Source: a virus
Reading direction: 5' to 3' (one strand)
Virus record (IMG/VR): IMGVR_UViG_3300043409_001033
Location: 10,193-74,192 of that record
DNA: 64,000 nucleotides
Shown here: positions 1 through 64,000 of the stretch, in pieces
Numbering within the stretch: the stretch's first letter is position 1
How the letters are laid out: each line of letters starts with the position of its first letter
Position numbers and translations under genes: made by a program
Notes under the pieces: generated by a model
What the model was told of the DNA's origin: nothing
Seen by the model: the letters and a program-made list of their open reading frames with translations, nothing else
Databases searched by the model: none

Positions 1-1012
1 CATCCGAACCATTTTGTGTATCTAAAGCAATAACCCAAGCACTTTCATCGGGAATTGTGTAAGTCAAAGATGAGATTAGACAGGGTTGATTTTCTAAATA
101 ATCCCCAATAGTAATTTTGTGAAATGAGCCTCTTAGTTTATTTTTATAATAATCTCCGTAAGTACTTGAAGCCAATGTATTCAATTTTTGATACATCACT
201 TTCATTTCTTGTTTTGTATGAGAATATATTTTAAAAGTTAAACTAATTGTTCTATCGGTTTTTTGATAAGTATAAAAAGATTCTCCTCTACCCATATAAC
301 TAAATGAATTATGTTCGGGAGAATAAGAATCGGATATTCCTGTTAAATTGGCTCTAAATACTAAATAATTACCAAAATTAGGATTATTATTATCTATTGT
401 TTGTATTCTAAATCTTACTAAATCTCTTGTTTGTTGTCTTAAATAATCAGTAGTAGGATTTGTAACATCGGTTGGAGAAATTCTACTATCAAAAAGTTTA
501 GTATCATTTGTTCCACCTAAAGGAAAGTTTGAGTAATAAGGTGGTAAATTACCTATGGTTTCATCAGTTACGCCTAATCCAACTCTTTTTTCAAGATTAA
601 ATTTTTTATAAGACTCTACATAAGGTTTATTGGTAACAGGATTGTTTAATCCTTCTACTTTAGCCCTAAAATCTTCCATAGAAATATCAGAACCATCATA
701 AGAAGTAATCTGTCTATATGACCAAGATAAACCATTATTTGCAGTTGATGGTGGCGAAGAAGGATTATTTCTTGTTACAACAGTATTTTGACTTTGATTA
801 AAGGTATCCTTTTGTTGTATAAAAATTTTATCAGCAATATCTTTCAAATCATCTCCTTTTAAAACAGGAAAAGTTTCATTTTTAGCAACTACTTCTTGTT
901 TTATTTTAGATAATGATGGATTTAAAGTATCAAGTAGTACTTTACTTGCTATAATTTCGGCAGTAACACGTCCATAATTAGTTGGTAAATTGTTTAATGA
1001 AATTATTGACAT
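1..1012 (-). CDS. Baseplate/tail-tube initiator-like protein (T4 gp48/gp54-like fold), 3'-truncated by the window edge; missing from the ORF track
   Basis: ATG at 1012 (MSIISLNNLPTNYGRV...) and open to the window start. Contains FRANLTGISDSYSPEHNSFSYMGRGESFYTYQKTDRTISLTFKIY, typical of tube-initiator-like proteins. Directly follows the tape measure gene. Confidence 0.7.
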   Translation of the reverse strand, partial: MSIISLNNLPTNYGRVTAEIIASKVLLDTLNPSLSKIKQEVVAKNETFPVLKGDDLKDIADKIFIQQKDTFNQSQNTVVTRNNPSSPPSTANNGLSWSYRQITSYDGSDISMEDFRAKVEGLNNPVTNKPYVESYKKFNLEKRVGLGVTDETIGNLPPYYSNFPLGGTNDTKLFDSRISPTDVTNPTTDYLRQQTRDLVRFRIQTIDNNNPNFGNYLVFRANLTGISDSYSPEHNSFSYMGRGESFYTYQKTDRTISLTFKIYSHTKQEMKVMYQKLNTLASSTYGDYYKNKLRGSFHKITIGDYLENQPCLISSLTYTIPDESAWVIALDTQNGSD

Positions 1013-1015
1013 TAT

Positions 1016-3526
1016 CTATTGATTATGGTTTGTTTTATTAAATGCTTGTTTTATTGGTAAAGAATCAATCTGAACTGTTGTATTTTTTCTCTTGGTTACT
1101 TCAATTAGTTCATCAATCTTTTTAGAAAACATTTCAAAATCACTCGTTGGTACTTTACCCGTTGGATATTGATATATACCTCTTTGTAATGGGTCTATTT
1201 CTTTATTCATTGATAATTTTGCCTTATATTCAACTGATTTTTCTCCTTTATTGCCTTTGATTGACTCTAATTCGGAAAGATTTTTTAACTGTTCTATGCC
1301 ATATTTACTTATTTCTTGTATTAGCGACTTATATTCATCACTATCTTTATTGACATTTGGTAATTTTCTCGATGCTATATTCTTTGCAAGATATTCTTTC
1401 TCATCTTTATCGCTAATAACACCGAAGAAATTTGCATAACTAACAAAACTATCTGCTAATTTGTCTAATATAGCTCCATCACCAAATATTTCCGCAATTT
1501 TTTCCTTAATTTTATTTAAAGTCTCTTCAAATTTTTGTTGAGCAGATAATTGGGATAGATTTTGTTGTCCGAGTTCTCCTAATTGTCTTATTTTTTCTTC
1601 TTGAGATAACAAACCATCGTTCATTATCTTAGAATATTTACTTTTAAATTCTTCGCTATGGGATAAAAAACTTCTTTGGTCTTCGGTAAACTTATTATTA
1701 CCAACTTTAATCAAAGTAGCGTTGATTTTTTGTTGATAAAGCATATCAATCATCTCTTTACGAGTATAACCCAATGCTTGAGCATACGATTGTTGTTGGA
1801 GAACATTCATATTAGTAAATTCATCGAATGAACCTACTTGAGATGTTATCTCTTTCATTAACGTAGCAGTATCGCCCATCAAACTTGCATAACGAGCCTT
1901 TTCAAGATTAATACTTTTACCAGTTATTAACTCAGCACTTAATTCAGCGTTAAGACTTGATTCAAAATCTAATAAAGACTCACTTATACTATCTATTTTC
2001 TCTAAAGTAGTACCTAATTCTTGTGCCTTTGTAACTGCTTTAGCAATCTCTCCATAATTTCCTTTAAAATTAGCTTTGATTTCACTTGAACTATGCAAAA
2101 CTTTTTCTAAAACACCTTTTACATTAGCTAAACCTTTGGATTGTAATACAATATTACCAATTATATCATTTTCTACTTTAGATATTTCTTGATTATTGTA
2201 TAAAGCATTTGAAATTAATTCATTATTGGCTTGTTGAGATAAACCAATTAGTTTATTATTTCTTACAATACTTTTTAAAAATTCTTCGGATAAATTTACA
2301 CTATAACCAAACTCGTCGTTGAATTTAATTTGAGATTTAATTAAATCATCAATATTTATTCCAAGTTCATTATTAAAAGATTCTAATCTATCATAAACTC
2401 CACCAATTTCATTCTTAGAAACGTTAAAAGATTTGGCTAAATCAGTTGCTCTACTATCGGCTTTAGCCATTAGTTCGACAATCTCTTTTAATAAAGCAAC
2501 ACTTCCTCCAACTAAACCCATTTTAACCAAACTACTATTTTCTATTAAAGAAGACGTTAAAGCAGTAGTTGTTCCTTGACCAGCTTTCATCTTTTGTGAC
2601 ATAGCATCACTCATAGCTCTAAAATCAATAATAGAACTTAATGGTGTATGTTGTAAAGATTTCAAAACTCTATCAATACCAGCAATACTTTTCTCGGTTT
2701 GTCGAGTTATATTGTAATATTTTTCAAACTGTTCGGTTATTTTCTTTATACCATCTTCTTGTAGAGTTAGTGAAGAAATAACATTAGTTGATTCTAATAT
2801 ATTATTTATTAATTCGGCTACATCTTTATCTCCATTAGATTTTTCTAATATCTCTTTTATAATATTAGCGGAAACTTGAGATTCTTTATCAAGTTTGGTT
2901 CTAATTGATTTTTCTTGTTTTTCAGATGTTGCGTTTGTTAATTCTTCTAATAGATTCTGATATTTGGCTCCTGATATTTCTAATTGTTTAGTTAGAGTTT
3001 CGTCTATTAAACCAGAACCGACAATACTTCCACTTGTTAGGAGTTTTTGTAATTCTACATAACCAGTTTTTAAAGATTTTTGAGCTTTTTCTTGCTCTTG
3101 AAATACTTTAGCAGATGATAATTCTAATTTAGATAATTCTTTTTTGATTTTTAGAGAATCCATTTCTCCTCTAACAATCTTATTAGTAAAATCTAATGTG
3201 TCGTCTAAAAAATGTAAATTTTTATTAGTTAAATCGTTGATATTTTTTCTTGTAGCTTCATCTGCTTTAGTATGTTTAAAAATCTCTTTGTTAAACTTTA
3301 AAATGTCATCAATATTATGTCTTTGTTTTGAATATAATTTACCTGCTTGCTCTAATGACTTATTAATATCAACATAAGACTTAGCCAATCTTTGATTTGC
3401 ATTAATCATTTTAACTACTTCTTCTACCGAAAGTTGCATATTTCTTGCTCCTTCGAGTATATCTTTCATTGCAGATAATGCTTCTATATCATATTTAACA
3501 CCTCCTATGGTTACTTGTTTAGCCAT
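1016..3526 (-). CDS. Tail tape measure protein
   Basis: 836 aa, helical/coiled-coil. Motif SLLDFESSLNAELSAELITGKSINLEKAR. Canonical position after tube and chaperones. Confidence 0.85.
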   Translation of the reverse strand: MAKQVTIGGVKYDIEALSAMKDILEGARNMQLSVEEVVKMINANQRLAKSYVDINKSLEQAGKLYSKQRHNIDDILKFNKEIFKHTKADEATRKNINDLTNKNLHFLDDTLDFTNKIVRGEMDSLKIKKELSKLELSSAKVFQEQEKAQKSLKTGYVELQKLLTSGSIVGSGLIDETLTKQLEISGAKYQNLLEELTNATSEKQEKSIRTKLDKESQVSANIIKEILEKSNGDKDVAELINNILESTNVISSLTLQEDGIKKITEQFEKYYNITRQTEKSIAGIDRVLKSLQHTPLSSIIDFRAMSDAMSQKMKAGQGTTTALTSSLIENSSLVKMGLVGGSVALLKEIVELMAKADSRATDLAKSFNVSKNEIGGVYDRLESFNNELGINIDDLIKSQIKFNDEFGYSVNLSEEFLKSIVRNNKLIGLSQQANNELISNALYNNQEISKVENDIIGNIVLQSKGLANVKGVLEKVLHSSSEIKANFKGNYGEIAKAVTKAQELGTTLEKIDSISESLLDFESSLNAELSAELITGKSINLEKARYASLMGDTATLMKEITSQVGSFDEFTNMNVLQQQSYAQALGYTRKEMIDMLYQQKINATLIKVGNNKFTEDQRSFLSHSEEFKSKYSKIMNDGLLSQEEKIRQLGELGQQNLSQLSAQQKFEETLNKIKEKIAEIFGDGAILDKLADSFVSYANFFGVISDKDEKEYLAKNIASRKLPNVNKDSDEYKSLIQEISKYGIEQLKNLSELESIKGNKGEKSVEYKAKLSMNKEIDPLQRGIYQYPTGKVPTSDFEMFSKKIDELIEVTKRKNTTVQIDSLPIKQAFNKTNHNQ

Positions 3527-3807
3527 TAACGTACTTTAGGTGAATTGAAAGGAGTAGCATTTTTATACTTACTCGCTAATTTGTTTAATTGTTTGGTACT
3601 TACATTTTCAGTTAATCTATTTGGATTAGCTTCAATCATAGAATCTTCTAATCTTTCTTTGATTGCGTTTAATTCCATCTTTCTAACCGATACAGGCATA
3701 TAATTTATTACATAAAAATCAGTAAAACCTTTTCCATAAAATAATAAATCCCTTATCTCTTGTTTAACCGATTTTCGGTACTCGTTTGATGTCATAAAAC
3801 AAGTCAA
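3526..3807 (-). CDS. Tail assembly chaperone, second ('T') frame; probably reached by frameshift from the upstream ORF or started at ATG 3795
   Basis: Overlaps the upstream chaperone ORF by 44 nt in the +1 frame and lies immediately before the TMP; ...VINYMPVSVRK motif. Confidence 0.65.
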   Translation of the reverse strand: MTCFMTSNEYRKSVKQEIRDLLFYGKGFTDFYVINYMPVSVRKMELNAIKERLEDSMIEANPNRLTENVSTKQLNKLASKYKNATPFNSPKVR

Positions 3808-4513
3808 TATAGCGAAAGGGAATAGTATGTTCCTCCCCTCCTTCGGAGTCTTTCACTCTAATATCAACTTCGGGTGAAATTTCATTATGAAATAAAATAA
3901 TCTCTCTAACATCTATACCAACTAATTTATTTGAAATAAAATTTTCAATAGTTTCTTTTGAATAATCTTTATCAACCGATGTTATAATCTTTTTTAATTT
4001 TAATTGTCTATCAAAATTTTCTTCGGGAAATAATTCTCTTAGTCTATTTGCTTCTTCTTCAATTTCAATTAAATCTCCATGTGTCAAAAGTTTAATTGTA
4101 ATATTTATTCCCGACCACGGTAATTCAAAAGGAATTTCATTTGAATTATTAAATAAAGATTCATTAAAAGGTTTGTTTGGTAATTTTGTTAAATCTACTC
4201 TTAGTGGTTTACCTTTATATTCATAATCTACAATATGACCATAAGATAAAATTCTTGAAGCCAATAGCAATTGAAATCTATCTCCTTCTATTAAATCATT
4301 GATATTAATATCTTTATCAACAATCAATGACTGACAAAATTTATCCAACGTATATTGAATACCTCTATTAATATAGTTAATATTAGTTAATATATCTTCG
4401 TGAAAAGCTGTCATATATCTCATATCAACATATCCTTTTGATAAAGGGTTTGATTTAGGATATACTAATCCTTTACTCGGTAAGTCGATTCTTTCTGTTT
4501 GAAACGGTAACAT
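3764..4513 (-). CDS. Tail assembly chaperone / baseplate hub assembly protein (T4 gp26-like)
   Basis: LPSKGLVYP...MRYMTAFHEDILTN...DLIEGDR..LLLASRILSYG...ELPWSG motifs; between tube and TMP. Confidence 0.75.
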   Translation of the reverse strand: MLPFQTERIDLPSKGLVYPKSNPLSKGYVDMRYMTAFHEDILTNINYINRGIQYTLDKFCQSLIVDKDININDLIEGDRFQLLLASRILSYGHIVDYEYKGKPLRVDLTKLPNKPFNESLFNNSNEIPFELPWSGINITIKLLTHGDLIEIEEEANRLRELFPEENFDRQLKLKKIITSVDKDYSKETIENFISNKLVGIDVREIILFHNEISPEVDIRVKDSEGGEEHTIPFRYIDLFYDIKRVPKIG

Positions 4514-4531
4514 AATGGTAGTTCTTTTTAT

Positions 4532-4540
4532 TATAAATAT
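4532..4540 (-). promoter_or_regulatory. Putative late promoter ATATTTATA
   Basis: Motif recurs just upstream of 13 genes in the window. Confidence 0.65.
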
Positions 4541-4569
4541 CTAAAAGTTTTAATTTGGTATAAGTATAT

Positions 4570-4602
4570 AAAAAAATATCCCACCTCAAGGAAGTGGGTA
4601 TT
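4570..4602 (-). terminator. Rho-independent terminator after the tail tube gene
   Basis: CCCACTTC-CTT-GAGGTGGG hairpin followed by ATATTTTTTT on the minus strand. Confidence 0.7.
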
Positions 4603-4631
4603 TAAAAAGAAAGAAGAATTACCAAAAATTT

Positions 4632-5117
4632 TTAGAAATCTAAATTAGACCAGTCAACAGAAATATCTAATGTAATATCTACTTTAGCGTCTTCTGCTTT
4701 ACTATAATCTGCTCCTGTAATTGTTTTAATCCAACATCCATAACAAGTCCATTGTTGAACTACTGTACCCAAACCATCTACAATTTGAACCGTGATTGTT
4801 TTTTTATACGTATCAGCATATCCCTTTAGTCCTGTTGGTCTTTCAGCTTGCAATCTATGCCATGTGTATACTAATTGCATAGTTGAAGGTAGGATTGCTT
4901 GATATAAAGTTAAAGACATATCTGTATAAGTTGTTCTTCCTGCAACTTTTTCAGAAGTGTTTATTTGTTGTATTTCAATTTGAGAAGTAACTGGTTGTGG
5001 TATTGTTACGGCTTGAACTAAAAATGGAGGAATACCATCAATCAATACTTGAAATCTTGATTTCTGTAAAGGTTCGATAGGTAAGCCCAAAAGTTCGTTA
5101 TTTGTTAATGTTGCCAT
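4632..5117 (-). CDS. gp19: Tail tube protein (T4 gp19-like)
   Basis: 161 aa; EPLQKSRF...KVAGRTTY.D..LTLY...W...YKKTI.....D..G.VVQQW...GCW motifs; follows sheath. Confidence 0.9.
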   Translation of the reverse strand: MATLTNNELLGLPIEPLQKSRFQVLIDGIPPFLVQAVTIPQPVTSQIEIQQINTSEKVAGRTTYTDMSLTLYQAILPSTMQLVYTWHRLQAERPTGLKGYADTYKKTITVQIVDGLGTVVQQWTCYGCWIKTITGADYSKAEDAKVDITLDISVDWSNLDF

Positions 5118-5136
5118 TGATGAAGTTTCTTTTATT

Positions 5137-5145
5137 TATAAATAT
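5137..5145 (-). promoter_or_regulatory. Putative late promoter ATATTTATA
   Basis: Recurrent motif, about 20 nt upstream of the tube ATG. Confidence 0.65.
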
Positions 5146-5169
5146 AGAAATCGTAAAATTTATTAATCA

Positions 5170-6873
5170 TTAAGCAAGCACAGCACCAGTTTCTCTAAGA
5201 ACAAGATTGAACACAATTTTTTCAATTGCTTTAATTGGAATCAATTCAATTTTGATTTGAATTTCTCCTCTATCTATTGTCTCAGGTGAATCATCAATTG
5301 TAGTTGAATAAGCACTAATACCGTAGTCTTTGATTAGTTTTTCTAAATAAGCATTAATATCATTTTTAAGTGAAATTATTGTTTTTCCAGATGCTTGTTC
5401 TTCAATATACTTATTACCAATTACTGTTAAATTAAACTTAGCTTCAATTAACATTAATCTTACATTGTTTTTATCTAATACAGTTTGTTTTTTCTGTAAA
5501 GTATTTTGACCTAAAACAACGTAATCATAAGCAGGATGTTTTGAAATAAAGTTTACGTTTCCTTTATTTAAGGCATCTTTTTGTTTTTCCGAAAGTTTTA
5601 CTTGAGAAGTAACAACAGACGATAAACTACCGTTATTATAACCAGCAGGAGCATAAAATGGTTGTTTGTATTTTTTAATATAAGCATAAACGCCAGCAAC
5701 AACCGTAGATGGAGTTACCCATACGTTTTTATTTAATCCTGTTGAGGGAATTTGTACGTGGTTGTAATATAATGTTCCATAATTACTATCATACAGGCTT
5801 GCAACAGAAATTGCATCAGTATCTTTTCTACCATAAGAAACAGCATCACCTACTAATAAAGCATCTCCTCTACCTTCTACCATACCTAATGCTTTAGTGA
5901 ATATCGCAGGATGAGTTTCAGCACTTATACCAGATAAGAATAACAAATTAAATTGGAAATCATCTTTATTTGATAATAAGTCAATTGCAGTGTCATAAGC
6001 AGTTGTTGTTGAATCATATCCTTGTGAGTTACTACCAGAAATATTTTCAAAAAATGCTTGTGGATGAGTAATCTTTCCATCCGAACCACCAGAGAAACTA
6101 CCAGATGAATTAGCAGGTAACGAACCACTTAATAAAGGATTCACGTTTCCAGCATTATCAAAATAATTTGGTGTTTTTTGTAAAACAGAAGAAATTCTAA
6201 TAAATTTAGATTTATTTGGATAAGAACCAGATTTATTAAGAATTTTGTTTACAGAATCATACACATAAACACTATCTCCAATTTTATTTGAAATATAATC
6301 AGTAGAGGTTGGGTCTAATGATAAATTATCAAATTGTTCTAATACAATCGGTTTTTTAGCATTATCATCTCCTCTACGAACAAGCAACGAGAACGTTCCT
6401 CTCGAAGTATCAGAATTAGCAACTTCCCATCTAATATTATCAACTGTTCCAAGTGTCAGAGAACCAGAACTATTAGCAATCTCAGAACCAGAATTATTCA
6501 AAATAGAACCATCGTTCAATGTTTCGATAATGAATGAAGCAGAAGTATTTGGAGAAGTAACAGTTGAAGTAGCAGGAGAATAAGAACCAGATTTGATAGG
6601 AACAACCAATAAAGTATCTCCACCATTGTTGAAATATTCTTTAGCTAATAATGAACCTTGATATTCATAATAATCAGAACCAGATTTAAAGGTTGTTCCA
6701 AAAAAATCAGCAAATTGTTGATATGAAGTTACAGAAGTAGGAACAAATGCTTTACCTTTAACCGTAGGTGTTACAACGCAAGCACCGATTGTAATATTAC
6801 CAGATGAATATGCAGTTAAATCGGTTTCGGTGAAATATACGCCAGACGCTTTATTTATATATGATACAGACAT
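5170..6873 (-). CDS. gp18: Contractile tail sheath protein (T4 gp18-like)
   Basis: SGVYFTETD N-terminus, PFYAPAG, GQNTLQ...LDKNNVRL, PIKAIEKI C-terminal sheath motifs. Confidence 0.92.
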   Translation of the reverse strand: MSVSYINKASGVYFTETDLTAYSSGNITIGACVVTPTVKGKAFVPTSVTSYQQFADFFGTTFKSGSDYYEYQGSLLAKEYFNNGGDTLLVVPIKSGSYSPATSTVTSPNTSASFIIETLNDGSILNNSGSEIANSSGSLTLGTVDNIRWEVANSDTSRGTFSLLVRRGDDNAKKPIVLEQFDNLSLDPTSTDYISNKIGDSVYVYDSVNKILNKSGSYPNKSKFIRISSVLQKTPNYFDNAGNVNPLLSGSLPANSSGSFSGGSDGKITHPQAFFENISGSNSQGYDSTTTAYDTAIDLLSNKDDFQFNLLFLSGISAETHPAIFTKALGMVEGRGDALLVGDAVSYGRKDTDAISVASLYDSNYGTLYYNHVQIPSTGLNKNVWVTPSTVVAGVYAYIKKYKQPFYAPAGYNNGSLSSVVTSQVKLSEKQKDALNKGNVNFISKHPAYDYVVLGQNTLQKKQTVLDKNNVRLMLIEAKFNLTVIGNKYIEEQASGKTIISLKNDINAYLEKLIKDYGISAYSTTIDDSPETIDRGEIQIKIELIPIKAIEKIVFNLVLRETGAVLA

Positions 6874-7016
6874 TTATGTATTTTTTAATTATATATATGA
6901 GAAAAACAAGAAAAATTCAAACTTTCTTTAAAAGTTTATAAAGATTCTTTATTTAATTATATTTTCTCTATATAAATTATAAAAACTACCTAAAATTATG
7001 AGTAAAATAAGTTGTA

Positions 7017-7814
7017 TCATAAAGGAACTACTGTTTCGGTAATCTTAATTGAAGTTGGTGTATATTTTTTTCCTACTTGATTTATTTCTCTAATTTGAAC
7101 AGATGGAACTATATGTCCATGAATTGTTAATGAAAAATCAGTTTTGATTAATCTTTCATTTTCAACTGAAATATCAGAAGAATCTGAAAATGATTCTATA
7201 TTTGTTTTGAATGAAAAACTATTTGGTTTACCCCAATATGAATTAGAAGAATATAATAATGATTCAACTATTTTGTTCATGTTTTCAACAAAATTAGTCA
7301 ATATAATTCCATTATAAGTAATGGTTAAATAATCAGGAACCGTTACGGTATAAGTTTCTATTTGTGGTTTTCTAAACTTAGAAAATCTATCATAAATATT
7401 CTTCTCAGAATAGGCTCTATTGAACGTAAATTGACTAAGTGGAACATTACCATCAACCTTATTAATAAAGTCTCTATTAGGCGTTATTGAGTCTCTATTA
7501 AGGACAATTATTGGAACTAATATTTTATCATTTTTATCACGATAATAACCATCGGTTTGAATAGCTTTCCAAACCTCTTGATTACCTATAATTATAGGAA
7601 CTTTAATAATAGTTCCATTTTGAACTATTTGAGGTTTTATTATATTATTTATATAATATAGGATTGCATCATCATGGGTAATTAAATCTACATTTAATCT
7701 TTCAAGAGTAGAATCGTCTTTAGTAGATATATCATTTGCTCTATCCGAGTATTTATCTACTTGTGAGATAGTGTCTTGTTGAACCGATATATTTTGTAAT
7801 AACTTCTTTGCCAT
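7017..7814 (-). CDS. Tail terminator / sheath stabiliser (T4 gp15-like)
   Basis: KVPIIIG..E.W...Q.DG.YRD...KI.VPII motif; position between neck and sheath. Confidence 0.7.
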   Translation of the reverse strand: MAKKLLQNISVQQDTISQVDKYSDRANDISTKDDSTLERLNVDLITHDDAILYYINNIIKPQIVQNGTIIKVPIIIGNQEVWKAIQTDGYYRDKNDKILVPIIVLNRDSITPNRDFINKVDGNVPLSQFTFNRAYSEKNIYDRFSKFRKPQIETYTVTVPDYLTITYNGIILTNFVENMNKIVESLLYSSNSYWGKPNSFSFKTNIESFSDSSDISVENERLIKTDFSLTIHGHIVPSVQIREINQVGKKYTPTSIKITETVVPL

Positions 7815-7819
7815 TTTAA

Positions 7820-8314
7820 TTAGATTCTTGAAGATGTAATATTTAATTTCTCAGGAGAAATATATACAAAAGTTGTACTTACCGAAATACTTTCTCCATA
7901 ATTTGATAAATATTCATCTCCATAATTATAAACAGGATTTTTTCCTGCTATATATTGATTTTCATTAGACATTTTTAATTCATAATAATCATCGTTCCAA
8001 ACAATAACATCTCCTAATTCGGGAAATATATCTTTTTCTTTTAGATGGTCTTTTAAAAAATCAATTTGAAGAGTACGTGCCGTGTCGGGCATTGATGAAT
8101 TAATAGTATTTTGAAATTCTCCATGGTTAATAACACAATAAACTAAAACAGGTGGATACCAAGATTTATTTAAAGATTCTCCATAAATATTAGTTGGGGA
8201 TTCTTCAACAATTAATTTATAATAACCAACTTGTTGTTCCATGATATTTTCTATCACTTCTTTGTTGATATGTTTAAATAAATTTATATCTCTACTTGAA
8301 CCAAATAATGCCAT
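7820..8314 (-). CDS. Neck/head-closure protein (T4 gp14-like)
   Basis: TNIYGES...FPELGDVIVWNDDYYE motif; follows the gp13-like gene. Confidence 0.7.
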   Translation of the reverse strand: MALFGSSRDINLFKHINKEVIENIMEQQVGYYKLIVEESPTNIYGESLNKSWYPPVLVYCVINHGEFQNTINSSMPDTARTLQIDFLKDHLKEKDIFPELGDVIVWNDDYYELKMSNENQYIAGKNPVYNYGDEYLSNYGESISVSTTFVYISPEKLNITSSRI

Positions 8315-8655
8315 TATTGTATTTTTGTAATATTGTTTGGATTATAATCTATTCTATATAAACCAACTATTTTATTAAAATCACTACTTCCTCTTAAAGC
8401 CATGTTTCTAATAATTTTAAAATCTTTTTGAGGATTTGTATTAGAAATAAATTTTACATTAGCAAAGCTAAATCCAATTGTGTCGGTTTCCTTTGAATTT
8501 AGATAATCCGAATCTTTTGGTTTAACAATTACTACATTAGGAATCCCTCTTAAATTATTAAATATGTCGGCTCTATCTACTTGTTTATCTACTTTTATAA
8601 GAATCTTTACTTGATATAAATTTAAAGATTCTTTGATTAAATTTGCTATTTTCAT
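8314..8655 (-). CDS. Hypothetical virion/head protein
   Basis: 113 aa ORF coupled within the neck operon; N-terminal LIKE|S putative protease site. Confidence 0.55.
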   Translation of the reverse strand: MKIANLIKESLNLYQVKILIKVDKQVDRADIFNNLRGIPNVVIVKPKDSDYLNSKETDTIGFSFANVKFISNTNPQKDFKIIRNMALRGSSDFNKIVGLYRIDYNPNNITKIQ

Positions 8656-8659
8656 TATT

Positions 8660-9862
8660 TTATTTAATATAAAATGGTAATGGAATATTTGCTAAAGTTT
8701 GAGATACCGACGATGCTTCTGCTTGTTGTCTTTCCAATTGATTTTTTCTTGAGGTTGCTTCTAACATTTCACGTAATTGTTGAAGTAAATCATCTCTTCT
8801 TTTATTGGCTTCGGTTATTAAATCTTGACTATTTAATTGTAATGTTTGCCCATCTTTTACATAAGGAATACCATTGGTAAATTTACCACGAATCATTGCA
8901 AGCATTTTCATCGAATACGCACAAGTCATATTAAATATCCAATCTTTACCTGTTGAGTTTATTGAAGAATAGGTGATATTTCCAATAGGAATATTTGAAA
9001 TATTTGATACAAATGGATTGGTTTGAGTTGGTGGAGTTGAACCACTTTGATTATAAACATAATCATAATTTGCATCTCGTTCACTTGTTTTAATATATTC
9101 AAACCAATATTTACCCGATACTAATGGAATAGGCTGAATGGTTAAAACATTATTTCTTAATTCAAATGTATAAGAACTTCTTCTAATTTCATCGTTAAAT
9201 TCAATAGCTTGGATTCTCATTGCATCATAGTTCATAGGCATTAATAAATAATTAACACCTACGTAAGAATCTCCGTAACCAAACCCATCTAAGAAGTTAG
9301 CAGTAGCAAGACCACCTGCCATAGTTGGGTCTAAAAATCTTGTAACAGCAGGACTTCTTTGATAAAATAATCTTTTGATTTCTATGGAGTCATCGGGATT
9401 TAAACTACCCGAAGCAATAGCCCATTGCTTTAAATCGTATGTTTGTTGTCCTGCTACAACGTCAATATGACCTTTGTGATAAGTAACATTCCCACCCGAA
9501 CCTGCTTCTGAACCGTAAGTTTTAGCTATTCTGATTATATTTCCTAAAGATGGGGTTATTTTAACATTATTAATGTCAAATGAAGAATCATTAGGTATAG
9601 GACTATTTTCAAAATTTATATAATTATCTCTTATCTTGAAGTTATTTACTTCACGAGAATATTCAAGAGTAGCTTGTTCAAAGGCATTATAAAAATGAAT
9701 GTCTTGTAGTTCAACATCCATTATAGGGTATCCTAATTGAAATGCACAATATCTTGCTACTTTATCGGCATCACTTGCAAATTGAGGGTCATTATCGTAA
9801 ATACCTCTTGCAGTCTTACCTGCCGAAAAAGTTGAGCTACCTGACCAAACAATTATTTCCAT
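8660..9862 (-). CDS. Neck/head-tail adaptor protein (T4 gp13-like)
   Basis: LGYPIMDVELQD...IRGKF...IP....LQLNSQDLITEA motifs characteristic of gp13-like adaptors. Confidence 0.8.
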   Translation of the reverse strand: MEIIVWSGSSTFSAGKTARGIYDNDPQFASDADKVARYCAFQLGYPIMDVELQDIHFYNAFEQATLEYSREVNNFKIRDNYINFENSPIPNDSSFDINNVKITPSLGNIIRIAKTYGSEAGSGGNVTYHKGHIDVVAGQQTYDLKQWAIASGSLNPDDSIEIKRLFYQRSPAVTRFLDPTMAGGLATANFLDGFGYGDSYVGVNYLLMPMNYDAMRIQAIEFNDEIRRSSYTFELRNNVLTIQPIPLVSGKYWFEYIKTSERDANYDYVYNQSGSTPPTQTNPFVSNISNIPIGNITYSSINSTGKDWIFNMTCAYSMKMLAMIRGKFTNGIPYVKDGQTLQLNSQDLITEANKRRDDLLQQLREMLEATSRKNQLERQQAEASSVSQTLANIPLPFYIK

Positions 9863-9875
9863 ACTTACTTTTATT

Positions 9876-9884
9876 TATAAATAT
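9876..9884 (-). promoter_or_regulatory. Putative late promoter ATATTTATA
   Basis: Recurrent motif upstream of the neck gene. Confidence 0.65.
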
Positions 9885-9906
9885 GGAAATAATTGAATTT
9901 GTAAAG

Positions 9907-10986
9907 TTAGAAACCAATCTTCTTTGTATTAAGTTTAACTTTTGGTTGTTGATATTCAATATTATAAATATCTGCTAATGTCATTGGTGCTTCTGTTATG
10001 TAATCTAAATCAAGTTCCTTTAGTAGATTATTTGATTGTTCAACATTTAATTTAGAAAATTTATGTTCTGCTATCAATCTTCCTTTTCTTAATAAAGCAG
10101 GGTCTATTCGTTCCCTTTCCATATTAAAAGTAGCAATAACATAAATGTTTAACAAATCTCCATAAATACCATCGGTTAAATTTAATAAATTAGATACACC
10201 ACCACTGCTATCTTGTGAAATATTTCTATCGGTTAAAACTTTTTCTGCATCTTCTAAAATAAGAATAGAGTTATTGTTATTTATCAAAAAATCTGTAAAA
10301 TCTGGATTAGTGATGCAATTTATTAAGTTAGGTGGAATAAAAATAACTGGTTTATTGAAATCTGATACCATATATTTTATAAGATTACTTTTACCTGTCC
10401 CTGCTTCTCTATGCAATAATATTAGTTTTCCATTAGACTTATCTTCATTGACAGATGAAATAATTGTATCATAAATTGGTTTAAATTCTTTTGAGTAGTG
10501 TGTTTCAATATTTAAAATTGGTCTTTGGAGTTTCAACGAAACAGTAGTTAAGCCATTCTTAGTTGTTCTAAGTAGATTGATGTTATTTACACCATCTTTT
10601 ATTAAATTATCGAAGCAAGTCTCGATTAATTCTAATATAAACTTAGATTTATTTTCTATGTAATAAATTTTAACTTCATTTCCAATCCCCCAATCGTTTG
10701 TAGTAATTACAATACCTGATTTGTATTCAAAAGTATACATCGCATCCCATTTAGAAGTAGGTGTTATTCCTGTTCTCGATTGTATCAATGGATATTTTAA
10801 AAATATGTCATAATTAACGTTATTGAGTTTCACATAATTTACAACTTGTTTTGGAAAGAGTCTTTTAAAATAATTAATTACAACATTACTCGTAAATTCT
10901 TCGTTACAATTATCATGTAATCCATCTAATTGTAAATTAGCATTTGGTAAATTTTTTAAAATTTCTTCTTTTAGTTCTTTTGTCAT
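9907..10986 (-). CDS. AAA+ ATPase (BCS1-like); Walker A is degenerate
   Basis: LLHREAGTGKS Walker A, ILILEDAE Walker B, LLNLTDG, IDPALLRKGRL arginine finger, KKIGF tail. Confidence 0.85.
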   Translation of the reverse strand: MTKELKEEILKNLPNANLQLDGLHDNCNEEFTSNVVINYFKRLFPKQVVNYVKLNNVNYDIFLKYPLIQSRTGITPTSKWDAMYTFEYKSGIVITTNDWGIGNEVKIYYIENKSKFILELIETCFDNLIKDGVNNINLLRTTKNGLTTVSLKLQRPILNIETHYSKEFKPIYDTIISSVNEDKSNGKLILLHREAGTGKSNLIKYMVSDFNKPVIFIPPNLINCITNPDFTDFLINNNNSILILEDAEKVLTDRNISQDSSGGVSNLLNLTDGIYGDLLNIYVIATFNMERERIDPALLRKGRLIAEHKFSKLNVEQSNNLLKELDLDYITEAPMTLADIYNIEYQQPKVKLNTKKIGF

Positions 10987-11026
10987 ATTATTTGTTAGTT
11001 TTATTTTTTTGTAAAGATAATTGTTA

Positions 11027-13876
11027 TTATTTGAATTTCAAAATTAATTCATCTTTTGTTTTACCATTTTTTGATAAATGTTTTGCAACATTATTTCTAA
11101 GATAGAAAGTTTCGTATTTTTTGTCGGTAAATAAATACTCTAAATCTTTTGGAATGTTCAATAACAAATTATCATATTTTAATAAAGCGGAAATGAAAGT
11201 GTCTTTCCAATGTTCAATATTGTAATAAATTTGTTGATTTGAATAAGTCTCTAAATCATAATAAGGAATTGATGTAAAAACTAAATCAAATTTATTTTCA
11301 AAACTTGAATCATCAAAATCTTCAAATCTACAATTAAAAATCTTAACATTATTGAAATTTTTTGAAAGTTCTATCAATTCATTATAAGTATCAATATTTG
11401 GTTCACAACCAATATAAGTACCATTTGGATAAATAGACTTAAATCCTAATAATCTACCACCAAATCCACAACAAGGGTCTAATACAATTGGTTTTTGTTT
11501 ATTACCAATAAATTCTTTATAAATAGCTCCTGCAACCAAAGGTTTAAAAAATGAGATTGTTCCTCTAATAGCAGAAATTCCTTTTAAAATTTGTTTATAA
11601 GATAAATCAAAAACTTCACCAGATTCATTTAATCCAATTCTATATTCAACTATTTTTCTCAAAGTTTCATTGTCTTGATACATTTGATAAGCAGTTAATT
11701 TATGTCCTTTGTATTTGGAATGAAAATAACTTTTGAATATAGATTTTAAATATGTAACTCCAACAGGATAAGCATTATTTTTGAATACTTTATCCTGTCT
11801 ATCATACACCTTAGACATATCATAATTATTAATAGTCAATGCAATATCAACAATAGAATTATTTGAAGTTGGGTATGGGAACTCTGGTTCGTATATTTTC
11901 AATAGTCTTATAATAGGCGAAACCATATCTTTTAAAAAAGAATCTCCTGATAATGGGGAATTTTTATGATTAATAAAATAATCTCTACTCATAATAACTT
12001 GATTATGAGGAATTGTTTGTTCAACTACTCTATTATATTTTTCTAAATCTTCTAATGATTGTAATTTAGGAACATCTAAATCTAATATTCTATAATCGAC
12101 CTTTCCAAATTTTCTTTTATCTCCAATAGCACCTGTTAATTGGTCTTTGTTTAGATTTTCTTTTTTCATAGGATGATAATATGAACCATCAATTTCTACC
12201 AATAGATTTTGTTCTGGTAAATAAAAATCAATTAAACCAAATTCTTGTGGGTATTGTGAAATATAAGGTATATTCAATCTTTCGCAAAAGTTTTTAAAAG
12301 CTAATTCTCCTTTAGTATCTCTCTTTTTTTGGTTAGAACCTCTCAAAATAGCACTTCTACTCATTTTAGCTCTTGTTTCGTCTGTTAACAAAGAACCGTC
12401 CCAAATAGGAGGTGGTGTATGTTCTTTTATATAATCTCTACAATATGAAACTTCGCCTTTATCGTTTCTACCACTCTCTAATATAGTAACTTTTTGTCCA
12501 CAATTGTTTTCACATTTACACGTAGGATGAATATCATTAAAAATATATTTCAAAATATAGTCTTTTTTTGTAATATTATGATTACGCTTAACGTGTTTTG
12601 ATAACATAAACTCACTAAGCATTTTTTGATTACAAATTTTACAAAACAAATTTGAGTTTTCTAATTTTTGGTTTAATTCAATAACATGAGGTCTAAATTC
12701 TCCAAATGTTTCTGTATATCTCCTAATGTTCCATTCTGGGTGTTTGTGTGCTAAGTGAGTTCTAATTCCATGCACTGTGTTTTCTTGATTACAAATTTTA
12801 CAAACATGAATAGAATTATCAACTATTATTTTAGGCTCTTGTTTTGGTTTTAAATTAGCAATTTTATTTAACAATTTTTCATTTTTGATAGCATCTTTTT
12901 CAACCTTAGCAATATGTCTAAGAATAGACTTTTGAAAAGATTTTTGTTGTCTTAATTGTTCTTTTGCTAATTCCTTTTCTTCTTTAGTTTTGATATTATA
13001 TAATGATTTCTTTGTTTGTATCTGTTTTTCAATATTTACATAATTTGAATCACCATATTTTTCTAATTTAGTTTGTTTAATTTTATCCGATGATGTTGGG
13101 ATAAACATTGCATTTTCAACACCGTGTTTAGATAATAAAGTAGCTTTCATATTTTCATATTTCAATTTAGCTACTTCTGGTTTGTCTGGTTGTCTTTCTC
13201 TATGATGATTCAAATAATACTGGAAATAGTTATTATCTCTTAACTCTCTTTTGTCTGAAAATAGGGTTGGTTGACCGCATCCACATAAACATAATGGTGC
13301 GATACCTTTTAATTTTACATTTAGATAATAATCCTTTTTTGATAAGTTATGTTCTTTCTTTAAATGTCTAACAAATTCTCCCGAATTAGATAATGTTTTG
13401 TTACATACTTCGCATAAGTGAGGTTCATTGATGAATCTTTCCGAATCTTGTTTGATGACGCTTTCTTTAGGTACATAATTAGGTTTAGTTTTCATTGTCT
13501 CCGCCTTTTTCTCATTAACTTCCTTAGATTTAGAGATATGTTCTACACCATACTTTTTTAACCAAGTTTGTTTTTGATTTTCTTTAGCCTTTTGTTTACT
13601 TTCTTCTGAAAGTGGTTCTCTCGGAGAATGATTTCGAGCGTATTCATAAAAATAAGCTCTATTTAGGTATTTAGATTCTTGCCTAAAACCTACTAATTTA
13701 TCACAATCTTCTTTACACATACATTTTGGATGGTGTCCATCAAATATATGTTCTATAAGATAATCTTTCAATTCTACTTCATGTTTTCTCAAATGAAGTG
13801 TGAAAGTTCTCGGAGTTTCAAAAGTTTCTCCACATATTTTACATTTTTTGTAAAATTCACTTAGGTTGTCAATCAT
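11027..13876 (-). CDS. Fusion of C2H2 zinc-finger array, NUMOD3-like motif, Vsr/EDxHD-like endonuclease and amino-DNA methyltransferase (start revised to ATG 13876)
   Basis: Four CxxC..H..H fingers, three Cys clusters (CMCKEDC, CLCGC, CKCENNC), TxLxKYGVE-type repeats, TDETRAKMS, IDFYLP...VEIDGSYYH, then LDPCCGFGGRLLG (SAM binding) and FTSIPYY (catalytic). The track's TTG start lies inside a terminator hairpin. Confidence 0.8.
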   Translation of the reverse strand: MIDNLSEFYKKCKICGETFETPRTFTLHLRKHEVELKDYLIEHIFDGHHPKCMCKEDCDKLVGFRQESKYLNRAYFYEYARNHSPREPLSEESKQKAKENQKQTWLKKYGVEHISKSKEVNEKKAETMKTKPNYVPKESVIKQDSERFINEPHLCEVCNKTLSNSGEFVRHLKKEHNLSKKDYYLNVKLKGIAPLCLCGCGQPTLFSDKRELRDNNYFQYYLNHHRERQPDKPEVAKLKYENMKATLLSKHGVENAMFIPTSSDKIKQTKLEKYGDSNYVNIEKQIQTKKSLYNIKTKEEKELAKEQLRQQKSFQKSILRHIAKVEKDAIKNEKLLNKIANLKPKQEPKIIVDNSIHVCKICNQENTVHGIRTHLAHKHPEWNIRRYTETFGEFRPHVIELNQKLENSNLFCKICNQKMLSEFMLSKHVKRNHNITKKDYILKYIFNDIHPTCKCENNCGQKVTILESGRNDKGEVSYCRDYIKEHTPPPIWDGSLLTDETRAKMSRSAILRGSNQKKRDTKGELAFKNFCERLNIPYISQYPQEFGLIDFYLPEQNLLVEIDGSYYHPMKKENLNKDQLTGAIGDKRKFGKVDYRILDLDVPKLQSLEDLEKYNRVVEQTIPHNQVIMSRDYFINHKNSPLSGDSFLKDMVSPIIRLLKIYEPEFPYPTSNNSIVDIALTINNYDMSKVYDRQDKVFKNNAYPVGVTYLKSIFKSYFHSKYKGHKLTAYQMYQDNETLRKIVEYRIGLNESGEVFDLSYKQILKGISAIRGTISFFKPLVAGAIYKEFIGNKQKPIVLDPCCGFGGRLLGFKSIYPNGTYIGCEPNIDTYNELIELSKNFNNVKIFNCRFEDFDDSSFENKFDLVFTSIPYYDLETYSNQQIYYNIEHWKDTFISALLKYDNLLLNIPKDLEYLFTDKKYETFYLRNNVAKHLSKNGKTKDELILKFK

Positions 13877-13897
13877 ACGTCTTTTAGTAATTGTAAT

Positions 13898-13906
13898 TAT
13901 AAATAT
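13898..13906 (-). promoter_or_regulatory. Putative late promoter ATATTTATA for the nuclease-MTase gene; a Bacteroidota-type -7 element TACCTTTG lies at 13912-13919
   Basis: Recurrent motif about 22 nt upstream of ATG 13876. Confidence 0.55.
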
Positions 13907-13922
13907 ACAACCAAAGGTAAAC

Positions 13923-13962
13923 AAAAAAAGTTTCAAACTCAATTAAGAATTTGAAACTTTTT
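13923..13962 (-). terminator. Terminator after the major capsid gene
   Basis: AAAAAGTTTCAAATTC-TTAATT-GAGTTTGAAACTTTTTTT long hairpin with U-tract. Confidence 0.75.
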
Positions 13963-14028
13963 AAAATTTGATAAAAAATAATAAAATATTATGTATTTAT
14001 TGTATTATTTCGATATTTTTTATCTTAA

Positions 14029-15624
14029 TTACACCGTATGAAGTCCGCCAACAATTACATCTCCAAAAAATGAGTTTCTAAGGGCAGTTTTAGCATATCG
14101 GGTCAACATGAACTTATTAGGGGTAGCTGTATTATAATTATAAATCAAAGGTGTAACTTCGAGAGGAATATAAGGACATAAAGCGGCTCCTGCTTCTAAG
14201 AAGTTTGCACCTTTAAAGCCCATTAACAAGCGGTTCTCAGTATAATAAGGGTTTTTGAACACTTTATATTGAGAGTTGAATGAACCTACACGTGTATTAC
14301 CTAAACCAGACGTAGCTTTACCTACTTCGGCATCAGACATATAACCAGCCATCGACTCTAACACGTTAGCAACTTTTGGCGATACAACAATGAAGTTAGC
14401 TTCACCTCTTACAGTTTTTTGCAAGATAGAGTTAGACACTTTATTGATTTTTGTACCCAAAGTTCTAAACCAATCTTGTTGAGAGTTATAATAACCAGAA
14501 GTCATTGGTGTGAACGCAGTGCCAGTAGAGTTGATTTGGATGTTGTTTTCAGCAGTCCAATAATCACGAGTACCACCAGCAGGCACAGCACTTGAAATCA
14601 TATCTAATACTTCTAAGTCGATTTCTCTTGCGATACTATCAGACATCATACCAGTAATTTCAGATTCCAAGTCGATACCTTGATACGCCTTAACGTCCTG
14701 TATCATTTCTTGTGTCCATTGCCCTTTTAATTTACGAGTTTTAGCAGAAACTTGTTTTGAAGTCCATTCAGCATAGAACTCAGGAATGTTCAATGAACCA
14801 GTTCTATCTTCAAAGTCACCACGAGCATTATCAACAGTTTGTTTTTGGTAATAAACCAAAGCAGTACCATTTACAACGTTTGCACTTGAACCAGATACCA
14901 CGAAGATAACGTTAGTACCAGTTCCATCGGTAACAGTATACTGTTGATAAACGTTAGCTGGAACAACACCAGAACCAGACAAAGTGAAACCTCTTACAGC
15001 CAACACATCATAAGATGGTAAAGATGAAGTTGGTACAGATACTAATTTGATTTCGTTACGAGCAACAGAACCAGATAAAGATGAATCAAACCAAACATCT
15101 TTAAATGAACCAGATGTTACAGTTGTTGATGCAGAAGCAGAGTTTGGTGCAAGTGAATACGTGAAACGACCAGAACCATACAAACCACCAGAAACATCAG
15201 CACCAGTATCAGTGATACCATATACAGAATCTCCGCTTGTAAATGGTGATTTAGAGTTTGCATATTTGAAATCCAAATAGAACACTAAACCAGTTGGCAT
15301 TTGCAATGGTTGAATAGAAACAAACTCTTTTGCAGAAATCAAGTCAGCAAATACCTTACGTACTAAAGGTAAGATAACACCAGCAACTTGTTCACCAGTT
15401 CCACCCGGATAAGTAGCACCACCTAAGTTAGTTTGGTTAGTTGTTTCTTTTAAAATGTGACCTAATTGGTTATGTAAAAGGTTTGCCATTTGAACTTTTT
15501 CAATTGGATTCAAGCCTTCCAATAAACCAATTTTCTCATACATTCCTACTTTCTCAGTAGATTTTTGATATTGTTCGTTGATTGCTTTTCTTTGATAATC
15601 AGCGAATTGTTGGAAATTTGACAT
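14029..15624 (-). CDS. gp23: Major capsid protein (T4 gp23-like)
   Basis: LPLVRKVF..ISAKEFVSIQPLQMPTGLVFYLDF, AKTRKLKGQWTQEMIQD, EIDLEVLD, PYIPL..TP..Y...TP motifs. Confidence 0.95.
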   Translation of the reverse strand: MSNFQQFADYQRKAINEQYQKSTEKVGMYEKIGLLEGLNPIEKVQMANLLHNQLGHILKETTNQTNLGGATYPGGTGEQVAGVILPLVRKVFADLISAKEFVSIQPLQMPTGLVFYLDFKYANSKSPFTSGDSVYGITDTGADVSGGLYGSGRFTYSLAPNSASASTTVTSGSFKDVWFDSSLSGSVARNEIKLVSVPTSSLPSYDVLAVRGFTLSGSGVVPANVYQQYTVTDGTGTNVIFVVSGSSANVVNGTALVYYQKQTVDNARGDFEDRTGSLNIPEFYAEWTSKQVSAKTRKLKGQWTQEMIQDVKAYQGIDLESEITGMMSDSIAREIDLEVLDMISSAVPAGGTRDYWTAENNIQINSTGTAFTPMTSGYYNSQQDWFRTLGTKINKVSNSILQKTVRGEANFIVVSPKVANVLESMAGYMSDAEVGKATSGLGNTRVGSFNSQYKVFKNPYYTENRLLMGFKGANFLEAGAALCPYIPLEVTPLIYNYNTATPNKFMLTRYAKTALRNSFFGDVIVGGLHTV

Positions 15625-15626
15625 AG

Positions 15627-16553
15627 TTATTTACCTAAGTTTTTTTTGATTTTTAATGCAAAAGAGTCCATTTGATTAGATTCTTTTAAAATTGATTGAG
15701 TTTTTGGTGCTGGGTTTGTGTTTCTGAAAATACCTTCTTTGATTGCAGTCTTAGAATTGATTTTCTTTGGTTCAACCTTTTCTTTTTTGTTTTTGTAAGA
15801 TTCTGCTAAAAGTGAATAAGCTCTTGTAATCTCTTCAACTGATTTCATTGAATCAAAAGATTCAGAAATTTTGATAACTTGTTCTTGCGGTAATTTAACC
15901 TCCGAAGTAAGTTTGTTTAAATACTTAATATGAGTAGCGGTTAATAAAGATTCATTCAAAGATTGTTTCAAAATCTTAATAGCTTCTTTCAATTGAGCAT
16001 TTTCTTGTTTTAAACTTTGAAGTTCAGCATTAGAAGTTTCAGCAGTTTGAGTTTGAATACCAATTTCTTGTAAAATTGTTTCTAACATAGCATCTTCATC
16101 AAGACCATCTTCACTTGAATCTCCACCCATATCAGGCATTTCAGAGCTATCTTCTGTTCCTGCTTCATCACCTAAAAGACTTGAAACAACATCGGTAATC
16201 ATTGCTTGTAAGTCAGCTTTAGTTAATTGTGAGATTGGTGTATCGTCTCCAGATTCTTCTCCTCCCATTTCTGTTTCAGGAGCTTCTTCTGTTTCTGTTT
16301 CAGATGTTTCGTCTTCTGTTTCTTCCTCAGATTCTTCTTCGTTTAATCCGAAATCGAAAATTTCTTGCATTGATTCATCTTCATCTTCGGTATCATCGTA
16401 ACTATCTTCGGCTTCTTGTAATTTAGCGTCAACCATAGATTTAATCGTTGGAGCTAATTGTTCAGTTAAAGAATCCTCAAATTTTTTACGCATCATGGTT
16501 TGAATATTCTTCGCTTCAAGAATAACATCAAGTTTTTCGTCTTTTTTTGACAT
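15627..16553 (-). CDS. Prohead core/scaffold protein (T4 gp22-like)
   Basis: Acidic, coiled-coil, many L/I-x-E sites; lies between protease and MCP. Confidence 0.8.
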   Translation of the reverse strand: MSKKDEKLDVILEAKNIQTMMRKKFEDSLTEQLAPTIKSMVDAKLQEAEDSYDDTEDEDESMQEIFDFGLNEEESEEETEDETSETETEEAPETEMGGEESGDDTPISQLTKADLQAMITDVVSSLLGDEAGTEDSSEMPDMGGDSSEDGLDEDAMLETILQEIGIQTQTAETSNAELQSLKQENAQLKEAIKILKQSLNESLLTATHIKYLNKLTSEVKLPQEQVIKISESFDSMKSVEEITRAYSLLAESYKNKKEKVEPKKINSKTAIKEGIFRNTNPAPKTQSILKESNQMDSFALKIKKNLGK

Positions 16554-16555
16554 TG

Positions 16556-16680
16556 TTATTTTTATTGGATATATCTATTGGAGATACAATTGGATTGGAT
16601 TTGAAAAGAGAAGCAATATTGGGAGTTGCTTATGTGTAATTCAATAATAGATATAGAACTATTAAAAATTTATATTCATT
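16556..16680 (-). promoter_or_regulatory. Structured 5' leader of the scaffold-MCP operon (hairpins with CCAAT loops)
   Basis: AAGCAA-CTCCCAATA-TTGCTT and TGTATCT-CCAAT-AGATATA hairpins; five CCAAT copies within 60 nt. Confidence 0.5.
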
Positions 16681-16750
16681 TTTTATATAATTTTATAAAG
16701 AATCTATTGTACTTTATAAAGAACTTTTCAAAAATGTATAAAAAATGGGT

Positions 16751-17377
16751 CTATCGACCCAAAATTTGATTTAAAATATGATTTAACTTACTATATTGCT
16801 CTTCAACTTGATAAGAAACAATATTTTCTTGCACAACTTCGGGACTACCACTTCCCAAAATAGAACCATGATTAGAATTTCTTGTAACTAAATCATAAGC
16901 TATAATATCTAATGATTCAACAATAATATCATCTCCTCTTTGAGAAGTATTTCCCAAACTTCTTGAAGAAACCCCTACTTTATCTCCTAATTTTAAAAAC
17001 TTAGCAACTCTTTGACCTTGTGGAATTTCGGGAAAATCATAAATAGCAATATTTCCATATAATTTATTACCTTTCCACCAAGTATCAACTATTTTATGAG
17101 AAACGGTTTCATATTTTACTTCGGCATCATCATAATGGTCTAATGAACCATATAATTCATTAGAGTTTTTTAATCCCATGTATCTTTCAATAGATTCTTT
17201 CAAAACAGAATAAGGATAAATCCTTCCATTTCCGTTTCTTTCATCAGCAGTTGATAATAAAGTAGGAATTATTAATAATCCATTATCAGATTGTTTATAT
17301 GACTCGGTTAATTGTTGTTTTGACAATTGTAAATAACCTAAACTTTCCGTTAATAATTGTTTATTTTGATTTTGCAT
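16751..17377 (-). CDS. gp21: Prohead maturation protease (T4 gp21-like)
   Basis: N.NGRIYP, YGSLDH, VSHKI, VGVSSRSLG, YDLV motifs. Confidence 0.9.
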   Translation of the reverse strand: MQNQNKQLLTESLGYLQLSKQQLTESYKQSDNGLLIIPTLLSTADERNGNGRIYPYSVLKESIERYMGLKNSNELYGSLDHYDDAEVKYETVSHKIVDTWWKGNKLYGNIAIYDFPEIPQGQRVAKFLKLGDKVGVSSRSLGNTSQRGDDIIVESLDIIAYDLVTRNSNHGSILGSGSPEVVQENIVSYQVEEQYSKLNHILNQILGR

Positions 17378-18860
17378 TTTTTGTTTTTGGTTTAGTAGGA
17401 ATAGGTTTTGTCATATTCACTAAAACAGTTTTTAAAATGGTAATATTTGATAAATAATCTTTGTCTATTTTTTGTTTTATAACAGGTTTTTTGTATAATT
17501 GATTAGATAAATTATCTATCATTGCTTTATATTCATTTTTGTCTTTGTTATAAAGTTTTTTTAACTTTTCGATAGATTTATTAAATTTATCATCGTCTTT
17601 AGTTTCACTTTTTATTAAAGAATATATTGCTCTCTGTGGAGTATTTGATTCTATACTGTCATTGCCTGTTAATATTTTTAATAGTCTTTTATAAGCACTT
17701 TCAATACTATCTAACTTGATATTCTTTTGGTCATTTTTTATTAAGAAATATTCATTATTGTCTTTATCAAACACGTGGGGATAAAATACTACTTCTTTAC
17801 CATCTTTATTAAAACTAAGTTTATATTTTTTAGTTTTATTATTTATAATATTTGATATTAATTTCCAATCATTAAATTCAGCGTTGTTTATAACTGTTTT
17901 GAATTGTTTTGCTAATACAGAAGGGTCTTTGACCTTTTGTTTTAGTGATTGGGTTAATGGTATCTCTTGAGAAGTACTTGTTTCACCTGTTTCACCCTCA
18001 TCTGGTGTTATAGAGGTTGACTTTGTAGTAGAATCGTCTTCTGGCGAGGTGTTTAATTCAAACTCTTGTCTTTTACCTCCTACTGTTGGTTGATGGATTC
18101 CACTTGATGTTGGTTTAGATTTTTTATTTAGTTCTTTTTTCTCTTTCTTGGTTGGTTGAGCTAATTTTAAGAAATACTTTTGAGCAATTTCAAAATCATC
18201 AAATTTCTTTTCTTTATTAAAAGTATCTTTTACACCATATTGAATATTTTCTCCTTGAGTATTAATTATTAATGATAAATCTTTATCTGCTTTTGATATT
18301 AATAGAATATTTTGAAAAGGTTTATTAGTTTTATTCTTTTGTAATCTAATATCAATTGGTTTCCAACCCCAAGATTTTGTAGTTGATAATATTGAATCAA
18401 ATTTTCTTTTTAAGAATGAGTAACTTGGTTCTTCTTGGTTTGATAAAGGTTCTTTTAATAAAGTTATTAATTCTGTGTTGGCTTCTTTTAATGTTGGAAA
18501 TTCTTCTAATTTGTCTATTGATTCATATTCTGAATTATAGGTTGAATAAGTTGAATTTTTATTATCTACCGATATTATTATTCCTACTTTTGTAGATTCT
18601 CTTTGAAAATATATTTCATTATTGTATGTTGGTGTTGAAGTTGTCTCTACGTGGGAACTTACCTTTGACCAACCTAAAGAAAGAGCTTGTTGCTCTAAAT
18701 TCTTAAAATAATTTTCGGTATATTTTCTAAAAGGATTTTCTACTTTTGGTAATCTTGGAATAGATTTCTTTTTTGGCTTTTCTATTTGAACAGGTTGTGT
18801 TGGGGTTGATTTTTTGTTTATCAACCCACTAAAGAAATCAGCAAAACCTTCATTAGTCAT
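17361..18860 (-). CDS. Hypothetical head-associated protein with three internal ~90 aa repeats
   Basis: Repeats of F.......(G/D)W..I...F.....A...L..L pattern; N-terminal MTNE|GF. Confidence 0.55.
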   Translation of the reverse strand: MTNEGFADFFSGLINKKSTPTQPVQIEKPKKKSIPRLPKVENPFRKYTENYFKNLEQQALSLGWSKVSSHVETTSTPTYNNEIYFQRESTKVGIIISVDNKNSTYSTYNSEYESIDKLEEFPTLKEANTELITLLKEPLSNQEEPSYSFLKRKFDSILSTTKSWGWKPIDIRLQKNKTNKPFQNILLISKADKDLSLIINTQGENIQYGVKDTFNKEKKFDDFEIAQKYFLKLAQPTKKEKKELNKKSKPTSSGIHQPTVGGKRQEFELNTSPEDDSTTKSTSITPDEGETGETSTSQEIPLTQSLKQKVKDPSVLAKQFKTVINNAEFNDWKLISNIINNKTKKYKLSFNKDGKEVVFYPHVFDKDNNEYFLIKNDQKNIKLDSIESAYKRLLKILTGNDSIESNTPQRAIYSLIKSETKDDDKFNKSIEKLKKLYNKDKNEYKAMIDNLSNQLYKKPVIKQKIDKDYLSNITILKTVLVNMTKPIPTKPKTKNAKSK

Positions 18861-18867
18861 ATTTTAA

Positions 18868-20088
18868 TTATTTTCTACCTTTCCAAAATATAGCACCAGC
18901 AATTTTCTTAGCAGTTTCTTCGGGATAACCACTTTTTTCAGCTTTAGATACTATCTTATCAAAACCTTTACCTTTTTTACCAAAATCGTAACCATGTTTA
19001 GCCTTTTTAACGATTTCAGATTTTTCCTCTTTACTTAAACCACTTGAAGGTTTACCAGTTTCGGCTAAATATTGTAAAGTAACTTCTTTTAATCTTTGTT
19101 TGAAATCTTCATCAATACCAGCTTGAGATAAATGTTTATAATACTCAGGGTCTTCACTTAAATGGTCTTTAGCAATTTCTTTAGCAGTCTCCTCGCTATT
19201 AGTATGCTCCATTTCATGTTTAGTTCCTTTTTCTAATTCATCTTTATCAAACTCTTTATCAGATGTTCCATCACCAAGACCTCCAATTAAATTTTCAATC
19301 TCATATAATTTTTTGATAATTTTCATTCCATTATCTTTATCAACTAATGTATCAGATGTTACTTTCTTTGCTAAATTGGAATCTTTTTGTTTATAATTAG
19401 CAATAAGATTTGTATAATAAGATGGGTCTTTCTCTAAATTAGCTAAAACTTTTTTACCAGCCTTTAAGGCATCTTTACATTTATCAAATTCAATTGAAAA
19501 CCCAACATTATAAGCATGAGAAGAAACTTGGTCATAAGTTAATTCTTCATTGATACTTATTGGTCGAGCTTTTACTACTTTAATTGCACAACCTTTTTGT
19601 TCATTCAAATCATCGACACTATAATCATTATCTACTTGTGGGTATTGGTCTAATTTATCTTGATTATGAATTAAAAAATCGGTTGCAACAGAAGTTTCAT
19701 CATTATCAACATTATCTAATTTATTATAAGTATTTTCCAAAAACTCATTAATATCATCCGCACCAATTTGTCTATGTTTATCATTATAGATATAATCAAT
19801 TGAATTAGGAATATCTACCGAAATAATATGAATTTCTTTTTCATCGGGTTGTGAAAAATTAATTTTATCTAAAGTTTGTGGTTTAGATTGTTGAATCATT
19901 CCATAGTCTTGCATTTCAAACATCACACCCTTTCTCCTTAGATTATTCAATAACATTTCATAAGTTAATCTTGGTGTAAAACAAGATTTATATTGGGGAT
20001 ATTTAGCAACTTCTAATATAAATTGATTTTTGGTCATTTGATTAGAAATAACCTTATTATACAATCTTTGAATAATATTTTTGGACAT
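18868..20088 (-). CDS. Putative internal head protein with DUF5661-like modules
   Basis: ELEKGTKHEMEHT....AKEIAKDHLSEDPEYY plus a degenerate copy (NLEKDPSYYT); basic C-terminal module AKKIAGAIFWK; many LxE sites. Confidence 0.55.
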   Translation of the reverse strand: MSKNIIQRLYNKVISNQMTKNQFILEVAKYPQYKSCFTPRLTYEMLLNNLRRKGVMFEMQDYGMIQQSKPQTLDKINFSQPDEKEIHIISVDIPNSIDYIYNDKHRQIGADDINEFLENTYNKLDNVDNDETSVATDFLIHNQDKLDQYPQVDNDYSVDDLNEQKGCAIKVVKARPISINEELTYDQVSSHAYNVGFSIEFDKCKDALKAGKKVLANLEKDPSYYTNLIANYKQKDSNLAKKVTSDTLVDKDNGMKIIKKLYEIENLIGGLGDGTSDKEFDKDELEKGTKHEMEHTNSEETAKEIAKDHLSEDPEYYKHLSQAGIDEDFKQRLKEVTLQYLAETGKPSSGLSKEEKSEIVKKAKHGYDFGKKGKGFDKIVSKAEKSGYPEETAKKIAGAIFWKGRK

Positions 20089-20091
20089 TTG

Positions 20092-20472
20092 TTATAATGT
20101 TTGTAATTTTGAGAATATATCTTTAATTTTTAATAAAATTTCATTCTTTACTTGAGGACTCATTGAAAAATCATCTTCTACATTTTCTTTTAATTTATTA
20201 ATATGAGAAAGAATGATTGAAACTTCTTTTAATTTTGATTTAAGAATGGAATAACCTTTTCTTTTTTGTTGTTTGGTAGAATTAGTTTTGATTTGTTTAT
20301 TAAAAGAAGAATACGAAATTTCATTGATAAATTTGTTTTTATTTAAAACTTGTTCAACTACTTTTTTTATCTTTTTCTTAGAAATTTTCTTACCTAAGTT
20401 TTGTTCACCGACTCCTCCTGTAAATGTTGAACCTCCAAGATTAGTAGCATTTGTTGTTAGTCCTCCATCCAT
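20092..20472 (-). CDS. Hypothetical head-associated protein
   Basis: 126 aa ORF in the head operon; FINE|ISY site. Confidence 0.55.
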   Translation of the reverse strand: MDGGLTTNATNLGGSTFTGGVGEQNLGKKISKKKIKKVVEQVLNKNKFINEISYSSFNKQIKTNSTKQQKRKGYSILKSKLKEVSIILSHINKLKENVEDDFSMSPQVKNEILLKIKDIFSKLQTL

Positions 20473-20476
20473 TTTA

Positions 20477-21307
20477 TTAAGCTAAATTAGTTTTTAGTTC
20501 TTCGTATAAATCATTATACATTAATACTTTGTTAATAGTATCTTCGGATAAGTTGATATTATTTTTAAAAGAATCTATATCGTTGATTACTTCTTGTAGT
20601 TTTTTTGAAGTAGTTTCATCTTTAACTAATTTTAACTTGGATTCACATAATTTGATAATGTTATCTAAGTTATTTTTAATTTTATCTGGTGTTAAAGATT
20701 CTGTGATATAATCTATCATAATTGATTTTTGATTTTCATTTAGGACAGATTTATATTTTTCATTGAATTTATCAATTGCTACTTTGTATGCGATTTTCTT
20801 TGTTAGTTTATCTAACTTGTTATATTCTTCTAAGAACTCATCTTTTTCATCTTTCTTGGTGAAATGTTCTAAAAGAGTTACTTTATTTTTAACTATTTCG
20901 GTAATATCATAACCTTTATCTTCGTTTTGAGATTCTAAAATATTATAGATACTTGCGTTTAATGAATAATTAGGAACTCTTTGTTTAAAAAAGTTTGGAT
21001 AATTATTATTAATATCTTTTACAAGATTGTATTTATCTTTGTTTATTTTAGATTTATCTAATTTGTTATAATAACTTATAGCTTCATTTAAAATAAGAGA
21101 TGCTTCGTTTTCAGATTTACCTGTTGTTTCACTAAGAGTTTTATATAGTTTATACTCTTTGGCTAACTCGGTATTATGAAAGTGTTTCTTGATAAGGTTT
21201 AAAGATTTAGGAACTTCATTAGAAATTACTTCGGATGTCATTTGTTGAATTAACATCTCATACAATAAACCAGTATTTTTTATTTTTTTATGTTTACTAT
21301 TCATCAT
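20477..21307 (-). CDS. Conserved head-morphogenesis protein downstream of the portal
   Basis: KHKKIKNTGLLYEML N-terminus; helical; has its own late promoter. Confidence 0.6.
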   Translation of the reverse strand: MMNSKHKKIKNTGLLYEMLIQQMTSEVISNEVPKSLNLIKKHFHNTELAKEYKLYKTLSETTGKSENEASLILNEAISYYNKLDKSKINKDKYNLVKDINNNYPNFFKQRVPNYSLNASIYNILESQNEDKGYDITEIVKNKVTLLEHFTKKDEKDEFLEEYNKLDKLTKKIAYKVAIDKFNEKYKSVLNENQKSIMIDYITESLTPDKIKNNLDNIIKLCESKLKLVKDETTSKKLQEVINDIDSFKNNINLSEDTINKVLMYNDLYEELKTNLA

Positions 21308-21331
21308 TTAGCGATTATATCACTTATTTAT

Positions 21332-21340
21332 TATAAATAT
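21332..21340 (-). promoter_or_regulatory. Putative late promoter ATATTTATA
   Basis: Recurrent motif. Confidence 0.6.
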
Positions 21341-21349
21341 ATAAATTAG

Positions 21350-23161
21350 TTAGAAATGTAATTTATGAAGTTTAAATGTCTCTTCAACTGTTTTTCCTAA
21401 ATAAATATTAACCTTATTTTTTCTTTTTGGTTGAACATTTTCATAGATATTAGTCATTGAGATTGGATTAGCATTTGATTGAGACTTAACATTTGTTCCT
21501 CTATTAATGCCTAATCTATCTCTGCCTAAAGTACTATCATCAGTATTCATATTCGATGCTCTTGCAATAGGTCTTCCTAATACTTGTTTATCAAAGTTAT
21601 TTGCTCCGTCCATCGGGTCGGGTTTAACTATATCAGTTTTATCGTTATATAGATTAGCTAAATCATGTGGAGTTCCATAAGATTCACCTGATTCTAATGG
21701 GTCATTCCCTTCGTTTTCAATTTGAGATATTCTAAATAATCGTTTTTTATCTTCTAAGATTTCATCTCGCATATTATCAAATTCATCTTCGCTTAGGTGT
21801 AAGATATTTTTATAAAGATAATCGGAAGAAGCAATGTTGTTGTCCATCATTGTAATCATCAAGTCAACCTTCTCTTTTAATAAAGCAATTTTTTCTTGTT
21901 CATAGATAATAGAAGGAGAAGTAAGTTCTAATTCAAAATTCATTAAGTTATTACTTCTAAACCCTCTTGAATATAAATGAATCAACGCAATCTTATATAA
22001 TTCAGAAATAACCGAATTTTGGATTCTTTCTACAATCGGAACAAAATTTATAGTTTGATTTGCTAAAGTAGATGTACCATTCAAATCTCCAATTTCAGTA
22101 TATTCAGATTTTGGAATTTTAAGAGCCATGAATAGTTTATCTTTGTGATAATTAACGTCTTCCATTCCAGCAAACGTTAAACCACTAATATTTTCTATTC
22201 TTGTTGCATCTCTATCACCTCTTTTTGGAATATAATAATCTTCAAGTAAATTCATCATATTATACTTTAGATTATAATCTCCCGTAGAATAATCCATAAA
22301 TGGAGTCTTTTTGGAAGAGTTCATTATCTTCTCCATATAAGCATCAACTTCATTAGCAGGTAATGCACCAACGTCAATAGAGTAAATTCTTTTATCAGCA
22401 GAACGCATTAAACGATGAAGCAATGAAGCATCTTCCATTAGTGTCAACATTTTCCATGTTTTTCTTGCGTTCTCTATATAAGATTTACCATAAGGATAAT
22501 AAGAAGTATCCGAATTTAATCTAAAGTGAGCAACTTCAAAATTTTGATACTTTATTGAATTAGAACTTGTGTAACCAGTTTCATCATAAATAAAATTTGT
22601 TTCGCCTGTTTTTGGGTCTTCTATTCTTGATGTAAGGTAAGTTGACATTGGAAATGTACCTACTACACCATAGTCTTCCATAAGTTTGATGTATAAAAAG
22701 CTATCTCCATACATTAACATTGTGCGAACCCAACCGTATAAATTTTCATCTATTGATAAAACATCATAAAATAAATTAGTCAATACTTGTTTTATCTCTT
22801 CATCAGAAGTCTTTATTTTTAAAATATCTCCTTCAAGATTTTTTGTAGTAACTTTAGATGCTAAAATATCAAGAGCAGAAGAAATGATAGCATCTAAGTT
22901 CATCATTTCATATTCTGAATATAATTGACTTCTTAAAATACCTTGTTGAAATCCTACAACCGAACTCCCAAAAGCACCTACTATATTGTTATTTCCTTGA
23001 TAAAGCCTTGTAAATCTATCAGTAAAGTAATTAGTTTGTAAACCACCAGACTGTTGATATTTATTCATATCAAGAACCTTAATTTGGTTATTACTGATAT
23101 GGGTAACTATCGTCTGTTGAGAAAACATCCGTTTTAATCTGCCCAAAAAGGATTTGTCCAT
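21350..23161 (-). CDS. gp20: Portal protein (T4 gp20-like)
   Basis: YE.M..D..ISSALDI, PYGKSYIE.ARK.WK.L.LMEDA.L.HR..R...KRIY.IDVG, EDYYIP.RG, KLF.ALKIP motifs. Confidence 0.95.
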   Translation of the reverse strand: MDKSFLGRLKRMFSQQTIVTHISNNQIKVLDMNKYQQSGGLQTNYFTDRFTRLYQGNNNIVGAFGSSVVGFQQGILRSQLYSEYEMMNLDAIISSALDILASKVTTKNLEGDILKIKTSDEEIKQVLTNLFYDVLSIDENLYGWVRTMLMYGDSFLYIKLMEDYGVVGTFPMSTYLTSRIEDPKTGETNFIYDETGYTSSNSIKYQNFEVAHFRLNSDTSYYPYGKSYIENARKTWKMLTLMEDASLLHRLMRSADKRIYSIDVGALPANEVDAYMEKIMNSSKKTPFMDYSTGDYNLKYNMMNLLEDYYIPKRGDRDATRIENISGLTFAGMEDVNYHKDKLFMALKIPKSEYTEIGDLNGTSTLANQTINFVPIVERIQNSVISELYKIALIHLYSRGFRSNNLMNFELELTSPSIIYEQEKIALLKEKVDLMITMMDNNIASSDYLYKNILHLSEDEFDNMRDEILEDKKRLFRISQIENEGNDPLESGESYGTPHDLANLYNDKTDIVKPDPMDGANNFDKQVLGRPIARASNMNTDDSTLGRDRLGINRGTNVKSQSNANPISMTNIYENVQPKRKNKVNIYLGKTVEETFKLHKLHF

Positions 23162-23173
23162 TTGTCTTTTATT

Positions 23174-23182
23174 TATAAATAT
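23174..23182 (-). promoter_or_regulatory. Putative late promoter ATATTTATA
   Basis: Recurrent motif, about 13 nt upstream of the portal ATG. Confidence 0.65.
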
Positions 23183-23215
23183 ATTATTTGTTCTTCTTTC
23201 TTAAATTTGGTAATA

Positions 23216-24805
23216 TTAAAATAATTTTGATGGGTCAAACCCCATATCTTTTAATATTTTATCTTGTTGATATAAAGCATAATTATTGTTCATCATTGAA
23301 TTTAATTCGGGATGTTTATATACTTTAATTCCATCTAAGGCACTTCTTCTTAAATCATTAGCTTTATTGGTATGTACTAAAATATTGTCTCTTAAATGAG
23401 AATAAATGGAAAGTGGCATAATTAAGTCATCGGTACAACCTCTTGTTGCTTGAGCCTTTCCGTTGAAATAAATAAATGTACATAATTCATTATATGTTCT
23501 TCTTGACCTAATTATCAATGATTTATGTCTTAACATATATTCCAATTTAGAAATACAAATTGGTCTAACGTTCCAAGACATATTAAAACCAGTTGATAGT
23601 GAAGATGGGTCAACATAAGAGTTTACATATAAACTATAATCGTTATCAGACGAACCTTTTTTTACACGATATAAATTTGCATATCCAATACTTTCCAACT
23701 CTTGAACAGTAGCATAACCAATACCAGTATTTTCAACAATTAATAAAGCGTCTCCATAGGCAGTGGCAATTTCCTTTGCTTTTCTTGCTAATTCGATTGG
23801 AGGAATTTGACCATCTAACTCAGCTACTTGTTCGTTATCTTCTATGTCTATTACTTGAATTGTTGAATCATCCCCACCGTCTCCTTTTGCAGTATCTACA
23901 ATAACAGCATATCTTCTACCATATTGATAATATTTCCAAACCCAATATTCTTCACTTTCACCTATTTTTATGATTGGTTCTTGTAAAGTATTTTTGTCAA
24001 TATAATCTAAAATATCAGCATCAATAACAGTATTACCACTACCCATAAACTCGCAATCATACTCTTGAGCAAATGCTTGTTTACCTAATGCAGATATTTG
24101 AGTTTGTTTCCATTTTTCATCTCTTTCGGGGTGTAAATTCCACTTTAATTTAATTGGTAAATAACCATTCTTACCAGATTCGGCTTCCGTCCACATTTTG
24201 TGAAAATGGTCTCCTGTTCCGTTTGGTGTAGATAGGATAATAATTTTACCACCACCAGTTGCAATCAATGGTTCAACAGATTTGATAACAGATTCAAATT
24301 TAGGGATGAACGCAGATTCATCCATAATTACTAAGTTTGCAGATGTTGAACGAGCGGCATCGGAAGCAGATGAATAAGCTTTTACAGATGAACCATTTGA
24401 TAATCTTAACTCCTTAGTATTTGAAATTGTAATTGTAGTTCCAAGCAATAACCATTCGGGAATTGTTGAAAACATTAATTTTACCTTTTTCAAAACTTCT
24501 TCGGAAGTAGATTGACGGTTAGATATAATTGAAACTAACGAAGCATCTTCAAAAATCATCATGTGAATAGCAACTAATGCTAATAGGGTAGAAATACCCA
24601 TTTGACGAGCTTTTAATATGATACTTCTATCACTTTTTGATAATGCAGTTAAAGTCTTGGCTTGAAAATCGTAAAGATGAAATGGTTGATGTCTTTCTAC
24701 GTTTGAACGGATTGTACAATAACTTGCCATTTTGGTAATGTCAGTTGCACATTCTATATATTTTTTTTGTAGTAATTCTTTATGTTCTTTTGTAAATGTA
24801 GCCAT
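23216..24805 (-). CDS. terL: Terminase large subunit (T4 gp17-like)
   Basis: LYDFQ, KARQMGIST Walker A, VIMDESAF Walker B, STPNG, QEYDCEF, nuclease VDTAKG...DDLIM. Confidence 0.95.
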   Translation of the reverse strand: MATFTKEHKELLQKKYIECATDITKMASYCTIRSNVERHQPFHLYDFQAKTLTALSKSDRSIILKARQMGISTLLALVAIHMMIFEDASLVSIISNRQSTSEEVLKKVKLMFSTIPEWLLLGTTITISNTKELRLSNGSSVKAYSSASDAARSTSANLVIMDESAFIPKFESVIKSVEPLIATGGGKIIILSTPNGTGDHFHKMWTEAESGKNGYLPIKLKWNLHPERDEKWKQTQISALGKQAFAQEYDCEFMGSGNTVIDADILDYIDKNTLQEPIIKIGESEEYWVWKYYQYGRRYAVIVDTAKGDGGDDSTIQVIDIEDNEQVAELDGQIPPIELARKAKEIATAYGDALLIVENTGIGYATVQELESIGYANLYRVKKGSSDNDYSLYVNSYVDPSSLSTGFNMSWNVRPICISKLEYMLRHKSLIIRSRRTYNELCTFIYFNGKAQATRGCTDDLIMPLSIYSHLRDNILVHTNKANDLRRSALDGIKVYKHPELNSMMNNNYALYQQDKILKDMGFDPSKLF

Positions 24806-24808
24806 CTT

Positions 24809-24979
24809 CTATCGAATAGAATTTAATTCATTTTGGGTGTCAATCTGTCTTTGTTTTAAATCTTTTAAAATAGCTTGTAGGGCTTGTTTACGAGTCATCT
24901 TTTCTTGATTAGACATTATTCCATCAAGTTCTTTAATTAACCCTTGTTTTATAGTTTCTTTTAATTGATATTTATTCAT
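24809..24979 (-). CDS. Small hypothetical head protein (start revised to ATG 24979, MNKYQLKE)
   Basis: Late promoter at 24988-24996 directly upstream; the longer track start crosses a terminator. Confidence 0.55.
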   Translation of the reverse strand: MNKYQLKETIKQGLIKELDGIMSNQEKMTRKQALQAILKDLKQRQIDTQNELNSIR

Positions 24980-24987
24980 CTTTTGTT

Positions 24988-24996
24988 TATAAATAT
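24988..24996 (-). promoter_or_regulatory. Putative late promoter ATATTTATA
   Basis: Context ATATTTATAAACAAAAGATG, identical to the one at 32960-32979. Confidence 0.65.
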
Positions 24997-24999
24997 CAC

Positions 25000-25032
25000 A
25001 AAAAACAAAAACCACCCTATTGAGTGGTCTTT
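25000..25032 (-). terminator. Rho-independent terminator
   Basis: AGACCACTC-AATA-GGGTGGTTT followed by TTGTTTTTT. Confidence 0.75.
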
Positions 25033-25051
25033 GAAAAATAAACAACTAAAA

Positions 25052-27370
25052 CTAAGAAATTGAGAAATTAAACATTTTGCAATAATAGTCTTTATTGGCA
25101 GTTGGAATATTTGGTAAAATTGTATTTCTATAAGCATAAGATGTAGTTTCCCAATCATCTGCCGTTACATGAAAATATCTCATAATACCATCAATAGAAC
25201 ATCTTGCAATAAAATCTGTTGGTTCTACACCTTCTGGTCTAAATGCGGTTAATAAAACTTTATTTGATGACTTAGAAATTCTTACAGGTAATACATCTGT
25301 CATACTTGTATCCCAATTTATCGCATAAGTTTTTAACCAAGTAGTACCTCCGTCTAAAGAGTATTCTGTATTCCAGAATTGTGGAACCAGTTCTCTATAA
25401 GCAGAAATTGCTCCGATTGAATCAAGCATTTGAATTGCACCCAACACGCCAGAGTAGGTGTCAATCCCACCTGCATTACTTGTTACTGCTCTGTCCCATA
25501 GTTCTAAATCTACTCCGTTGATAAACCCAAGTAAAGTAAAAATAAAAGCGTATTTTCGCCCTATATTTTGATTGGAATGTTCAGTCAAAGAATCCGTAAC
25601 CAACAACCCGTTGTAGTTTTTGGAAAATTCATTCCTACCTAATAAACTTCCTTTATCAGCTAATAGTTTAGGCATGAACAGGTTTCTTCTATTGTTCAAT
25701 TTATATCTACAATACCAAGCTTGCCATTCCATATTGGTTCCACATAAAGCAGTTGGATTTAATACTGTCCTTTCGGAGTATGTTCCAAATTTATTTACGT
25801 CTATGTAATTACCAGAGTTATCTAAAGGGTAATGACTTCCTTGTGGGGCAAGCATTTCAAAATAAAAACTCTGTTCGGTTGAAGGCATTAAGTTATCATA
25901 ATCTAATAAACTTTCGTTATTAATAGATTTACTTAATAATGTTGTTCTGGTTTCTACCTTCCAGTCTGTATTTAGTTTACTGAGTGCTGTTGAATTATAA
26001 TTACCGTCATTATCTGGGTAATTGTATGTTTTTTTGGCTCCTGTTGCTAAGTCTTCTGTATATCCGAACTCTTGGAATGGTGCCGAATATAGCGATACAA
26101 AATAACCTCTTGTTTTTCTTGCACCAGCAATTAAAAATACTCTATGTTTTTCTGAACCGTTTTCGTACCCTGTTTCTATGTCAGACATGACTATACATCT
26201 CTGAGATTTGTTGTTTATATTATCTTGACCTCCTAATAAGTTAGACTGTCCTATCTCGGTTCCAGTGTCATATAATTGTTCAAGTGTTTTAGGTGTCCAC
26301 GGGTCAGTTGAGTCTGTTGCGTTGTATTGATTGTGACATCTATTGAAATACGGTATTGCGGATGTGAAGGTAAAGTAACCGTCATCTTTGTAATCTATAC
26401 CATTTCTAAGTGGGTCAGGGTTTACTTGTCCACCATATACCAATCCAGCCAATCCAAGTTCCCATGCTTTTCTATTATAGGTTGTGAAAGAATTATGAGG
26501 AACATCCCAGTATACAGCCCAAATAGGTCGAGTATAACCAGTTGAATCTACATAAGTTCTAAGAGGAGTAGTTCCGAAATGTGTGAGATTTAATAAACTT
26601 CCAGTAGTTTGTGCTAAAGTTTTTGTAATGTTTGTAGCACTTGAAGCGTAGAAGTTTGTAGATGAATTAATGGTAGTTGTACTTGTTGTAGTACTTCCAT
26701 TAATAGTTGTACTTGTTGTTGGATAAGCAACACACAATACATCTAACATAATCCAATCTAACGATGGGGGACAAACAGCAATAGAAGTTCCCGTTGGTAA
26801 AGAATTTAAAATCTTAGATGGGTCTAAATTATTTTGAAATTCTAATAAACAAACATCATCAGTAACATTATTAGATGAACATTTGAAATAATAAGTATTA
26901 CCAACTAAATAACCACCAGCATTTGATGTAGGTTGAATGTGAATATATTTTTCAAGTAACCCATTTGTATTGATGGTTGTACTACTTGTGGTTGAAGTAG
27001 TAGATGTCGTGGTAGTAGGTGTAGAATAATCTAAAACAGTATATGTTGTCGTAAACTCACAAGTAGTACCATTTGAATAAATTTTTATAGAAATATCATC
27101 TCCAATATTAGGAATAGAAGCAAATGGTATGATTGCATAAATATATGAACCAACTCCAGATTGAGCTTGTGGAGAAGGACTTTCATAAAGAATCTCATTA
27201 GATTCATTCTTGATAGTAATCGTATATGGACTAAGACCACTAACCGTACTTTCGGGGATAATCCCAATTTGTAAACCAGTACTTACAATAATTTGAGTTA
27301 TTGTATTTGGACTAAGAGTAGGGTCAGTTGCTTGTGTCCGTATATGTAAATTACCGCAATTTAAAGGCAT
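25052..27370 (-). CDS. Virion appendage protein: Ig-like N-terminus, two Thr/Ser-rich linkers, large C-terminal putative carbohydrate-active domain
   Basis: PTTTTSTTSTTSSTT and PTTSTTINGSTTTSTTT tracts; late-promoter variant ATACTTATA at 27379-27387. Enzymatic identity not established. Confidence 0.55.
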   Translation of the reverse strand: MPLNCGNLHIRTQATDPTLSPNTITQIIVSTGLQIGIIPESTVSGLSPYTITIKNESNEILYESPSPQAQSGVGSYIYAIIPFASIPNIGDDISIKIYSNGTTCEFTTTYTVLDYSTPTTTTSTTSTTSSTTINTNGLLEKYIHIQPTSNAGGYLVGNTYYFKCSSNNVTDDVCLLEFQNNLDPSKILNSLPTGTSIAVCPPSLDWIMLDVLCVAYPTTSTTINGSTTTSTTTINSSTNFYASSATNITKTLAQTTGSLLNLTHFGTTPLRTYVDSTGYTRPIWAVYWDVPHNSFTTYNRKAWELGLAGLVYGGQVNPDPLRNGIDYKDDGYFTFTSAIPYFNRCHNQYNATDSTDPWTPKTLEQLYDTGTEIGQSNLLGGQDNINNKSQRCIVMSDIETGYENGSEKHRVFLIAGARKTRGYFVSLYSAPFQEFGYTEDLATGAKKTYNYPDNDGNYNSTALSKLNTDWKVETRTTLLSKSINNESLLDYDNLMPSTEQSFYFEMLAPQGSHYPLDNSGNYIDVNKFGTYSERTVLNPTALCGTNMEWQAWYCRYKLNNRRNLFMPKLLADKGSLLGRNEFSKNYNGLLVTDSLTEHSNQNIGRKYAFIFTLLGFINGVDLELWDRAVTSNAGGIDTYSGVLGAIQMLDSIGAISAYRELVPQFWNTEYSLDGGTTWLKTYAINWDTSMTDVLPVRISKSSNKVLLTAFRPEGVEPTDFIARCSIDGIMRYFHVTADDWETTSYAYRNTILPNIPTANKDYYCKMFNFSIS

Positions 27371-27398
27371 CTTTTATTTATAAGTATAATAAAATAAT

Positions 27399-28649
27399 TT
27401 AAAAATTTCTTCTAAAGAATATTCGGTCTTCGATAACAGAACCATTATGACCAATAATATCAATATCTACTCCAGCGTAGAAACTTCCAAAATTGGTAAT
27501 TGACCAACCACTTCCTCCCATCATACTCATGCAATTTTTATATCTAAATCTTTTTCCAAATTGAGTAGCAGATTGATGTAAATCTCCTTTAACTAAATGA
27601 ATATTTGGAGTTCTAATATCATGTTGATAAATATAATCATTAATAAAATTCTCGGTTTTATCATTTAGGTTAAAAGGTAAACCGTGTTTCATATTAATTT
27701 TATCTTTACCATGAGTAATAATAAATGTATGGTCGTTATAAACATAATGTCCAATAAACTTATTAAATACTTGAGTTGTAATATTTTTATAAGTTGAGTT
27801 TAGATAAATTTCTAAAGTTCTATTGACAATATATTGTAAATCTCCATCATGGTTTGAATCTCCTACCGAATAAAAATTAATATTTTTTGTAATATCTAAC
27901 TCAATTAAATTATCAAAGAAATTTCGCATGATACTAAAATAAGTTTCAAACTGTTCTTTGTTGTTTAGATTTTGTGGTAGATAATGTCCACCTCTTGTTG
28001 TTTGATGGTTGAATCCATCTAAAGTATCTCCTAAATTAATTATAAAAATATCTTGGAATTTTCCATATAAATTTTTATAATCTAATAATCTTTCTAAAAT
28101 ATAATTGATTCTATTTTTTAATACATCTTTATCATATTTATTTTCGTATAGAGAATCCGATTCTATCATTGCTCCTACGTGTAAATCTGACAAATATACA
28201 TTTATTGCGGTATTTTTATTATAATTTGTACTTAATTGTAACTTAGGCGTTACGGGATTTTCAATAAAATAATTTTTTAATGAATCTAATAAAGAAACTT
28301 CATTTTCAATTAGAGAATCATCTTTTGGTTTAACTTTTACCGAGAATCTTGTTTTTTCTCCTTGTTGCCAAACAGAATATTGCGTAACAACAGATTTAGA
28401 TAAATCTACTTGCTCTTCGATAAATTCTTTTATTGGTTTAGAAATATCACAAAGATTGGATGGTAAAAAATCATCATCGCTTTTTGTAATTTTTCTTCTG
28501 CCTTCGGCTGTTCTAATAATACCTTTTACAACATCTTTGTTTACTCCAAATTTTTCACAAACTTCTTTATAAGCATTATAAGAACCTTTTTGAATTGGAT
28601 GTTGAATTAAATACTCTCTAATTTTTTGGTTTCTTTCTTTTATATTCAT
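27399..28649 (-). CDS. Calcineurin-like metallophosphoesterase with an N-terminal HTH-like region
   Basis: SDLHVG, NLGDTLDG, SNHD, THG, GDLH metal-binding motifs. Confidence 0.8.
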   Translation of the reverse strand: MNIKERNQKIREYLIQHPIQKGSYNAYKEVCEKFGVNKDVVKGIIRTAEGRRKITKSDDDFLPSNLCDISKPIKEFIEEQVDLSKSVVTQYSVWQQGEKTRFSVKVKPKDDSLIENEVSLLDSLKNYFIENPVTPKLQLSTNYNKNTAINVYLSDLHVGAMIESDSLYENKYDKDVLKNRINYILERLLDYKNLYGKFQDIFIINLGDTLDGFNHQTTRGGHYLPQNLNNKEQFETYFSIMRNFFDNLIELDITKNINFYSVGDSNHDGDLQYIVNRTLEIYLNSTYKNITTQVFNKFIGHYVYNDHTFIITHGKDKINMKHGLPFNLNDKTENFINDYIYQHDIRTPNIHLVKGDLHQSATQFGKRFRYKNCMSMMGGSGWSITNFGSFYAGVDIDIIGHNGSVIEDRIFFRRNF

Positions 28650-28658
28650 AAAATTATT

Positions 28659-29156
28659 TTATTGATTTTCTTCTTGTTCAGCTTCTTCGGGAGCAAGTGG
28701 ATTAAATACACTATTGGTAGGTTCACTCGTTGGAGGTGTAAAATCAGGTTGTCCACCACCTTCTACTCCTTCTGTTCCTGTTGGTTCTTGCATTGGTGCT
28801 TCAATAGCACTTAATGGTTTTTTAAGAACTAATAAATCAGTAATAGCCTTTGAAGCTCTATCAATTTCACCAGCAACCGTTAGATTGTATTGCTTACCAC
28901 TGATTTTTGCTTGAAAGGCATTTTTTCCAATATAAGTTAATAAAAATGTAAAGTCATTTGCTAAAACTACTTGAAATGTCGTTGGTTTAGGAGCCTTTAA
29001 TTGAATATCATTGATAAAATGAATATATTTTGGACTAAGTAAACTAACTAAAATTTGTTTTAGTTGAGGACTTTTATGAGTAAAAGTTATAATTCTATCA
29101 AGATTCTTCATCTCTTCGAGAATTAACTTTAAAACTTTTTTATTTTGATTTTGCAT
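28659..29156 (-). CDS. Hypothetical head-associated protein (start revised to ATG 29156, MQNQNK)
   Basis: APKPTTF.V.L.N motif; acidic C-terminal tail; start context identical to the prohead protease. Confidence 0.6.
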   Translation of the reverse strand: MQNQNKKVLKLILEEMKNLDRIITFTHKSPQLKQILVSLLSPKYIHFINDIQLKAPKPTTFQVVLANDFTFLLTYIGKNAFQAKISGKQYNLTVAGEIDRASKAITDLLVLKKPLSAIEAPMQEPTGTEGVEGGGQPDFTPPTSEPTNSVFNPLAPEEAEQEENQ

Positions 29157-29712
29157 TTTTAATCTTAGTTTGCAATTCACCAATTTCATTATCAAGTTCA
29201 GAAATTCTATTCTTGATTAAGTCAATTTTTTGGTTAGCAGTTTCGTCTAACATCTTGTCTTTCTTTAGTAACATATAACCTTCTAATTGCTTATTGATAC
29301 CATTTCTTGTATTGATAAGATTTTCTAATTGAGATTTTCTTGAAATCAATAAATCTTTTGAAAATTCTTTAATTAGTTTATTTGCATTTCTAATAGCAGT
29401 TCCTTCTTTCTTCACAATATAACGAATACTGTCTAAAGAAAGTTCCCCATTTTGTTGTTTTAATAATAAATCTGGAATATTTGTTTTTATTACAATATTT
29501 TCATGGGTAGATTGTTCGTCGGGAGCTTTAATAACATAAATCTCACCGATTTCATCTTTATCTCTAAGATGATTTCCCATTGATTCGTTTCTATTTATCA
29601 AATCAGATTGAATATCCATTGATTCATCTTCTTTGATAAGGTTTAATGTTTGTAATTTTTGGAGAACTATTGGAAATAACTTCTCTAATAAAATTTTTTT
29701 ATCCGTGTCCAT
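29140..29712 (-). CDS. Hypothetical protein, coiled-coil C-terminus
   Basis: 190 aa ORF with LLE/IKE sites. Confidence 0.55.
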   Translation of the reverse strand: MDTDKKILLEKLFPIVLQKLQTLNLIKEDESMDIQSDLINRNESMGNHLRDKDEIGEIYVIKAPDEQSTHENIVIKTNIPDLLLKQQNGELSLDSIRYIVKKEGTAIRNANKLIKEFSKDLLISRKSQLENLINTRNGINKQLEGYMLLKKDKMLDETANQKIDLIKNRISELDNEIGELQTKIKNAKSK

Positions 29713-29715
29713 TGT

Positions 29716-30384
29716 TTATTTGTTTTTTAATAAATAATTTACTAATATACCTCCGATAGCACCAACGTCGCCTAAGATATACTCTAATTGTTGTCTTTCT
29801 AATTCTTTGTGATGAGTAATAAATTCAATGCCTAATATTCCTAACAATTTATCGTCAATAGAATAAATAGGAAATGAATACATTGTTTTGATGGGATAAA
29901 TATTAATCAGAGCATCCATGTCGTATTTTGGCGAATCTGCATTTTGGAAGTCTATAAATAAAAATGTGTTTTTTACTATTTCAGAAATGTATCTATAATA
30001 TAAATGAATAGGAATATTTTGATACATTTCTTGAGTTTTGACAATACCTACATCGGCAGATTCAAATTTCATACTAAACTTTTGCATAGATTTAGCATTG
30101 TATAAATAATTTGAACCGTTATGAAATTGTTCTATCCAAATTTTATCACAATTGACACTATTCTTTATTGAATCTAATTTATCATATACAATTTTACAGG
30201 CTTCAAGTTCCAGTAGAACAGCATCTTTAGTAGTGTCTTCTTTTTTACCAAATAGTTTTTTTGCGTGTTCAGTGACGTAGGGTGCAATTACATACGTCAA
30301 TATTGCGATAAAAATAGAAACTAAAGTAGTCAATATTGTTGAAAATTGAATATCGGTTAATAATAGTATAAATAGATATGTCAC
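29716..30384 (-). CDS. Holin, T4 T-like (N-terminal TM plus GAF-like soluble domain)
   Basis: Hydrophobic N-terminus, then QFHNG.......SMQKFS..FE...LLGILGIEF. Confidence 0.65.
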   Translation of the reverse strand: MTYLFILLLTDIQFSTILTTLVSIFIAILTYVIAPYVTEHAKKLFGKKEDTTKDAVLLELEACKIVYDKLDSIKNSVNCDKIWIEQFHNGSNYLYNAKSMQKFSMKFESADVGIVKTQEMYQNIPIHLYYRYISEIVKNTFLFIDFQNADSPKYDMDALINIYPIKTMYSFPIYSIDDKLLGILGIEFITHHKELERQQLEYILGDVGAIGGILVNYLLKNK

Positions 30385-30403
30385 AACTTAATATATTTTT
30401 ACT

Positions 30404-30412
30404 TATAAATAT
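30404..30412 (-). promoter_or_regulatory. Putative late promoter ATATTTATA
   Basis: Recurrent motif upstream of the holin. Confidence 0.6.
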
Positions 30413-30414
30413 AG

Positions 30415-30963
30415 TTATTTCATTAAATTGTCTAATATATTCATTTTTTGGTCAACTAATTTACTAACTTGGTCATCATCGAGTATATTTTCGATGGTTT
30501 CTGTTACTACTCCATCTTCATTGAATATTTTTCTTGGTTTAGAATTTGATAAATATTCTTTGTACTCATCTTTCAAAGAACGTTTCATTGCTTCTATACT
30601 TTTATTTATTTGGTATTTTTCCCATTCTTCGTAAAGTCCACTAATTTTCAATTGTGTTTCAAATTTTAATTGACATGAAAAACAATGATTGTATAATTTA
30701 TACATTCTTTCATCCATCGGGTCACGCATTTTACACTTACAAGATGGACAAAAGTTTGGTGTTAATACACTTGATTTTAATGAATCAAATTTAGAAATTG
30801 ATTTTACTACTCCATCTTTAAAAATCCATTGTTTTCCATTTTCTTCCCATGTTTCCCCTTCTTTTCGAGTAGATTTTTTTGGTTCGGCATTAAATACTTT
30901 TAATGATGTATCTTCCAATCTTCCTAAAAGTCTGTTACTTATTAATTGTTCTTCTTTTGTCAT
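30415..30963 (-). CDS. Conserved phage protein with a zinc-binding motif
   Basis: RKEGETWEENGKQW..KDG; CPSC...CFSC. Confidence 0.6.
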   Translation of the reverse strand: MTKEEQLISNRLLGRLEDTSLKVFNAEPKKSTRKEGETWEENGKQWIFKDGVVKSISKFDSLKSSVLTPNFCPSCKCKMRDPMDERMYKLYNHCFSCQLKFETQLKISGLYEEWEKYQINKSIEAMKRSLKDEYKEYLSNSKPRKIFNEDGVVTETIENILDDDQVSKLVDQKMNILDNLMK

Positions 30964-30985
30964 CTTATTTTATAATTTTTATATT

Positions 30986-32962
30986 TTAGCAATTCCAAGC
31001 TCTTCTCGACCAATAATTAGCTTTAGTTCTATCTTTTCCACCACCTTTAATTCCTTTTGAGCGTGAACAGTATGATTTCTTTCTATCGGGATTATTTTTC
31101 TTTATATTATAATCTTTTGAACCAAAATTTACTTTAACCACTCTTCCATCTTTACCTTTGACATAAACTTTAAACTTTTTAACATCTCCTCTCATTGGTT
31201 TGTTTAGTGGAACTTTTTTACCTTTGTATTCTGCTTCGGATATTAATTGTCCATTTTGTTGAATACCTTTTAACCAGTCTACTGTTTTATCAAAATCACT
31301 ATCTGGAACATCGTATTCTTCGCAATCACATTCGTTTAATGATGCGTTTGATTTGTCAAATGAACTCATGTATTCTTTTATAGCGTTTAATGCTTGATTT
31401 GGTAAATTTAGATGAGACAACTTAATTCCAAACATATTTGTTATGTTAAAATTATCCGCTGTCCAAATGCTATATTTATTGGAATAAAACCTTATATTGA
31501 GTTTACTGAAATCGAATAGTTTTGTTATTATGCTTATAGCATCTTTTATTTCATTGTCTTGTAGTTCGGCATCTTCGTCATATAACATTGCATTATATAT
31601 TCTAACGAATAATTGAGAGAATCTGTCACCTTCATCTGATAACTCTTCAAAATGTTCTATTTCATCGTCAGTGTATTTTTCAACAGGTTGTTTGTCAATT
31701 ATTATTATATATTTCTTATTTAAAGATACGGATGCGTCGTACATTTTAGATGAACTTGGAGTAGATACGCACCATTTACTGTTTGCTCCATATTTACAAG
31801 ATGCTTTGTGACTCAATGGTGATACGATTGTATACCGTGAATCTCTATAAATATTTACTCTTTCAGATGACTTGACACTACCTTCGTCTAATTTATATTC
31901 TTTACTATTTTCGCAATCACATTCCATTAACGGTCTGTCTACATTATATGGTTCAATATATACTACTTCTCCATTTGATTTAGAGTATTTGAAAATATCA
32001 CTTTTAAAAGTAATTGGTTCTTTTAATCTTTTAACATATTTTTTACCCATGCCTTTTTTTACATAGGCAATTGTAGCATGAGGTTGATATGATGGATATT
32101 TATCACTATTTTCAAAATTTTTCTTAAAATAATTATGTAGTTTATGTAAAACGGGGGATTCTACATTAAATTTAACTACATCAAACTTATCATTTTCAAA
32201 TAAATCAATCTTAGTAAACGTAACTTCAATTGGATTTTTTAATTTTTGTAAAAGTTGTTCGATTTTATCTACATCGACATTTTCACTAAAACCATATAAA
32301 ACAGTTACATGAGGTTCATCTTCTTTTCCATAAGAAGAATCATTTTCCTCAGTATATAAATCTTCATCATCTATTTGAGATAAAACATAATTCCATTTTG
32401 GAATATCTAATTGTAACATTAAACAACCAAATTCATGTACTTCTTTCTTTGGTTCATTAGGGTCTATTCCAGTATTTGTCAATAACTCTTTATACATGGT
32501 TTTTATCTCTTCTTCTAATTTTTTATTAATTTCATCTAAATTAGGAATAGAAATATCTCCCGATAAAGTAGGAACAGATTTTTTTGTTGAAATGTATGGT
32601 GTCACAAGTATTTGAGGATTGATTTTTGAATAGTTTCTCATAATAATACCAGCCAAAGAATTTGCTTCATTTTCTATATCAGAACCAGTATCACCAGCGT
32701 TGTTATATAATTCTTTTTTCTCTAATTGGAAAAAATGTACGATTTCATGGGCTAAACTTCTACAAATATCAGCTAATAATCTATCTTTGACATAAACTAC
32801 TATTTCAATATTTTGTGTATCAAAATGAGCTAAAGTAGAAGTTTGAGATTTATCTTTTGTTAAGATTATTTTTGGTAATCGTTCAACATTAATTTGTTTT
32901 ATTGTAGATAACTCATCAAAAACATATTTTATAAAATCATTAAGAATCTCGTTACAATTCAT
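30986..32962 (-). CDS. Multidomain (polyvalent) protein: HExxH zincin, Acb1/gp57B-like 2H phosphoesterase, SCKYG..KWC domain, basic C-terminal domain
   Basis: RSLAHEIVH...E.EAN; PHVTVLYG and YQPHATIAY (paired HxT); domains separated by LME|CDCE, LDE|G, LNE|CDCE, ISE|AEY. Confidence 0.75.
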   Translation of the reverse strand: MNCNEILNDFIKYVFDELSTIKQINVERLPKIILTKDKSQTSTLAHFDTQNIEIVVYVKDRLLADICRSLAHEIVHFFQLEKKELYNNAGDTGSDIENEANSLAGIIMRNYSKINPQILVTPYISTKKSVPTLSGDISIPNLDEINKKLEEEIKTMYKELLTNTGIDPNEPKKEVHEFGCLMLQLDIPKWNYVLSQIDDEDLYTEENDSSYGKEDEPHVTVLYGFSENVDVDKIEQLLQKLKNPIEVTFTKIDLFENDKFDVVKFNVESPVLHKLHNYFKKNFENSDKYPSYQPHATIAYVKKGMGKKYVKRLKEPITFKSDIFKYSKSNGEVVYIEPYNVDRPLMECDCENSKEYKLDEGSVKSSERVNIYRDSRYTIVSPLSHKASCKYGANSKWCVSTPSSSKMYDASVSLNKKYIIIIDKQPVEKYTDDEIEHFEELSDEGDRFSQLFVRIYNAMLYDEDAELQDNEIKDAISIITKLFDFSKLNIRFYSNKYSIWTADNFNITNMFGIKLSHLNLPNQALNAIKEYMSSFDKSNASLNECDCEEYDVPDSDFDKTVDWLKGIQQNGQLISEAEYKGKKVPLNKPMRGDVKKFKVYVKGKDGRVVKVNFGSKDYNIKKNNPDRKKSYCSRSKGIKGGGKDRTKANYWSRRAWNC

Positions 32963-32970
32963 CTTTTGTT

Positions 32971-32979
32971 TATAAATAT
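32971..32979 (-). promoter_or_regulatory. Putative late promoter ATATTTATA
   Basis: 8 nt between the motif and the ATG. Confidence 0.65.
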
Positions 32980-32988
32980 GATTGATAA

Positions 32989-33015
32989 CAAAAAATGCGA
33001 ACTATGTTCGCATTT
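32989..33015 (-). terminator. Rho-independent terminator
   Basis: AAATGCGAAC-ATA-GTTCGCATTT perfect hairpin plus U-tract. Confidence 0.8.
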
Positions 33016-33023
33016 AAAAGATT

Positions 33024-33806
33024 TTAACTTAAATATATAAGATTTCCATCATCATCTACAAAACAAATATCTTCCTGATTTTTATAAATAGAATTATACA
33101 TATCTTTATTATCTTTAAATTGTTGATAATGAAATTCACTTATTTCTTCATTTGTCATTGGCGAATTATATATTTCTTCAAACCATTCTCCACTATATAA
33201 ATCTTTATTTGTTTGTTGTTCTCTAAAATATTCTAAATGATATTTTAATTTTTCATTATTTCCAAATTTTGTCAATAAATCATAATAAAGTTTACCATTG
33301 TTCAACATTAATAAGTTTGCATTTAAACTTTGAATCGTTTCTTTAGTATCATTATACTTTTGATTCATATTTTGAATAACGTCTTCTTTAGCATTTTTTA
33401 TAAATGATTCATTATTAAGATTTGATTTATATTTTTCTAATTGTTTACCTAATCTTAAAATTTCTTTATTTATAGATTCTTCTTGAGATTTCTTATCAAT
33501 ATTTGGTAGTTCTAAGTAAACATTATATCCTTGAATATTGGTGTATTCAAATAGATTATTTCTTTCAAACATTGGATATAAATTGTAATCAATATTTTGT
33601 ATATTAACACCATGTAATTTTTCTATACACATAGCATTAGAAACAATATAAACATCATTTAATTCAATATCTTTACCCATCATATCAATAGATAAATTTA
33701 AAGGGATAGATTTGTTTATATTATATTTATTTCTAATATTTCTTACAAATTCAACAATCTTAAACAAAGTATCAAAATTGTAACATAGTATTTCTTGATG
33801 GTTCAT
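33024..33806 (-). CDS. Protein resembling the C-terminal anticodon-binding/coiled-coil tRNA-binding arm of valyl-tRNA synthetase, without a catalytic domain
   Basis: IVEFVRNIRNKYNI...; KEILRLGKQLEKYKSNLNNESFIKNAKEDVIQ matches the ValRS arm pattern (L.N..F...A...V). Confidence 0.65.
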   Translation of the reverse strand: MNHQEILCYNFDTLFKIVEFVRNIRNKYNINKSIPLNLSIDMMGKDIELNDVYIVSNAMCIEKLHGVNIQNIDYNLYPMFERNNLFEYTNIQGYNVYLELPNIDKKSQEESINKEILRLGKQLEKYKSNLNNESFIKNAKEDVIQNMNQKYNDTKETIQSLNANLLMLNNGKLYYDLLTKFGNNEKLKYHLEYFREQQTNKDLYSGEWFEEIYNSPMTNEEISEFHYQQFKDNKDMYNSIYKNQEDICFVDDDGNLIYLS

Positions 33807-33994
33807 TAATCTTGATTATTTAAAGTGTCAAAAACTATTTTGCTACATTTTTTACAAACTAAATGATATTGTTTTTGTTCTCTACTCAAAAAAGCATGAG
33901 TAATATCTTGAAATAACCATTTCATAGAAGAATCTTTTCCGCATATTGTTATTTTATCATTAGAAGGATTTTTTATACAATGAATATATTCCAT
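33806..33994 (-). CDS. Small zinc-binding hypothetical protein
   Basis: HC..., TICG, CKKC; 62 aa. Confidence 0.55.
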   Translation of the reverse strand: MEYIHCIKNPSNDKITICGKDSSMKWLFQDITHAFLSREQKQYHLVCKKCSKIVFDTLNNQD

Positions 33995-34058
33995 ATTTTT
34001 TTATTTTATTTATTATCAAAACCAATAAAATTGACAATTAGTTTCAAAATTTAGATAT

Positions 34059-35030
34059 TTATTTCATATTCTTTAATTTGATTCTAAGCAACTCTTTTAG
34101 GTTCATTGGTAGTGTTTGTTGGATTAATTGTTTTACGAGCTTCTTGCCCAATTTAGAGGGGTCTTTGTCCTCCATTTCTACAAGATAAACTCTTTTACCA
34201 ATGTGCATTAAATCAATGGATATTTCTAAAGATAATTTAAAAGCATCTTTATCTAAACAAATGTAAATATCATTAACGTCTTGTTGATAAATTCTTTCAA
34301 TTAACATTGGAGACATATTTTTTCCAAAAAGAGGAATAGCATTTTCTCCAATAGCAATTGCATCAAAAGAACCTTCACATAGATATATTGGTTGAGTAAA
34401 ATCTATTAGATTTTCAAAGTTAATAATATTTTCATCTATATTTTTTGGTTTAAGATATTTTAATTGTGGATTTTCTTCATCTGATAATAATCTTGCTGTA
34501 AAATTTATTAACCTATTATCTTTATCATAAGATGGTATGATGATTCTATTTTCATAATATCCTGTTAAACAATATCCAATGTGGTAAGTGTAAATATCTT
34601 TTTTTGATATGTTTCTTGATTTAAGATATTGAATAGCGTTTTCTAATTTTGCATTAGATATTTTTCCATATAATGATTTATCAATATCTCCTAAAAATAT
34701 AAATTCTTTTGGAAGAGTTAATGTAGGGATTGGTTTTGATTCTTGTGGTTTAGTTGGTAATTGAACATATTTACTTAATGTTTCAATTTTGGAATAATCT
34801 ACATTTATTTTTTTAAATAGATAATGTAAATTATTTCCTTTTAAACCACATGACCAACAATGATAAGGATTTTTTCCTTGTGTAGTGGTTAGAACTATTT
34901 CTAACTTTTTATTACCTAAATTATGGGAAGAACATTTTGGATTGATACATTTGAAAGCATAATTATCATCCGATGTGTGTTTTGAAGAACCTAAGACAGA
35001 TTCTAATAAATTTAATAATAATACGTTCAT
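34059..35030 (-). CDS. DNA primase (T4 gp61-like; zinc ribbon plus TOPRIM)
   Basis: CINPKC..H / HCWSC zinc ribbon; YL..R.I; RIIIP; CEGSFDA; CLDKDA; KDPS. Confidence 0.88.
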   Translation of the reverse strand: MNVLLLNLLESVLGSSKHTSDDNYAFKCINPKCSSHNLGNKKLEIVLTTTQGKNPYHCWSCGLKGNNLHYLFKKINVDYSKIETLSKYVQLPTKPQESKPIPTLTLPKEFIFLGDIDKSLYGKISNAKLENAIQYLKSRNISKKDIYTYHIGYCLTGYYENRIIIPSYDKDNRLINFTARLLSDEENPQLKYLKPKNIDENIINFENLIDFTQPIYLCEGSFDAIAIGENAIPLFGKNMSPMLIERIYQQDVNDIYICLDKDAFKLSLEISIDLMHIGKRVYLVEMEDKDPSKLGKKLVKQLIQQTLPMNLKELLRIKLKNMK

Positions 35031-35047
35031 AAAATTTGATTTGTAAT

Positions 35048-35302
35048 TTAAACTAACTGATAACCTAAGTTATTTTCAAGTTTTTGTTTTATTTTATCTC
35101 TATATTCAGAAATTTTTAAATCTTTTTTGAAAGGTTTCGATATTACCAATACACTCTTTAAAGTTTCATTATTAAAATTTCCATCATAAATACATCTTAA
35201 AAAATTTATTATTCGTTGAGGTTCATTTTGATTAACCCATCCATATATTTTATCATATATTGTATCAAATTGGATATGCGATTCTTCTTTATAAACGTCC
35301 AT
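35048..35302 (-). CDS. Hypothetical protein
   Basis: 84 aa ORF overlapping its neighbour. Confidence 0.5.
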   Translation of the reverse strand: MDVYKEESHIQFDTIYDKIYGWVNQNEPQRIINFLRCIYDGNFNNETLKSVLVISKPFKKDLKISEYRDKIKQKLENNLGYQLV

Positions 35303-35705
35303 AATTTTTAGATTCGTTATCTATATAATTTTTCATTTCTAACAATTTTTTATACACATCGTTTGAATATAAATCACTTGCTATCCTATCAACAACTTCT
35401 TCAATCTTAGGATTATCAATCAAGTCATCTTCATCGGGGTTTAACCCAAACAAATTAAATAGTTTTCTTCTAAAATATTCAATATCTTTTTCACAATTGA
35501 TTACAGATGAATCTTCTAAATTTATTATTTGAACAAGAGATTCGTCTAAAGCATCACACGTTGCAGAATCCGTTATTACAGTGTATTTTTTATACTTCAT
35601 TGGAATATAACGAGATGATGTTTCAATCATTAATTTGGTCTCATTGTCTTCTAATGAAACATATTTTTCAATTGCTTTTTGGTAATCATTATCAGAAACT
35701 TTCAT
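35289..35705 (-). CDS. Hypothetical protein
   Basis: 138 aa ORF overlapping both neighbours. Confidence 0.5.
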   Translation of the reverse strand: MKVSDNDYQKAIEKYVSLEDNETKLMIETSSRYIPMKYKKYTVITDSATCDALDESLVQIINLEDSSVINCEKDIEYFRRKLFNLFGLNPDEDDLIDNPKIEEVVDRIASDLYSNDVYKKLLEMKNYIDNESKNYGRL

Positions 35706-36159
35706 AATTTTTTATTTTACTTGGATAATATCTACCCAAAATGTTATAATTATAATATTTATCTACATTTTCAATGACTCTTTCTTCCATTTGACATCTT
35801 AACTCTAAATAAGATAAAGTTTGTTTATCTGTTACGGCATATAAGATTTCTCTTTTGAAATTTCCTTTACCCAAAAGTTTAATATCTTCTTTTAGGGTTT
35901 CGGAACTTCCCCAATATTCTTTCCATTTAGATTCGGTTACTACTTTCTTTTTTGTAGGCTTCTTTCCTCTTTTTGGTGGAAGATTTATAAGTTCTTTTTT
36001 GGTTAGTTTTTTATTAACGGTCGAAGTTAATAATTTTTTTCCAATATATTGTTTATTATTTGTTAAATTTGTTATTCTATAAATAAATCCAATATGTTTT
36101 GATAAATCTATTTTTTCGGAATTAATCCAATCGTTGTTTTCCATAATTTTACATATCAA
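35692..36159 (-). CDS. GIY-YIG family nuclease
   Basis: GFIYRITN..NNKQYIGKK...YWGSS...FKREIL...LE...YYN. Confidence 0.75.
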   Translation of the reverse strand: MICKIMENNDWINSEKIDLSKHIGFIYRITNLTNNKQYIGKKLLTSTVNKKLTKKELINLPPKRGKKPTKKKVVTESKWKEYWGSSETLKEDIKLLGKGNFKREILYAVTDKQTLSYLELRCQMEERVIENVDKYYNYNILGRYYPSKIKNYESF

Positions 36160-36457
36160 ATCTTACTTCAAAGATTGTATCGGTGGTTTTTGATAAAGGG
36201 ATTGGTTGATTTGATTTAGCAATTGCTACTAATTCTTTATTATTATTGTATAGTCCTATTGTTGAAACGTAAGGTTGAAAAGATTCTTCATTAACAAAAT
36301 CTTTTACTATTCCATCTACTGAATTAGGGTTTACTAATAAAGATTTATTTGTAGAGTATAAAAATTCTCTTTCCTTTGCTTTACAACGAACTATTGTTTC
36401 AAATACAGTATGTGAGTTTTTAAACTCAATGCTAAAATTACCAGTGTTAGTTATCAT
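36149..36457 (-). CDS. Virion/baseplate protein C-terminal module (paralog of the C-terminus of 44965..45978)
   Basis: PYVSTIGLYN..KELVAIAK..QPI...IFEVRFD vs TYVTTLGVYT..MELVGVAKLSKPL...IIKVKFS. Confidence 0.7.
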   Translation of the reverse strand: MITNTGNFSIEFKNSHTVFETIVRCKAKEREFLYSTNKSLLVNPNSVDGIVKDFVNEESFQPYVSTIGLYNNNKELVAIAKSNQPIPLSKTTDTIFEVRFDM

Positions 36458-37397
36458 ATCCTAATTTTTTACCAGTTTTTAAAATTTCTTGAACATAGAA
36501 TTTGGTATTAGAATTTTTATCAATTGTGTTTATATCATATTTGTATGGAAAATCATTTCTAAAAGCATCTTTAAAAAATACATTTTTCATTTGTGGTGTT
36601 ATTCCAGCATTATGATATATTTTATATTTATCAACATCGTTTATTCCACAAGCCCAAGAAAATTCTAAATCTTGATGCAATCTTGTATCGAATCCATGTT
36701 TCCATGCTAAATATTGAACTGCTATCATATCCGCTACCCAATATTGAAACTCGTGATAATTTTCTTTTGGTTGATTTGAACAAATAGCCCATTGAGATTT
36801 GTAATATTCAGTTCTATCTTTTAATTTGAATATTTGTTCACTTACTTTTTCTACTTCATTCCAAAATTGATAGTTTGTTCCGTATAAAAAATATTGACAA
36901 CCTCCTGTATATTGCTTATTCCTTCTTACAACTAATGGAGAAACGCCTGTTATTTCGCAAATATCTAATAAAACATCTGTTCCTTTTAATATGACATAAT
37001 CATAATTCAAATAAGACCTTGTATCACTAACAAACCAATAGTCACTTTGGTTCATTTGTTCAAAATTTGGTAATCCTTTATAAGTAAAACAAATATCACT
37101 ATCGTGATAAAACATTTTCTCATCTTCTAAATGAGGATTATTTTGAATAAATTTTTTGATGATATGGGGTCTAATCGTAGGTTGATAACTTACATCTAAA
37201 CGAGTATCTTCAATTAAAATAATATTTGATTTAAGTTGATTTTTTAATGTTAATAAATCATTACTTGGTATTCCTTTATATCCAAATAAAGCATAAACAT
37301 TTGATAAATCAACACCATTTAATTCAAAATTTGTATGTTGAACTTGTATTTCCCAAATGAATCTTTTATCATCGGGTTGGGCAGATAAATAAATCAT
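36447..37397 (-). CDS. GT-A glycosyltransferase resembling protein O-glycosyltransferases (HPAT/SERGT, GT95/GT96-like)
   Basis: SAQP...F.WE..V, YQPTIRPH, FYHDSDI (DxD), GGCQY, WVADM.A, IYHNAG. Confidence 0.7.
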   Translation of the reverse strand: MIYLSAQPDDKRFIWEIQVQHTNFELNGVDLSNVYALFGYKGIPSNDLLTLKNQLKSNIILIEDTRLDVSYQPTIRPHIIKKFIQNNPHLEDEKMFYHDSDICFTYKGLPNFEQMNQSDYWFVSDTRSYLNYDYVILKGTDVLLDICEITGVSPLVVRRNKQYTGGCQYFLYGTNYQFWNEVEKVSEQIFKLKDRTEYYKSQWAICSNQPKENYHEFQYWVADMIAVQYLAWKHGFDTRLHQDLEFSWACGINDVDKYKIYHNAGITPQMKNVFFKDAFRNDFPYKYDINTIDKNSNTKFYVQEILKTGKKLGYDN

Positions 37398-38227
37398 ATT
37401 CTATAATTCTTCCAGTAAGTATGTTCTTTATTATAACTATCTGAAAATGAATCATAGTGATTTGTAAAATTTCTTCCATGTTTGATGTGGATAGATTGTT
37501 GTTTGTCATAAACAACCTTTACACCAAAACTCGGTTCGACAGAATTATATTCTCCTTGTAAATATTTTAACAAAATAGCACTAAAGTATTCAACAGCAAA
37601 ATCAAATTTCATCGTCATTTGATGTAATGGAATCGTAGATTGTTTTAAATTTGAATATCCAAATTCATTTAATCCACCATAATTCATATTACAAATAATA
37701 TTTTCATTAAAATCTTCATATTCAAAATGTTCGCTTGTATATAAAACATCATGTTCTAAAAAAGATACATATTCATACCCTTTATTATATTTTTTAGCAA
37801 GTAATAAACATTGAAGAATTTGTGAAACTATCGTAAAATGAGATGAATTGTTTTTATTGATTGAACTTAAATTATAAAATTTATCATTATTTATCTTTTC
37901 CCAAGCACAAGTAATAATGTCTATTTTAGAAGTTAATTTCTCTAATTCAAATAATACCTTTGATAAAATATCGGGTCTTATTTGATTATTTGTATAAAAT
38001 ATACCTAATCTATTACTTGTTGGAAATTTATTAAAATAATCCACTAAGAAAGTATCCCATTCCTTTATGATAATTGTTGAATTAACACATAGATATTTTC
38101 TATTGTTTGGTTCGGGGTCGGAAAATAAATTATTACTAACTACAAAATCTTCTTTTTGTGATTGGACAATATTAGTAACATCAATTTCATTGGTAATTCC
38201 TCTATAAACTGCTTTAGTTATGAGCAT
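37394..38227 (-). CDS. GT-A glycosyltransferase with an N-terminal SUEL/Gal-lectin-like module
   Basis: N-terminal I.KA.Y....DVT..V.......SN.LF.DP.P...KYL; YVSFLEHDVLY (DxD variant); IHIKHG.NFT. Confidence 0.65.
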   Translation of the reverse strand: MLITKAVYRGITNEIDVTNIVQSQKEDFVVSNNLFSDPEPNNRKYLCVNSTIIIKEWDTFLVDYFNKFPTSNRLGIFYTNNQIRPDILSKVLFELEKLTSKIDIITCAWEKINNDKFYNLSSINKNNSSHFTIVSQILQCLLLAKKYNKGYEYVSFLEHDVLYTSEHFEYEDFNENIICNMNYGGLNEFGYSNLKQSTIPLHQMTMKFDFAVEYFSAILLKYLQGEYNSVEPSFGVKVVYDKQQSIHIKHGRNFTNHYDSFSDSYNKEHTYWKNYRI

Positions 38228-39450
38228 GGATTATTATTGATAAATGTTAAATTATCATAAGTTTTTGGAAAGTAATCATTTATACAAATAAATGAAACTA
38301 TATCATTGGGATTTTTAGATATTGTAAATGTTGAATCAGTATTATCTTTTGGAATAACTGTTTGATAATTTACAATTTGTGTAGAATTTGATTCAAAATA
38401 AGTAATTGTGTAGTAACCAGAAATATTTACATCAACTGGTGCTGAATAACGTTTACCAGATTTTAATAAAGAAGCTCTAATATCAAACGTATTTCCAGAT
38501 TCATCGTCTAATTGCGTAACAACAATTTTTACTTGTGAAGAACTTGTATCAACAGTGCATTGTGTAACAGCAACCGTTACATCGGCAAAGGAATCTTCAT
38601 TTTGATTAAATGCTCTTACGGTAATAAATTCTCCCCCAACATAATTAGTTGCTACGCCAGAATTAGTAGGTAAAGTAAACTCTGTTTCGTTTGGTTTTAA
38701 TGTATAATCAGGTGTATCAAAGTTATTACTACAAACAAAATTTTGATTATAGCAATATCTAAATATGGTTGCATTAGAAATATTAAATACTCTTATTTTA
38801 GCATCTGTTTTCCCACAAGTATTTGGTATATATTGAACTTCAAAACTTGGGTTTGGACATGATAAAACAGGAGAAGTATATGTAGCAGTTATAGCATGAT
38901 TAGTAGAATCTCTTGCCGTAAATACATAAGAACCTTCTTTTATATCAAGTTCAAAAAATGAATTTGGTTCAACGTTATCATAATCTCTTACAATTTCATT
39001 AGTGATAGAGTCTTTTATTTGTAACTCTATTTTAGAAGAATTATTTCCTCCAAAACTAACTCGTATTCTACTAAATATAATACCATTTACCTTGATACAT
39101 GACTTTACTACAACCGAAATAGATAGATTTCCTATTGTAGTTGTAGAAGTTGTAGTTCCTTGTGTAGTTGATGTATATGGTAATGTAGTTGGTGGAACGT
39201 ATAGTTTAGTTGTTCTTGAAGTATCAGGAATTATAAATTGTGTTGTTGCTACATTTATTAATGTGTATTCTTTAACAGTTCCGCAATTTAATCTCGTAAC
39301 TTCAATATTGTATATAGGAGAATATTCTTCAAATGAAATAGTAAACGGAAAGGAAACATTTTCATAAATAGTTTTACCTAAATATGAAATGTTATAATTT
39401 CCGCTATTGTTTACCGAATTATTAGAATATGTTAATGTAAAATTATACAA
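38218..39450 (-). CDS. Virion appendage protein; Ig/SprB-like beta domains with a Thr/Pro-rich linker
   Basis: PPTTLPYTSTTQGTTTSTTT; GSYVFTARD Ig-like strand; paired Cys. Confidence 0.6.
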   Translation of the reverse strand: MYNFTLTYSNNSVNNSGNYNISYLGKTIYENVSFPFTISFEEYSPIYNIEVTRLNCGTVKEYTLINVATTQFIIPDTSRTTKLYVPPTTLPYTSTTQGTTTSTTTIGNLSISVVVKSCIKVNGIIFSRIRVSFGGNNSSKIELQIKDSITNEIVRDYDNVEPNSFFELDIKEGSYVFTARDSTNHAITATYTSPVLSCPNPSFEVQYIPNTCGKTDAKIRVFNISNATIFRYCYNQNFVCSNNFDTPDYTLKPNETEFTLPTNSGVATNYVGGEFITVRAFNQNEDSFADVTVAVTQCTVDTSSSQVKIVVTQLDDESGNTFDIRASLLKSGKRYSAPVDVNISGYYTITYFESNSTQIVNYQTVIPKDNTDSTFTISKNPNDIVSFICINDYFPKTYDNLTFINNNPCS

Positions 39451-41395
39451 GATTTTGAATAGTTATTTTTCTCGAAACTTGAACAGAACCATCGCAGTTA
39501 GTAACTGTTAAATAAATATATGGTGTTGGAAATTCGGAGTTATTCCATGTAACATTAGCACTGTTATCTGTTTCTGCACTATTTAATGTTCCACCAACTA
39601 CTTCCCACAAATAGGAAGTTACGGGACTTCCGTTATATGAACCATTTAAGCTATACTCATAAGCAACATCAGAATATACAACAAATGTTCCACTAATTGC
39701 CACATTTGATAAAGGTATACATGGTGCAATCGTTGTTGTAGACGTTGTAGTCGTACTTGTGGTTGAGGTACTTGTAGATGTAGTAGTTGTTGTGCTTGGA
39801 TTACAATTATTTCTATTATCCAACATGATTTGATACAATTTGTTTCTACCTACATCTTTAATGTAAACTTGATAAACTTGTTGTTGATAGTTTGTTCCAA
39901 TTTTATTTAAAGTAATATCAAAACTTGTTCCAGTTACATTTGTAAATGAACCATTATCCAAAGAATATTGATAATTACCAGAACCATTATAAGCGTCAAA
40001 CGTCCATCTAAAAGTTGTGTCTGTACAAGTCATATTGGGAACTGATACATAAAAGCTATCACTATAACTTATTACATTACAAGAAGCATTTTGAGATGCT
40101 CCTATTATTGCTGGTAGTGTTGAATTGGTTATTGCTGTAATATTTCCTGTTACAGAATCTAATGAAAATAATCTTGGGGTAGGTAAAGTCGCTTGAAAAT
40201 ATATTAAAGAATTATATACATATAAACTTCTTAGGTTGTAATAACCACTTAAACCGCTTAAACTATATTTTCTCAAAATTAGATTTGAACCATCGGCTTT
40301 CATTAACCATATTTGAGGTTCATTTCCAATATGAGGGTCATAAATCAATGCTAAAAAACAATTCATTGATTGTACGTATGCTAATTCTTCTAATGAACAA
40401 TATTGAAAAGTATTTGAATTTGGATATGAATAAGATATTCTTGATATAACAGAATTAAACTCATAACCACCCGAAACGGGTGTATATTTTCCAATAGAAT
40501 ATTCACCTGCATAAAAGTTACCAGAGGTATCGTGACATTGACCTCTTGCTATTAAATTAGCTTCTTCGGTAGGGTCAGTTGTTATGGATTGGATACCATA
40601 GGAACCATCTGTTAAATCTAAAGTTTGTAAAACATATTGACTACCACTTTGGATAGCGGAATATAATTTATTACTATATAAAGATATATCAAGACTAATC
40701 CCCCAGTTTGAATAAATAGTGGAATATGTATTATCAACAGGATTGTAGTAATAAACATTTTGATTGTTATTACCAAAAACTCCGCATGGATTATAAGTTG
40801 GAGTTGTAGTTGTGCTACTTGTTGTTAAAGTAGTTGAAGTACTTGTAGTCGTACTTGTGGTTGAAGTAGTAGAACCTCCAGAAGTCGTGGTTGTTAAACA
40901 TGGTATATTTATATTATTTATTTCAGAAATACAACTTTGGTCATTGTAATCTCTTAATTGAATTTTATAATTTGCACACGATAATTTAAAACTAAAATTA
41001 TTTGAACTAATAGGCGTAGTCCAATCTCTAACAACAGTAGTTCCCGATAAGATTTTAATTTGATATAATCTATAAAAAGAACTTTGAATCAAATCTACTA
41101 AAATATATCCTTTTTGTTCATTATAATCATAAGGAAAACTTTCATTATTGACAAAAGTAACAGATGAAAATCCAATATCACATGGATTAGCGGTTGTAGT
41201 AGAAGTCGTACTTGTAGTCGTTTGCTCAGAACAATCTATAATAGTAGAACCACTTGGCAAAGAATTATACGTGATTCTGTTTAAATCAGAACGCATAAAA
41301 TTAAAGCAGTCTATACCAGTCATAGTGTTATCATTACAACGGTAAAACAACGTCTCAGTTCCTTTTTGTACTTTTATAAATTTATGCTTATTCAT
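39443..41395 (-). CDS. Virion appendage/fibre protein with three mucin-like Thr/Ser tracts, a beta-propeller-like middle and SprB/PKD-like domains
   Basis: TTTSTTSTTT, TTTTSGGSTTSTTSTTTSTSTTLTTSSTTTTPT, PSTTTTTSTSTSTTSTTTTSTTT; GSGNYQYSLDNG; SYLWEVVGG...LTVTNCDG. Confidence 0.65.
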   Translation of the reverse strand: MNKHKFIKVQKGTETLFYRCNDNTMTGIDCFNFMRSDLNRITYNSLPSGSTIIDCSEQTTTSTTSTTTANPCDIGFSSVTFVNNESFPYDYNEQKGYILVDLIQSSFYRLYQIKILSGTTVVRDWTTPISSNNFSFKLSCANYKIQLRDYNDQSCISEINNINIPCLTTTTSGGSTTSTTSTTTSTSTTLTTSSTTTTPTYNPCGVFGNNNQNVYYYNPVDNTYSTIYSNWGISLDISLYSNKLYSAIQSGSQYVLQTLDLTDGSYGIQSITTDPTEEANLIARGQCHDTSGNFYAGEYSIGKYTPVSGGYEFNSVISRISYSYPNSNTFQYCSLEELAYVQSMNCFLALIYDPHIGNEPQIWLMKADGSNLILRKYSLSGLSGYYNLRSLYVYNSLIYFQATLPTPRLFSLDSVTGNITAITNSTLPAIIGASQNASCNVISYSDSFYVSVPNMTCTDTTFRWTFDAYNGSGNYQYSLDNGSFTNVTGTSFDITLNKIGTNYQQQVYQVYIKDVGRNKLYQIMLDNRNNCNPSTTTTTSTSTSTTSTTTTSTTTIAPCIPLSNVAISGTFVVYSDVAYEYSLNGSYNGSPVTSYLWEVVGGTLNSAETDNSANVTWNNSEFPTPYIYLTVTNCDGSVQVSRKITIQNLV

Positions 41396-41433
41396 AACAA
41401 ATTAACAATAAATAATTTTAAATAGTTCCATGA

Positions 41434-42039
41434 TTATAAAATATCCCACCCAGTTCCAAAACTTTGTATTGTATATGATGATTTTGGAATACTCGTAGAT
41501 AAATAATTGTAATCATCAATTAATTGAGAACCGCTTGGAATAATATTTACAGAATTTAATGTATTATCTACTTTTTTTATTATGAAAGTTCTTCCTTGAA
41601 CTAAATTTGCATCCATTAATGAAATATTAATAGAACTTCCAGAAGCATTTACTCTAATAGTACCATCGAATTGATTTAATGAATAATTAGAAATAACGGT
41701 TTTTGGAACAGATTCTATTATACTACCAGAAATATTTATAGTAGAACCAGAATTATTTATATAAGATAAATAAACAAATGAACCAGAAAGACTTATACTA
41801 CTAATCGAATTTACAGAATCCTGTAAAATATTATATTCAACATCATCTAACACCTTAATTGGGTTAGAACCACTTCGTTTAAAGTAAAGTGAACCACTAC
41901 CAATAGCCATCAAACCATCCCTTGTTAAATAAGAGTTGGAATCATTTACTGTTAAATAATATGGAATAGCAAAATTAGAAATACTTGAATAGTTATCTCC
42001 AACTAAATCTCCATATATTTTTTGTGAACCACTTGCCAT
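41434..42039 (-). CDS. Tail fibre/appendage-associated protein, SGS-rich
   Basis: Eight SGS motifs; C-terminal DGTIRVNA...GRTFIIKKVD...VNI.P.....ID...Q..G..W.IL module typical of fibre proteins. Confidence 0.6.
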   Translation of the reverse strand: MASGSQKIYGDLVGDNYSSISNFAIPYYLTVNDSNSYLTRDGLMAIGSGSLYFKRSGSNPIKVLDDVEYNILQDSVNSISSISLSGSFVYLSYINNSGSTINISGSIIESVPKTVISNYSLNQFDGTIRVNASGSSINISLMDANLVQGRTFIIKKVDNTLNSVNIIPSGSQLIDDYNYLSTSIPKSSYTIQSFGTGWDIL

Positions 42040-42369
42040 TTAGAATATAATTAGTTTAAATGATATTGAACTTGTAGCATTTACTGTAACACTGTTTGCA
42101 GTTCTATCTATTTTGTTTGGTATAAATATTTCATTTCCACTACCATCTTCACAACGAATACCGTTTATGTATGGTAATAAATGTTCATCTTGTAAAACAG
42201 TAACAGTGCTTACATTTGAACAAGTTTTTATATATCGTTGTTTAAATTCAAAAACAGCAGAAATCAATTCTTTTACTAATGTATTTAATTCACCCCCTCT
42301 TGTTAAGGGATTTCTATTATCGCTTAGTGTATTATCTGTTAATGTTTCTATTTGACTTCTTGATAACAT
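42040..42369 (-). CDS. Small virion protein
   Basis: 109 aa; late promoter at 42383-42391. Confidence 0.55.
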   Translation of the reverse strand: MLSRSQIETLTDNTLSDNRNPLTRGGELNTLVKELISAVFEFKQRYIKTCSNVSTVTVLQDEHLLPYINGIRCEDGSGNEIFIPNKIDRTANSVTVNATSSISFKLIIF

Positions 42370-42381
42370 TATTATTTTTAT

Positions 42382-44961
42382 TTATAAATATGATGTTACA
42401 CAATTATTACCACTTATCAACCATGTTGGTTCTTGTTGTCCATTCAAACAGGCTATTCTTACTTTAGTTGAAATTTTACAAGATTTATTAGATTTTAATC
42501 TTACCCAAACTGTATATAAACCATTTGGTAAATAGTTTGATTGATTATTTTCCGTGTAATACAAATCTACATCTCCGTTGAATGAATATTCTAAACCAGA
42601 AGAATCTTTAGTAAAAGGATTTAAAGCACTTACAATTATAATTCCTCTATTATCATTACTAACACCGCAGACAAAGTTTGTATATGGATATTCTCTAATA
42701 ATAGGATTGCAATTAAAAATAGTTGTAGTAGAAGAAATATTACTTAATGTCAAAGATAATGTTTTATTATCATCTTCATTATTATAACCATTTCCAGCAA
42801 TAGAATTAGGGTCATATTGGTCTACTTCCCATACTTGAGATTTTATTTGTTTAACATCACCGACATTACCATTAAATTTACCTTTAAATCTTATAACAAA
42901 ACTATCTCCGACAATTAATTCATCTTTACTAAACAAATAATAACCATTTTCAAAAGTATAATCATAAGAAGATATACTTGATGTATTGATAATAAAGTTA
43001 TTATCATATTCTAACTTAATAACTAAATTAGTAGCATTACTATTTCCTTTATTTTGAATAACAATTGTAAAATCTAAATCGGTATTAATTAAAGGAGTAG
43101 TTGTACTTGAATAAAATGTTAATTCTAAATCAGATATTTCAATCTCACTATTAATTGTTGTAGATGTAGAAGTACTCGATGGTAAAGTAGTAGTAAAATC
43201 GACCGATGCTAATTGATTGAATGTCAATTGACTACTTAAAGTTTTACAAAAATCCTTTGTTTGATATATTAAAGAACTATTTGTGTATGAATCATCAACA
43301 ATAACCTCTAAATAATTAGAATTTATGTCACTAACAAATTTTACACCTCCATTAAATTGCCAATTAGGAAATTCTTTTAGATAAAAATTAGTGTTAGCAA
43401 AAATTATATAATTATTTTTTGTATTGGTTGGTATTAATTCTAATTCAACTTGAGAATCTACGCAAGTTGGTTCTAAACAGTTACCATTAAATGTAATAGT
43501 CTTAGTTGTTGTTGGACAACAATCACTATAAATAGTAGCAATAACATCTCCTCTACAACCAAATAACATTATACTATCTTTATAGGTAGGAATACCGCTC
43601 ATTTCGCCTGTAAATGCCCATTGAACCGTAGAAATATTACAATGATTGGAAACTACTTTATATTCATTATATATTTGGTTTATTTGACCTAAAGCGTTTA
43701 AATCAACATAATCTTTTATTTTATTAAAAGAATATTCTCCTGTCATAGGGTTCATTTTAAAATGATACTCTACATAGGATTCATTTGTTGTTGATTTTAC
43801 CTTTAAGTTAAAATTATAAGCATTTCTTAGGTATGTATATGGATTTGATAAAGATGTATCAATGATTACTCTACTTGCTAATTCACTTATGGTAAAATAT
43901 GTTAATCCACCATCTTTTGAAAATGAAATATTATAATTTTGGTCGGTATCAAAAATGTAACTATAATTATTTATACCATTGTTTCTTGTAGAAGTTTTTA
44001 TTACATCGGTTAATGATACAAAAATGTTATTACTTGGCAATACTTCTACTTGGTTTGATTTTTTGATTATTTGAAAATCTGCTACTCTACTTAAACAATT
44101 ATTATCTGATAATGTTGGATTTGGTATAGTTAAATCAAAATCACAGTTTTCAATTACGTTTATTTCAATATCTGAAATATTAGAACATATTCCTAATGAA
44201 TCTTTTACTAAATATTGAGCAGTATATGTACCTAAAGAAGAATTTGTAAAAGTTATTGATGAATTATTATTTGTATAAGTAAACCCATCCGATAAATTTA
44301 ATAGTTGTAGTGTAGAACTATCTAAAGTTTGGGAGCAATATGTAATAGCATCAGATAATAAATCTATTATCTTTGTTTCATTTTTTAGAAATGTATATTT
44401 TTTTGGGAAAACTGTTGGTTCAACTGGAAATAAGCAGAAATAATTTTGATTAGTTACTACAACTATGCCTTGTTGATAAAAAATATTACCTACAAGGTCA
44501 TCGGAAATAGTGTCTATTAGATTTCCGTTACCATCATCTTCAATATTGAATGAATCGGAATTTAATTTAAAGAAAGTTGGTTGTATTTCATTACCAAACA
44601 TACTTTGGGGAATGTCTAATACACGAATAACACTTCCAATTTCGGTTGGAAAATCTTTAACTAAGTCTTGATTATGATTATATGAATGAAATGAGGATGA
44701 GTGAATACTCGAACCCGAATATTGTTGATAAAAAAGTCTATTTACATTATCATAAATAGACCTTTGGTAATATCCATTCGTTTTCGGTTCAGTTGGTAGA
44801 TAGAAATTTCCATCAAGCTTCTTTCCAGTATAAATTTTGACATCAGAATCACTACCACTTCCACACACATTTGGTAAGTTGTTGTAATTTAACTTATATT
44901 GTTTGTGTGCTTGATATGGTATTGTATTAACATCGTCAATATTGAGTCGTTTTAATGACAT
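42382..44961 (-). CDS. Virion protein: baseplate-type N-terminal module followed by Ig-like and DUF11-like domains
   Basis: IEDDGNGNL...VGNIFYQQGIVVVT; DLELT...FTIVIQNKGNSNATN...DQYDPNS DUF11-like; Thr/Ser linker TTTLPSSTSTSTT. Confidence 0.65.
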   Translation of the reverse strand: MSLKRLNIDDVNTIPYQAHKQYKLNYNNLPNVCGSGSDSDVKIYTGKKLDGNFYLPTEPKTNGYYQRSIYDNVNRLFYQQYSGSSIHSSSFHSYNHNQDLVKDFPTEIGSVIRVLDIPQSMFGNEIQPTFFKLNSDSFNIEDDGNGNLIDTISDDLVGNIFYQQGIVVVTNQNYFCLFPVEPTVFPKKYTFLKNETKIIDLLSDAITYCSQTLDSSTLQLLNLSDGFTYTNNNSSITFTNSSLGTYTAQYLVKDSLGICSNISDIEINVIENCDFDLTIPNPTLSDNNCLSRVADFQIIKKSNQVEVLPSNNIFVSLTDVIKTSTRNNGINNYSYIFDTDQNYNISFSKDGGLTYFTISELASRVIIDTSLSNPYTYLRNAYNFNLKVKSTTNESYVEYHFKMNPMTGEYSFNKIKDYVDLNALGQINQIYNEYKVVSNHCNISTVQWAFTGEMSGIPTYKDSIMLFGCRGDVIATIYSDCCPTTTKTITFNGNCLEPTCVDSQVELELIPTNTKNNYIIFANTNFYLKEFPNWQFNGGVKFVSDINSNYLEVIVDDSYTNSSLIYQTKDFCKTLSSQLTFNQLASVDFTTTLPSSTSTSTTINSEIEISDLELTFYSSTTTPLINTDLDFTIVIQNKGNSNATNLVIKLEYDNNFIINTSSISSYDYTFENGYYLFSKDELIVGDSFVIRFKGKFNGNVGDVKQIKSQVWEVDQYDPNSIAGNGYNNEDDNKTLSLTLSNISSTTTIFNCNPIIREYPYTNFVCGVSNDNRGIIIVSALNPFTKDSSGLEYSFNGDVDLYYTENNQSNYLPNGLYTVWVRLKSNKSCKISTKVRIACLNGQQEPTWLISGNNCVTSYL

Positions 44962-44964
44962 TTG

Positions 44965-45978
44965 TTACCAACTAAATTTTACTTTAATTATTTTATCTTC
45001 AATAAATGTCTTTTTGAGAGGTTTAGACAACTTAGCCACCCCAACTAATTCCATTTTATCGGTATATACTCCTAATGTAGTCACATAGGTAGTAGGATTA
45101 TCTATGATACTTTGGTCAAATATGTTACCAGAACTATCTAAAATACTTGGATTAGTTGTAAAATTAAAATCAGCATTAGATAATCGACAAAAATAATACT
45201 TACTTGTAACAGTTTCTTCCGAACGAACTTGAAAATATTGACCAGCAGAAATCATATTGAATAATTTTAACTCATTTCTTTGAGTAGCGTTAGTCGGAGT
45301 AGTAGTAATATTCAATCCAATACCTTTATTTGCATAAGATAACGCTAATGCTTTTGGATTTAGTACAAATAATCCTAAATCAGGTAACACTATTCCATAA
45401 GTACCTTGAGTTGTATTGACAATAGATGAACCACTCGCTAATACGCCATTTGAACCAGAAATAATCGTATAATATCTTGTATTACCAATATAATTATTTA
45501 CAATATCAATCTTTGAATCATCTGTTAATGAAAGAATATTAGACCCAGACTTTAGTCTTAAATTAAATCCACCTTGTATTGATTCTCTATAACAATCTCT
45601 TGATAATGAAAGGACGAAAATTTCATCAGAAGAAATTCCACCAGTAGAGTTAAAATTAAATAAATCTGTTTCTGAGTTTAGAATATTTTGTCTGAATGAT
45701 GAATATGATATTTTTGTAAACTTAGTTCCGTCATAAGTTTGATAAGCAGAACCAGAAATATTACCCGAACCAGAAATATTAGCATAAGAAATGCTAAATT
45801 GTGGGGTTGCTAATGGATTTACCGAAATATTGTCTTTATACACATTTACATAAAATCCATTATCTATAACAGGAGTATAAAATGTAGATAAAATTTCAGT
45901 ATCATTTGACCAAGCAGGTTTAACTACTTTTTGAGAATCAAGTGTTGAGTCACTTGGTTGAAATTTAATATATGTCAT
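44965..45978 (-). CDS. Baseplate/virion structural protein
   Basis: YFCR....FNFTTNPS...PTTYVTTLGVY....ELVGVAKLSKPLKK; five SGS motifs. Confidence 0.7.
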   Translation of the reverse strand: MTYIKFQPSDSTLDSQKVVKPAWSNDTEILSTFYTPVIDNGFYVNVYKDNISVNPLATPQFSISYANISGSGNISGSAYQTYDGTKFTKISYSSFRQNILNSETDLFNFNSTGGISSDEIFVLSLSRDCYRESIQGGFNLRLKSGSNILSLTDDSKIDIVNNYIGNTRYYTIISGSNGVLASGSSIVNTTQGTYGIVLPDLGLFVLNPKALALSYANKGIGLNITTTPTNATQRNELKLFNMISAGQYFQVRSEETVTSKYYFCRLSNADFNFTTNPSILDSSGNIFDQSIIDNPTTYVTTLGVYTDKMELVGVAKLSKPLKKTFIEDKIIKVKFSW

Positions 45979-46628
45979 TATTTTTTCTGAATAATTAATG
46001 GAATTGAGATAAACGCACCAGAATCACGACCAGTAATTGTGATTGTTGATACTAACTCAGTTAAATTACTTGTAAATAGTGTATCGGCAGAAGTTGCAGT
46101 TAATGTAAATGAAGTTCCTAATTCAGATTTGGTTACTTTTGCTCCATAAACAGTAGTATCGCTTGATGTAGAAACATCAGTAACACCAACTCCTTTGAAT
46201 GAACTAAGTAATCTAATGTCATTAACCATTACTACATAACCATTTGTTTCAAAAGTTGTATTTGAACCATTATAATTTAAAGTTTGTGGAGTAATAGTAA
46301 TACTTGCACCTTGTTTTAATACAATACTACCAGCACCGATTGTTAAGATAGGAATTTTTGAAGTTCCTTTTGGTAAAGATATTAGTTTTGAAATTAATAC
46401 TTGGTTTTGATTAGGATTAGCTTCCATGATAGGAGTATTTTCGATTGCTTCTCCATAAAAAGCACTTCCTTTAGGATGATTTGGATTCCATAGAGAATAA
46501 TCTATTTCATCGTCACCCAAAGCGAAATATTGAATATTGAAACTGCCATCGTTTTTTGCCAATAATTCTCTTCCCTTTTGAGTAAGTATAGCTTCAACAG
46601 TAAGTAATTGACTATCTAAAAATGCCAT
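45978..46628 (-). CDS. Baseplate/virion structural protein
   Basis: AILTQKGRELLA...FALGDDEIDYSLWNP.HP.GS..YGEAIEN motif. Confidence 0.7.
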   Translation of the reverse strand: MAFLDSQLLTVEAILTQKGRELLAKNDGSFNIQYFALGDDEIDYSLWNPNHPKGSAFYGEAIENTPIMEANPNQNQVLISKLISLPKGTSKIPILTIGAGSIVLKQGASITITPQTLNYNGSNTTFETNGYVVMVNDIRLLSSFKGVGVTDVSTSSDTTVYGAKVTKSELGTSFTLTATSADTLFTSNLTELVSTITITGRDSGAFISIPLIIQKK

Positions 46629-46644
46629 TTGAACCTTTTTTATT

Positions 46645-46653
46645 TATAAATAT
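46645..46653 (-). promoter_or_regulatory. Putative late promoter ATATTTATA
   Basis: Recurrent motif. Confidence 0.65.
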
Positions 46654-46662
46654 GTAAATAAT

Positions 46663-49600
46663 TTAATTTGATTTGTTAAGTGTATAATCATTTAGTAATT
46701 TTAACTTAACTTCTTTTGTAATAGTATCAATATTACTCAAAACATTTGGGTTAATGTTACTTGGAATTAAGAATCCGTATCCACTTGCTCCCGTCTTTTT
46801 CTTAAAATTGACAATTATGTTGGTTTCATCTTTAATTCGTTTTAAAATAACACATTCTTCAATGTTTTCTTTAGTCAAGTAACTCGGAATAGTATTAGAT
46901 AAAGTAATATTGATGTTAGAATTTGTAATAATAACGTTTCCTACTTCTAAGTAAAATGAATTTTTAGTTTTCGAGTCTTTAATATAGATAATATCTCCAC
47001 TTTCTATATTAAATGGTTCATTTATATCACCATACTTAGAATAAATTTTACTATTTGTAGAATTAAAAATACTATTATCTATATAGTTAATAAGTTGTCT
47101 TGTTAAAACAATAGATTTAGTATTCAACCCTTGAACAATATTATCATTATCTGCTATTTTTAAATTAGATACATTGGCAGTTGTATAAACAGATGAAGAT
47201 TTCATTAAAGTTATAGAGCCACTTGTAACATTATTTGTTTCTAATTGTTCTAATACAAATAAAACTTTATCATATTTAGATAATGTATTACTATTTTTTA
47301 TAGCAGTATAATCTTTTGTTAAAACCCCTCTATTTCCAACTGGAATATTTCCTAAAATAGTTGATAATTCAAAAACTGGTATGTTTATGTTTACTGTTTC
47401 TTGGTCTTCTTCTAAATATTCGTCGTATAGCTTTTCAACCGATTGAGTTGTAAGATTTTTTACTTCAAATAATTTACCAGTCGTATATGGTATAGTATCA
47501 TTAGAAGTATAAATTCTATATGTTCTTTGGTCAGAATTGATTCGACTAATATTATCCCATGTCCAAGTTCTATCAGGATTATATGGAGGTCTTGTTGTAC
47601 CAAGTGAGTTTTTACTATTTGACCAATAGTTATTGAAAAAAGTCATAGACTCGGTTCCGTTGATAGGTATTTCAAGATTTCGTTGGATAGTATTGTAAAT
47701 ATCTAAAGGAATCTCGTTTCCGTCTTGGTCAAATAACGGTTCTATTGGATTGTGTGTATAAATAACACTATCAATAATACTTTCATCTGAAATATAATTT
47801 TTATAAGTTGAAAGTTTATATTTGAATGAAAAACTACTTACGGTTGGTTTCAACAAAAGATTAATATCAACATTGAATTGATATTGATTTCTATTTGGAA
47901 TAGTATATGAAGAATATCTGTTATCTACCTCACTACCAACAATAAAACCACCCGTTGTATCGACATCTACTTGAGAAAAAAGGTCATAAATGAATTTTTT
48001 ATCACTAATATCTCTATCAAAAGGTTCTATGCTACGTAAATAAGTAGAATCTTCTTCACTTAATGAATCAAATTTGAAATATTTTTCAGAATTTGTAAAA
48101 TAAAATACAGGCTCAAATGAATAACCAGAAACAAATATTTCTTTTGAACCATCTAAAGATTTTTGATTAGAATATTTATTGACATCAAATAAAGAAACAA
48201 CCGCACTATCTCCTTTAACAAAATATCCTTGAATAGAATAAAAGTTCTTATTAGATTTATTCAAATCGGTCAAATTTCCATTAGAATCAACTAAATATTT
48301 TAATTGAATATTAGATTTTTTATCAAATATTTTATTTTCATACACATCAGTAAACAATCCAATTTTATCTACATAAGATTCAATTGTAGGAGTTTTGTTT
48401 AACGATATATCTCCTTGTGTATATTTATTTAATTGTTTACTTGATAATTTATTTCCTTTGTATTTTGAATTTATTATTCCTGTTTGATTTGAATAATATT
48501 TAGAATCAACTACATCGTTTGTTAAGTTATATACCGAATACTTAAATTCAGATAGTTCATTCTTTGATAATTTTGATTTTAAGAACTTATTTTTGTTGTT
48601 TGGTATAAATCCTTCACTAAACTCATAAACAGCCTTTAAATCGTCTAAATGAAGCTCAGATTGAACGTTAAACTTATTTAATATTTCGGTTTGTGTAGAA
48701 TCTATTACAAACTCTGGTCTTTGATGTTTTATTATATTCCTATGGAGTACGTTTTGTCTTATCAATATCCCAGTATTGGTTGTATGGGATACAGGAACAA
48801 AATCATAAATCATTTTAAATAACGAGTTATCAATGTATTGAATTAATTTTATATAATCTTTTACATTATAATTTCCAATAACTCTTTTTATATATGATTT
48901 TTTAATCAAGTCTAATGTAGAATATTTTGTATTGTACATACTACTTGGGTCTCCAATATAATCATCAATTGATATATGACCTAAGTTACTTATAATGTCA
49001 TCATCTTGTTCAAAAGTTGGCGAAAATACAACATCTAAGAATTTATAATCAATAAAATCAGGTTCAGATTGGTCAATTGAAGTAAAACCACTTAACAAAG
49101 TTCCATAATAATCTTTAGATTTTATTTTAATCGTATCGGTTACTCTTTTTGTAGTAGCCGTTCCAAAATTATTGTAATATATTTCATCATAATTAGTCAC
49201 ATAGTTATTTTTATTTGGAAAACCAGTAAAAGTAACATACCAACTTGAATAAGGTTTGTTATAACTAAGAGATGGAAGAGTTGTTACCGAACTATGATTA
49301 TAAGTCATTAAATCCGTTCCAAGTGGCAGATAATACAATATATTATCAATAAAACCAGTTACATTCGATGATTCTACCGATTTAGGATTATAAAATCTAC
49401 TAATAAGATATTTATCTTCCAAAACATCGTTTCTTACTTCTAAAGATTGAATATTATAATCTAATCCTTGTCCAATAACTAATGACAAAGTTTTATCTAA
49501 TATTACAGTTGGTTCATTTGTAATTTGTAAAGAACTTGTATAAACTTGAACTGTTTTAGCAGAATCTTCTTTAACAATATGAATTGTATAAATTCCTTTA

Positions 49601-51594
49601 TTATTAGTTTGGTTATATTCTCTACTTAAATAAACATAAAACCATTCTTGGTCATAAAGTTCTACTTCTACTTTTTGACTTACATTATATCCATAATTAA
49701 GATATACTTTAGACGGTTTATTATCATAATTTTCAAGATTACAAGTTATAAAATCTTGACTTGTTGTTTTTAGTTTAAATAATGTTTCAGATTGTTGAAA
49801 TACTGTTTGACCCGTAAATAAATCATTCGAGTTGAAATCACTTGGTCTAAAATCTCCTACTGAAACATTTGAACCAGATGGTTTACTATTTAGTTTAAAT
49901 CTAAATCCTACTGAACTTGGTACTAAATCATTTGAGCCAGATGTCTTAAATGGAATGGTTAAATATCCATCTCTATTAGCATCAAGAGCATAATTAAATA
50001 CATGGTCTTTTGATTCAAACGTATTTATTTCATTTGATAATGAACCATAATTGTATATTCTATAAACAGTATCGGGAATACCAAAAATATTTATTAATTG
50101 ACGTAAACCATTAATTGTCCCTTTACTTTTAAATAAGTAGGGTAAATTATGATAAAGTCTTTTGTAAATTTCTTTTGAATAGTTTTTTTGTGGTAGTTGA
50201 GTTACATCAACATTTGATAAACTATTGTATAACTTAACCCCAAATGATTTTAATACAGTCTCGACTAAATCAGGAGATATACCTTTATTCATATTGTTGT
50301 TAGCAACATAAATGTCAGTCATCTTTCTAATATAAATCCAAATATTATCAAAATGATGTCCTACTAAATTTAAAAAATGAAACAATGGAGTGTTTCTTTC
50401 ATCAATTAAGATATAATTAGGAATACTATTAACAAGAGATGATAAATTAAAATCATCATAGATTTTTGCTTCTCCTAATATACCAGAGTTATTAGAACCT
50501 TCATAATCAGCATTTCCTAACCAGTTTATTACGGTTTGTGATGAAGATGGTAAAAGTAACCCATCATTATCTTTTGGATATGCTTTTGGAGAAGTTGACG
50601 TATATAAGAAATATTCGTATTGGTCAAATTTAGTTAATACGTCACTTAATCTACTTTGATAAGTAATTATATTTCCAATATTATTATCAATGTTGTATAG
50701 ATATGTTTCTATTAGATTAACTTTATACATAAAGTTTTTAATCCTTGAAACAATATTACTAAAATGGACAAACTCACTAAAGTCTTCCCAATTTACATTT
50801 ATTGGAAGAGATTTATTGTTAGGTTTACTGAAAAATAAATTATTAAATCCTCCAAAGTTTTGTTCTAATGTATCCGTATCTAAGTAATCGGTTGAAAATG
50901 ATTTCTTATCGTCTAAATTAATATCAAAATTTGGTTGGAGTTTTTTGACAGGTTCAATTGCTTGAGTAGGTAAAACTAACTCAATATCAACAACGTTAGT
51001 CGGAATGACTTCTTGTTGAACCCAACAAAATGATTTTGTTGTTATAGAAACATCAAGTGGTTCATATAACTTTACATATATTTCGTAAACATCATCATTA
51101 GTATTTAAGGCAACGTTTACTATTAAAAATAATTTATTTGATTGAAAGTTTAATAAATCATACTTTAAATAGTTGTATTTTTCAAAATTATCTTTAAGAG
51201 TGTTATATAATGACTCTATCTCTATATTAGATAAAGTGTTTGAACTTAAAGAAATCTCTTGTCTATTAGAAGAAATTTCTTTAATAAATAGATATTCATT
51301 AGATAATTTTCTTAAAAAATTATAATGTATAGAATATTTTCCTTCAACAAATCCTCTATTAGTACAATCTAAGATAGGGTCTATCTCAAGTGATTGTAAA
51401 TTACTATTCAGTAAACCATAATTAGCATCGGGTTTATAAGAAGTGTAATTATAATCGCTTGTGACAAGAGTATTATTTGAATCGTATATGTGTATCTCAG
51501 CTACATCATTAACTAACCCAAAGACATCTAATAACTCTTTGTTATTAATTAAAGACAAATCGCTTGGATTTATTTTATTGAGATATTGTGACAT
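46663..51594 (-). CDS. Large baseplate wedge protein (gp7 / P2 gpI-like motif)
   Basis: 1643 aa; VGHHFDNIW.YI, EIYKRLYHNLPYLFKSKGT..GLR.LI..FGIP. Confidence 0.7.
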   Translation of the reverse strand: MSQYLNKINPSDLSLINNKELLDVFGLVNDVAEIHIYDSNNTLVTSDYNYTSYKPDANYGLLNSNLQSLEIDPILDCTNRGFVEGKYSIHYNFLRKLSNEYLFIKEISSNRQEISLSSNTLSNIEIESLYNTLKDNFEKYNYLKYDLLNFQSNKLFLIVNVALNTNDDVYEIYVKLYEPLDVSITTKSFCWVQQEVIPTNVVDIELVLPTQAIEPVKKLQPNFDINLDDKKSFSTDYLDTDTLEQNFGGFNNLFFSKPNNKSLPINVNWEDFSEFVHFSNIVSRIKNFMYKVNLIETYLYNIDNNIGNIITYQSRLSDVLTKFDQYEYFLYTSTSPKAYPKDNDGLLLPSSSQTVINWLGNADYEGSNNSGILGEAKIYDDFNLSSLVNSIPNYILIDERNTPLFHFLNLVGHHFDNIWIYIRKMTDIYVANNNMNKGISPDLVETVLKSFGVKLYNSLSNVDVTQLPQKNYSKEIYKRLYHNLPYLFKSKGTINGLRQLINIFGIPDTVYRIYNYGSLSNEINTFESKDHVFNYALDANRDGYLTIPFKTSGSNDLVPSSVGFRFKLNSKPSGSNVSVGDFRPSDFNSNDLFTGQTVFQQSETLFKLKTTSQDFITCNLENYDNKPSKVYLNYGYNVSQKVEVELYDQEWFYVYLSREYNQTNNKGIYTIHIVKEDSAKTVQVYTSSLQITNEPTVILDKTLSLVIGQGLDYNIQSLEVRNDVLEDKYLISRFYNPKSVESSNVTGFIDNILYYLPLGTDLMTYNHSSVTTLPSLSYNKPYSSWYVTFTGFPNKNNYVTNYDEIYYNNFGTATTKRVTDTIKIKSKDYYGTLLSGFTSIDQSEPDFIDYKFLDVVFSPTFEQDDDIISNLGHISIDDYIGDPSSMYNTKYSTLDLIKKSYIKRVIGNYNVKDYIKLIQYIDNSLFKMIYDFVPVSHTTNTGILIRQNVLHRNIIKHQRPEFVIDSTQTEILNKFNVQSELHLDDLKAVYEFSEGFIPNNKNKFLKSKLSKNELSEFKYSVYNLTNDVVDSKYYSNQTGIINSKYKGNKLSSKQLNKYTQGDISLNKTPTIESYVDKIGLFTDVYENKIFDKKSNIQLKYLVDSNGNLTDLNKSNKNFYSIQGYFVKGDSAVVSLFDVNKYSNQKSLDGSKEIFVSGYSFEPVFYFTNSEKYFKFDSLSEEDSTYLRSIEPFDRDISDKKFIYDLFSQVDVDTTGGFIVGSEVDNRYSSYTIPNRNQYQFNVDINLLLKPTVSSFSFKYKLSTYKNYISDESIIDSVIYTHNPIEPLFDQDGNEIPLDIYNTIQRNLEIPINGTESMTFFNNYWSNSKNSLGTTRPPYNPDRTWTWDNISRINSDQRTYRIYTSNDTIPYTTGKLFEVKNLTTQSVEKLYDEYLEEDQETVNINIPVFELSTILGNIPVGNRGVLTKDYTAIKNSNTLSKYDKVLFVLEQLETNNVTSGSITLMKSSSVYTTANVSNLKIADNDNIVQGLNTKSIVLTRQLINYIDNSIFNSTNSKIYSKYGDINEPFNIESGDIIYIKDSKTKNSFYLEVGNVIITNSNINITLSNTIPSYLTKENIEECVILKRIKDETNIIVNFKKKTGASGYGFLIPSNINPNVLSNIDTITKEVKLKLLNDYTLNKSN

Positions 51595-51919
51595 TCTTAA
51601 TAGTTTCTAATTCTTGGGTAGTTGTTAATAATTGTTGATTAAGAGTAGTTATCTCATCTAATAGTTCTTGAACAGAATTTGTAGATAGGTTTATACCCAA
51701 ATATTCAGCAGATTTTTCTACTAAATATCTATGAGATTGGATTCCTTCTTTTGGAATAGCGTAGAATAAATCTTCATAAAGTTGAAAAAAATCTTCAATC
51801 GTTAGTTCTTGAATTACAGGTGTAGTAGTACTTTGGTCAATAAGTTGACGAAAAGAAGTATCTATTGTATTTTTAAAATCAGATTTTGATAATATTGATG
51901 TCTTTACTTCAATCTTCAT
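51575..51919 (-). CDS. Conserved virion protein
   Basis: IDTSFRQL...FF.LY..LFY.IPKEG..SH.YL...S.EY; late promoter at 51929-51937. Confidence 0.6.
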   Translation of the reverse strand: MKIEVKTSILSKSDFKNTIDTSFRQLIDQSTTTPVIQELTIEDFFQLYEDLFYAIPKEGIQSHRYLVEKSAEYLGINLSTNSVQELLDEITTLNQQLLTTTQELETIKNVTISQ

Positions 51920-51939
51920 CTTTTTAATTATAAATATAT

Positions 51940-51972
51940 AAAAAAGAAAACAAGCCTAAAAGACTTGTTTCT
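51940..51972 (-). terminator. Rho-independent terminator
   Basis: AACAAGTC-TTTTA-GGCTTGTT followed by TTCTTTTTT. Confidence 0.7.
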
Positions 51973-52005
51973 AATCGTCAATCATGGATTTACAGTATCA
52001 ATCTG

Positions 52006-52329
52006 TTATTTTATTTGACTGTCAATTGGCGACATTCTACCAATTCTATGCGGTCTAAAATTTGGTGGGTAGGTTTGTAATATTTTATTTAACTTTTCTA
52101 AATTTTCAAAATATTTTTCACTTTTAGATAATCTTTCTATAATTCTATGAAAATCATTGATAGATATATTAGTTGATTCGTTTGCATTTATAGTACCATC
52201 CCATGAATCGTAATAGCGTTGTTCACTTTCATAATCAGCTTTAAATTTTTCTTGTAATTCAAATTTTTCCTTTGGTTCTTTAAACAGATTATTGAACCAT
52301 GATGTTAGTTTATTTAGTAATTTCTTCAT
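52006..52329 (-). CDS. Hypothetical accessory protein
   Basis: 107 aa ORF inserted among baseplate genes. Confidence 0.5.
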   Translation of the reverse strand: MKKLLNKLTSWFNNLFKEPKEKFELQEKFKADYESEQRYYDSWDGTINANESTNISINDFHRIIERLSKSEKYFENLEKLNKILQTYPPNFRPHRIGRMSPIDSQIK

Positions 52330-52332
52330 AAT

Positions 52333-53001
52333 TTATAAATCACGTGTAAACACTCTTGTAAAATTAGTTGCAATATAACCAGAATTGTCCGTGGCAACTG
52401 GATTAAATCCTTGCAGATATTTATCTATATACTTAATAAAAAATTTATAGGAACCACACCAGTAATATATTTCATAAACAAATCTAACAAATCCTTCTGA
52501 ATTTTTTATTTGGCTGATATATTCATTTTTATAAAAATCATCTAAAGATTTAACTCTAAAATCATACCCATTAATTAAACTTATTTCCGATTTATTGTAT
52601 GGTAGATTGTCTATATTTATCTTTTCTCGTTCCAGTTTGTAAGTATAATACCAAGATAAATCAGATTCAGATAAACTTGGGTATTTAGCAGTGATACTTG
52701 AAATAGGAGTTGTCTTTAAACATTTTAACAAATTGTACCTATATTCATTTTTAAATAATTTAGCATCCTCGTTATATGAATTTATTTTTGAAAATTCTTC
52801 ATCGGTTAATTGACCAAAATCAATCGTACTACGACTATATAAAGGGTCTATTGATTTACGTTTAAAATTATTATCTACAAAAGAAAATATATCTTCATCT
52901 TTACTGACGGTATTTAGATGCTCTAAGTCATGTTCATTGTAAATAATACTTTCGATTAATTTATCATTAGATTCTTTGTTATGTATTTCTATAATTTTCA
53001 T
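52333..53001 (-). CDS. Hypothetical accessory protein
   Basis: 222 aa ORF inserted among baseplate genes. Confidence 0.5.
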   Translation of the reverse strand: MKIIEIHNKESNDKLIESIIYNEHDLEHLNTVSKDEDIFSFVDNNFKRKSIDPLYSRSTIDFGQLTDEEFSKINSYNEDAKLFKNEYRYNLLKCLKTTPISSITAKYPSLSESDLSWYYTYKLEREKINIDNLPYNKSEISLINGYDFRVKSLDDFYKNEYISQIKNSEGFVRFVYEIYYWCGSYKFFIKYIDKYLQGFNPVATDNSGYIATNFTRVFTRDL

Positions 53002-53012
53002 AATAATTTCAT

Positions 53013-53044
53013 AAAATAAGGTAAATCTAAAAGACTTACCTTAT
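53013..53044 (-). terminator. Hairpin / probable terminator
   Basis: ATAAGGTAAGTC-TTTTA-GATTTACCTTAT-TTT; the U-tract is short. Confidence 0.55.
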
Positions 53045-53126
53045 ACATCAAACCTTTAAAACAATGAATAACTAATATGTTACCCGTACATAATCAATAC
53101 AAATTACTTATTAAAAAAGTTCCATT

Positions 53127-54101
53127 TTAATCATTTATTTTAAAATATAAATCATCTTTGAAAATATATTCATTTCCATTGATTATTGTTTTGATGTCTA
53201 TGGTATAAAATCTATTAGTTTGAAAATTAGTTGTATCAAACATAAAGAAGTTTCCATTGTTATCTAAACTTACTTTGGTATAATTTGTATCAAAATCTAT
53301 AACATAAAAATCTGCCTTTAAATCTCTTATAGCATAGTAAGTAGTCGAAGGTAAATATTTTTTTACATTATATTGAGATACTTTTTGGAAAGTTCTTGTT
53401 GGATATTTTTCTCTACAAGAAACATTTATTCTATATTTATGTCCTTGATATAGTTTAAATGGATTACTTGCTAATGTAACGTAAGGTTCGGTTGTTATAA
53501 CACTTCCTGATAATGAGTTTAGATAAGTTGAATCGTCATATCTTAGTTCATAGTATGGTTGATATATTGTATGGGTATCTTTGGAATAAAGATTTAGTAA
53601 ATAAGTAGAACCAGATTTAATTGTTAAATCATTTTTTATTTGTAGACTATAAGAATAGGTTGTAGAACCAGAAAGGTTGAAATTAATATCTTTGTCACTA
53701 TAAATAGTGTATGTATTTTCAGAAATTAATATTTCGGTTGATAAATATGAAGCAGAGTATTTATTCCAAGTAATTCCAGTTGTGTCATTATTACCATTTG
53801 TTAGTTTATCTATCCCATTAGACCAACTATTATTTGAAAGTTCTTTTAATTGCAAAGAATATTCAGATGGTAAAGTGTGTCCATTACAAAAATATATTTT
53901 CATATTTTCATAATAAGAACCAGTTATGTTAGCCTTTTTTAAAGCTATTGCAGAAGAATCAAATGATATTAAGGAGCGTGTTACACTATTTTCTATTTGA
54001 TTGATACCCACGTCAAGAATCTCATCTAAACCCGTGTTTTTGTCGGGTAAATATGAATATATAGATGCGTCTTTTGTGGGTAGTAATTTAATAATTGCCA
54101 T
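53127..54101 (-). CDS. Virion protein (DNRLRE-like N-terminal domain)
   Basis: P.KDASIYS....NTGLDEIL...RSLI.F...YSKDTHTIYQP..E.RYDD; R.KYP.RTF. Confidence 0.6.
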   Translation of the reverse strand: MAIIKLLPTKDASIYSYLPDKNTGLDEILDVGINQIENSVTRSLISFDSSAIALKKANITGSYYENMKIYFCNGHTLPSEYSLQLKELSNNSWSNGIDKLTNGNNDTTGITWNKYSASYLSTEILISENTYTIYSDKDINFNLSGSTTYSYSLQIKNDLTIKSGSTYLLNLYSKDTHTIYQPYYELRYDDSTYLNSLSGSVITTEPYVTLASNPFKLYQGHKYRINVSCREKYPTRTFQKVSQYNVKKYLPSTTYYAIRDLKADFYVIDFDTNYTKVSLDNNGNFFMFDTTNFQTNRFYTIDIKTIINGNEYIFKDDLYFKIND

Positions 54102-54707
54102 TTATTTTTGTACAATAGGTGTTGTTTCTTTTAAACCTTTTAAAAATAATAAATAATGTTTGGCGATTTCTTCTGCTTTATCGGGTAGTAATTCACCCTT
54201 TCTAACTCCGTTGATTATTCTTCGAGCGTTGATTGGGTCGGTTGTTTTTTGATTAAAATATTGTTCGAGTCTTCTACCAGTAAAAAATCCACCATAAAAT
54301 CCTTTAAACATAATTTTTACTGCTACTTGTGGGTCTAACGCTAAATCGGGATTTTTTAATAAATCTATCTTTAATATTTTACCCATTTTTTCATAATTGT
54401 AATCCCATGTTAATTGAACATAACCTCTTCCATAATAAACTAAACCTCTATCATTTGGTTTACCGTACTTATATTTTTTCCCAAGTCCATATTCTCTTAT
54501 TGGTAAAAATGTAAAAGCCGTTTCGTGCCACGCTGTTGCGAGCATATACGCAAAACGTTTTTTATCTACTTCTAAATCTCCCGACTCATACAAATAAGTA
54601 TCCCATTCGTCAAAAAATATTTTTGCGTTTCGTATATTTTTCTTAAATCTACTTGCAATAGATGGACTTATAGTATCGGTAAAATATTGAAAATCAAATT
54701 GTGCCAT
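54102..54707 (-). CDS. Glycoside hydrolase family 19 endolysin
   Basis: AYMLATAWHET..TF.PI.E, YYGRGYVQLTWDYNY, DLL.NPDLAL, ARRIING. Confidence 0.88.
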   Translation of the reverse strand: MAQFDFQYFTDTISPSIASRFKKNIRNAKIFFDEWDTYLYESGDLEVDKKRFAYMLATAWHETAFTFLPIREYGLGKKYKYGKPNDRGLVYYGRGYVQLTWDYNYEKMGKILKIDLLKNPDLALDPQVAVKIMFKGFYGGFFTGRRLEQYFNQKTTDPINARRIINGVRKGELLPDKAEEIAKHYLLFLKGLKETTPIVQK

Positions 54708-54708
54708 A

Positions 54709-56478
54709 TTAGTAATTATTAACTCTTCCTTTAATGTCGTACATTGGTGACTTTATTTCAAAAATTGACAAATCAATAGGAGGATAAATTATATTGTTTC
54801 TTGTTGCTCCCGTGAAATCATAAGACCATTGTGAATAACCATTACCATAAACATTTTCTAAAGTAATTTTTATCACAGATTGTAAACCTTTTACTTGAGA
54901 TAAAGCATTATAAATATCGGTTAAAATAATTGGTTGATTTATAGACCATTTATCTCTATCAAAAAAGTCTTTTAAAATGTTATTACATTTAATTAATATT
55001 TCATTTGAATTATAAGTTGGTAAAATTGAAATATCGTAATACAATTTAAAATTTATAATATTTGCATCTTGAATAACAATCTTATCATCCCCACTATATC
55101 TTGATAAATATGTTTTTAAATTTTCTTTTCCTACTTGATTTAAAGTTGATAATGTTCCATCATTACCATATCCAAGAACGTATAAATTTACATTTGTTTT
55201 CGCTTTTTGAACATAAACCTTTGAAATTGTTCCATACTTACTTGGTAAAGATAAACATCTAACTAAATAATCAGATTCAGAAACTACTCTATTTTGTGTT
55301 GTATAGGCAGATAAAGCCTTTAATCTAATTTCTTCAATAGAATCTCCATCCGAACCACCTCTTGCAGGATTTACGTTGTTTGTAGAGATTGATTGTAATA
55401 CGTATTCTAATTGAGTTTGGTCTAAAGTAGTATTTTGAACAACATTGATAGTAGAAACACTATTAATAGTATTTGCTTCAACGTTTGATTCAACTCCACC
55501 GCCAACTAAATAATTTACGGTTAGTGTAACATTTCTTGGAGCTATACCGTAGGTGTTAGTTGTTGTAAAATTGGTAATATCATAACTTGTTTCTAATTTT
55601 GTTCTTGTGTTATAGATATTAATTCCTACGTTATCAGGATTTAAGATAACTTCTTCATCGACACTATCATTGATTCCACTACCAAATTCTATTTGAAGCG
55701 TATTATCTTCTCTAAATCTTGAAACAAATCTTCTTGGAACTCTTTTTACCTTTAGATGATATAATCCATTTGAATCTTTAAAATCTTCAAAAATTGTATC
55801 TTGTGCTAAATTATCTACTTCAAACCATTTATATCCATCGCTATCTACAATATTTAAAATTTCGATAATATTATCATCAATTAAATCTAATGTTAGATAT
55901 TTTTGAGCAGTTCCAATATCAAATGTTTGAGATTTTGTTTGTCCCGAAATAGCTAAAACTTCTTTCGATAGTAGATAATAAGTAGGATTTCCTAAATTAT
56001 CAGTTTGCCAAACTCTTTCGGTTCTTTTATCATTAATATTATTGATTGTAAAATCAACCGTATCTTGAATTAAAAAGTTAATACCAGTTGTTAAACTTGT
56101 TACAACGGTTCCCGATTCTATTAATACGCAATAATCATAATCTGGAAAATAAGCGTCTTCAACTAATTTACTTGGAATTTGTTGGTATACCGTTAGAGTT
56201 ACAACCGAAGGACTTGTAACCTTTGGCTTATAACCTAATTGATACGATATTGAAAATAGATTTTTTCTTTCTTTGGCTTGTAATAGTAAGTTTTCGGATA
56301 ATTGAGAATCACTATAAAAAGACAAAGTATCACCAACCATAGCCACTAAATCAAAAAACATTTTACCCACACTTTCATCAGAAAAATCAGAGTAAGTATT
56401 GGGAAAATATGTTTTAGCAAGTTCGGTTAGTTCTTTGCTATAATCACTAAAAGATTTATTTAAGTAAGAAAAATCCAT
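54709..56478 (-). CDS. Baseplate wedge subunit (T4 gp6 / P2 gpJ-like)
   Basis: YFPNTYSDF...GD.LSFY.D.Q..E..L..A.ER, LGYKP, FGSG, GG.D..S.EEIR....Q.R.V...DY. Confidence 0.88.
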   Translation of the reverse strand: MDFSYLNKSFSDYSKELTELAKTYFPNTYSDFSDESVGKMFFDLVAMVGDTLSFYSDSQLSENLLLQAKERKNLFSISYQLGYKPKVTSPSVVTLTVYQQIPSKLVEDAYFPDYDYCVLIESGTVVTSLTTGINFLIQDTVDFTINNINDKRTERVWQTDNLGNPTYYLLSKEVLAISGQTKSQTFDIGTAQKYLTLDLIDDNIIEILNIVDSDGYKWFEVDNLAQDTIFEDFKDSNGLYHLKVKRVPRRFVSRFREDNTLQIEFGSGINDSVDEEVILNPDNVGINIYNTRTKLETSYDITNFTTTNTYGIAPRNVTLTVNYLVGGGVESNVEANTINSVSTINVVQNTTLDQTQLEYVLQSISTNNVNPARGGSDGDSIEEIRLKALSAYTTQNRVVSESDYLVRCLSLPSKYGTISKVYVQKAKTNVNLYVLGYGNDGTLSTLNQVGKENLKTYLSRYSGDDKIVIQDANIINFKLYYDISILPTYNSNEILIKCNNILKDFFDRDKWSINQPIILTDIYNALSQVKGLQSVIKITLENVYGNGYSQWSYDFTGATRNNIIYPPIDLSIFEIKSPMYDIKGRVNNY

Positions 56479-56868
56479 TTATTTGAAAGTGAGGATAATT
56501 GTATCAGATTCAGATTCATATATTACATTATATTCTAAATATAATGCTTCTAAAGAATTATCATAATCATTTTCAATATCCAAATTTAATATATTAATTT
56601 GACCTATAAAATAAGTTGAAATATCGGTTAATAGTTCTTCTTTGAAATTATCATTATCAATCATTGGTTCAAATAATCTTTTTCTAAGACTTGTTCCAAA
56701 CGATTGATTATAAGGTCTTTCTCCTTTCTCGGTTAAAATAAAATTTGTAAGATTGGCTTTTATTTGTTCTCTTTGAGATGAAGTTGAATTAAACACACTC
56801 GCTCCATCGAAAGGAATATTTATTCCAATCTTTTTTGTTTTATTCTTATTTTGAGAAATTATTTTCAT
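56479..56868 (-). CDS. gp25: Baseplate wedge subunit (T4 gp25 / gpW-like)
   Basis: QIKANL.N.ILT.KGERP....FGT.LR..LFEP. Confidence 0.88.
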   Translation of the reverse strand: MKIISQNKNKTKKIGINIPFDGASVFNSTSSQREQIKANLTNFILTEKGERPYNQSFGTSLRKRLFEPMIDNDNFKEELLTDISTYFIGQINILNLDIENDYDNSLEALYLEYNVIYESESDTIILTFK

Positions 56869-57173
56869 TAATCGTTGAATCCATAATTGTTAATACCAGC
56901 AAGTCCCATAGGGTCGGCTTTCATAAATCCTTCAAAAAGACTATGAGAATCTAATTGAATAGATTGAATAGCAGATGTATTTTGTGGTTGTTCTTCGTAA
57001 ATATTAACATTTCGTCTTGGTTGACTACGAACTTCATTTAACATTTGTTTATTTGAAGAAATCATTTGTCTCATTTCATTCAACATTACCTTTTTGAGTT
57101 TCAACAATTCATCTTGCAACACCTCTCTAACGGCTTCTTGAAGTAATTCTCTTTGTTTTTCTGCTTGTGTCAT
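56868..57173 (-). CDS. Hypothetical virion protein with repeated L-x-E sites
   Basis: LLQEAVREVLQDEL...MLNE...MLNE. Confidence 0.55.
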   Translation of the reverse strand: MTQAEKQRELLQEAVREVLQDELLKLKKVMLNEMRQMISSNKQMLNEVRSQPRRNVNIYEEQPQNTSAIQSIQLDSHSLFEGFMKADPMGLAGINNYGFND

Positions 57174-57180
57174 ATTTTTA

Positions 57181-57831
57181 TTAATAATATTTGTCGATTA
57201 AAAGTTTTACCTTATCTACTAAAATTTGTGTATCGGTTACATGAGATGAGTCTGTTCTAACTATTTCAACGTTTCTACTATCTTTTGCTATACCGTAATG
57301 TTTTAAGAAATTTCCAGTAGCATCTTCCTTTATAAATATGTAAAATCCTTTATAAATCTCTAATGCTTGATTTTGTGAAATTGATACTAAATTGTTATTA
57401 GCGGTAAATTGATAGTTTTCATCAATTACATTATAAGAAGCACTTAATGTATCTAATTTTGTAACATAAGAATTTAACAAAGGAGTTATAATTGATAGAT
57501 AAGCATTAATATCTTCTAATAAATTCTTTAATGTATTTTGACTATCGGATAATTTTAAAATAAAACCAACCGTAACAGGAAATGGCGAGGTTGGAATTGG
57601 TAGTAATGATAATATATTTAGTATAGTAGATAATGTAGAAACAAATGTATTAGCGGTTGTTATTAAAGAGTTTGTTTTAGAAATTTTATTATCTATATCA
57701 ACTAAATTATATTGATACTTAATCATATCATTAGTATTAGTTGATTTTAAATTAATGTTTTCTAAATTAGCAAATGAAGATTCAATCTCAAATATGTATT
57801 TAGCAACGGTTTTAGATAAACTCTTTATCAT
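57181..57831 (-). CDS. Baseplate-region hypothetical protein
   Basis: Hydrophobic helical segment with LPIPT; C-terminal YKGF.I.I...A.D...S.....QILVD..K..ID. Confidence 0.55.
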   Translation of the reverse strand: MIKSLSKTVAKYIFEIESSFANLENINLKSTNTNDMIKYQYNLVDIDNKISKTNSLITTANTFVSTLSTILNILSLLPIPTSPFPVTVGFILKLSDSQNTLKNLLEDINAYLSIITPLLNSYVTKLDTLSASYNVIDENYQFTANNNLVSISQNQALEIYKGFYIFIKEDATGNFLKHYGIAKDSRNVEIVRTDSSHVTDTQILVDKVKLLIDKYY

Positions 57832-57832
57832 T

Positions 57833-58276
57833 TTATTCAGTAAAATTCTTTTTAGATTTGATTTTAGAAATTTGAGTCTTCATTACAGAAATATTTGCTT
57901 TTAATTTAGCAGACGCTTGTGTTAAACTAACAATAGGAGTTCCTGTTGGAGTTGATATAGCACTTACTAAATCATTTGATAAAGATTCAAGTGACGAAAT
58001 TATTTTATTGAATAAATCATAAGAATTTTGACCTAATAACAATGGTTGAGATTCATTATAAGAATTTAATCCAAGATAAATCTTTGGTGAATTAATAATG
58101 GTATAATCTTTTGAATCAATATTTACAGTTCCTTCGGTTTGGATTGATACAGATTTATCAGCAATAAATATTAAACTATCATCTTTTGCATTAAGAATCA
58201 ATCTTCCAGTACCCAAATAAATCTGTTTACCATCATAATCTGGTAAATCCTTTGGTATATAATTATTTTCCGTCAT
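57833..58276 (-). CDS. Baseplate spike (gp5/gpV-like) C-terminal module
   Basis: YDGKQI....GRL..NAK.D beta-helix, INSPKIYLG...QPLLLG. Confidence 0.65.
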   Translation of the reverse strand: MTENNYIPKDLPDYDGKQIYLGTGRLILNAKDDSLIFIADKSVSIQTEGTVNIDSKDYTIINSPKIYLGLNSYNESQPLLLGQNSYDLFNKIISSLESLSNDLVSAISTPTGTPIVSLTQASAKLKANISVMKTQISKIKSKKNFTE

Positions 58277-59783
58277 TTAACTTATAAGCCTTTAAATAAA
58301 AATCTTGAATTGATTGACACGTTCTACTTTTTTGAGCAGTTGTTATTCCATCTTTGGTTAAAGTATAATAACTAATATTCAATGCTCCGTTTGGAATACT
58401 TGCCCAAATTCTTGATAGTTTTTCACAAATTTTATAAACACCACTTATATTTGTCATATAAGAATGTAGATTATCATAAACAACTTGACCTAATGCTTTT
58501 TTGATAGAAGAAGAAGCGGACAAATCTTGGTTTCTTTTATTAAATGCTATATTTTTTCCATTAATTGTTTTCCAAGTATCTATTCCATACTGATAACGAC
58601 CCCAATATCCTTTCGATAAAGTAAAAGATTTTTGTTTAGTTACTTTATTGATAAAAGTTATTTTTAATTGTGGGCAACCTAATTGAAAATTAACCGACCA
58701 ATTTGGGATTTTAATATAATTTGAACCAATATTATATCCATTTTCACCTTGACCAATGGTTCCTTCTGTCCAAGCAATAGTATCTAATAATGCTCTAATT
58801 GGTATTGGTAAATCTTTTTCGGTAAAATTACAAAATTTGGAATAATCTAAAAAGTTTATTCTATTTACTTTTTGGTTTGGTGATATATCCGACGTTTGAT
58901 ATTCATCAAATGTATAAATACTTGGATTTTCTACTTCAACTTTATCTAATTGAAAGGAATCATCGTTCATATTGTCATAACCTTCAACAGGAAAATCTAC
59001 TAATTCATCTTCACGTGTTGAAGAATCATCAATAATAGACTCTTGTGTTAAAGTTATATTTTCTAATGATTTATTTTCAATATTATTTGATATATTTGGA
59101 GTTGAAATATTTTTATTTTGTGCTTTTACAAAATGAGATTTAGTATTTAATCTTTTTGTTAAAGGAATTGTACCTTTTGAAGAAAAAATTATAACAGAAT
59201 CATCATTGTTTATGTCTTCTGAAACAAATTTTTTATTATTCGTATCAACAGGTCTTCCATTTCTAATAATAGTTAATGGATTTCCTTCATTATCAGAAGT
59301 AAATTTTAAACTATTTTGAAATCTTCCTTCTAAAATTACATCTCCATTTTTGGGTAAAACGCTTTTATGGTCACTATTTTCAGTAAAAGAATCACTTTTT
59401 TGATAGGGGTTATATTGAGAATTATTGTTTATATTTACAATATTCTTATAATAATTTATAGTAAAAGATTCTTTCCCTTGAGTAAATGAACTTGGTAAAC
59501 CACTAACAATTCTAACAAATTCTCCTTTTATTGGATATGTTTTAATATTTCCATCAATCGGTAAAGCATACGAATAAGTTAAAATATTCTTTGGAGAGTT
59601 ATCTTCTAAAGGTCTATATTTAATGATTCCAATAATAGACCATCCTCCCAATGCTTCAAAATCAGGATGAGTATCATTTAAAACAATATCAATAACCTCT
59701 CCAACAAATTCAGTAACATTTGGTAATGAAACTTGTTTTTGAGGGGGTCTTTGAAACTCTAATGATGTTGAAATTAATCCCAT
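58263..59783 (-). CDS. Baseplate hub/spike protein (gp5-like N-terminus) with a lambda R-type lysozyme domain
   Basis: V.DIVL...HP, YP..GE.V, GD...EGRF.NS..F; C-terminal RALLDTIAWTEGT, GRYQ...TW, NQD, LS..WAS.P. Confidence 0.75.
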   Translation of the reverse strand: MGLISTSLEFQRPPQKQVSLPNVTEFVGEVIDIVLNDTHPDFEALGGWSIIGIIKYRPLEDNSPKNILTYSYALPIDGNIKTYPIKGEFVRIVSGLPSSFTQGKESFTINYYKNIVNINNNSQYNPYQKSDSFTENSDHKSVLPKNGDVILEGRFQNSLKFTSDNEGNPLTIIRNGRPVDTNNKKFVSEDINNDDSVIIFSSKGTIPLTKRLNTKSHFVKAQNKNISTPNISNNIENKSLENITLTQESIIDDSSTREDELVDFPVEGYDNMNDDSFQLDKVEVENPSIYTFDEYQTSDISPNQKVNRINFLDYSKFCNFTEKDLPIPIRALLDTIAWTEGTIGQGENGYNIGSNYIKIPNWSVNFQLGCPQLKITFINKVTKQKSFTLSKGYWGRYQYGIDTWKTINGKNIAFNKRNQDLSASSSIKKALGQVVYDNLHSYMTNISGVYKICEKLSRIWASIPNGALNISYYTLTKDGITTAQKSRTCQSIQDFYLKAYKLNDGK

Positions 59784-60158
59784 TTAAGCTTGTGCTATTT
59801 TGGTAGTCTTTTTATGTTCTTTTAATGATTCTTTTAAGAATGATTCCAATGCCTTTGAACTTAAATCATCCTCTTCATCAGTATTTGTATTAGTAGGTTG
59901 GTTAGCACGCCTAACCAACTCCAACATTTTCGGAAAAGCATCGTTGTTTTTAATACGAGCTTCAACTAATCCTTTGATATTTGCTACAAATAATGGTAAT
60001 TGTTGTGGGTCTTCTTCAACAAGTCTCATTGAATCCATAATAAAACTATCTAATGTTTCATTATTTTCATTAGCGTTTTCGTAGATTTTTTCCATAATGT
60101 CTTCTACTTTGACATCTTTAAAAACCGTTTGTTTTAAAAAATCTTTTTGTTTAGCCAT
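59784..60158 (-). CDS. Conserved hypothetical protein
   Basis: VFKD....DIMEKIY.N...KNND...KM...V.R helical pattern. Confidence 0.55.
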   Translation of the reverse strand: MAKQKDFLKQTVFKDVKVEDIMEKIYENANENNETLDSFIMDSMRLVEEDPQQLPLFVANIKGLVEARIKNNDAFPKMLELVRRANQPTNTNTDEEDDLSSKALESFLKESLKEHKKTTKIAQA

Positions 60159-60163
60159 ATATT

Positions 60164-60577
60164 TTAAAAATTATATTTAAACCAGTTATCGTTAAATGGT
60201 AATTGAGATTCAATTTGACGATGTATTTTATTTAATATTTTTTGTGCTATTACAGAAGTAGGTGGTTTTACATCGAAACAATAAGCAACTCTTCCAATGC
60301 CGTAAACAAATGTTTTAAGTAAAATTCTTGGAATTTTAATATCTAATAAATCATCTTTATTGTACTCTTCATAAGATATAGAACCAATCCTATCAATAGG
60401 ATTTATAAACATATTCAATAAGTCAGATAAAAAATCTTGACTTAAATGAGACGATTTAGTTGTTTGAAGTCCTTGCAACCAACACTTACACCAAAAAAAT
60501 TCATCTTTTGTCAATTTAAAATAAATTAATTTTTCATAATAATCTATATTAAATGCCTTTTGTGTGTAATTCTCCAT
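60164..60577 (-). CDS. Hypothetical protein
   Basis: 137 aa ORF with phage-like codon usage. Confidence 0.5.
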   Translation of the reverse strand: MENYTQKAFNIDYYEKLIYFKLTKDEFFWCKCWLQGLQTTKSSHLSQDFLSDLLNMFINPIDRIGSISYEEYNKDDLLDIKIPRILLKTFVYGIGRVAYCFDVKPPTSVIAQKILNKIHRQIESQLPFNDNWFKYNF

Positions 60578-60587
60578 ATTTTAATAT

Positions 60588-61349
60588 TTAAACTTCTAAT
60601 TGATTAAAAATATCTTCAATCTCATCTACTTCATCAATTTCATAATCTATTTCTGATATATCGAAACCATCTTCATTTACATATCTTCCTCTATATGTGT
60701 TATACATTGTTTTAATAACGTTAAAAACATTCATAAATTTAACATTAGAAACATTTACAATATTTTTTACATATAAATAAATACTTTTTCTATCTAAAAT
60801 ATCAATTTCATATCTTGATGAAATAATTGAAAGGATAGCGGATGCGGTTGCTAATTCTACTTTAGATTCAAAATGTTTATGAATATTTTTTTCCACAAAC
60901 TCTACAAAATCTTCGGTAAAATAATCCGTTCTCAACTCTTCTTTCATATAAATATTAGAATCGTGTCTTTTGTAACATATATCAGAGTTATCTACTTCTT
61001 CATAAGTTCCTTTTTGTAAGATTCTATTATAATTTTCTCTATTATAATTAATAAGAGTTATATAAACTGCTTTTGAAAAATAAGAATAAGCTCTTCCTGC
61101 TTCGGGATTGTATAGATTTATTTTTTCTAAAATTCTACATTCAATATCGTGAATGTATTGTGGCATTGTATCTGCATCGGAATAATGAAATTTATATCTA
61201 TGTATAACATTTTCAATGATTTTTCTCATTGGTTTATGAATATACATTTCGTATAAATAACTTCTTTCTTGTGGATTTGTAGATTGATTATAAAGTATAA
61301 TCGCTTCTTGTGTTTTTTTGGTAAAATAAACTATTCTTTTCTTTGCCAT
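60588..61349 (-). CDS. Late-transcription sigma factor (T4 gp55-like); start revised to ATG 61349
   Basis: YFT..T..AI..YN...R..LY...IH.P...I.EN.IH..KF...EKI..YNP..GRAYSYF; the track start lies in a terminator. Confidence 0.75.
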   Translation of the reverse strand: MAKKRIVYFTKKTQEAIILYNQSTNPQERSYLYEMYIHKPMRKIIENVIHRYKFHYSDADTMPQYIHDIECRILEKINLYNPEAGRAYSYFSKAVYITLINYNRENYNRILQKGTYEEVDNSDICYKRHDSNIYMKEELRTDYFTEDFVEFVEKNIHKHFESKVELATASAILSIISSRYEIDILDRKSIYLYVKNIVNVSNVKFMNVFNVIKTMYNTYRGRYVNEDGFDISEIDYEIDEVDEIEDIFNQLEV

Positions 61350-61363
61350 ATTTGATTGAAAAC

Positions 61364-61395
61364 AAAAAAAGTTCAAGAGAAACCCAAGAACTTTT
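61364..61395 (-). terminator. Probable terminator after the tRNA/small-gene cluster
   Basis: AAAAGTTC...GAACTTTTTTT hairpin with U-tract. Confidence 0.55.
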
Positions 61396-61433
61396 CTAAT
61401 TAAACTTAAACGTAAAATGAAAACAAAATCCCT

Positions 61434-61703
61434 TTATTTAAACTGCTCATTTAAAGATGTTTGAATATCTTTTAATAAATTAAAGAAATAACCTATTTCA
61501 TTATCGGATTTAAAATGACCTCTTTGGTCTACTTCTTCAATTCTTTTTTGTGAATTGCCTATTATTAATTTTAGATTTTCGTAAAAATTTAGAAAAAATT
61601 CATTAGCTTCTTCACTTATCTCTAACTTTCTTTGAGAATTTATAAATAAATAGATTACTAAAATATTTATAATAATTGATATTGTTAAGAATGTTGATAA
61701 CAT
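61434..61703 (-). CDS. Small membrane-anchored protein
   Basis: N-terminal TM helix; D.RG.F.SD.EIG.FF motif. Confidence 0.6.
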   Translation of the reverse strand: MLSTFLTISIIINILVIYLFINSQRKLEISEEANEFFLNFYENLKLIIGNSQKRIEEVDQRGHFKSDNEIGYFFNLLKDIQTSLNEQFK

Positions 61704-61722
61704 TTTTGTTTTAATTGTTTTG

Positions 61723-61804
61723 CGGAGAAAGTAGAAGTCGAATCTACAAGAGTTTCACCTCGACACCTTAGCAGGGTGTTGCAATACCATTATGCGATTT
61801 CTCC
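61723..61804 (-). tRNA. tRNA-Ser(GCT)
   Basis: Acceptor GGAGAAA/TTTCTCC, anticodon arm ACACC-CTGCTAA-GGTGT, long variable arm, TTCGA T-loop, G discriminator; no encoded CCA. Confidence 0.92.
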
Positions 61805-61809
61805 AGTTG

Positions 61810-61882
61810 TTGCGGATGCAGGACTCGAACCTGCGACCTTGAGGGTATGAACCTCACGAGCTACCAACTGCTCCAATCCGCT
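61810..61882 (-). tRNA. tRNA-Met(CAT), initiator (fMet)-like
   Basis: A1:A72 mismatch, A11:U24 pair, anticodon arm TGAGG-TTCATAC-CCTCA, GGTTCGAGTCC T-arm. Confidence 0.9.
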
Positions 61883-61891
61883 ATTTAAACA

Positions 61892-61944
61892 AGACATGAT
61901 GCAATACAATCGAATGACCAGTTCCAAGCTTTTACACCATGTCT
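61892..61944 (-). ncRNA. Structured RNA hairpin immediately 5' of the tRNA pair; function unknown
   Basis: 13-bp stem AGACATGGTGTAA/TTGCATCATGTCT with two G-U pairs that form only on the minus strand. Confidence 0.35.
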
Positions 61945-61951
61945 AATATTT

Positions 61952-62116
61952 TTACTTAGATTTAACTCTATTTAAAATTTCTACTCTAAGATTTTTTGTT
62001 AATTTCCCTAATTTTAATAAAGAAACTCTTGCTCTTGTTGCAGAAGATTTGTTTCCAGTTAAATGTTTTTGATAATCTAATTTAATAGATTCTACTAATT
62101 CTAATAATTCTTCCAT
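61952..62116 (-). CDS. Histone H1-like Hc1-family protein (54 aa; missing from the ORF track)
   Basis: MEELLELVESIKLDYQKHLTGNKSSATRARVSLLKLGKLTKNLRVEILNRVKSK matches the GNK.A.TRAR...L.L......R Hc1 pattern. Confidence 0.75.
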   Translation of the reverse strand: MEELLELVESIKLDYQKHLTGNKSSATRARVSLLKLGKLTKNLRVEILNRVKSK

Positions 62117-62147
62117 TTTGTAATTCTTCTTTCTTTTTAAATACTAA

Positions 62148-62324
62148 TTAAAATTGAGTTGGTAAAACGTCTATCCTACTTGGATTAAATCTTGTAGGAA
62201 CTTTTACGATATGATAATTTGATTTTAGAGAATCTAAATCATTTCTTGATTGGACATAATCATCAATTTGATTTTGGTCTTCTAAATGACCTACCTCTAC
62301 ATAATATACTAAAATTGGCTTCAT
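62148..62324 (-). CDS. 58 aa protein resembling the portal clip segment (missing from the ORF track)
   Basis: MKPILVYYVEVGHLEDQNQIDDYVQSRNDLDSLKSNYHIVKVPTRFNPSRIDVLPTQF; paralog of the adjacent ORF. Confidence 0.6.
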   Translation of the reverse strand: MKPILVYYVEVGHLEDQNQIDDYVQSRNDLDSLKSNYHIVKVPTRFNPSRIDVLPTQF

Positions 62325-62331
62325 AAATATT

Positions 62332-62634
62332 TTAAATTAATTTTAAATCTTTAAACAATTTTAAAATTTGGTCACTATGAAACTCACTAATAATTTTTCC
62401 TTCGGGAATCAAATCAGATAATTCAATAGTTTTATTTTCTTTATATGGTGATAATAATTCTATTTTACTCTGAGTATTTTCGTAACAAGGAATAAAAATA
62501 GTATTGTAATCTTCGCTAAAAATTTCCAATGAATTAATTACTTTATCTATATAATCGTTGATTTCCGAAAAATCGTGTACTGAGAAATTTTTTAATCCTA
62601 TATATACTACCAATGCTGGCTTGATATTTTCCAT
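62332..62634 (-). CDS. Paralog of 62148..62324
   Basis: KPALVVYIGL...EINDYI...YNTIFIP....SKIELL. Confidence 0.6.
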   Translation of the reverse strand: MENIKPALVVYIGLKNFSVHDFSEINDYIDKVINSLEIFSEDYNTIFIPCYENTQSKIELLSPYKENKTIELSDLIPEGKIISEFHSDQILKLFKDLKLI

Positions 62635-62670
62635 AATTTATCTTTTATACATCCATAACATATAGCAATA

Positions 62671-62931
62671 TTAAAAAGTTCCCGAATATTCAATTAATTT
62701 TTTGTTTTCTTCAAATATTTTCATTATAACTGAGCAATACTCGTATGCTTCGATACTTACAAAATATTGCTCTAAATACCTTAAATATTTCTCAATGGGA
62801 CTTGTCATCTTATTAATCATTAAATCGTCTCTAAGAGCATTTAAAATGACTACATTCTTATTAAATACTTCTTTTGGTGTTAGATATTTAGCTAATTCTT
62901 TGGCTTGTTCAACATTGAGATATATTCTCAT
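62671..62931 (-). CDS. Hypothetical protein (UVR-like C-terminal motif)
   Basis: YFVSIEAYEYCSVI pattern. Confidence 0.5.
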   Translation of the reverse strand: MRIYLNVEQAKELAKYLTPKEVFNKNVVILNALRDDLMINKMTSPIEKYLRYLEQYFVSIEAYEYCSVIMKIFEENKKLIEYSGTF

Positions 62932-62952
62932 ATAAAAATATTTATTTTTAAT

Positions 62953-63228
62953 TTAGTCAACATCAAAAATAGTTCTGATAATAGTTTCTTTTATAACACT
63001 TTTTAAATTATCTGAATTTGAATGGTCAGTTTTATATTTTGTTAATAAAGGACTAACTAATTTAGCACTATCATCAGGGGTTATTTCTAAATTAAAAGTA
63101 TTATTAACAGGGTTAGAATCTAACACTTTATAATCTAATTGTCTTCCAGCTTGAGAAAATCTTCTTGAAAATTTTGACATTACTTGTAAGACAGTTGCTT
63201 TTATTGGATTTGGGAATGTTTCAATCAT
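62953..63228 (-). CDS. Hypothetical late protein
   Basis: Late promoter at 63236-63244; C-terminal LKSVIKETI. Confidence 0.5.
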   Translation of the reverse strand: MIETFPNPIKATVLQVMSKFSRRFSQAGRQLDYKVLDSNPVNNTFNLEITPDDSAKLVSPLLTKYKTDHSNSDNLKSVIKETIIRTIFDVD

Positions 63229-63249
63229 GTTTTATTATAAATATAATAA

Positions 63250-64000
63250 TCAATCTATAAAATGATTAACAGACTTTTTCTTGTCTACAAACTTCTTATG
63301 TTTGATTAATTTTGGATTAAGTATTGAATTTTCTTCTCCATACATTTCATAAAAAGTTTGTTCATCATCAAGTTGTACTGGAATAGATTGTTCTTTATAC
63401 TTTCTTTTTATAGCATGATATTGTTTTTTAGTCATTTTGAAACTAAAATATTTATAAAATTTAGCATAATATTTATCGGTAAATTCATAAATTTTATTAT
63501 AAACTTTATCATCATCTGCAACAGTAAGAATTAAATCTTCACTTTTTAATTTTGTAAATAATTCTTCTGGGATAGAGTATTGATTTTTAACATCTTTAAA
63601 ATCAAAAGTTCCATTAAAAGAAATAAAATATTCTTTATTGGTAATACCTCTTTCCATAATAGCCATAAATCTATCAGGAACTCTTAATTTTTTAATAAAT
63701 GTAAAAGTAAAATAATCTACTAAAGGAAATCTAAATATTTTTGAAGGAGCAGTATTTTTAGTAGACTCTGCCTTTGTATGAAAATTACGAGGTTGTCCTA
63801 AATAATCACTTTTTACAGGTTTAGTTAAAGCAAACATAGTACTCCCTTTAAAAAAGTATTTTTCTAAATCTTTATAAAGATGTTTACAAAACTCATCAAA
63901 ATCAGCTTTAGAAATCTTTTCTCTTTCCATATACAAAGAAAATCTCCAACATTCTATTTTTTCAGCTTCTTCCTTTGTCAATCTATCTCTTAATACTATC
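63250..64000 (-). CDS. Hypothetical protein, probably 5'-truncated by the window edge
   Basis: The frame stays open upstream of the TTG at 63981 to the window end. Confidence 0.5.
   Translation of the reverse strand, partial: IVLRDRLTKEEAEKIECWRFSLYMEREKISKADFDEFCKHLYKDLEKYFFKGSTMFALTKPVKSDYLGQPRNFHTKAESTKNTAPSKIFRFPLVDYFTFTFIKKLRVPDRFMAIMERGITNKEYFISFNGTFDFKDVKNQYSIPEELFTKLKSEDLILTVADDDKVYNKIYEFTDKYYAKFYKYFSFKMTKKQYHAIKRKYKEQSIPVQLDDEQTFYEMYGEENSILNPKLIKHKKFVDKKKSVNHFID

Follow-up and report, generated by a model that had tools for sequence, protein, structure and literature searches.

SGS tripeptides in outer virion proteins of an immuto-related T4-like phage as a plausible surface-modification sequon

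Mycobacteriophage virions are reportedly glycosylated by phage-encoded glycosyltransferases, as Freeman and colleagues are said to have described in Cell Host Microbe in 2023 (cited in PMC12619734 and PMC12801897). In Bacteroidota, O-glycosylation takes place in the periplasm, on exported proteins, at the sequon D-(S/T)-(A/I/L/V/M/T), and the cytoplasmic N-glycosyltransferases of the HMW1C type use N-X-S/T sites. To our knowledge, neither of these systems acts on virions. The Ser-Gly acceptor of eukaryotic proteoglycan xylosylation requires nearby acidic residues. Glycans of mycobacteriophages are located on capsid and tail-tube subunits, at their C-termini, as cited in PMC12619734. The adhesins TibA and AIDA-I undergo cytoplasmic heptosylation of Ser-rich peptides of the SGG(S) type (PMC3835316). 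Glycosylated TibA peptides are rich in such turns (...FSGGSAMG...NSGGDQY...SGGSAT...; PMC3835316, Table 1), and the heptosyltransferase Aah is reported to recognise a structural motif, without a consensus sequence (PMC3835316).

We counted the tripeptide SGS in the proteins of the window, the whole 64,000-nucleotide stretch of phage DNA that was analysed, and compared the counts with 2000 within-protein shuffles. SGS was observed 40 times against 8.2 expected (z 11.5), none of the 2000 shuffles reached 40, and SGS ranked first when all tripeptides were ordered by enrichment. Ser/Gly composition is insufficient to account for this excess, in agreement with a first-pass annotation of the same DNA that had described SGS as strongly enriched. 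The per-protein counts of that annotation were all reproduced; it had missed two single sites, one in protein 1016-3526 and one in the prohead protease (16751-17377). The other 38 sites are located in nine outer virion proteins. In the outer particle proteins of the window phage and its relatives, SGS frequency is approximately 5 times chance and at most 14 times.

The tail sheath (567 aa; 5170..6873; PHROG 23) contains eight SGS against 0.61 expected from composition, and the gp23-type major capsid protein (MCP, 531 aa; 14029..15624; Pfam Gp23, E 1e-64) contains four. Three were found in the gp13-like neck or head-tail adaptor (400 aa; 8660..9862; PHROG 211), the orthologue of 131708-132910 in Flavobacterium phage immuto. 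In the baseplate/fibre module, a 201-aa protein (41434..42039) carries eight SGS versus 0.57 expected, most of them immediately before short hydrophobic, strand-like stretches. Pfam and PHROG searches with this protein gave no match, and it is a putative virion protein solely by its late-operon position. Five SGS are present in a 337-aa protein of the same module (44965..45978), whose immuto orthologue (91310-92323, 34% identity) has three and shares one site only. A 324-aa baseplate-module protein (53127..54101; orthologue of immuto 84135-85244) and a giant baseplate/fibre protein of 1643 aa (46663..51594) contain three each; the immuto orthologue of the latter (85576-89373) also has three, at different positions. 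Two SGS each are found in a DUF11-domain protein with poly-S/T runs (859 aa; 42382..44961) and in a mucin-like protein (650 aa; 39443..41395) that has five S/T runs, the longest of 22 residues, and lies upstream of the transferase genes described below in the same overlapping gene chain. A further protein with S/T runs (410 aa; 38218..39450), both ends of which overlap neighbouring genes, has none. All of these coding sequences are on the minus strand.

The SGS excess is confined to outer virion proteins. The portal (603 aa; 21350..23161, minus strand), an internal virion protein, contains no SGS, and the same holds for the tube (4632-5117), the gp6-like wedge (54709-56478), the gp25-like protein (56479-56868) and, in the window, the terminase, the primase and the zinc-finger/methyltransferase protein. 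In immuto, the portal, tube and gp6/gp25-like wedge proteins likewise contain none. The zero counts reported in the first reading for the terminase, portal, primase, zinc-finger/methyltransferase protein and wedge were reproduced.

The enrichment is specific to SGS. Closely similar tripeptides are not enriched in the window (SGT 3, TGS 4, TGT 7, AGS 2 and SGA 2), and both [ST]A[ST] (16 vs 17.5 expected) and the turn formers [ND]G[ND] (20 vs 20.5 expected) occur at chance. Outside SGS, the dipeptides SG (74) and GS (73) are not above the expected 84; thus, the entire signal resides in the tripeptide. The serines of the 40 window sites are encoded by a mixture of TCN and AGY codons, and the excess is therefore not a DNA word. 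Comparison of sheath homologues revealed switches between the two codon families at the same conserved serine, which, together with the mixed codons, indicates that the excess acts at the protein level. Both serines of SGS are under selection. No paralogy was found among the SGS-rich carrier proteins, and their counts are therefore independent. The contexts of all 40 sites were free of acidic bias. In the analogy with proteoglycan xylosylation drawn by the first-pass annotation, the acceptor is likewise a Ser with Gly after it, but the lack of acidic flanks at the SGS sites defeats the analogy, and SG outside SGS is not enriched.

The conserved core of the sheath, where Pfam Phage_sheath_1/1C matches aa 304-559, contains none of the eight sites, which all lie between aa 64 and 281 (nt 6031-6684). 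The AF2 model of the sheath is of moderate confidence (pLDDT 67.6) and matches solved sheaths with Z 20-25, T4 gp18M among them. In this model, S64 ends a hairpin strand, site 95 follows a strand, site 215 is at a strand end, site 249 lies within a short helical turn, site 257 within a short strand, and sites 128, 136 and 279 are in loops with pLDDT <50. The model thus places seven of the eight non-core sites at strand ends, in loops or a turn, or at the hairpin tip, three of the sites being in low-confidence stretches. Sheath homologues of 35-41% identity keep two to five SGS against 0.3-0.7 expected, and three sites are SGS in 6, 9 and 11 of 14 such homologues. The four MCP sites (aa 171, 184, 216 and 244; nt 14887-15114) are in a segment that appears in the alignment as an insertion common to immuto, Mel-JY01 and RM378 and as a gap in T4 gp23 and S-CAM4. 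Site 216 is SGS in immuto as well.

An SGS excess runs through a large immuto-related clade of aquatic T4-like phages. The whole immuto genome encodes 50 SGS against 19.1 expected (z 7.7), again the top tripeptide, and enrichment was also found in RM378 (8 observed, 2.0 expected) and in the metagenomic relatives L019 (22/3.9) and L020 (12/3.2). SGS is not enriched in T4 (6/5.5) or cyanophage S-CAM4 (4/3.7). The excess recurs in relatives bearing phage glycosylation genes. Of 26 window sites, only 3 are SGS in immuto too when aligned, yet in both phages it is the same orthologous proteins that are enriched; immuto often keeps the central Gly with changed flanks (DGS, SGA, QGS, SGN). Individual sites turn over between orthologues and the density is maintained. 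The first-pass annotation had proposed a selected sequon for glycosylation or another modification, and the enrichment, its specificity for SGS, its confinement to outer proteins and selection at the protein level all agree with that part of the proposal. We consider the sequon reading plausible.

It is possible, although in our judgement unlikely, that SGS is purely structural or biophysical, namely an unmodified sequence preferred for capping strands or making tight turns in the beta-rich outer domains elaborated by this clade. This explanation needs no assumed modification. It accords with the modelled sheath sites at strand ends, hairpin tip and loops, and with the hydrophobic stretches that SGS usually precedes in protein 41434-42039. 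The sheath sites conserved at 35-41% identity and the Gly often retained at aligned immuto positions are also what a purely structural turn would produce. However, [ND]G[ND], SGT, TGS and TGT are all at chance, homologues sharing these folds in T4 and S-CAM4 show no excess, and the carrier proteins are unrelated. Both serines persist through codon-family switches, and most sites are not positionally kept between the window phage and immuto whereas the density is, which is more like selection for number than for a constant element of the fold.

Another surface function of SGS seems improbable to us. The serines might carry a different modification (phosphorylation, acylation or similar) made by a phage or host enzyme, or SGS might be a site at which a decoration protein, an ion or a ligand from the environment docks. 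The evidence that SGS is selected and surface-placed fits this reading as well, no transferase family tracks SGS in all lineages, and many ORFs of the 74-kb record containing the window have no assigned function. However, this record yielded no kinase, acyltransferase or decoration protein, and literature searches found no system using bare S-G-S for such a purpose; we know of none that does so for Ser modification or docking of this kind.

The first-pass annotation had named the products of 36447-38227 as glycosyltransferases and possible writers of the sequon. GT1 (316 aa; 36447..37397, minus strand; phrog_4417) was modelled using AF2 (pLDDT 96.1) and compared with the PDB using Foldseek, which gave 232 matches at E<=0.001, the top ones all being glycosyltransferases. 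The best structural matches were LgtC, the UGGT catalytic domain, glycogenin, GTA/GTB and XXYLT1 (TM about 0.4-0.5). The model thus indicates a glycosyltransferase of GT-A fold, resembling retaining GT8/GT24/GT6 enzymes. D99, D101 and H262 are invariant in 29 homologues (to about 31% identity), and H98 and S100 of the HDSD motif are nearly invariant; the three invariant residues would act as ligands, forming a DxD metal/nucleotide-sugar motif and a C-terminal His. GT1, its 29 homologues and their profile gave no Pfam or PDB sequence match, and the sole sequence-level leads were Atlas HPAT (10% of one cluster's members) and one homologue with PF02709. GT2 (277 aa; 37394..38227, minus strand) consists of an N-terminal SUEL/rhamnose-binding-lectin-like domain of ~75 aa, which matched the L-rhamnose-binding lectin 5h4s in a PDB profile search (E 1e-11), and a putative GT-A domain. 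Its invariant residues are E158-H159-D160, H247, H250 and H257, EHD replacing DxD. GT2 gave no Pfam match and weak Atlas leads (GT6 at 0.86); its homologues number 213 in IMG/VR and none in 50,697 phage records.

SGS density did not track these genes, contrary to what the first reading implied. SGS-rich immuto and RM378, both complete, have neither GT1 nor GT2 in HMM searches whose positive controls worked, and neither gene was found in 20 clade contigs. L038 (3/2.4) and L051 (4/2.7) have the pair and 24-30 poly-S/T runs, and SGS is not in excess. GT1 homologues directly follow poly-Thr tail or tract genes in Enterococcus phiFL1A, Lactococcus 1706, Clostridium phiCTP1 and Chryseobacterium MA9V-3, in which TTT has z 6-12 but SGS only -0.9 to 1.2. 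As GT1/GT2 occur without SGS excess and SGS excess without GT1/GT2, the traits dissociate in both directions. Thus, although the fold neighbours of GT1 include the protein-acting glycogenin, UGGT and XXYLT1, translational coupling links the pair to the late-operon fibre genes, many pair-bearing IMG/VR loci are strongly SGS-enriched (e.g., L099 19/2.7 and L057 17/2.0), and three small phage records with a CheckV estimate of 100% completeness (G011, G020 and G022) combine the pair with SGS excess and without the gene-89 GT4 described below, we regard it as very unlikely that SGS is the sequon of these two enzymes. GT1 and GT2 are more likely aimed at poly-Thr/Ser tracts than at SGS. The first-pass assignment therefore stands for 36447-37397 as a glycosyltransferase by fold and not for the two proteins as SGS writers.

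That annotation had also allowed for enzymes outside the window, for which there is now a concrete candidate. The GT4 (GT-B) pair encoded by immuto genes 89 and 90 has orthologues in RM378 (p013/p014) and Mel-JY01 and heads a glycan island in near-complete clade genomes. Each of the four clade contigs with a completeness of 66% or more contains an orthologue of gene 89, and GT4 of this type is limited to seven of 50,697 phage records, those with the closest MCPs. The sugar island of immuto is 11 kb. Immuto DNA contains only dA, dC, dT and fdPreQ1 (PMC10516641), and the island therefore does not glycosylate DNA. The GT4 pair is absent from the 74-kb record of the window, which is 44% complete, its syntenic position being past the contig end; its absence there is therefore neither for nor against a link with SGS. 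The pair co-occurs with SGS-rich genomes within one clade only and, because both are traits of that clade, the link is inseparable from shared ancestry. Furthermore, G011, G020 and G022 show that no single transferase family tracks SGS. The GT4 pair is nevertheless a better candidate writer than the window GT-A pair.

The sequon reading was compared with the systems described above. As in mycobacteriophages, phage-encoded soluble transferases are present (GT1, and the clade GT4 pair with its sugar islands), major virion subunits are the proposed acceptors, and a glycan coat is proposed. In contrast, approximately 40 internal candidate tripeptides are distributed over nine or more proteins here. 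All SGS are internal, and the MCP ends in ...GDVIVGGLHTV, without an S/T tail; the poly-Thr tails beside GT1 homologues in Firmicutes phages are much nearer the mycobacteriophage case than SGS is. Aah/AIDA-I and TibC/TibA resemble the proposed system in cytoplasmic O-glycosylation of many serines on a beta-rich surface protein, whereas the SGS word is strict and the substrates of Aah and TibC are secreted adhesins, not virions. Glyco_transf_9 (PF01075), the Pfam family to which we take BAHT heptosyltransferases to be assigned, was absent from the 44%-complete record of the window, immuto, RM378 and G001 in searches in which control genomes gave matches; among these and Mel-JY01, a gene of this type was found only in Mel-JY01. 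The Bacteroidota and HMW1C sequons illustrate that as few as three residues, on exposed loops, can be enough to mark a general site of protein glycosylation, and HMW1C-type enzymes act in the cytoplasm, where phage virion proteins assemble. However, the words differ from SGS, and the Bacteroidota system is periplasmic.

We tentatively favour, at somewhat less than an even chance, the explanation that SGS is a selected surface acceptor sequon of outer virion proteins, with O-glycosylation as the leading candidate modification and the GT4 pair, not the window pair, as candidate writer. SGS would be a short acceptor word on outward-facing proteins, namely the outer region of the sheath, the capsid insertion, the neck and peripheral baseplate/fibre proteins. 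A soluble enzyme of the phage would act in the cytoplasm, either ahead of assembly or while it proceeds, and modify one serine of each SGS at a turn containing Gly. This writer would probably not be GT1/GT2, which may go with the poly-Thr/Ser tracts in fibre-like proteins encoded next to them; the pair heading the glycan island of the clade would be the better candidate. The outcome would be a phage-made sugar coat over the capsid, sheath and baseplate.

The tripeptide Ser-Gly-Ser (SGS) occurred 40 times in the 58 ORFs of the window, against about 8 expected from 2000 within-protein shuffles (7.9–8.2; z 11.3–11.5), and it ranked first of all tripeptides by enrichment. The first-pass annotation had reported SGS as strongly enriched in outer virion proteins; its counts were all reproduced, and the enrichment was confirmed far beyond chance. 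Thirty-eight of the 40 occurrences lay in nine proteins, namely the sheath (5170–6873), the major capsid protein (14029–15624), the neck adaptor (8660–9862), and six proteins of the baseplate/fibre operon. None were found in the portal, tube, gp6-like and gp25-like wedge proteins, terminase, primase, or other enzymes.

Ser/Gly composition was rejected as the cause, as the shuffles and a dipeptide (Markov) expectation of 13.3 were both far under 40; outside SGS, the dipeptides SG (74) and GS (73) were below their expectation of 84. The serine codons at SGS sites were a mixture of TCN and AGY, indicating that the signal acts at the protein level and ruling out a DNA-level word or repeat. Duplicated domains were also ruled out, since there was no paralogy among the carrier proteins. 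A generic preference for polar-Gly-polar turns was ruled out because [ND]G[ND] (20 vs. 20.5 expected), SGT (3), and TGS (4) were at chance in the window; TGT (7), AGS (2), SGA (2), and [ST]A[ST] (16 vs. 17.5 expected) were likewise at chance. The enrichment is specific to SGS itself. The tripeptide ranked second, YQQ, occurred 12 times against 1.5 expected (z 8.7), and segments of this type are present in the sheath (SYQQFADFF) and at the N-terminus of the capsid protein (NFQQFADY).

The 64-kb window forms the larger part of a 74,192-base IMG/VR virus record, which is 44% complete by CheckV estimate, and the contig ends at the last base of the window. Its GC content is about 27%, and the large ORFs are all on the minus strand. 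We identified virion genes for a gp23-type major capsid protein and a gp13-like adaptor; T4-type genes for the portal, large terminase, prohead protease, tail tube, and sheath; gp6-like and gp25-like baseplate wedge genes; and genes for a DnaG-type primase, a zinc-finger/methyltransferase protein, a GH19 lysozyme-like protein, and a SegE-type homing endonuclease. By capsid protein identity, the closest deposited phages were Flavobacterium phage immuto (44%), Microcystis phage Mel-JY01 (41%), an uncultured 484-kb phage (38%), and Rhodothermus phage RM378 (35%), and the whole structural module was syntenic between the window and immuto. In the remaining 10 kb of the record, genes for a 5′-3′ exonuclease and coiled-coil proteins were present along with unknown ORFs, and no sugar enzyme could be recognised. 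A 658-aa protein (30986–32962) contains a 2H phosphoesterase/Acb1-like (anti-CBASS) domain at aa 205–324. The 126-aa protein at 20092–20472 has a 45-residue stretch 40% identical to residues 61–103 of the capsid protein; the two may have a propeptide or prohead-targeting segment in common. The GH19 chitinase-like (lysozyme) protein of the baseplate module (54102–54707) contains 2% Ser, compared with about 9–13% in most of its virion neighbours.

All eight SGS of the sheath lay within residues 64–281, outside the conserved core (Pfam, residues 304–559). An AlphaFold2 model of the sheath, built with 14 homologues as input, was of moderate quality (mean pLDDT 67.6) and matched solved sheaths at Z 20–25, including T4 gp18M (Z 20.3, 302 residues, 3.6 Å). 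In this moderate-confidence model, S64 closes a hairpin strand and G65-S66 form the hairpin tip, site 95 directly follows a strand, site 215 is at a strand end, site 249 falls within a short helical turn, and site 257 is part of a strand of four residues; the other three sites (128, 136, and 279) are in low-confidence loops. Domains I and II of T4 gp18 face outward, and by this likeness the SGS-bearing region is probably the exposed part of the sheath. The four capsid SGS lie in a segment common to immuto, Mel-JY01, and RM378 that is gapped in T4 gp23 and in the capsid protein of a cyanophage.

Sheath homologues from IMG/VR (35–41% identity) retained two to five SGS against 0.3–0.7 expected, and three sheath positions were SGS in 6, 9, and 11 of 14 sequences. 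The same conserved sheath serine was encoded by TCN in some homologues and by AGY in others; because a change between these codons without losing serine needs more than one substitution, this argues for long-term selection for serine. When orthologues of the window and immuto were compared (28–46% identity), only 3 of the 26 SGS in the window and 3 of the 14 in immuto aligned with an SGS of the other phage. The enriched orthologues were the same in both phages, as were the SGS-free internal proteins, and the residues aligned with turned-over sites often retained glycine (DGS, SGA, QGS, SGN). Sheath aa 136 is SGS in the window and DGS in most relatives, whereas aa 141, five residues downstream, is LGT in the window and SGS in most relatives; one relative has SGS at both equivalent positions. 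These alignments indicate turnover of SGS sites at maintained density, a pattern that resembles selection on how many sites are present more than selection for a fixed fold element.

The excess was also found in the whole genome of immuto (50 SGS against a shuffle mean of 19.1; z 7.7), where SGS was the top tripeptide and SGT and TGS were about twofold, in RM378 (8 against 2.0; z 4.3), and in two IMG/VR loci, L019 (22 against 3.9; z 8.7) and L020 (12 against 3.2; z 5.2). Mel-JY01 had 10 SGS against 6.0 (z 1.8) and 38 [ST]G[ST] against 18.3 (z 4.8). No excess was detected in another IMG/VR locus, L022 (1 against 2.2), in cyanophage S-CAM4 (4 against 3.7), or in the T4 structural region (6 against 5.5). 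As T4 and S-CAM4 were at chance, SGS was ruled out as a property of all T4-type virions; the excess is a lineage trait.

A selected, surface-placed serine motif is thus well supported, and modification of the SGS serines is plausible. We tentatively favour the reading that SGS is a sequon written from outside the window. That it is an unmodified structural motif is somewhat unlikely; a hairpin tip and strand ends are among the modelled positions of the sheath sites, and the turnover points to site number more than to a fold element. A different surface function, which would share the same exposed placement, is distinctly unlikely. The first-pass annotation had proposed a modification sequon possibly written by the transferases at 36447–38227 (GT1 and GT2) or by enzymes outside the window; this interpretation is supported in part, in that the selected motif stands and writers inside the window are contradicted by the comparisons described below.

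Candidate writers outside the window were found in immuto, whose genes 89–101, encoding transferases and sugar-nucleotide enzymes, form an 11-kb island that begins with a GT4 (GT-B) pair. Orthologues of the pair, in the same order, were present in RM378 (p013/p014; E 7e-32 and 3e-7) and Mel-JY01 (39–54% and 45% identity). Gene 89 orthologues (46–61% identity) were found in all four clade contigs at least 66% complete; a search of 50,697 deposited phage records located the gene solely in the seven records whose capsid proteins are closest. Immuto, RM378, Mel-JY01, and comparison contig G001 carried Glycos_transf_1, the copy in G001 not being a gene 89 orthologue, and the family was absent from T4, S-CAM4, MA9V-3, phiFL1A, and 1706. 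The contig end of the window is syntenic with immuto at 78 kb and the immuto island is at 49–60 kb; as this position is beyond the contig end, absence of the GT4 pair from the record is uninformative either way. The nucleosides of immuto DNA are only dA, dC, dT, and fdPreQ1 (PMC10516641), indicating that the island does not glycosylate DNA and leaving proteins or the host envelope as acceptors. The GT4 pair is a better candidate writer than GT1 and GT2; its association with SGS is confounded with ancestry. Three small records rated 100% complete by CheckV (G011, G020, and G022) had GT1/GT2 and an SGS excess with no gene 89 orthologue, and no single transferase family follows SGS everywhere. 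In several genomes, the reading frame of the clade's gene 89-type GT4 runs through a single in-frame stop codon (TGA or TAA) or is split in two, as in Mel-JY01 (83.4–84.9 kb) and two clade contigs (G027:C1:96313–97689 and G028:C1:70214–71599). RM378 has a UDP-galactopyranose mutase-like gene inside its structural region (112985–114136; L032:15773–16924), so this SGS-rich phage could make a furanose sugar donor.

GT1 (36447–37397; 316 aa, phrog_4417) gave no match by sequence methods (Pfam, PDB phmmer or profile, and per-member Pfam scans). The leading Foldseek matches of its AlphaFold2 model (pLDDT 96.1) were all GT-A fold transferases, among them LgtC, the UGGT catalytic domain, glycogenin, blood-group GTA/GTB, and XXYLT1. 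D99, D101, and H262 were invariant in 29 homologues, and an HDSD motif was present. The N-terminal domain of GT2 (37394–38227; 277 aa) is SUEL/rhamnose-binding-lectin-like (5h4s, E 1e-11), and the protein has an invariant E-H-D in a putative GT-A domain, where DxD is expected. The same sequence searches of GT2 detected the lectin domain only, with no Pfam match for it, and hhalign of A1 against A2 in the transferase searches, and of each against an immuto GT2-family protein, gave no match. The layout of GT2, a lectin domain fused to a putative GT-A domain, recalls the ppGalNAc-transferases, which use their lectin domain on mucin tracts. The GT1 and GT2 genes overlap each other and the upstream genes 38218–39450 and 39443–41395, whose products contain Ser/Thr runs of up to 22 residues. 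Such long runs occur in four window proteins, these two and those at 25052–27370 and 42382–44961, and STT, TTT, and TST were enriched in the window (z 5–7). As the proteins with Ser/Thr runs are mostly not SGS-rich, candidate acceptors in this phage fall into two separate classes. Two genes downstream of the GT1 and GT2 pair is a gene for a SegE-type GIY-YIG homing endonuclease (35692–36159); the small ORF between them (36149–36457) has a C-terminal domain of about 90 aa in common with 44965–45978 and two immuto baseplate-module proteins.

GT1 homologues were found in 77 deposited phage records, and four phages were examined for neighbours and tripeptides (loci L027:25260–26824, L028:9741–11355, L034:10263–11831, and L033:17606–20906). 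In Enterococcus phage phiFL1A, Lactococcus phage 1706, and Clostridium phage phiCTP1, the homologue directly follows the major tail or tube gene, whose products end in ...TTTTTSTTTTTTSSTTTTTTTQASSK, ...TTTTTTTTTTHHD, and ...TTTTTNAPITTTTTTV, respectively. In Chryseobacterium phage MA9V-3, the first and third of three ORFs just upstream of the homologue hold poly-T/S tracts of 18–41 residues. TTT was enriched in all four phages (z 6–12; the top tripeptide in three), with SGS at chance (z 0.3, −0.9, 1.1, and 1.2). Profile searches with working positive controls detected neither GT1 nor GT2 in immuto or RM378, whose genomes are complete and SGS-rich, and neither gene was found in 20 contigs of the window's capsid clade. 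IMG/VR contained at least 213 homologues of GT2 and the 50,697 deposited phage records none; of the best 80 IMG/VR loci, 53 also had a GT1 homologue, indicating that the pair is conserved. SGS was strongly enriched in about half of the 53 loci, and others had 24–30 poly-S/T runs and no SGS excess (L038, 3 against 2.4; L051, 4 against 2.7). The two traits therefore dissociate in both directions, with GT1 homologues lying beside poly-Thr tracts without an SGS excess and SGS-rich genomes lacking the pair, and it is very unlikely that SGS is written by GT1 and GT2. Given this dissociation, the pair most probably acts on mucin-like tracts, mostly on proteins other than the SGS carriers. The location of the GT1 family beside poly-Thr tails suggests that O-glycosylation of the tail tube is widespread among phages infecting Gram-positive bacteria, of which we found no report in the literature searched.

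Chemical demonstration of phage virion glycosylation is, to our knowledge, limited to a few mycobacteriophages, for which no sequence rule is known. Of the published systems, this one comes closest to the proposed SGS coat. The mycobacteriophage glycans are on the C-termini of capsid and tail-tube subunits (as cited in PMC12619734), an arrangement that resembles the poly-Thr tails of the Firmicutes phages, not SGS. The closest mechanistic analogue is autotransporter heptosylation, in which the TibA peptides that carry glycans have many SGG(S) turns and the heptosyltransferase is reported to read structure, not sequence (PMC3835316). A BAHT/GT9 enzyme was rejected as the SGS writer, as no GT9-type gene was found in the SGS-rich genomes searched except Mel-JY01. 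The likeness to the proteoglycan Ser-Gly acceptor drawn in the first-pass annotation fails because SGS sites have no acidic flanks. We found no description of an S-G-S sequon or SGS excess in phage proteins in the literature searched.

More tentatively still, we propose that S-G-S is a three-residue O-glycosylation sequon that would be read by soluble enzymes of the phage's GT4-led glycan island. The capsid, sheath, and baseplate of a large, abundant aquatic T4-like clade would be coated with self-made glycan and, in the window's phage, an independent GT-A and lectin-GT pair would decorate mucin-like poly-Thr/Ser tracts on the fibres. Immuto and RM378 are cultured phages with an SGS excess. 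If unmodified, SGS would still be an unusually strong lineage-specific constraint on exposed turns, itself needing explanation. If the tripeptide sequon is true, glycosylated virion surfaces would be predictable from sequence, and SGS would provide an acceptor for many "orphan" glycan islands of aquatic phages, both of which would matter for adsorption, particle stability, grazing, and immune recognition.
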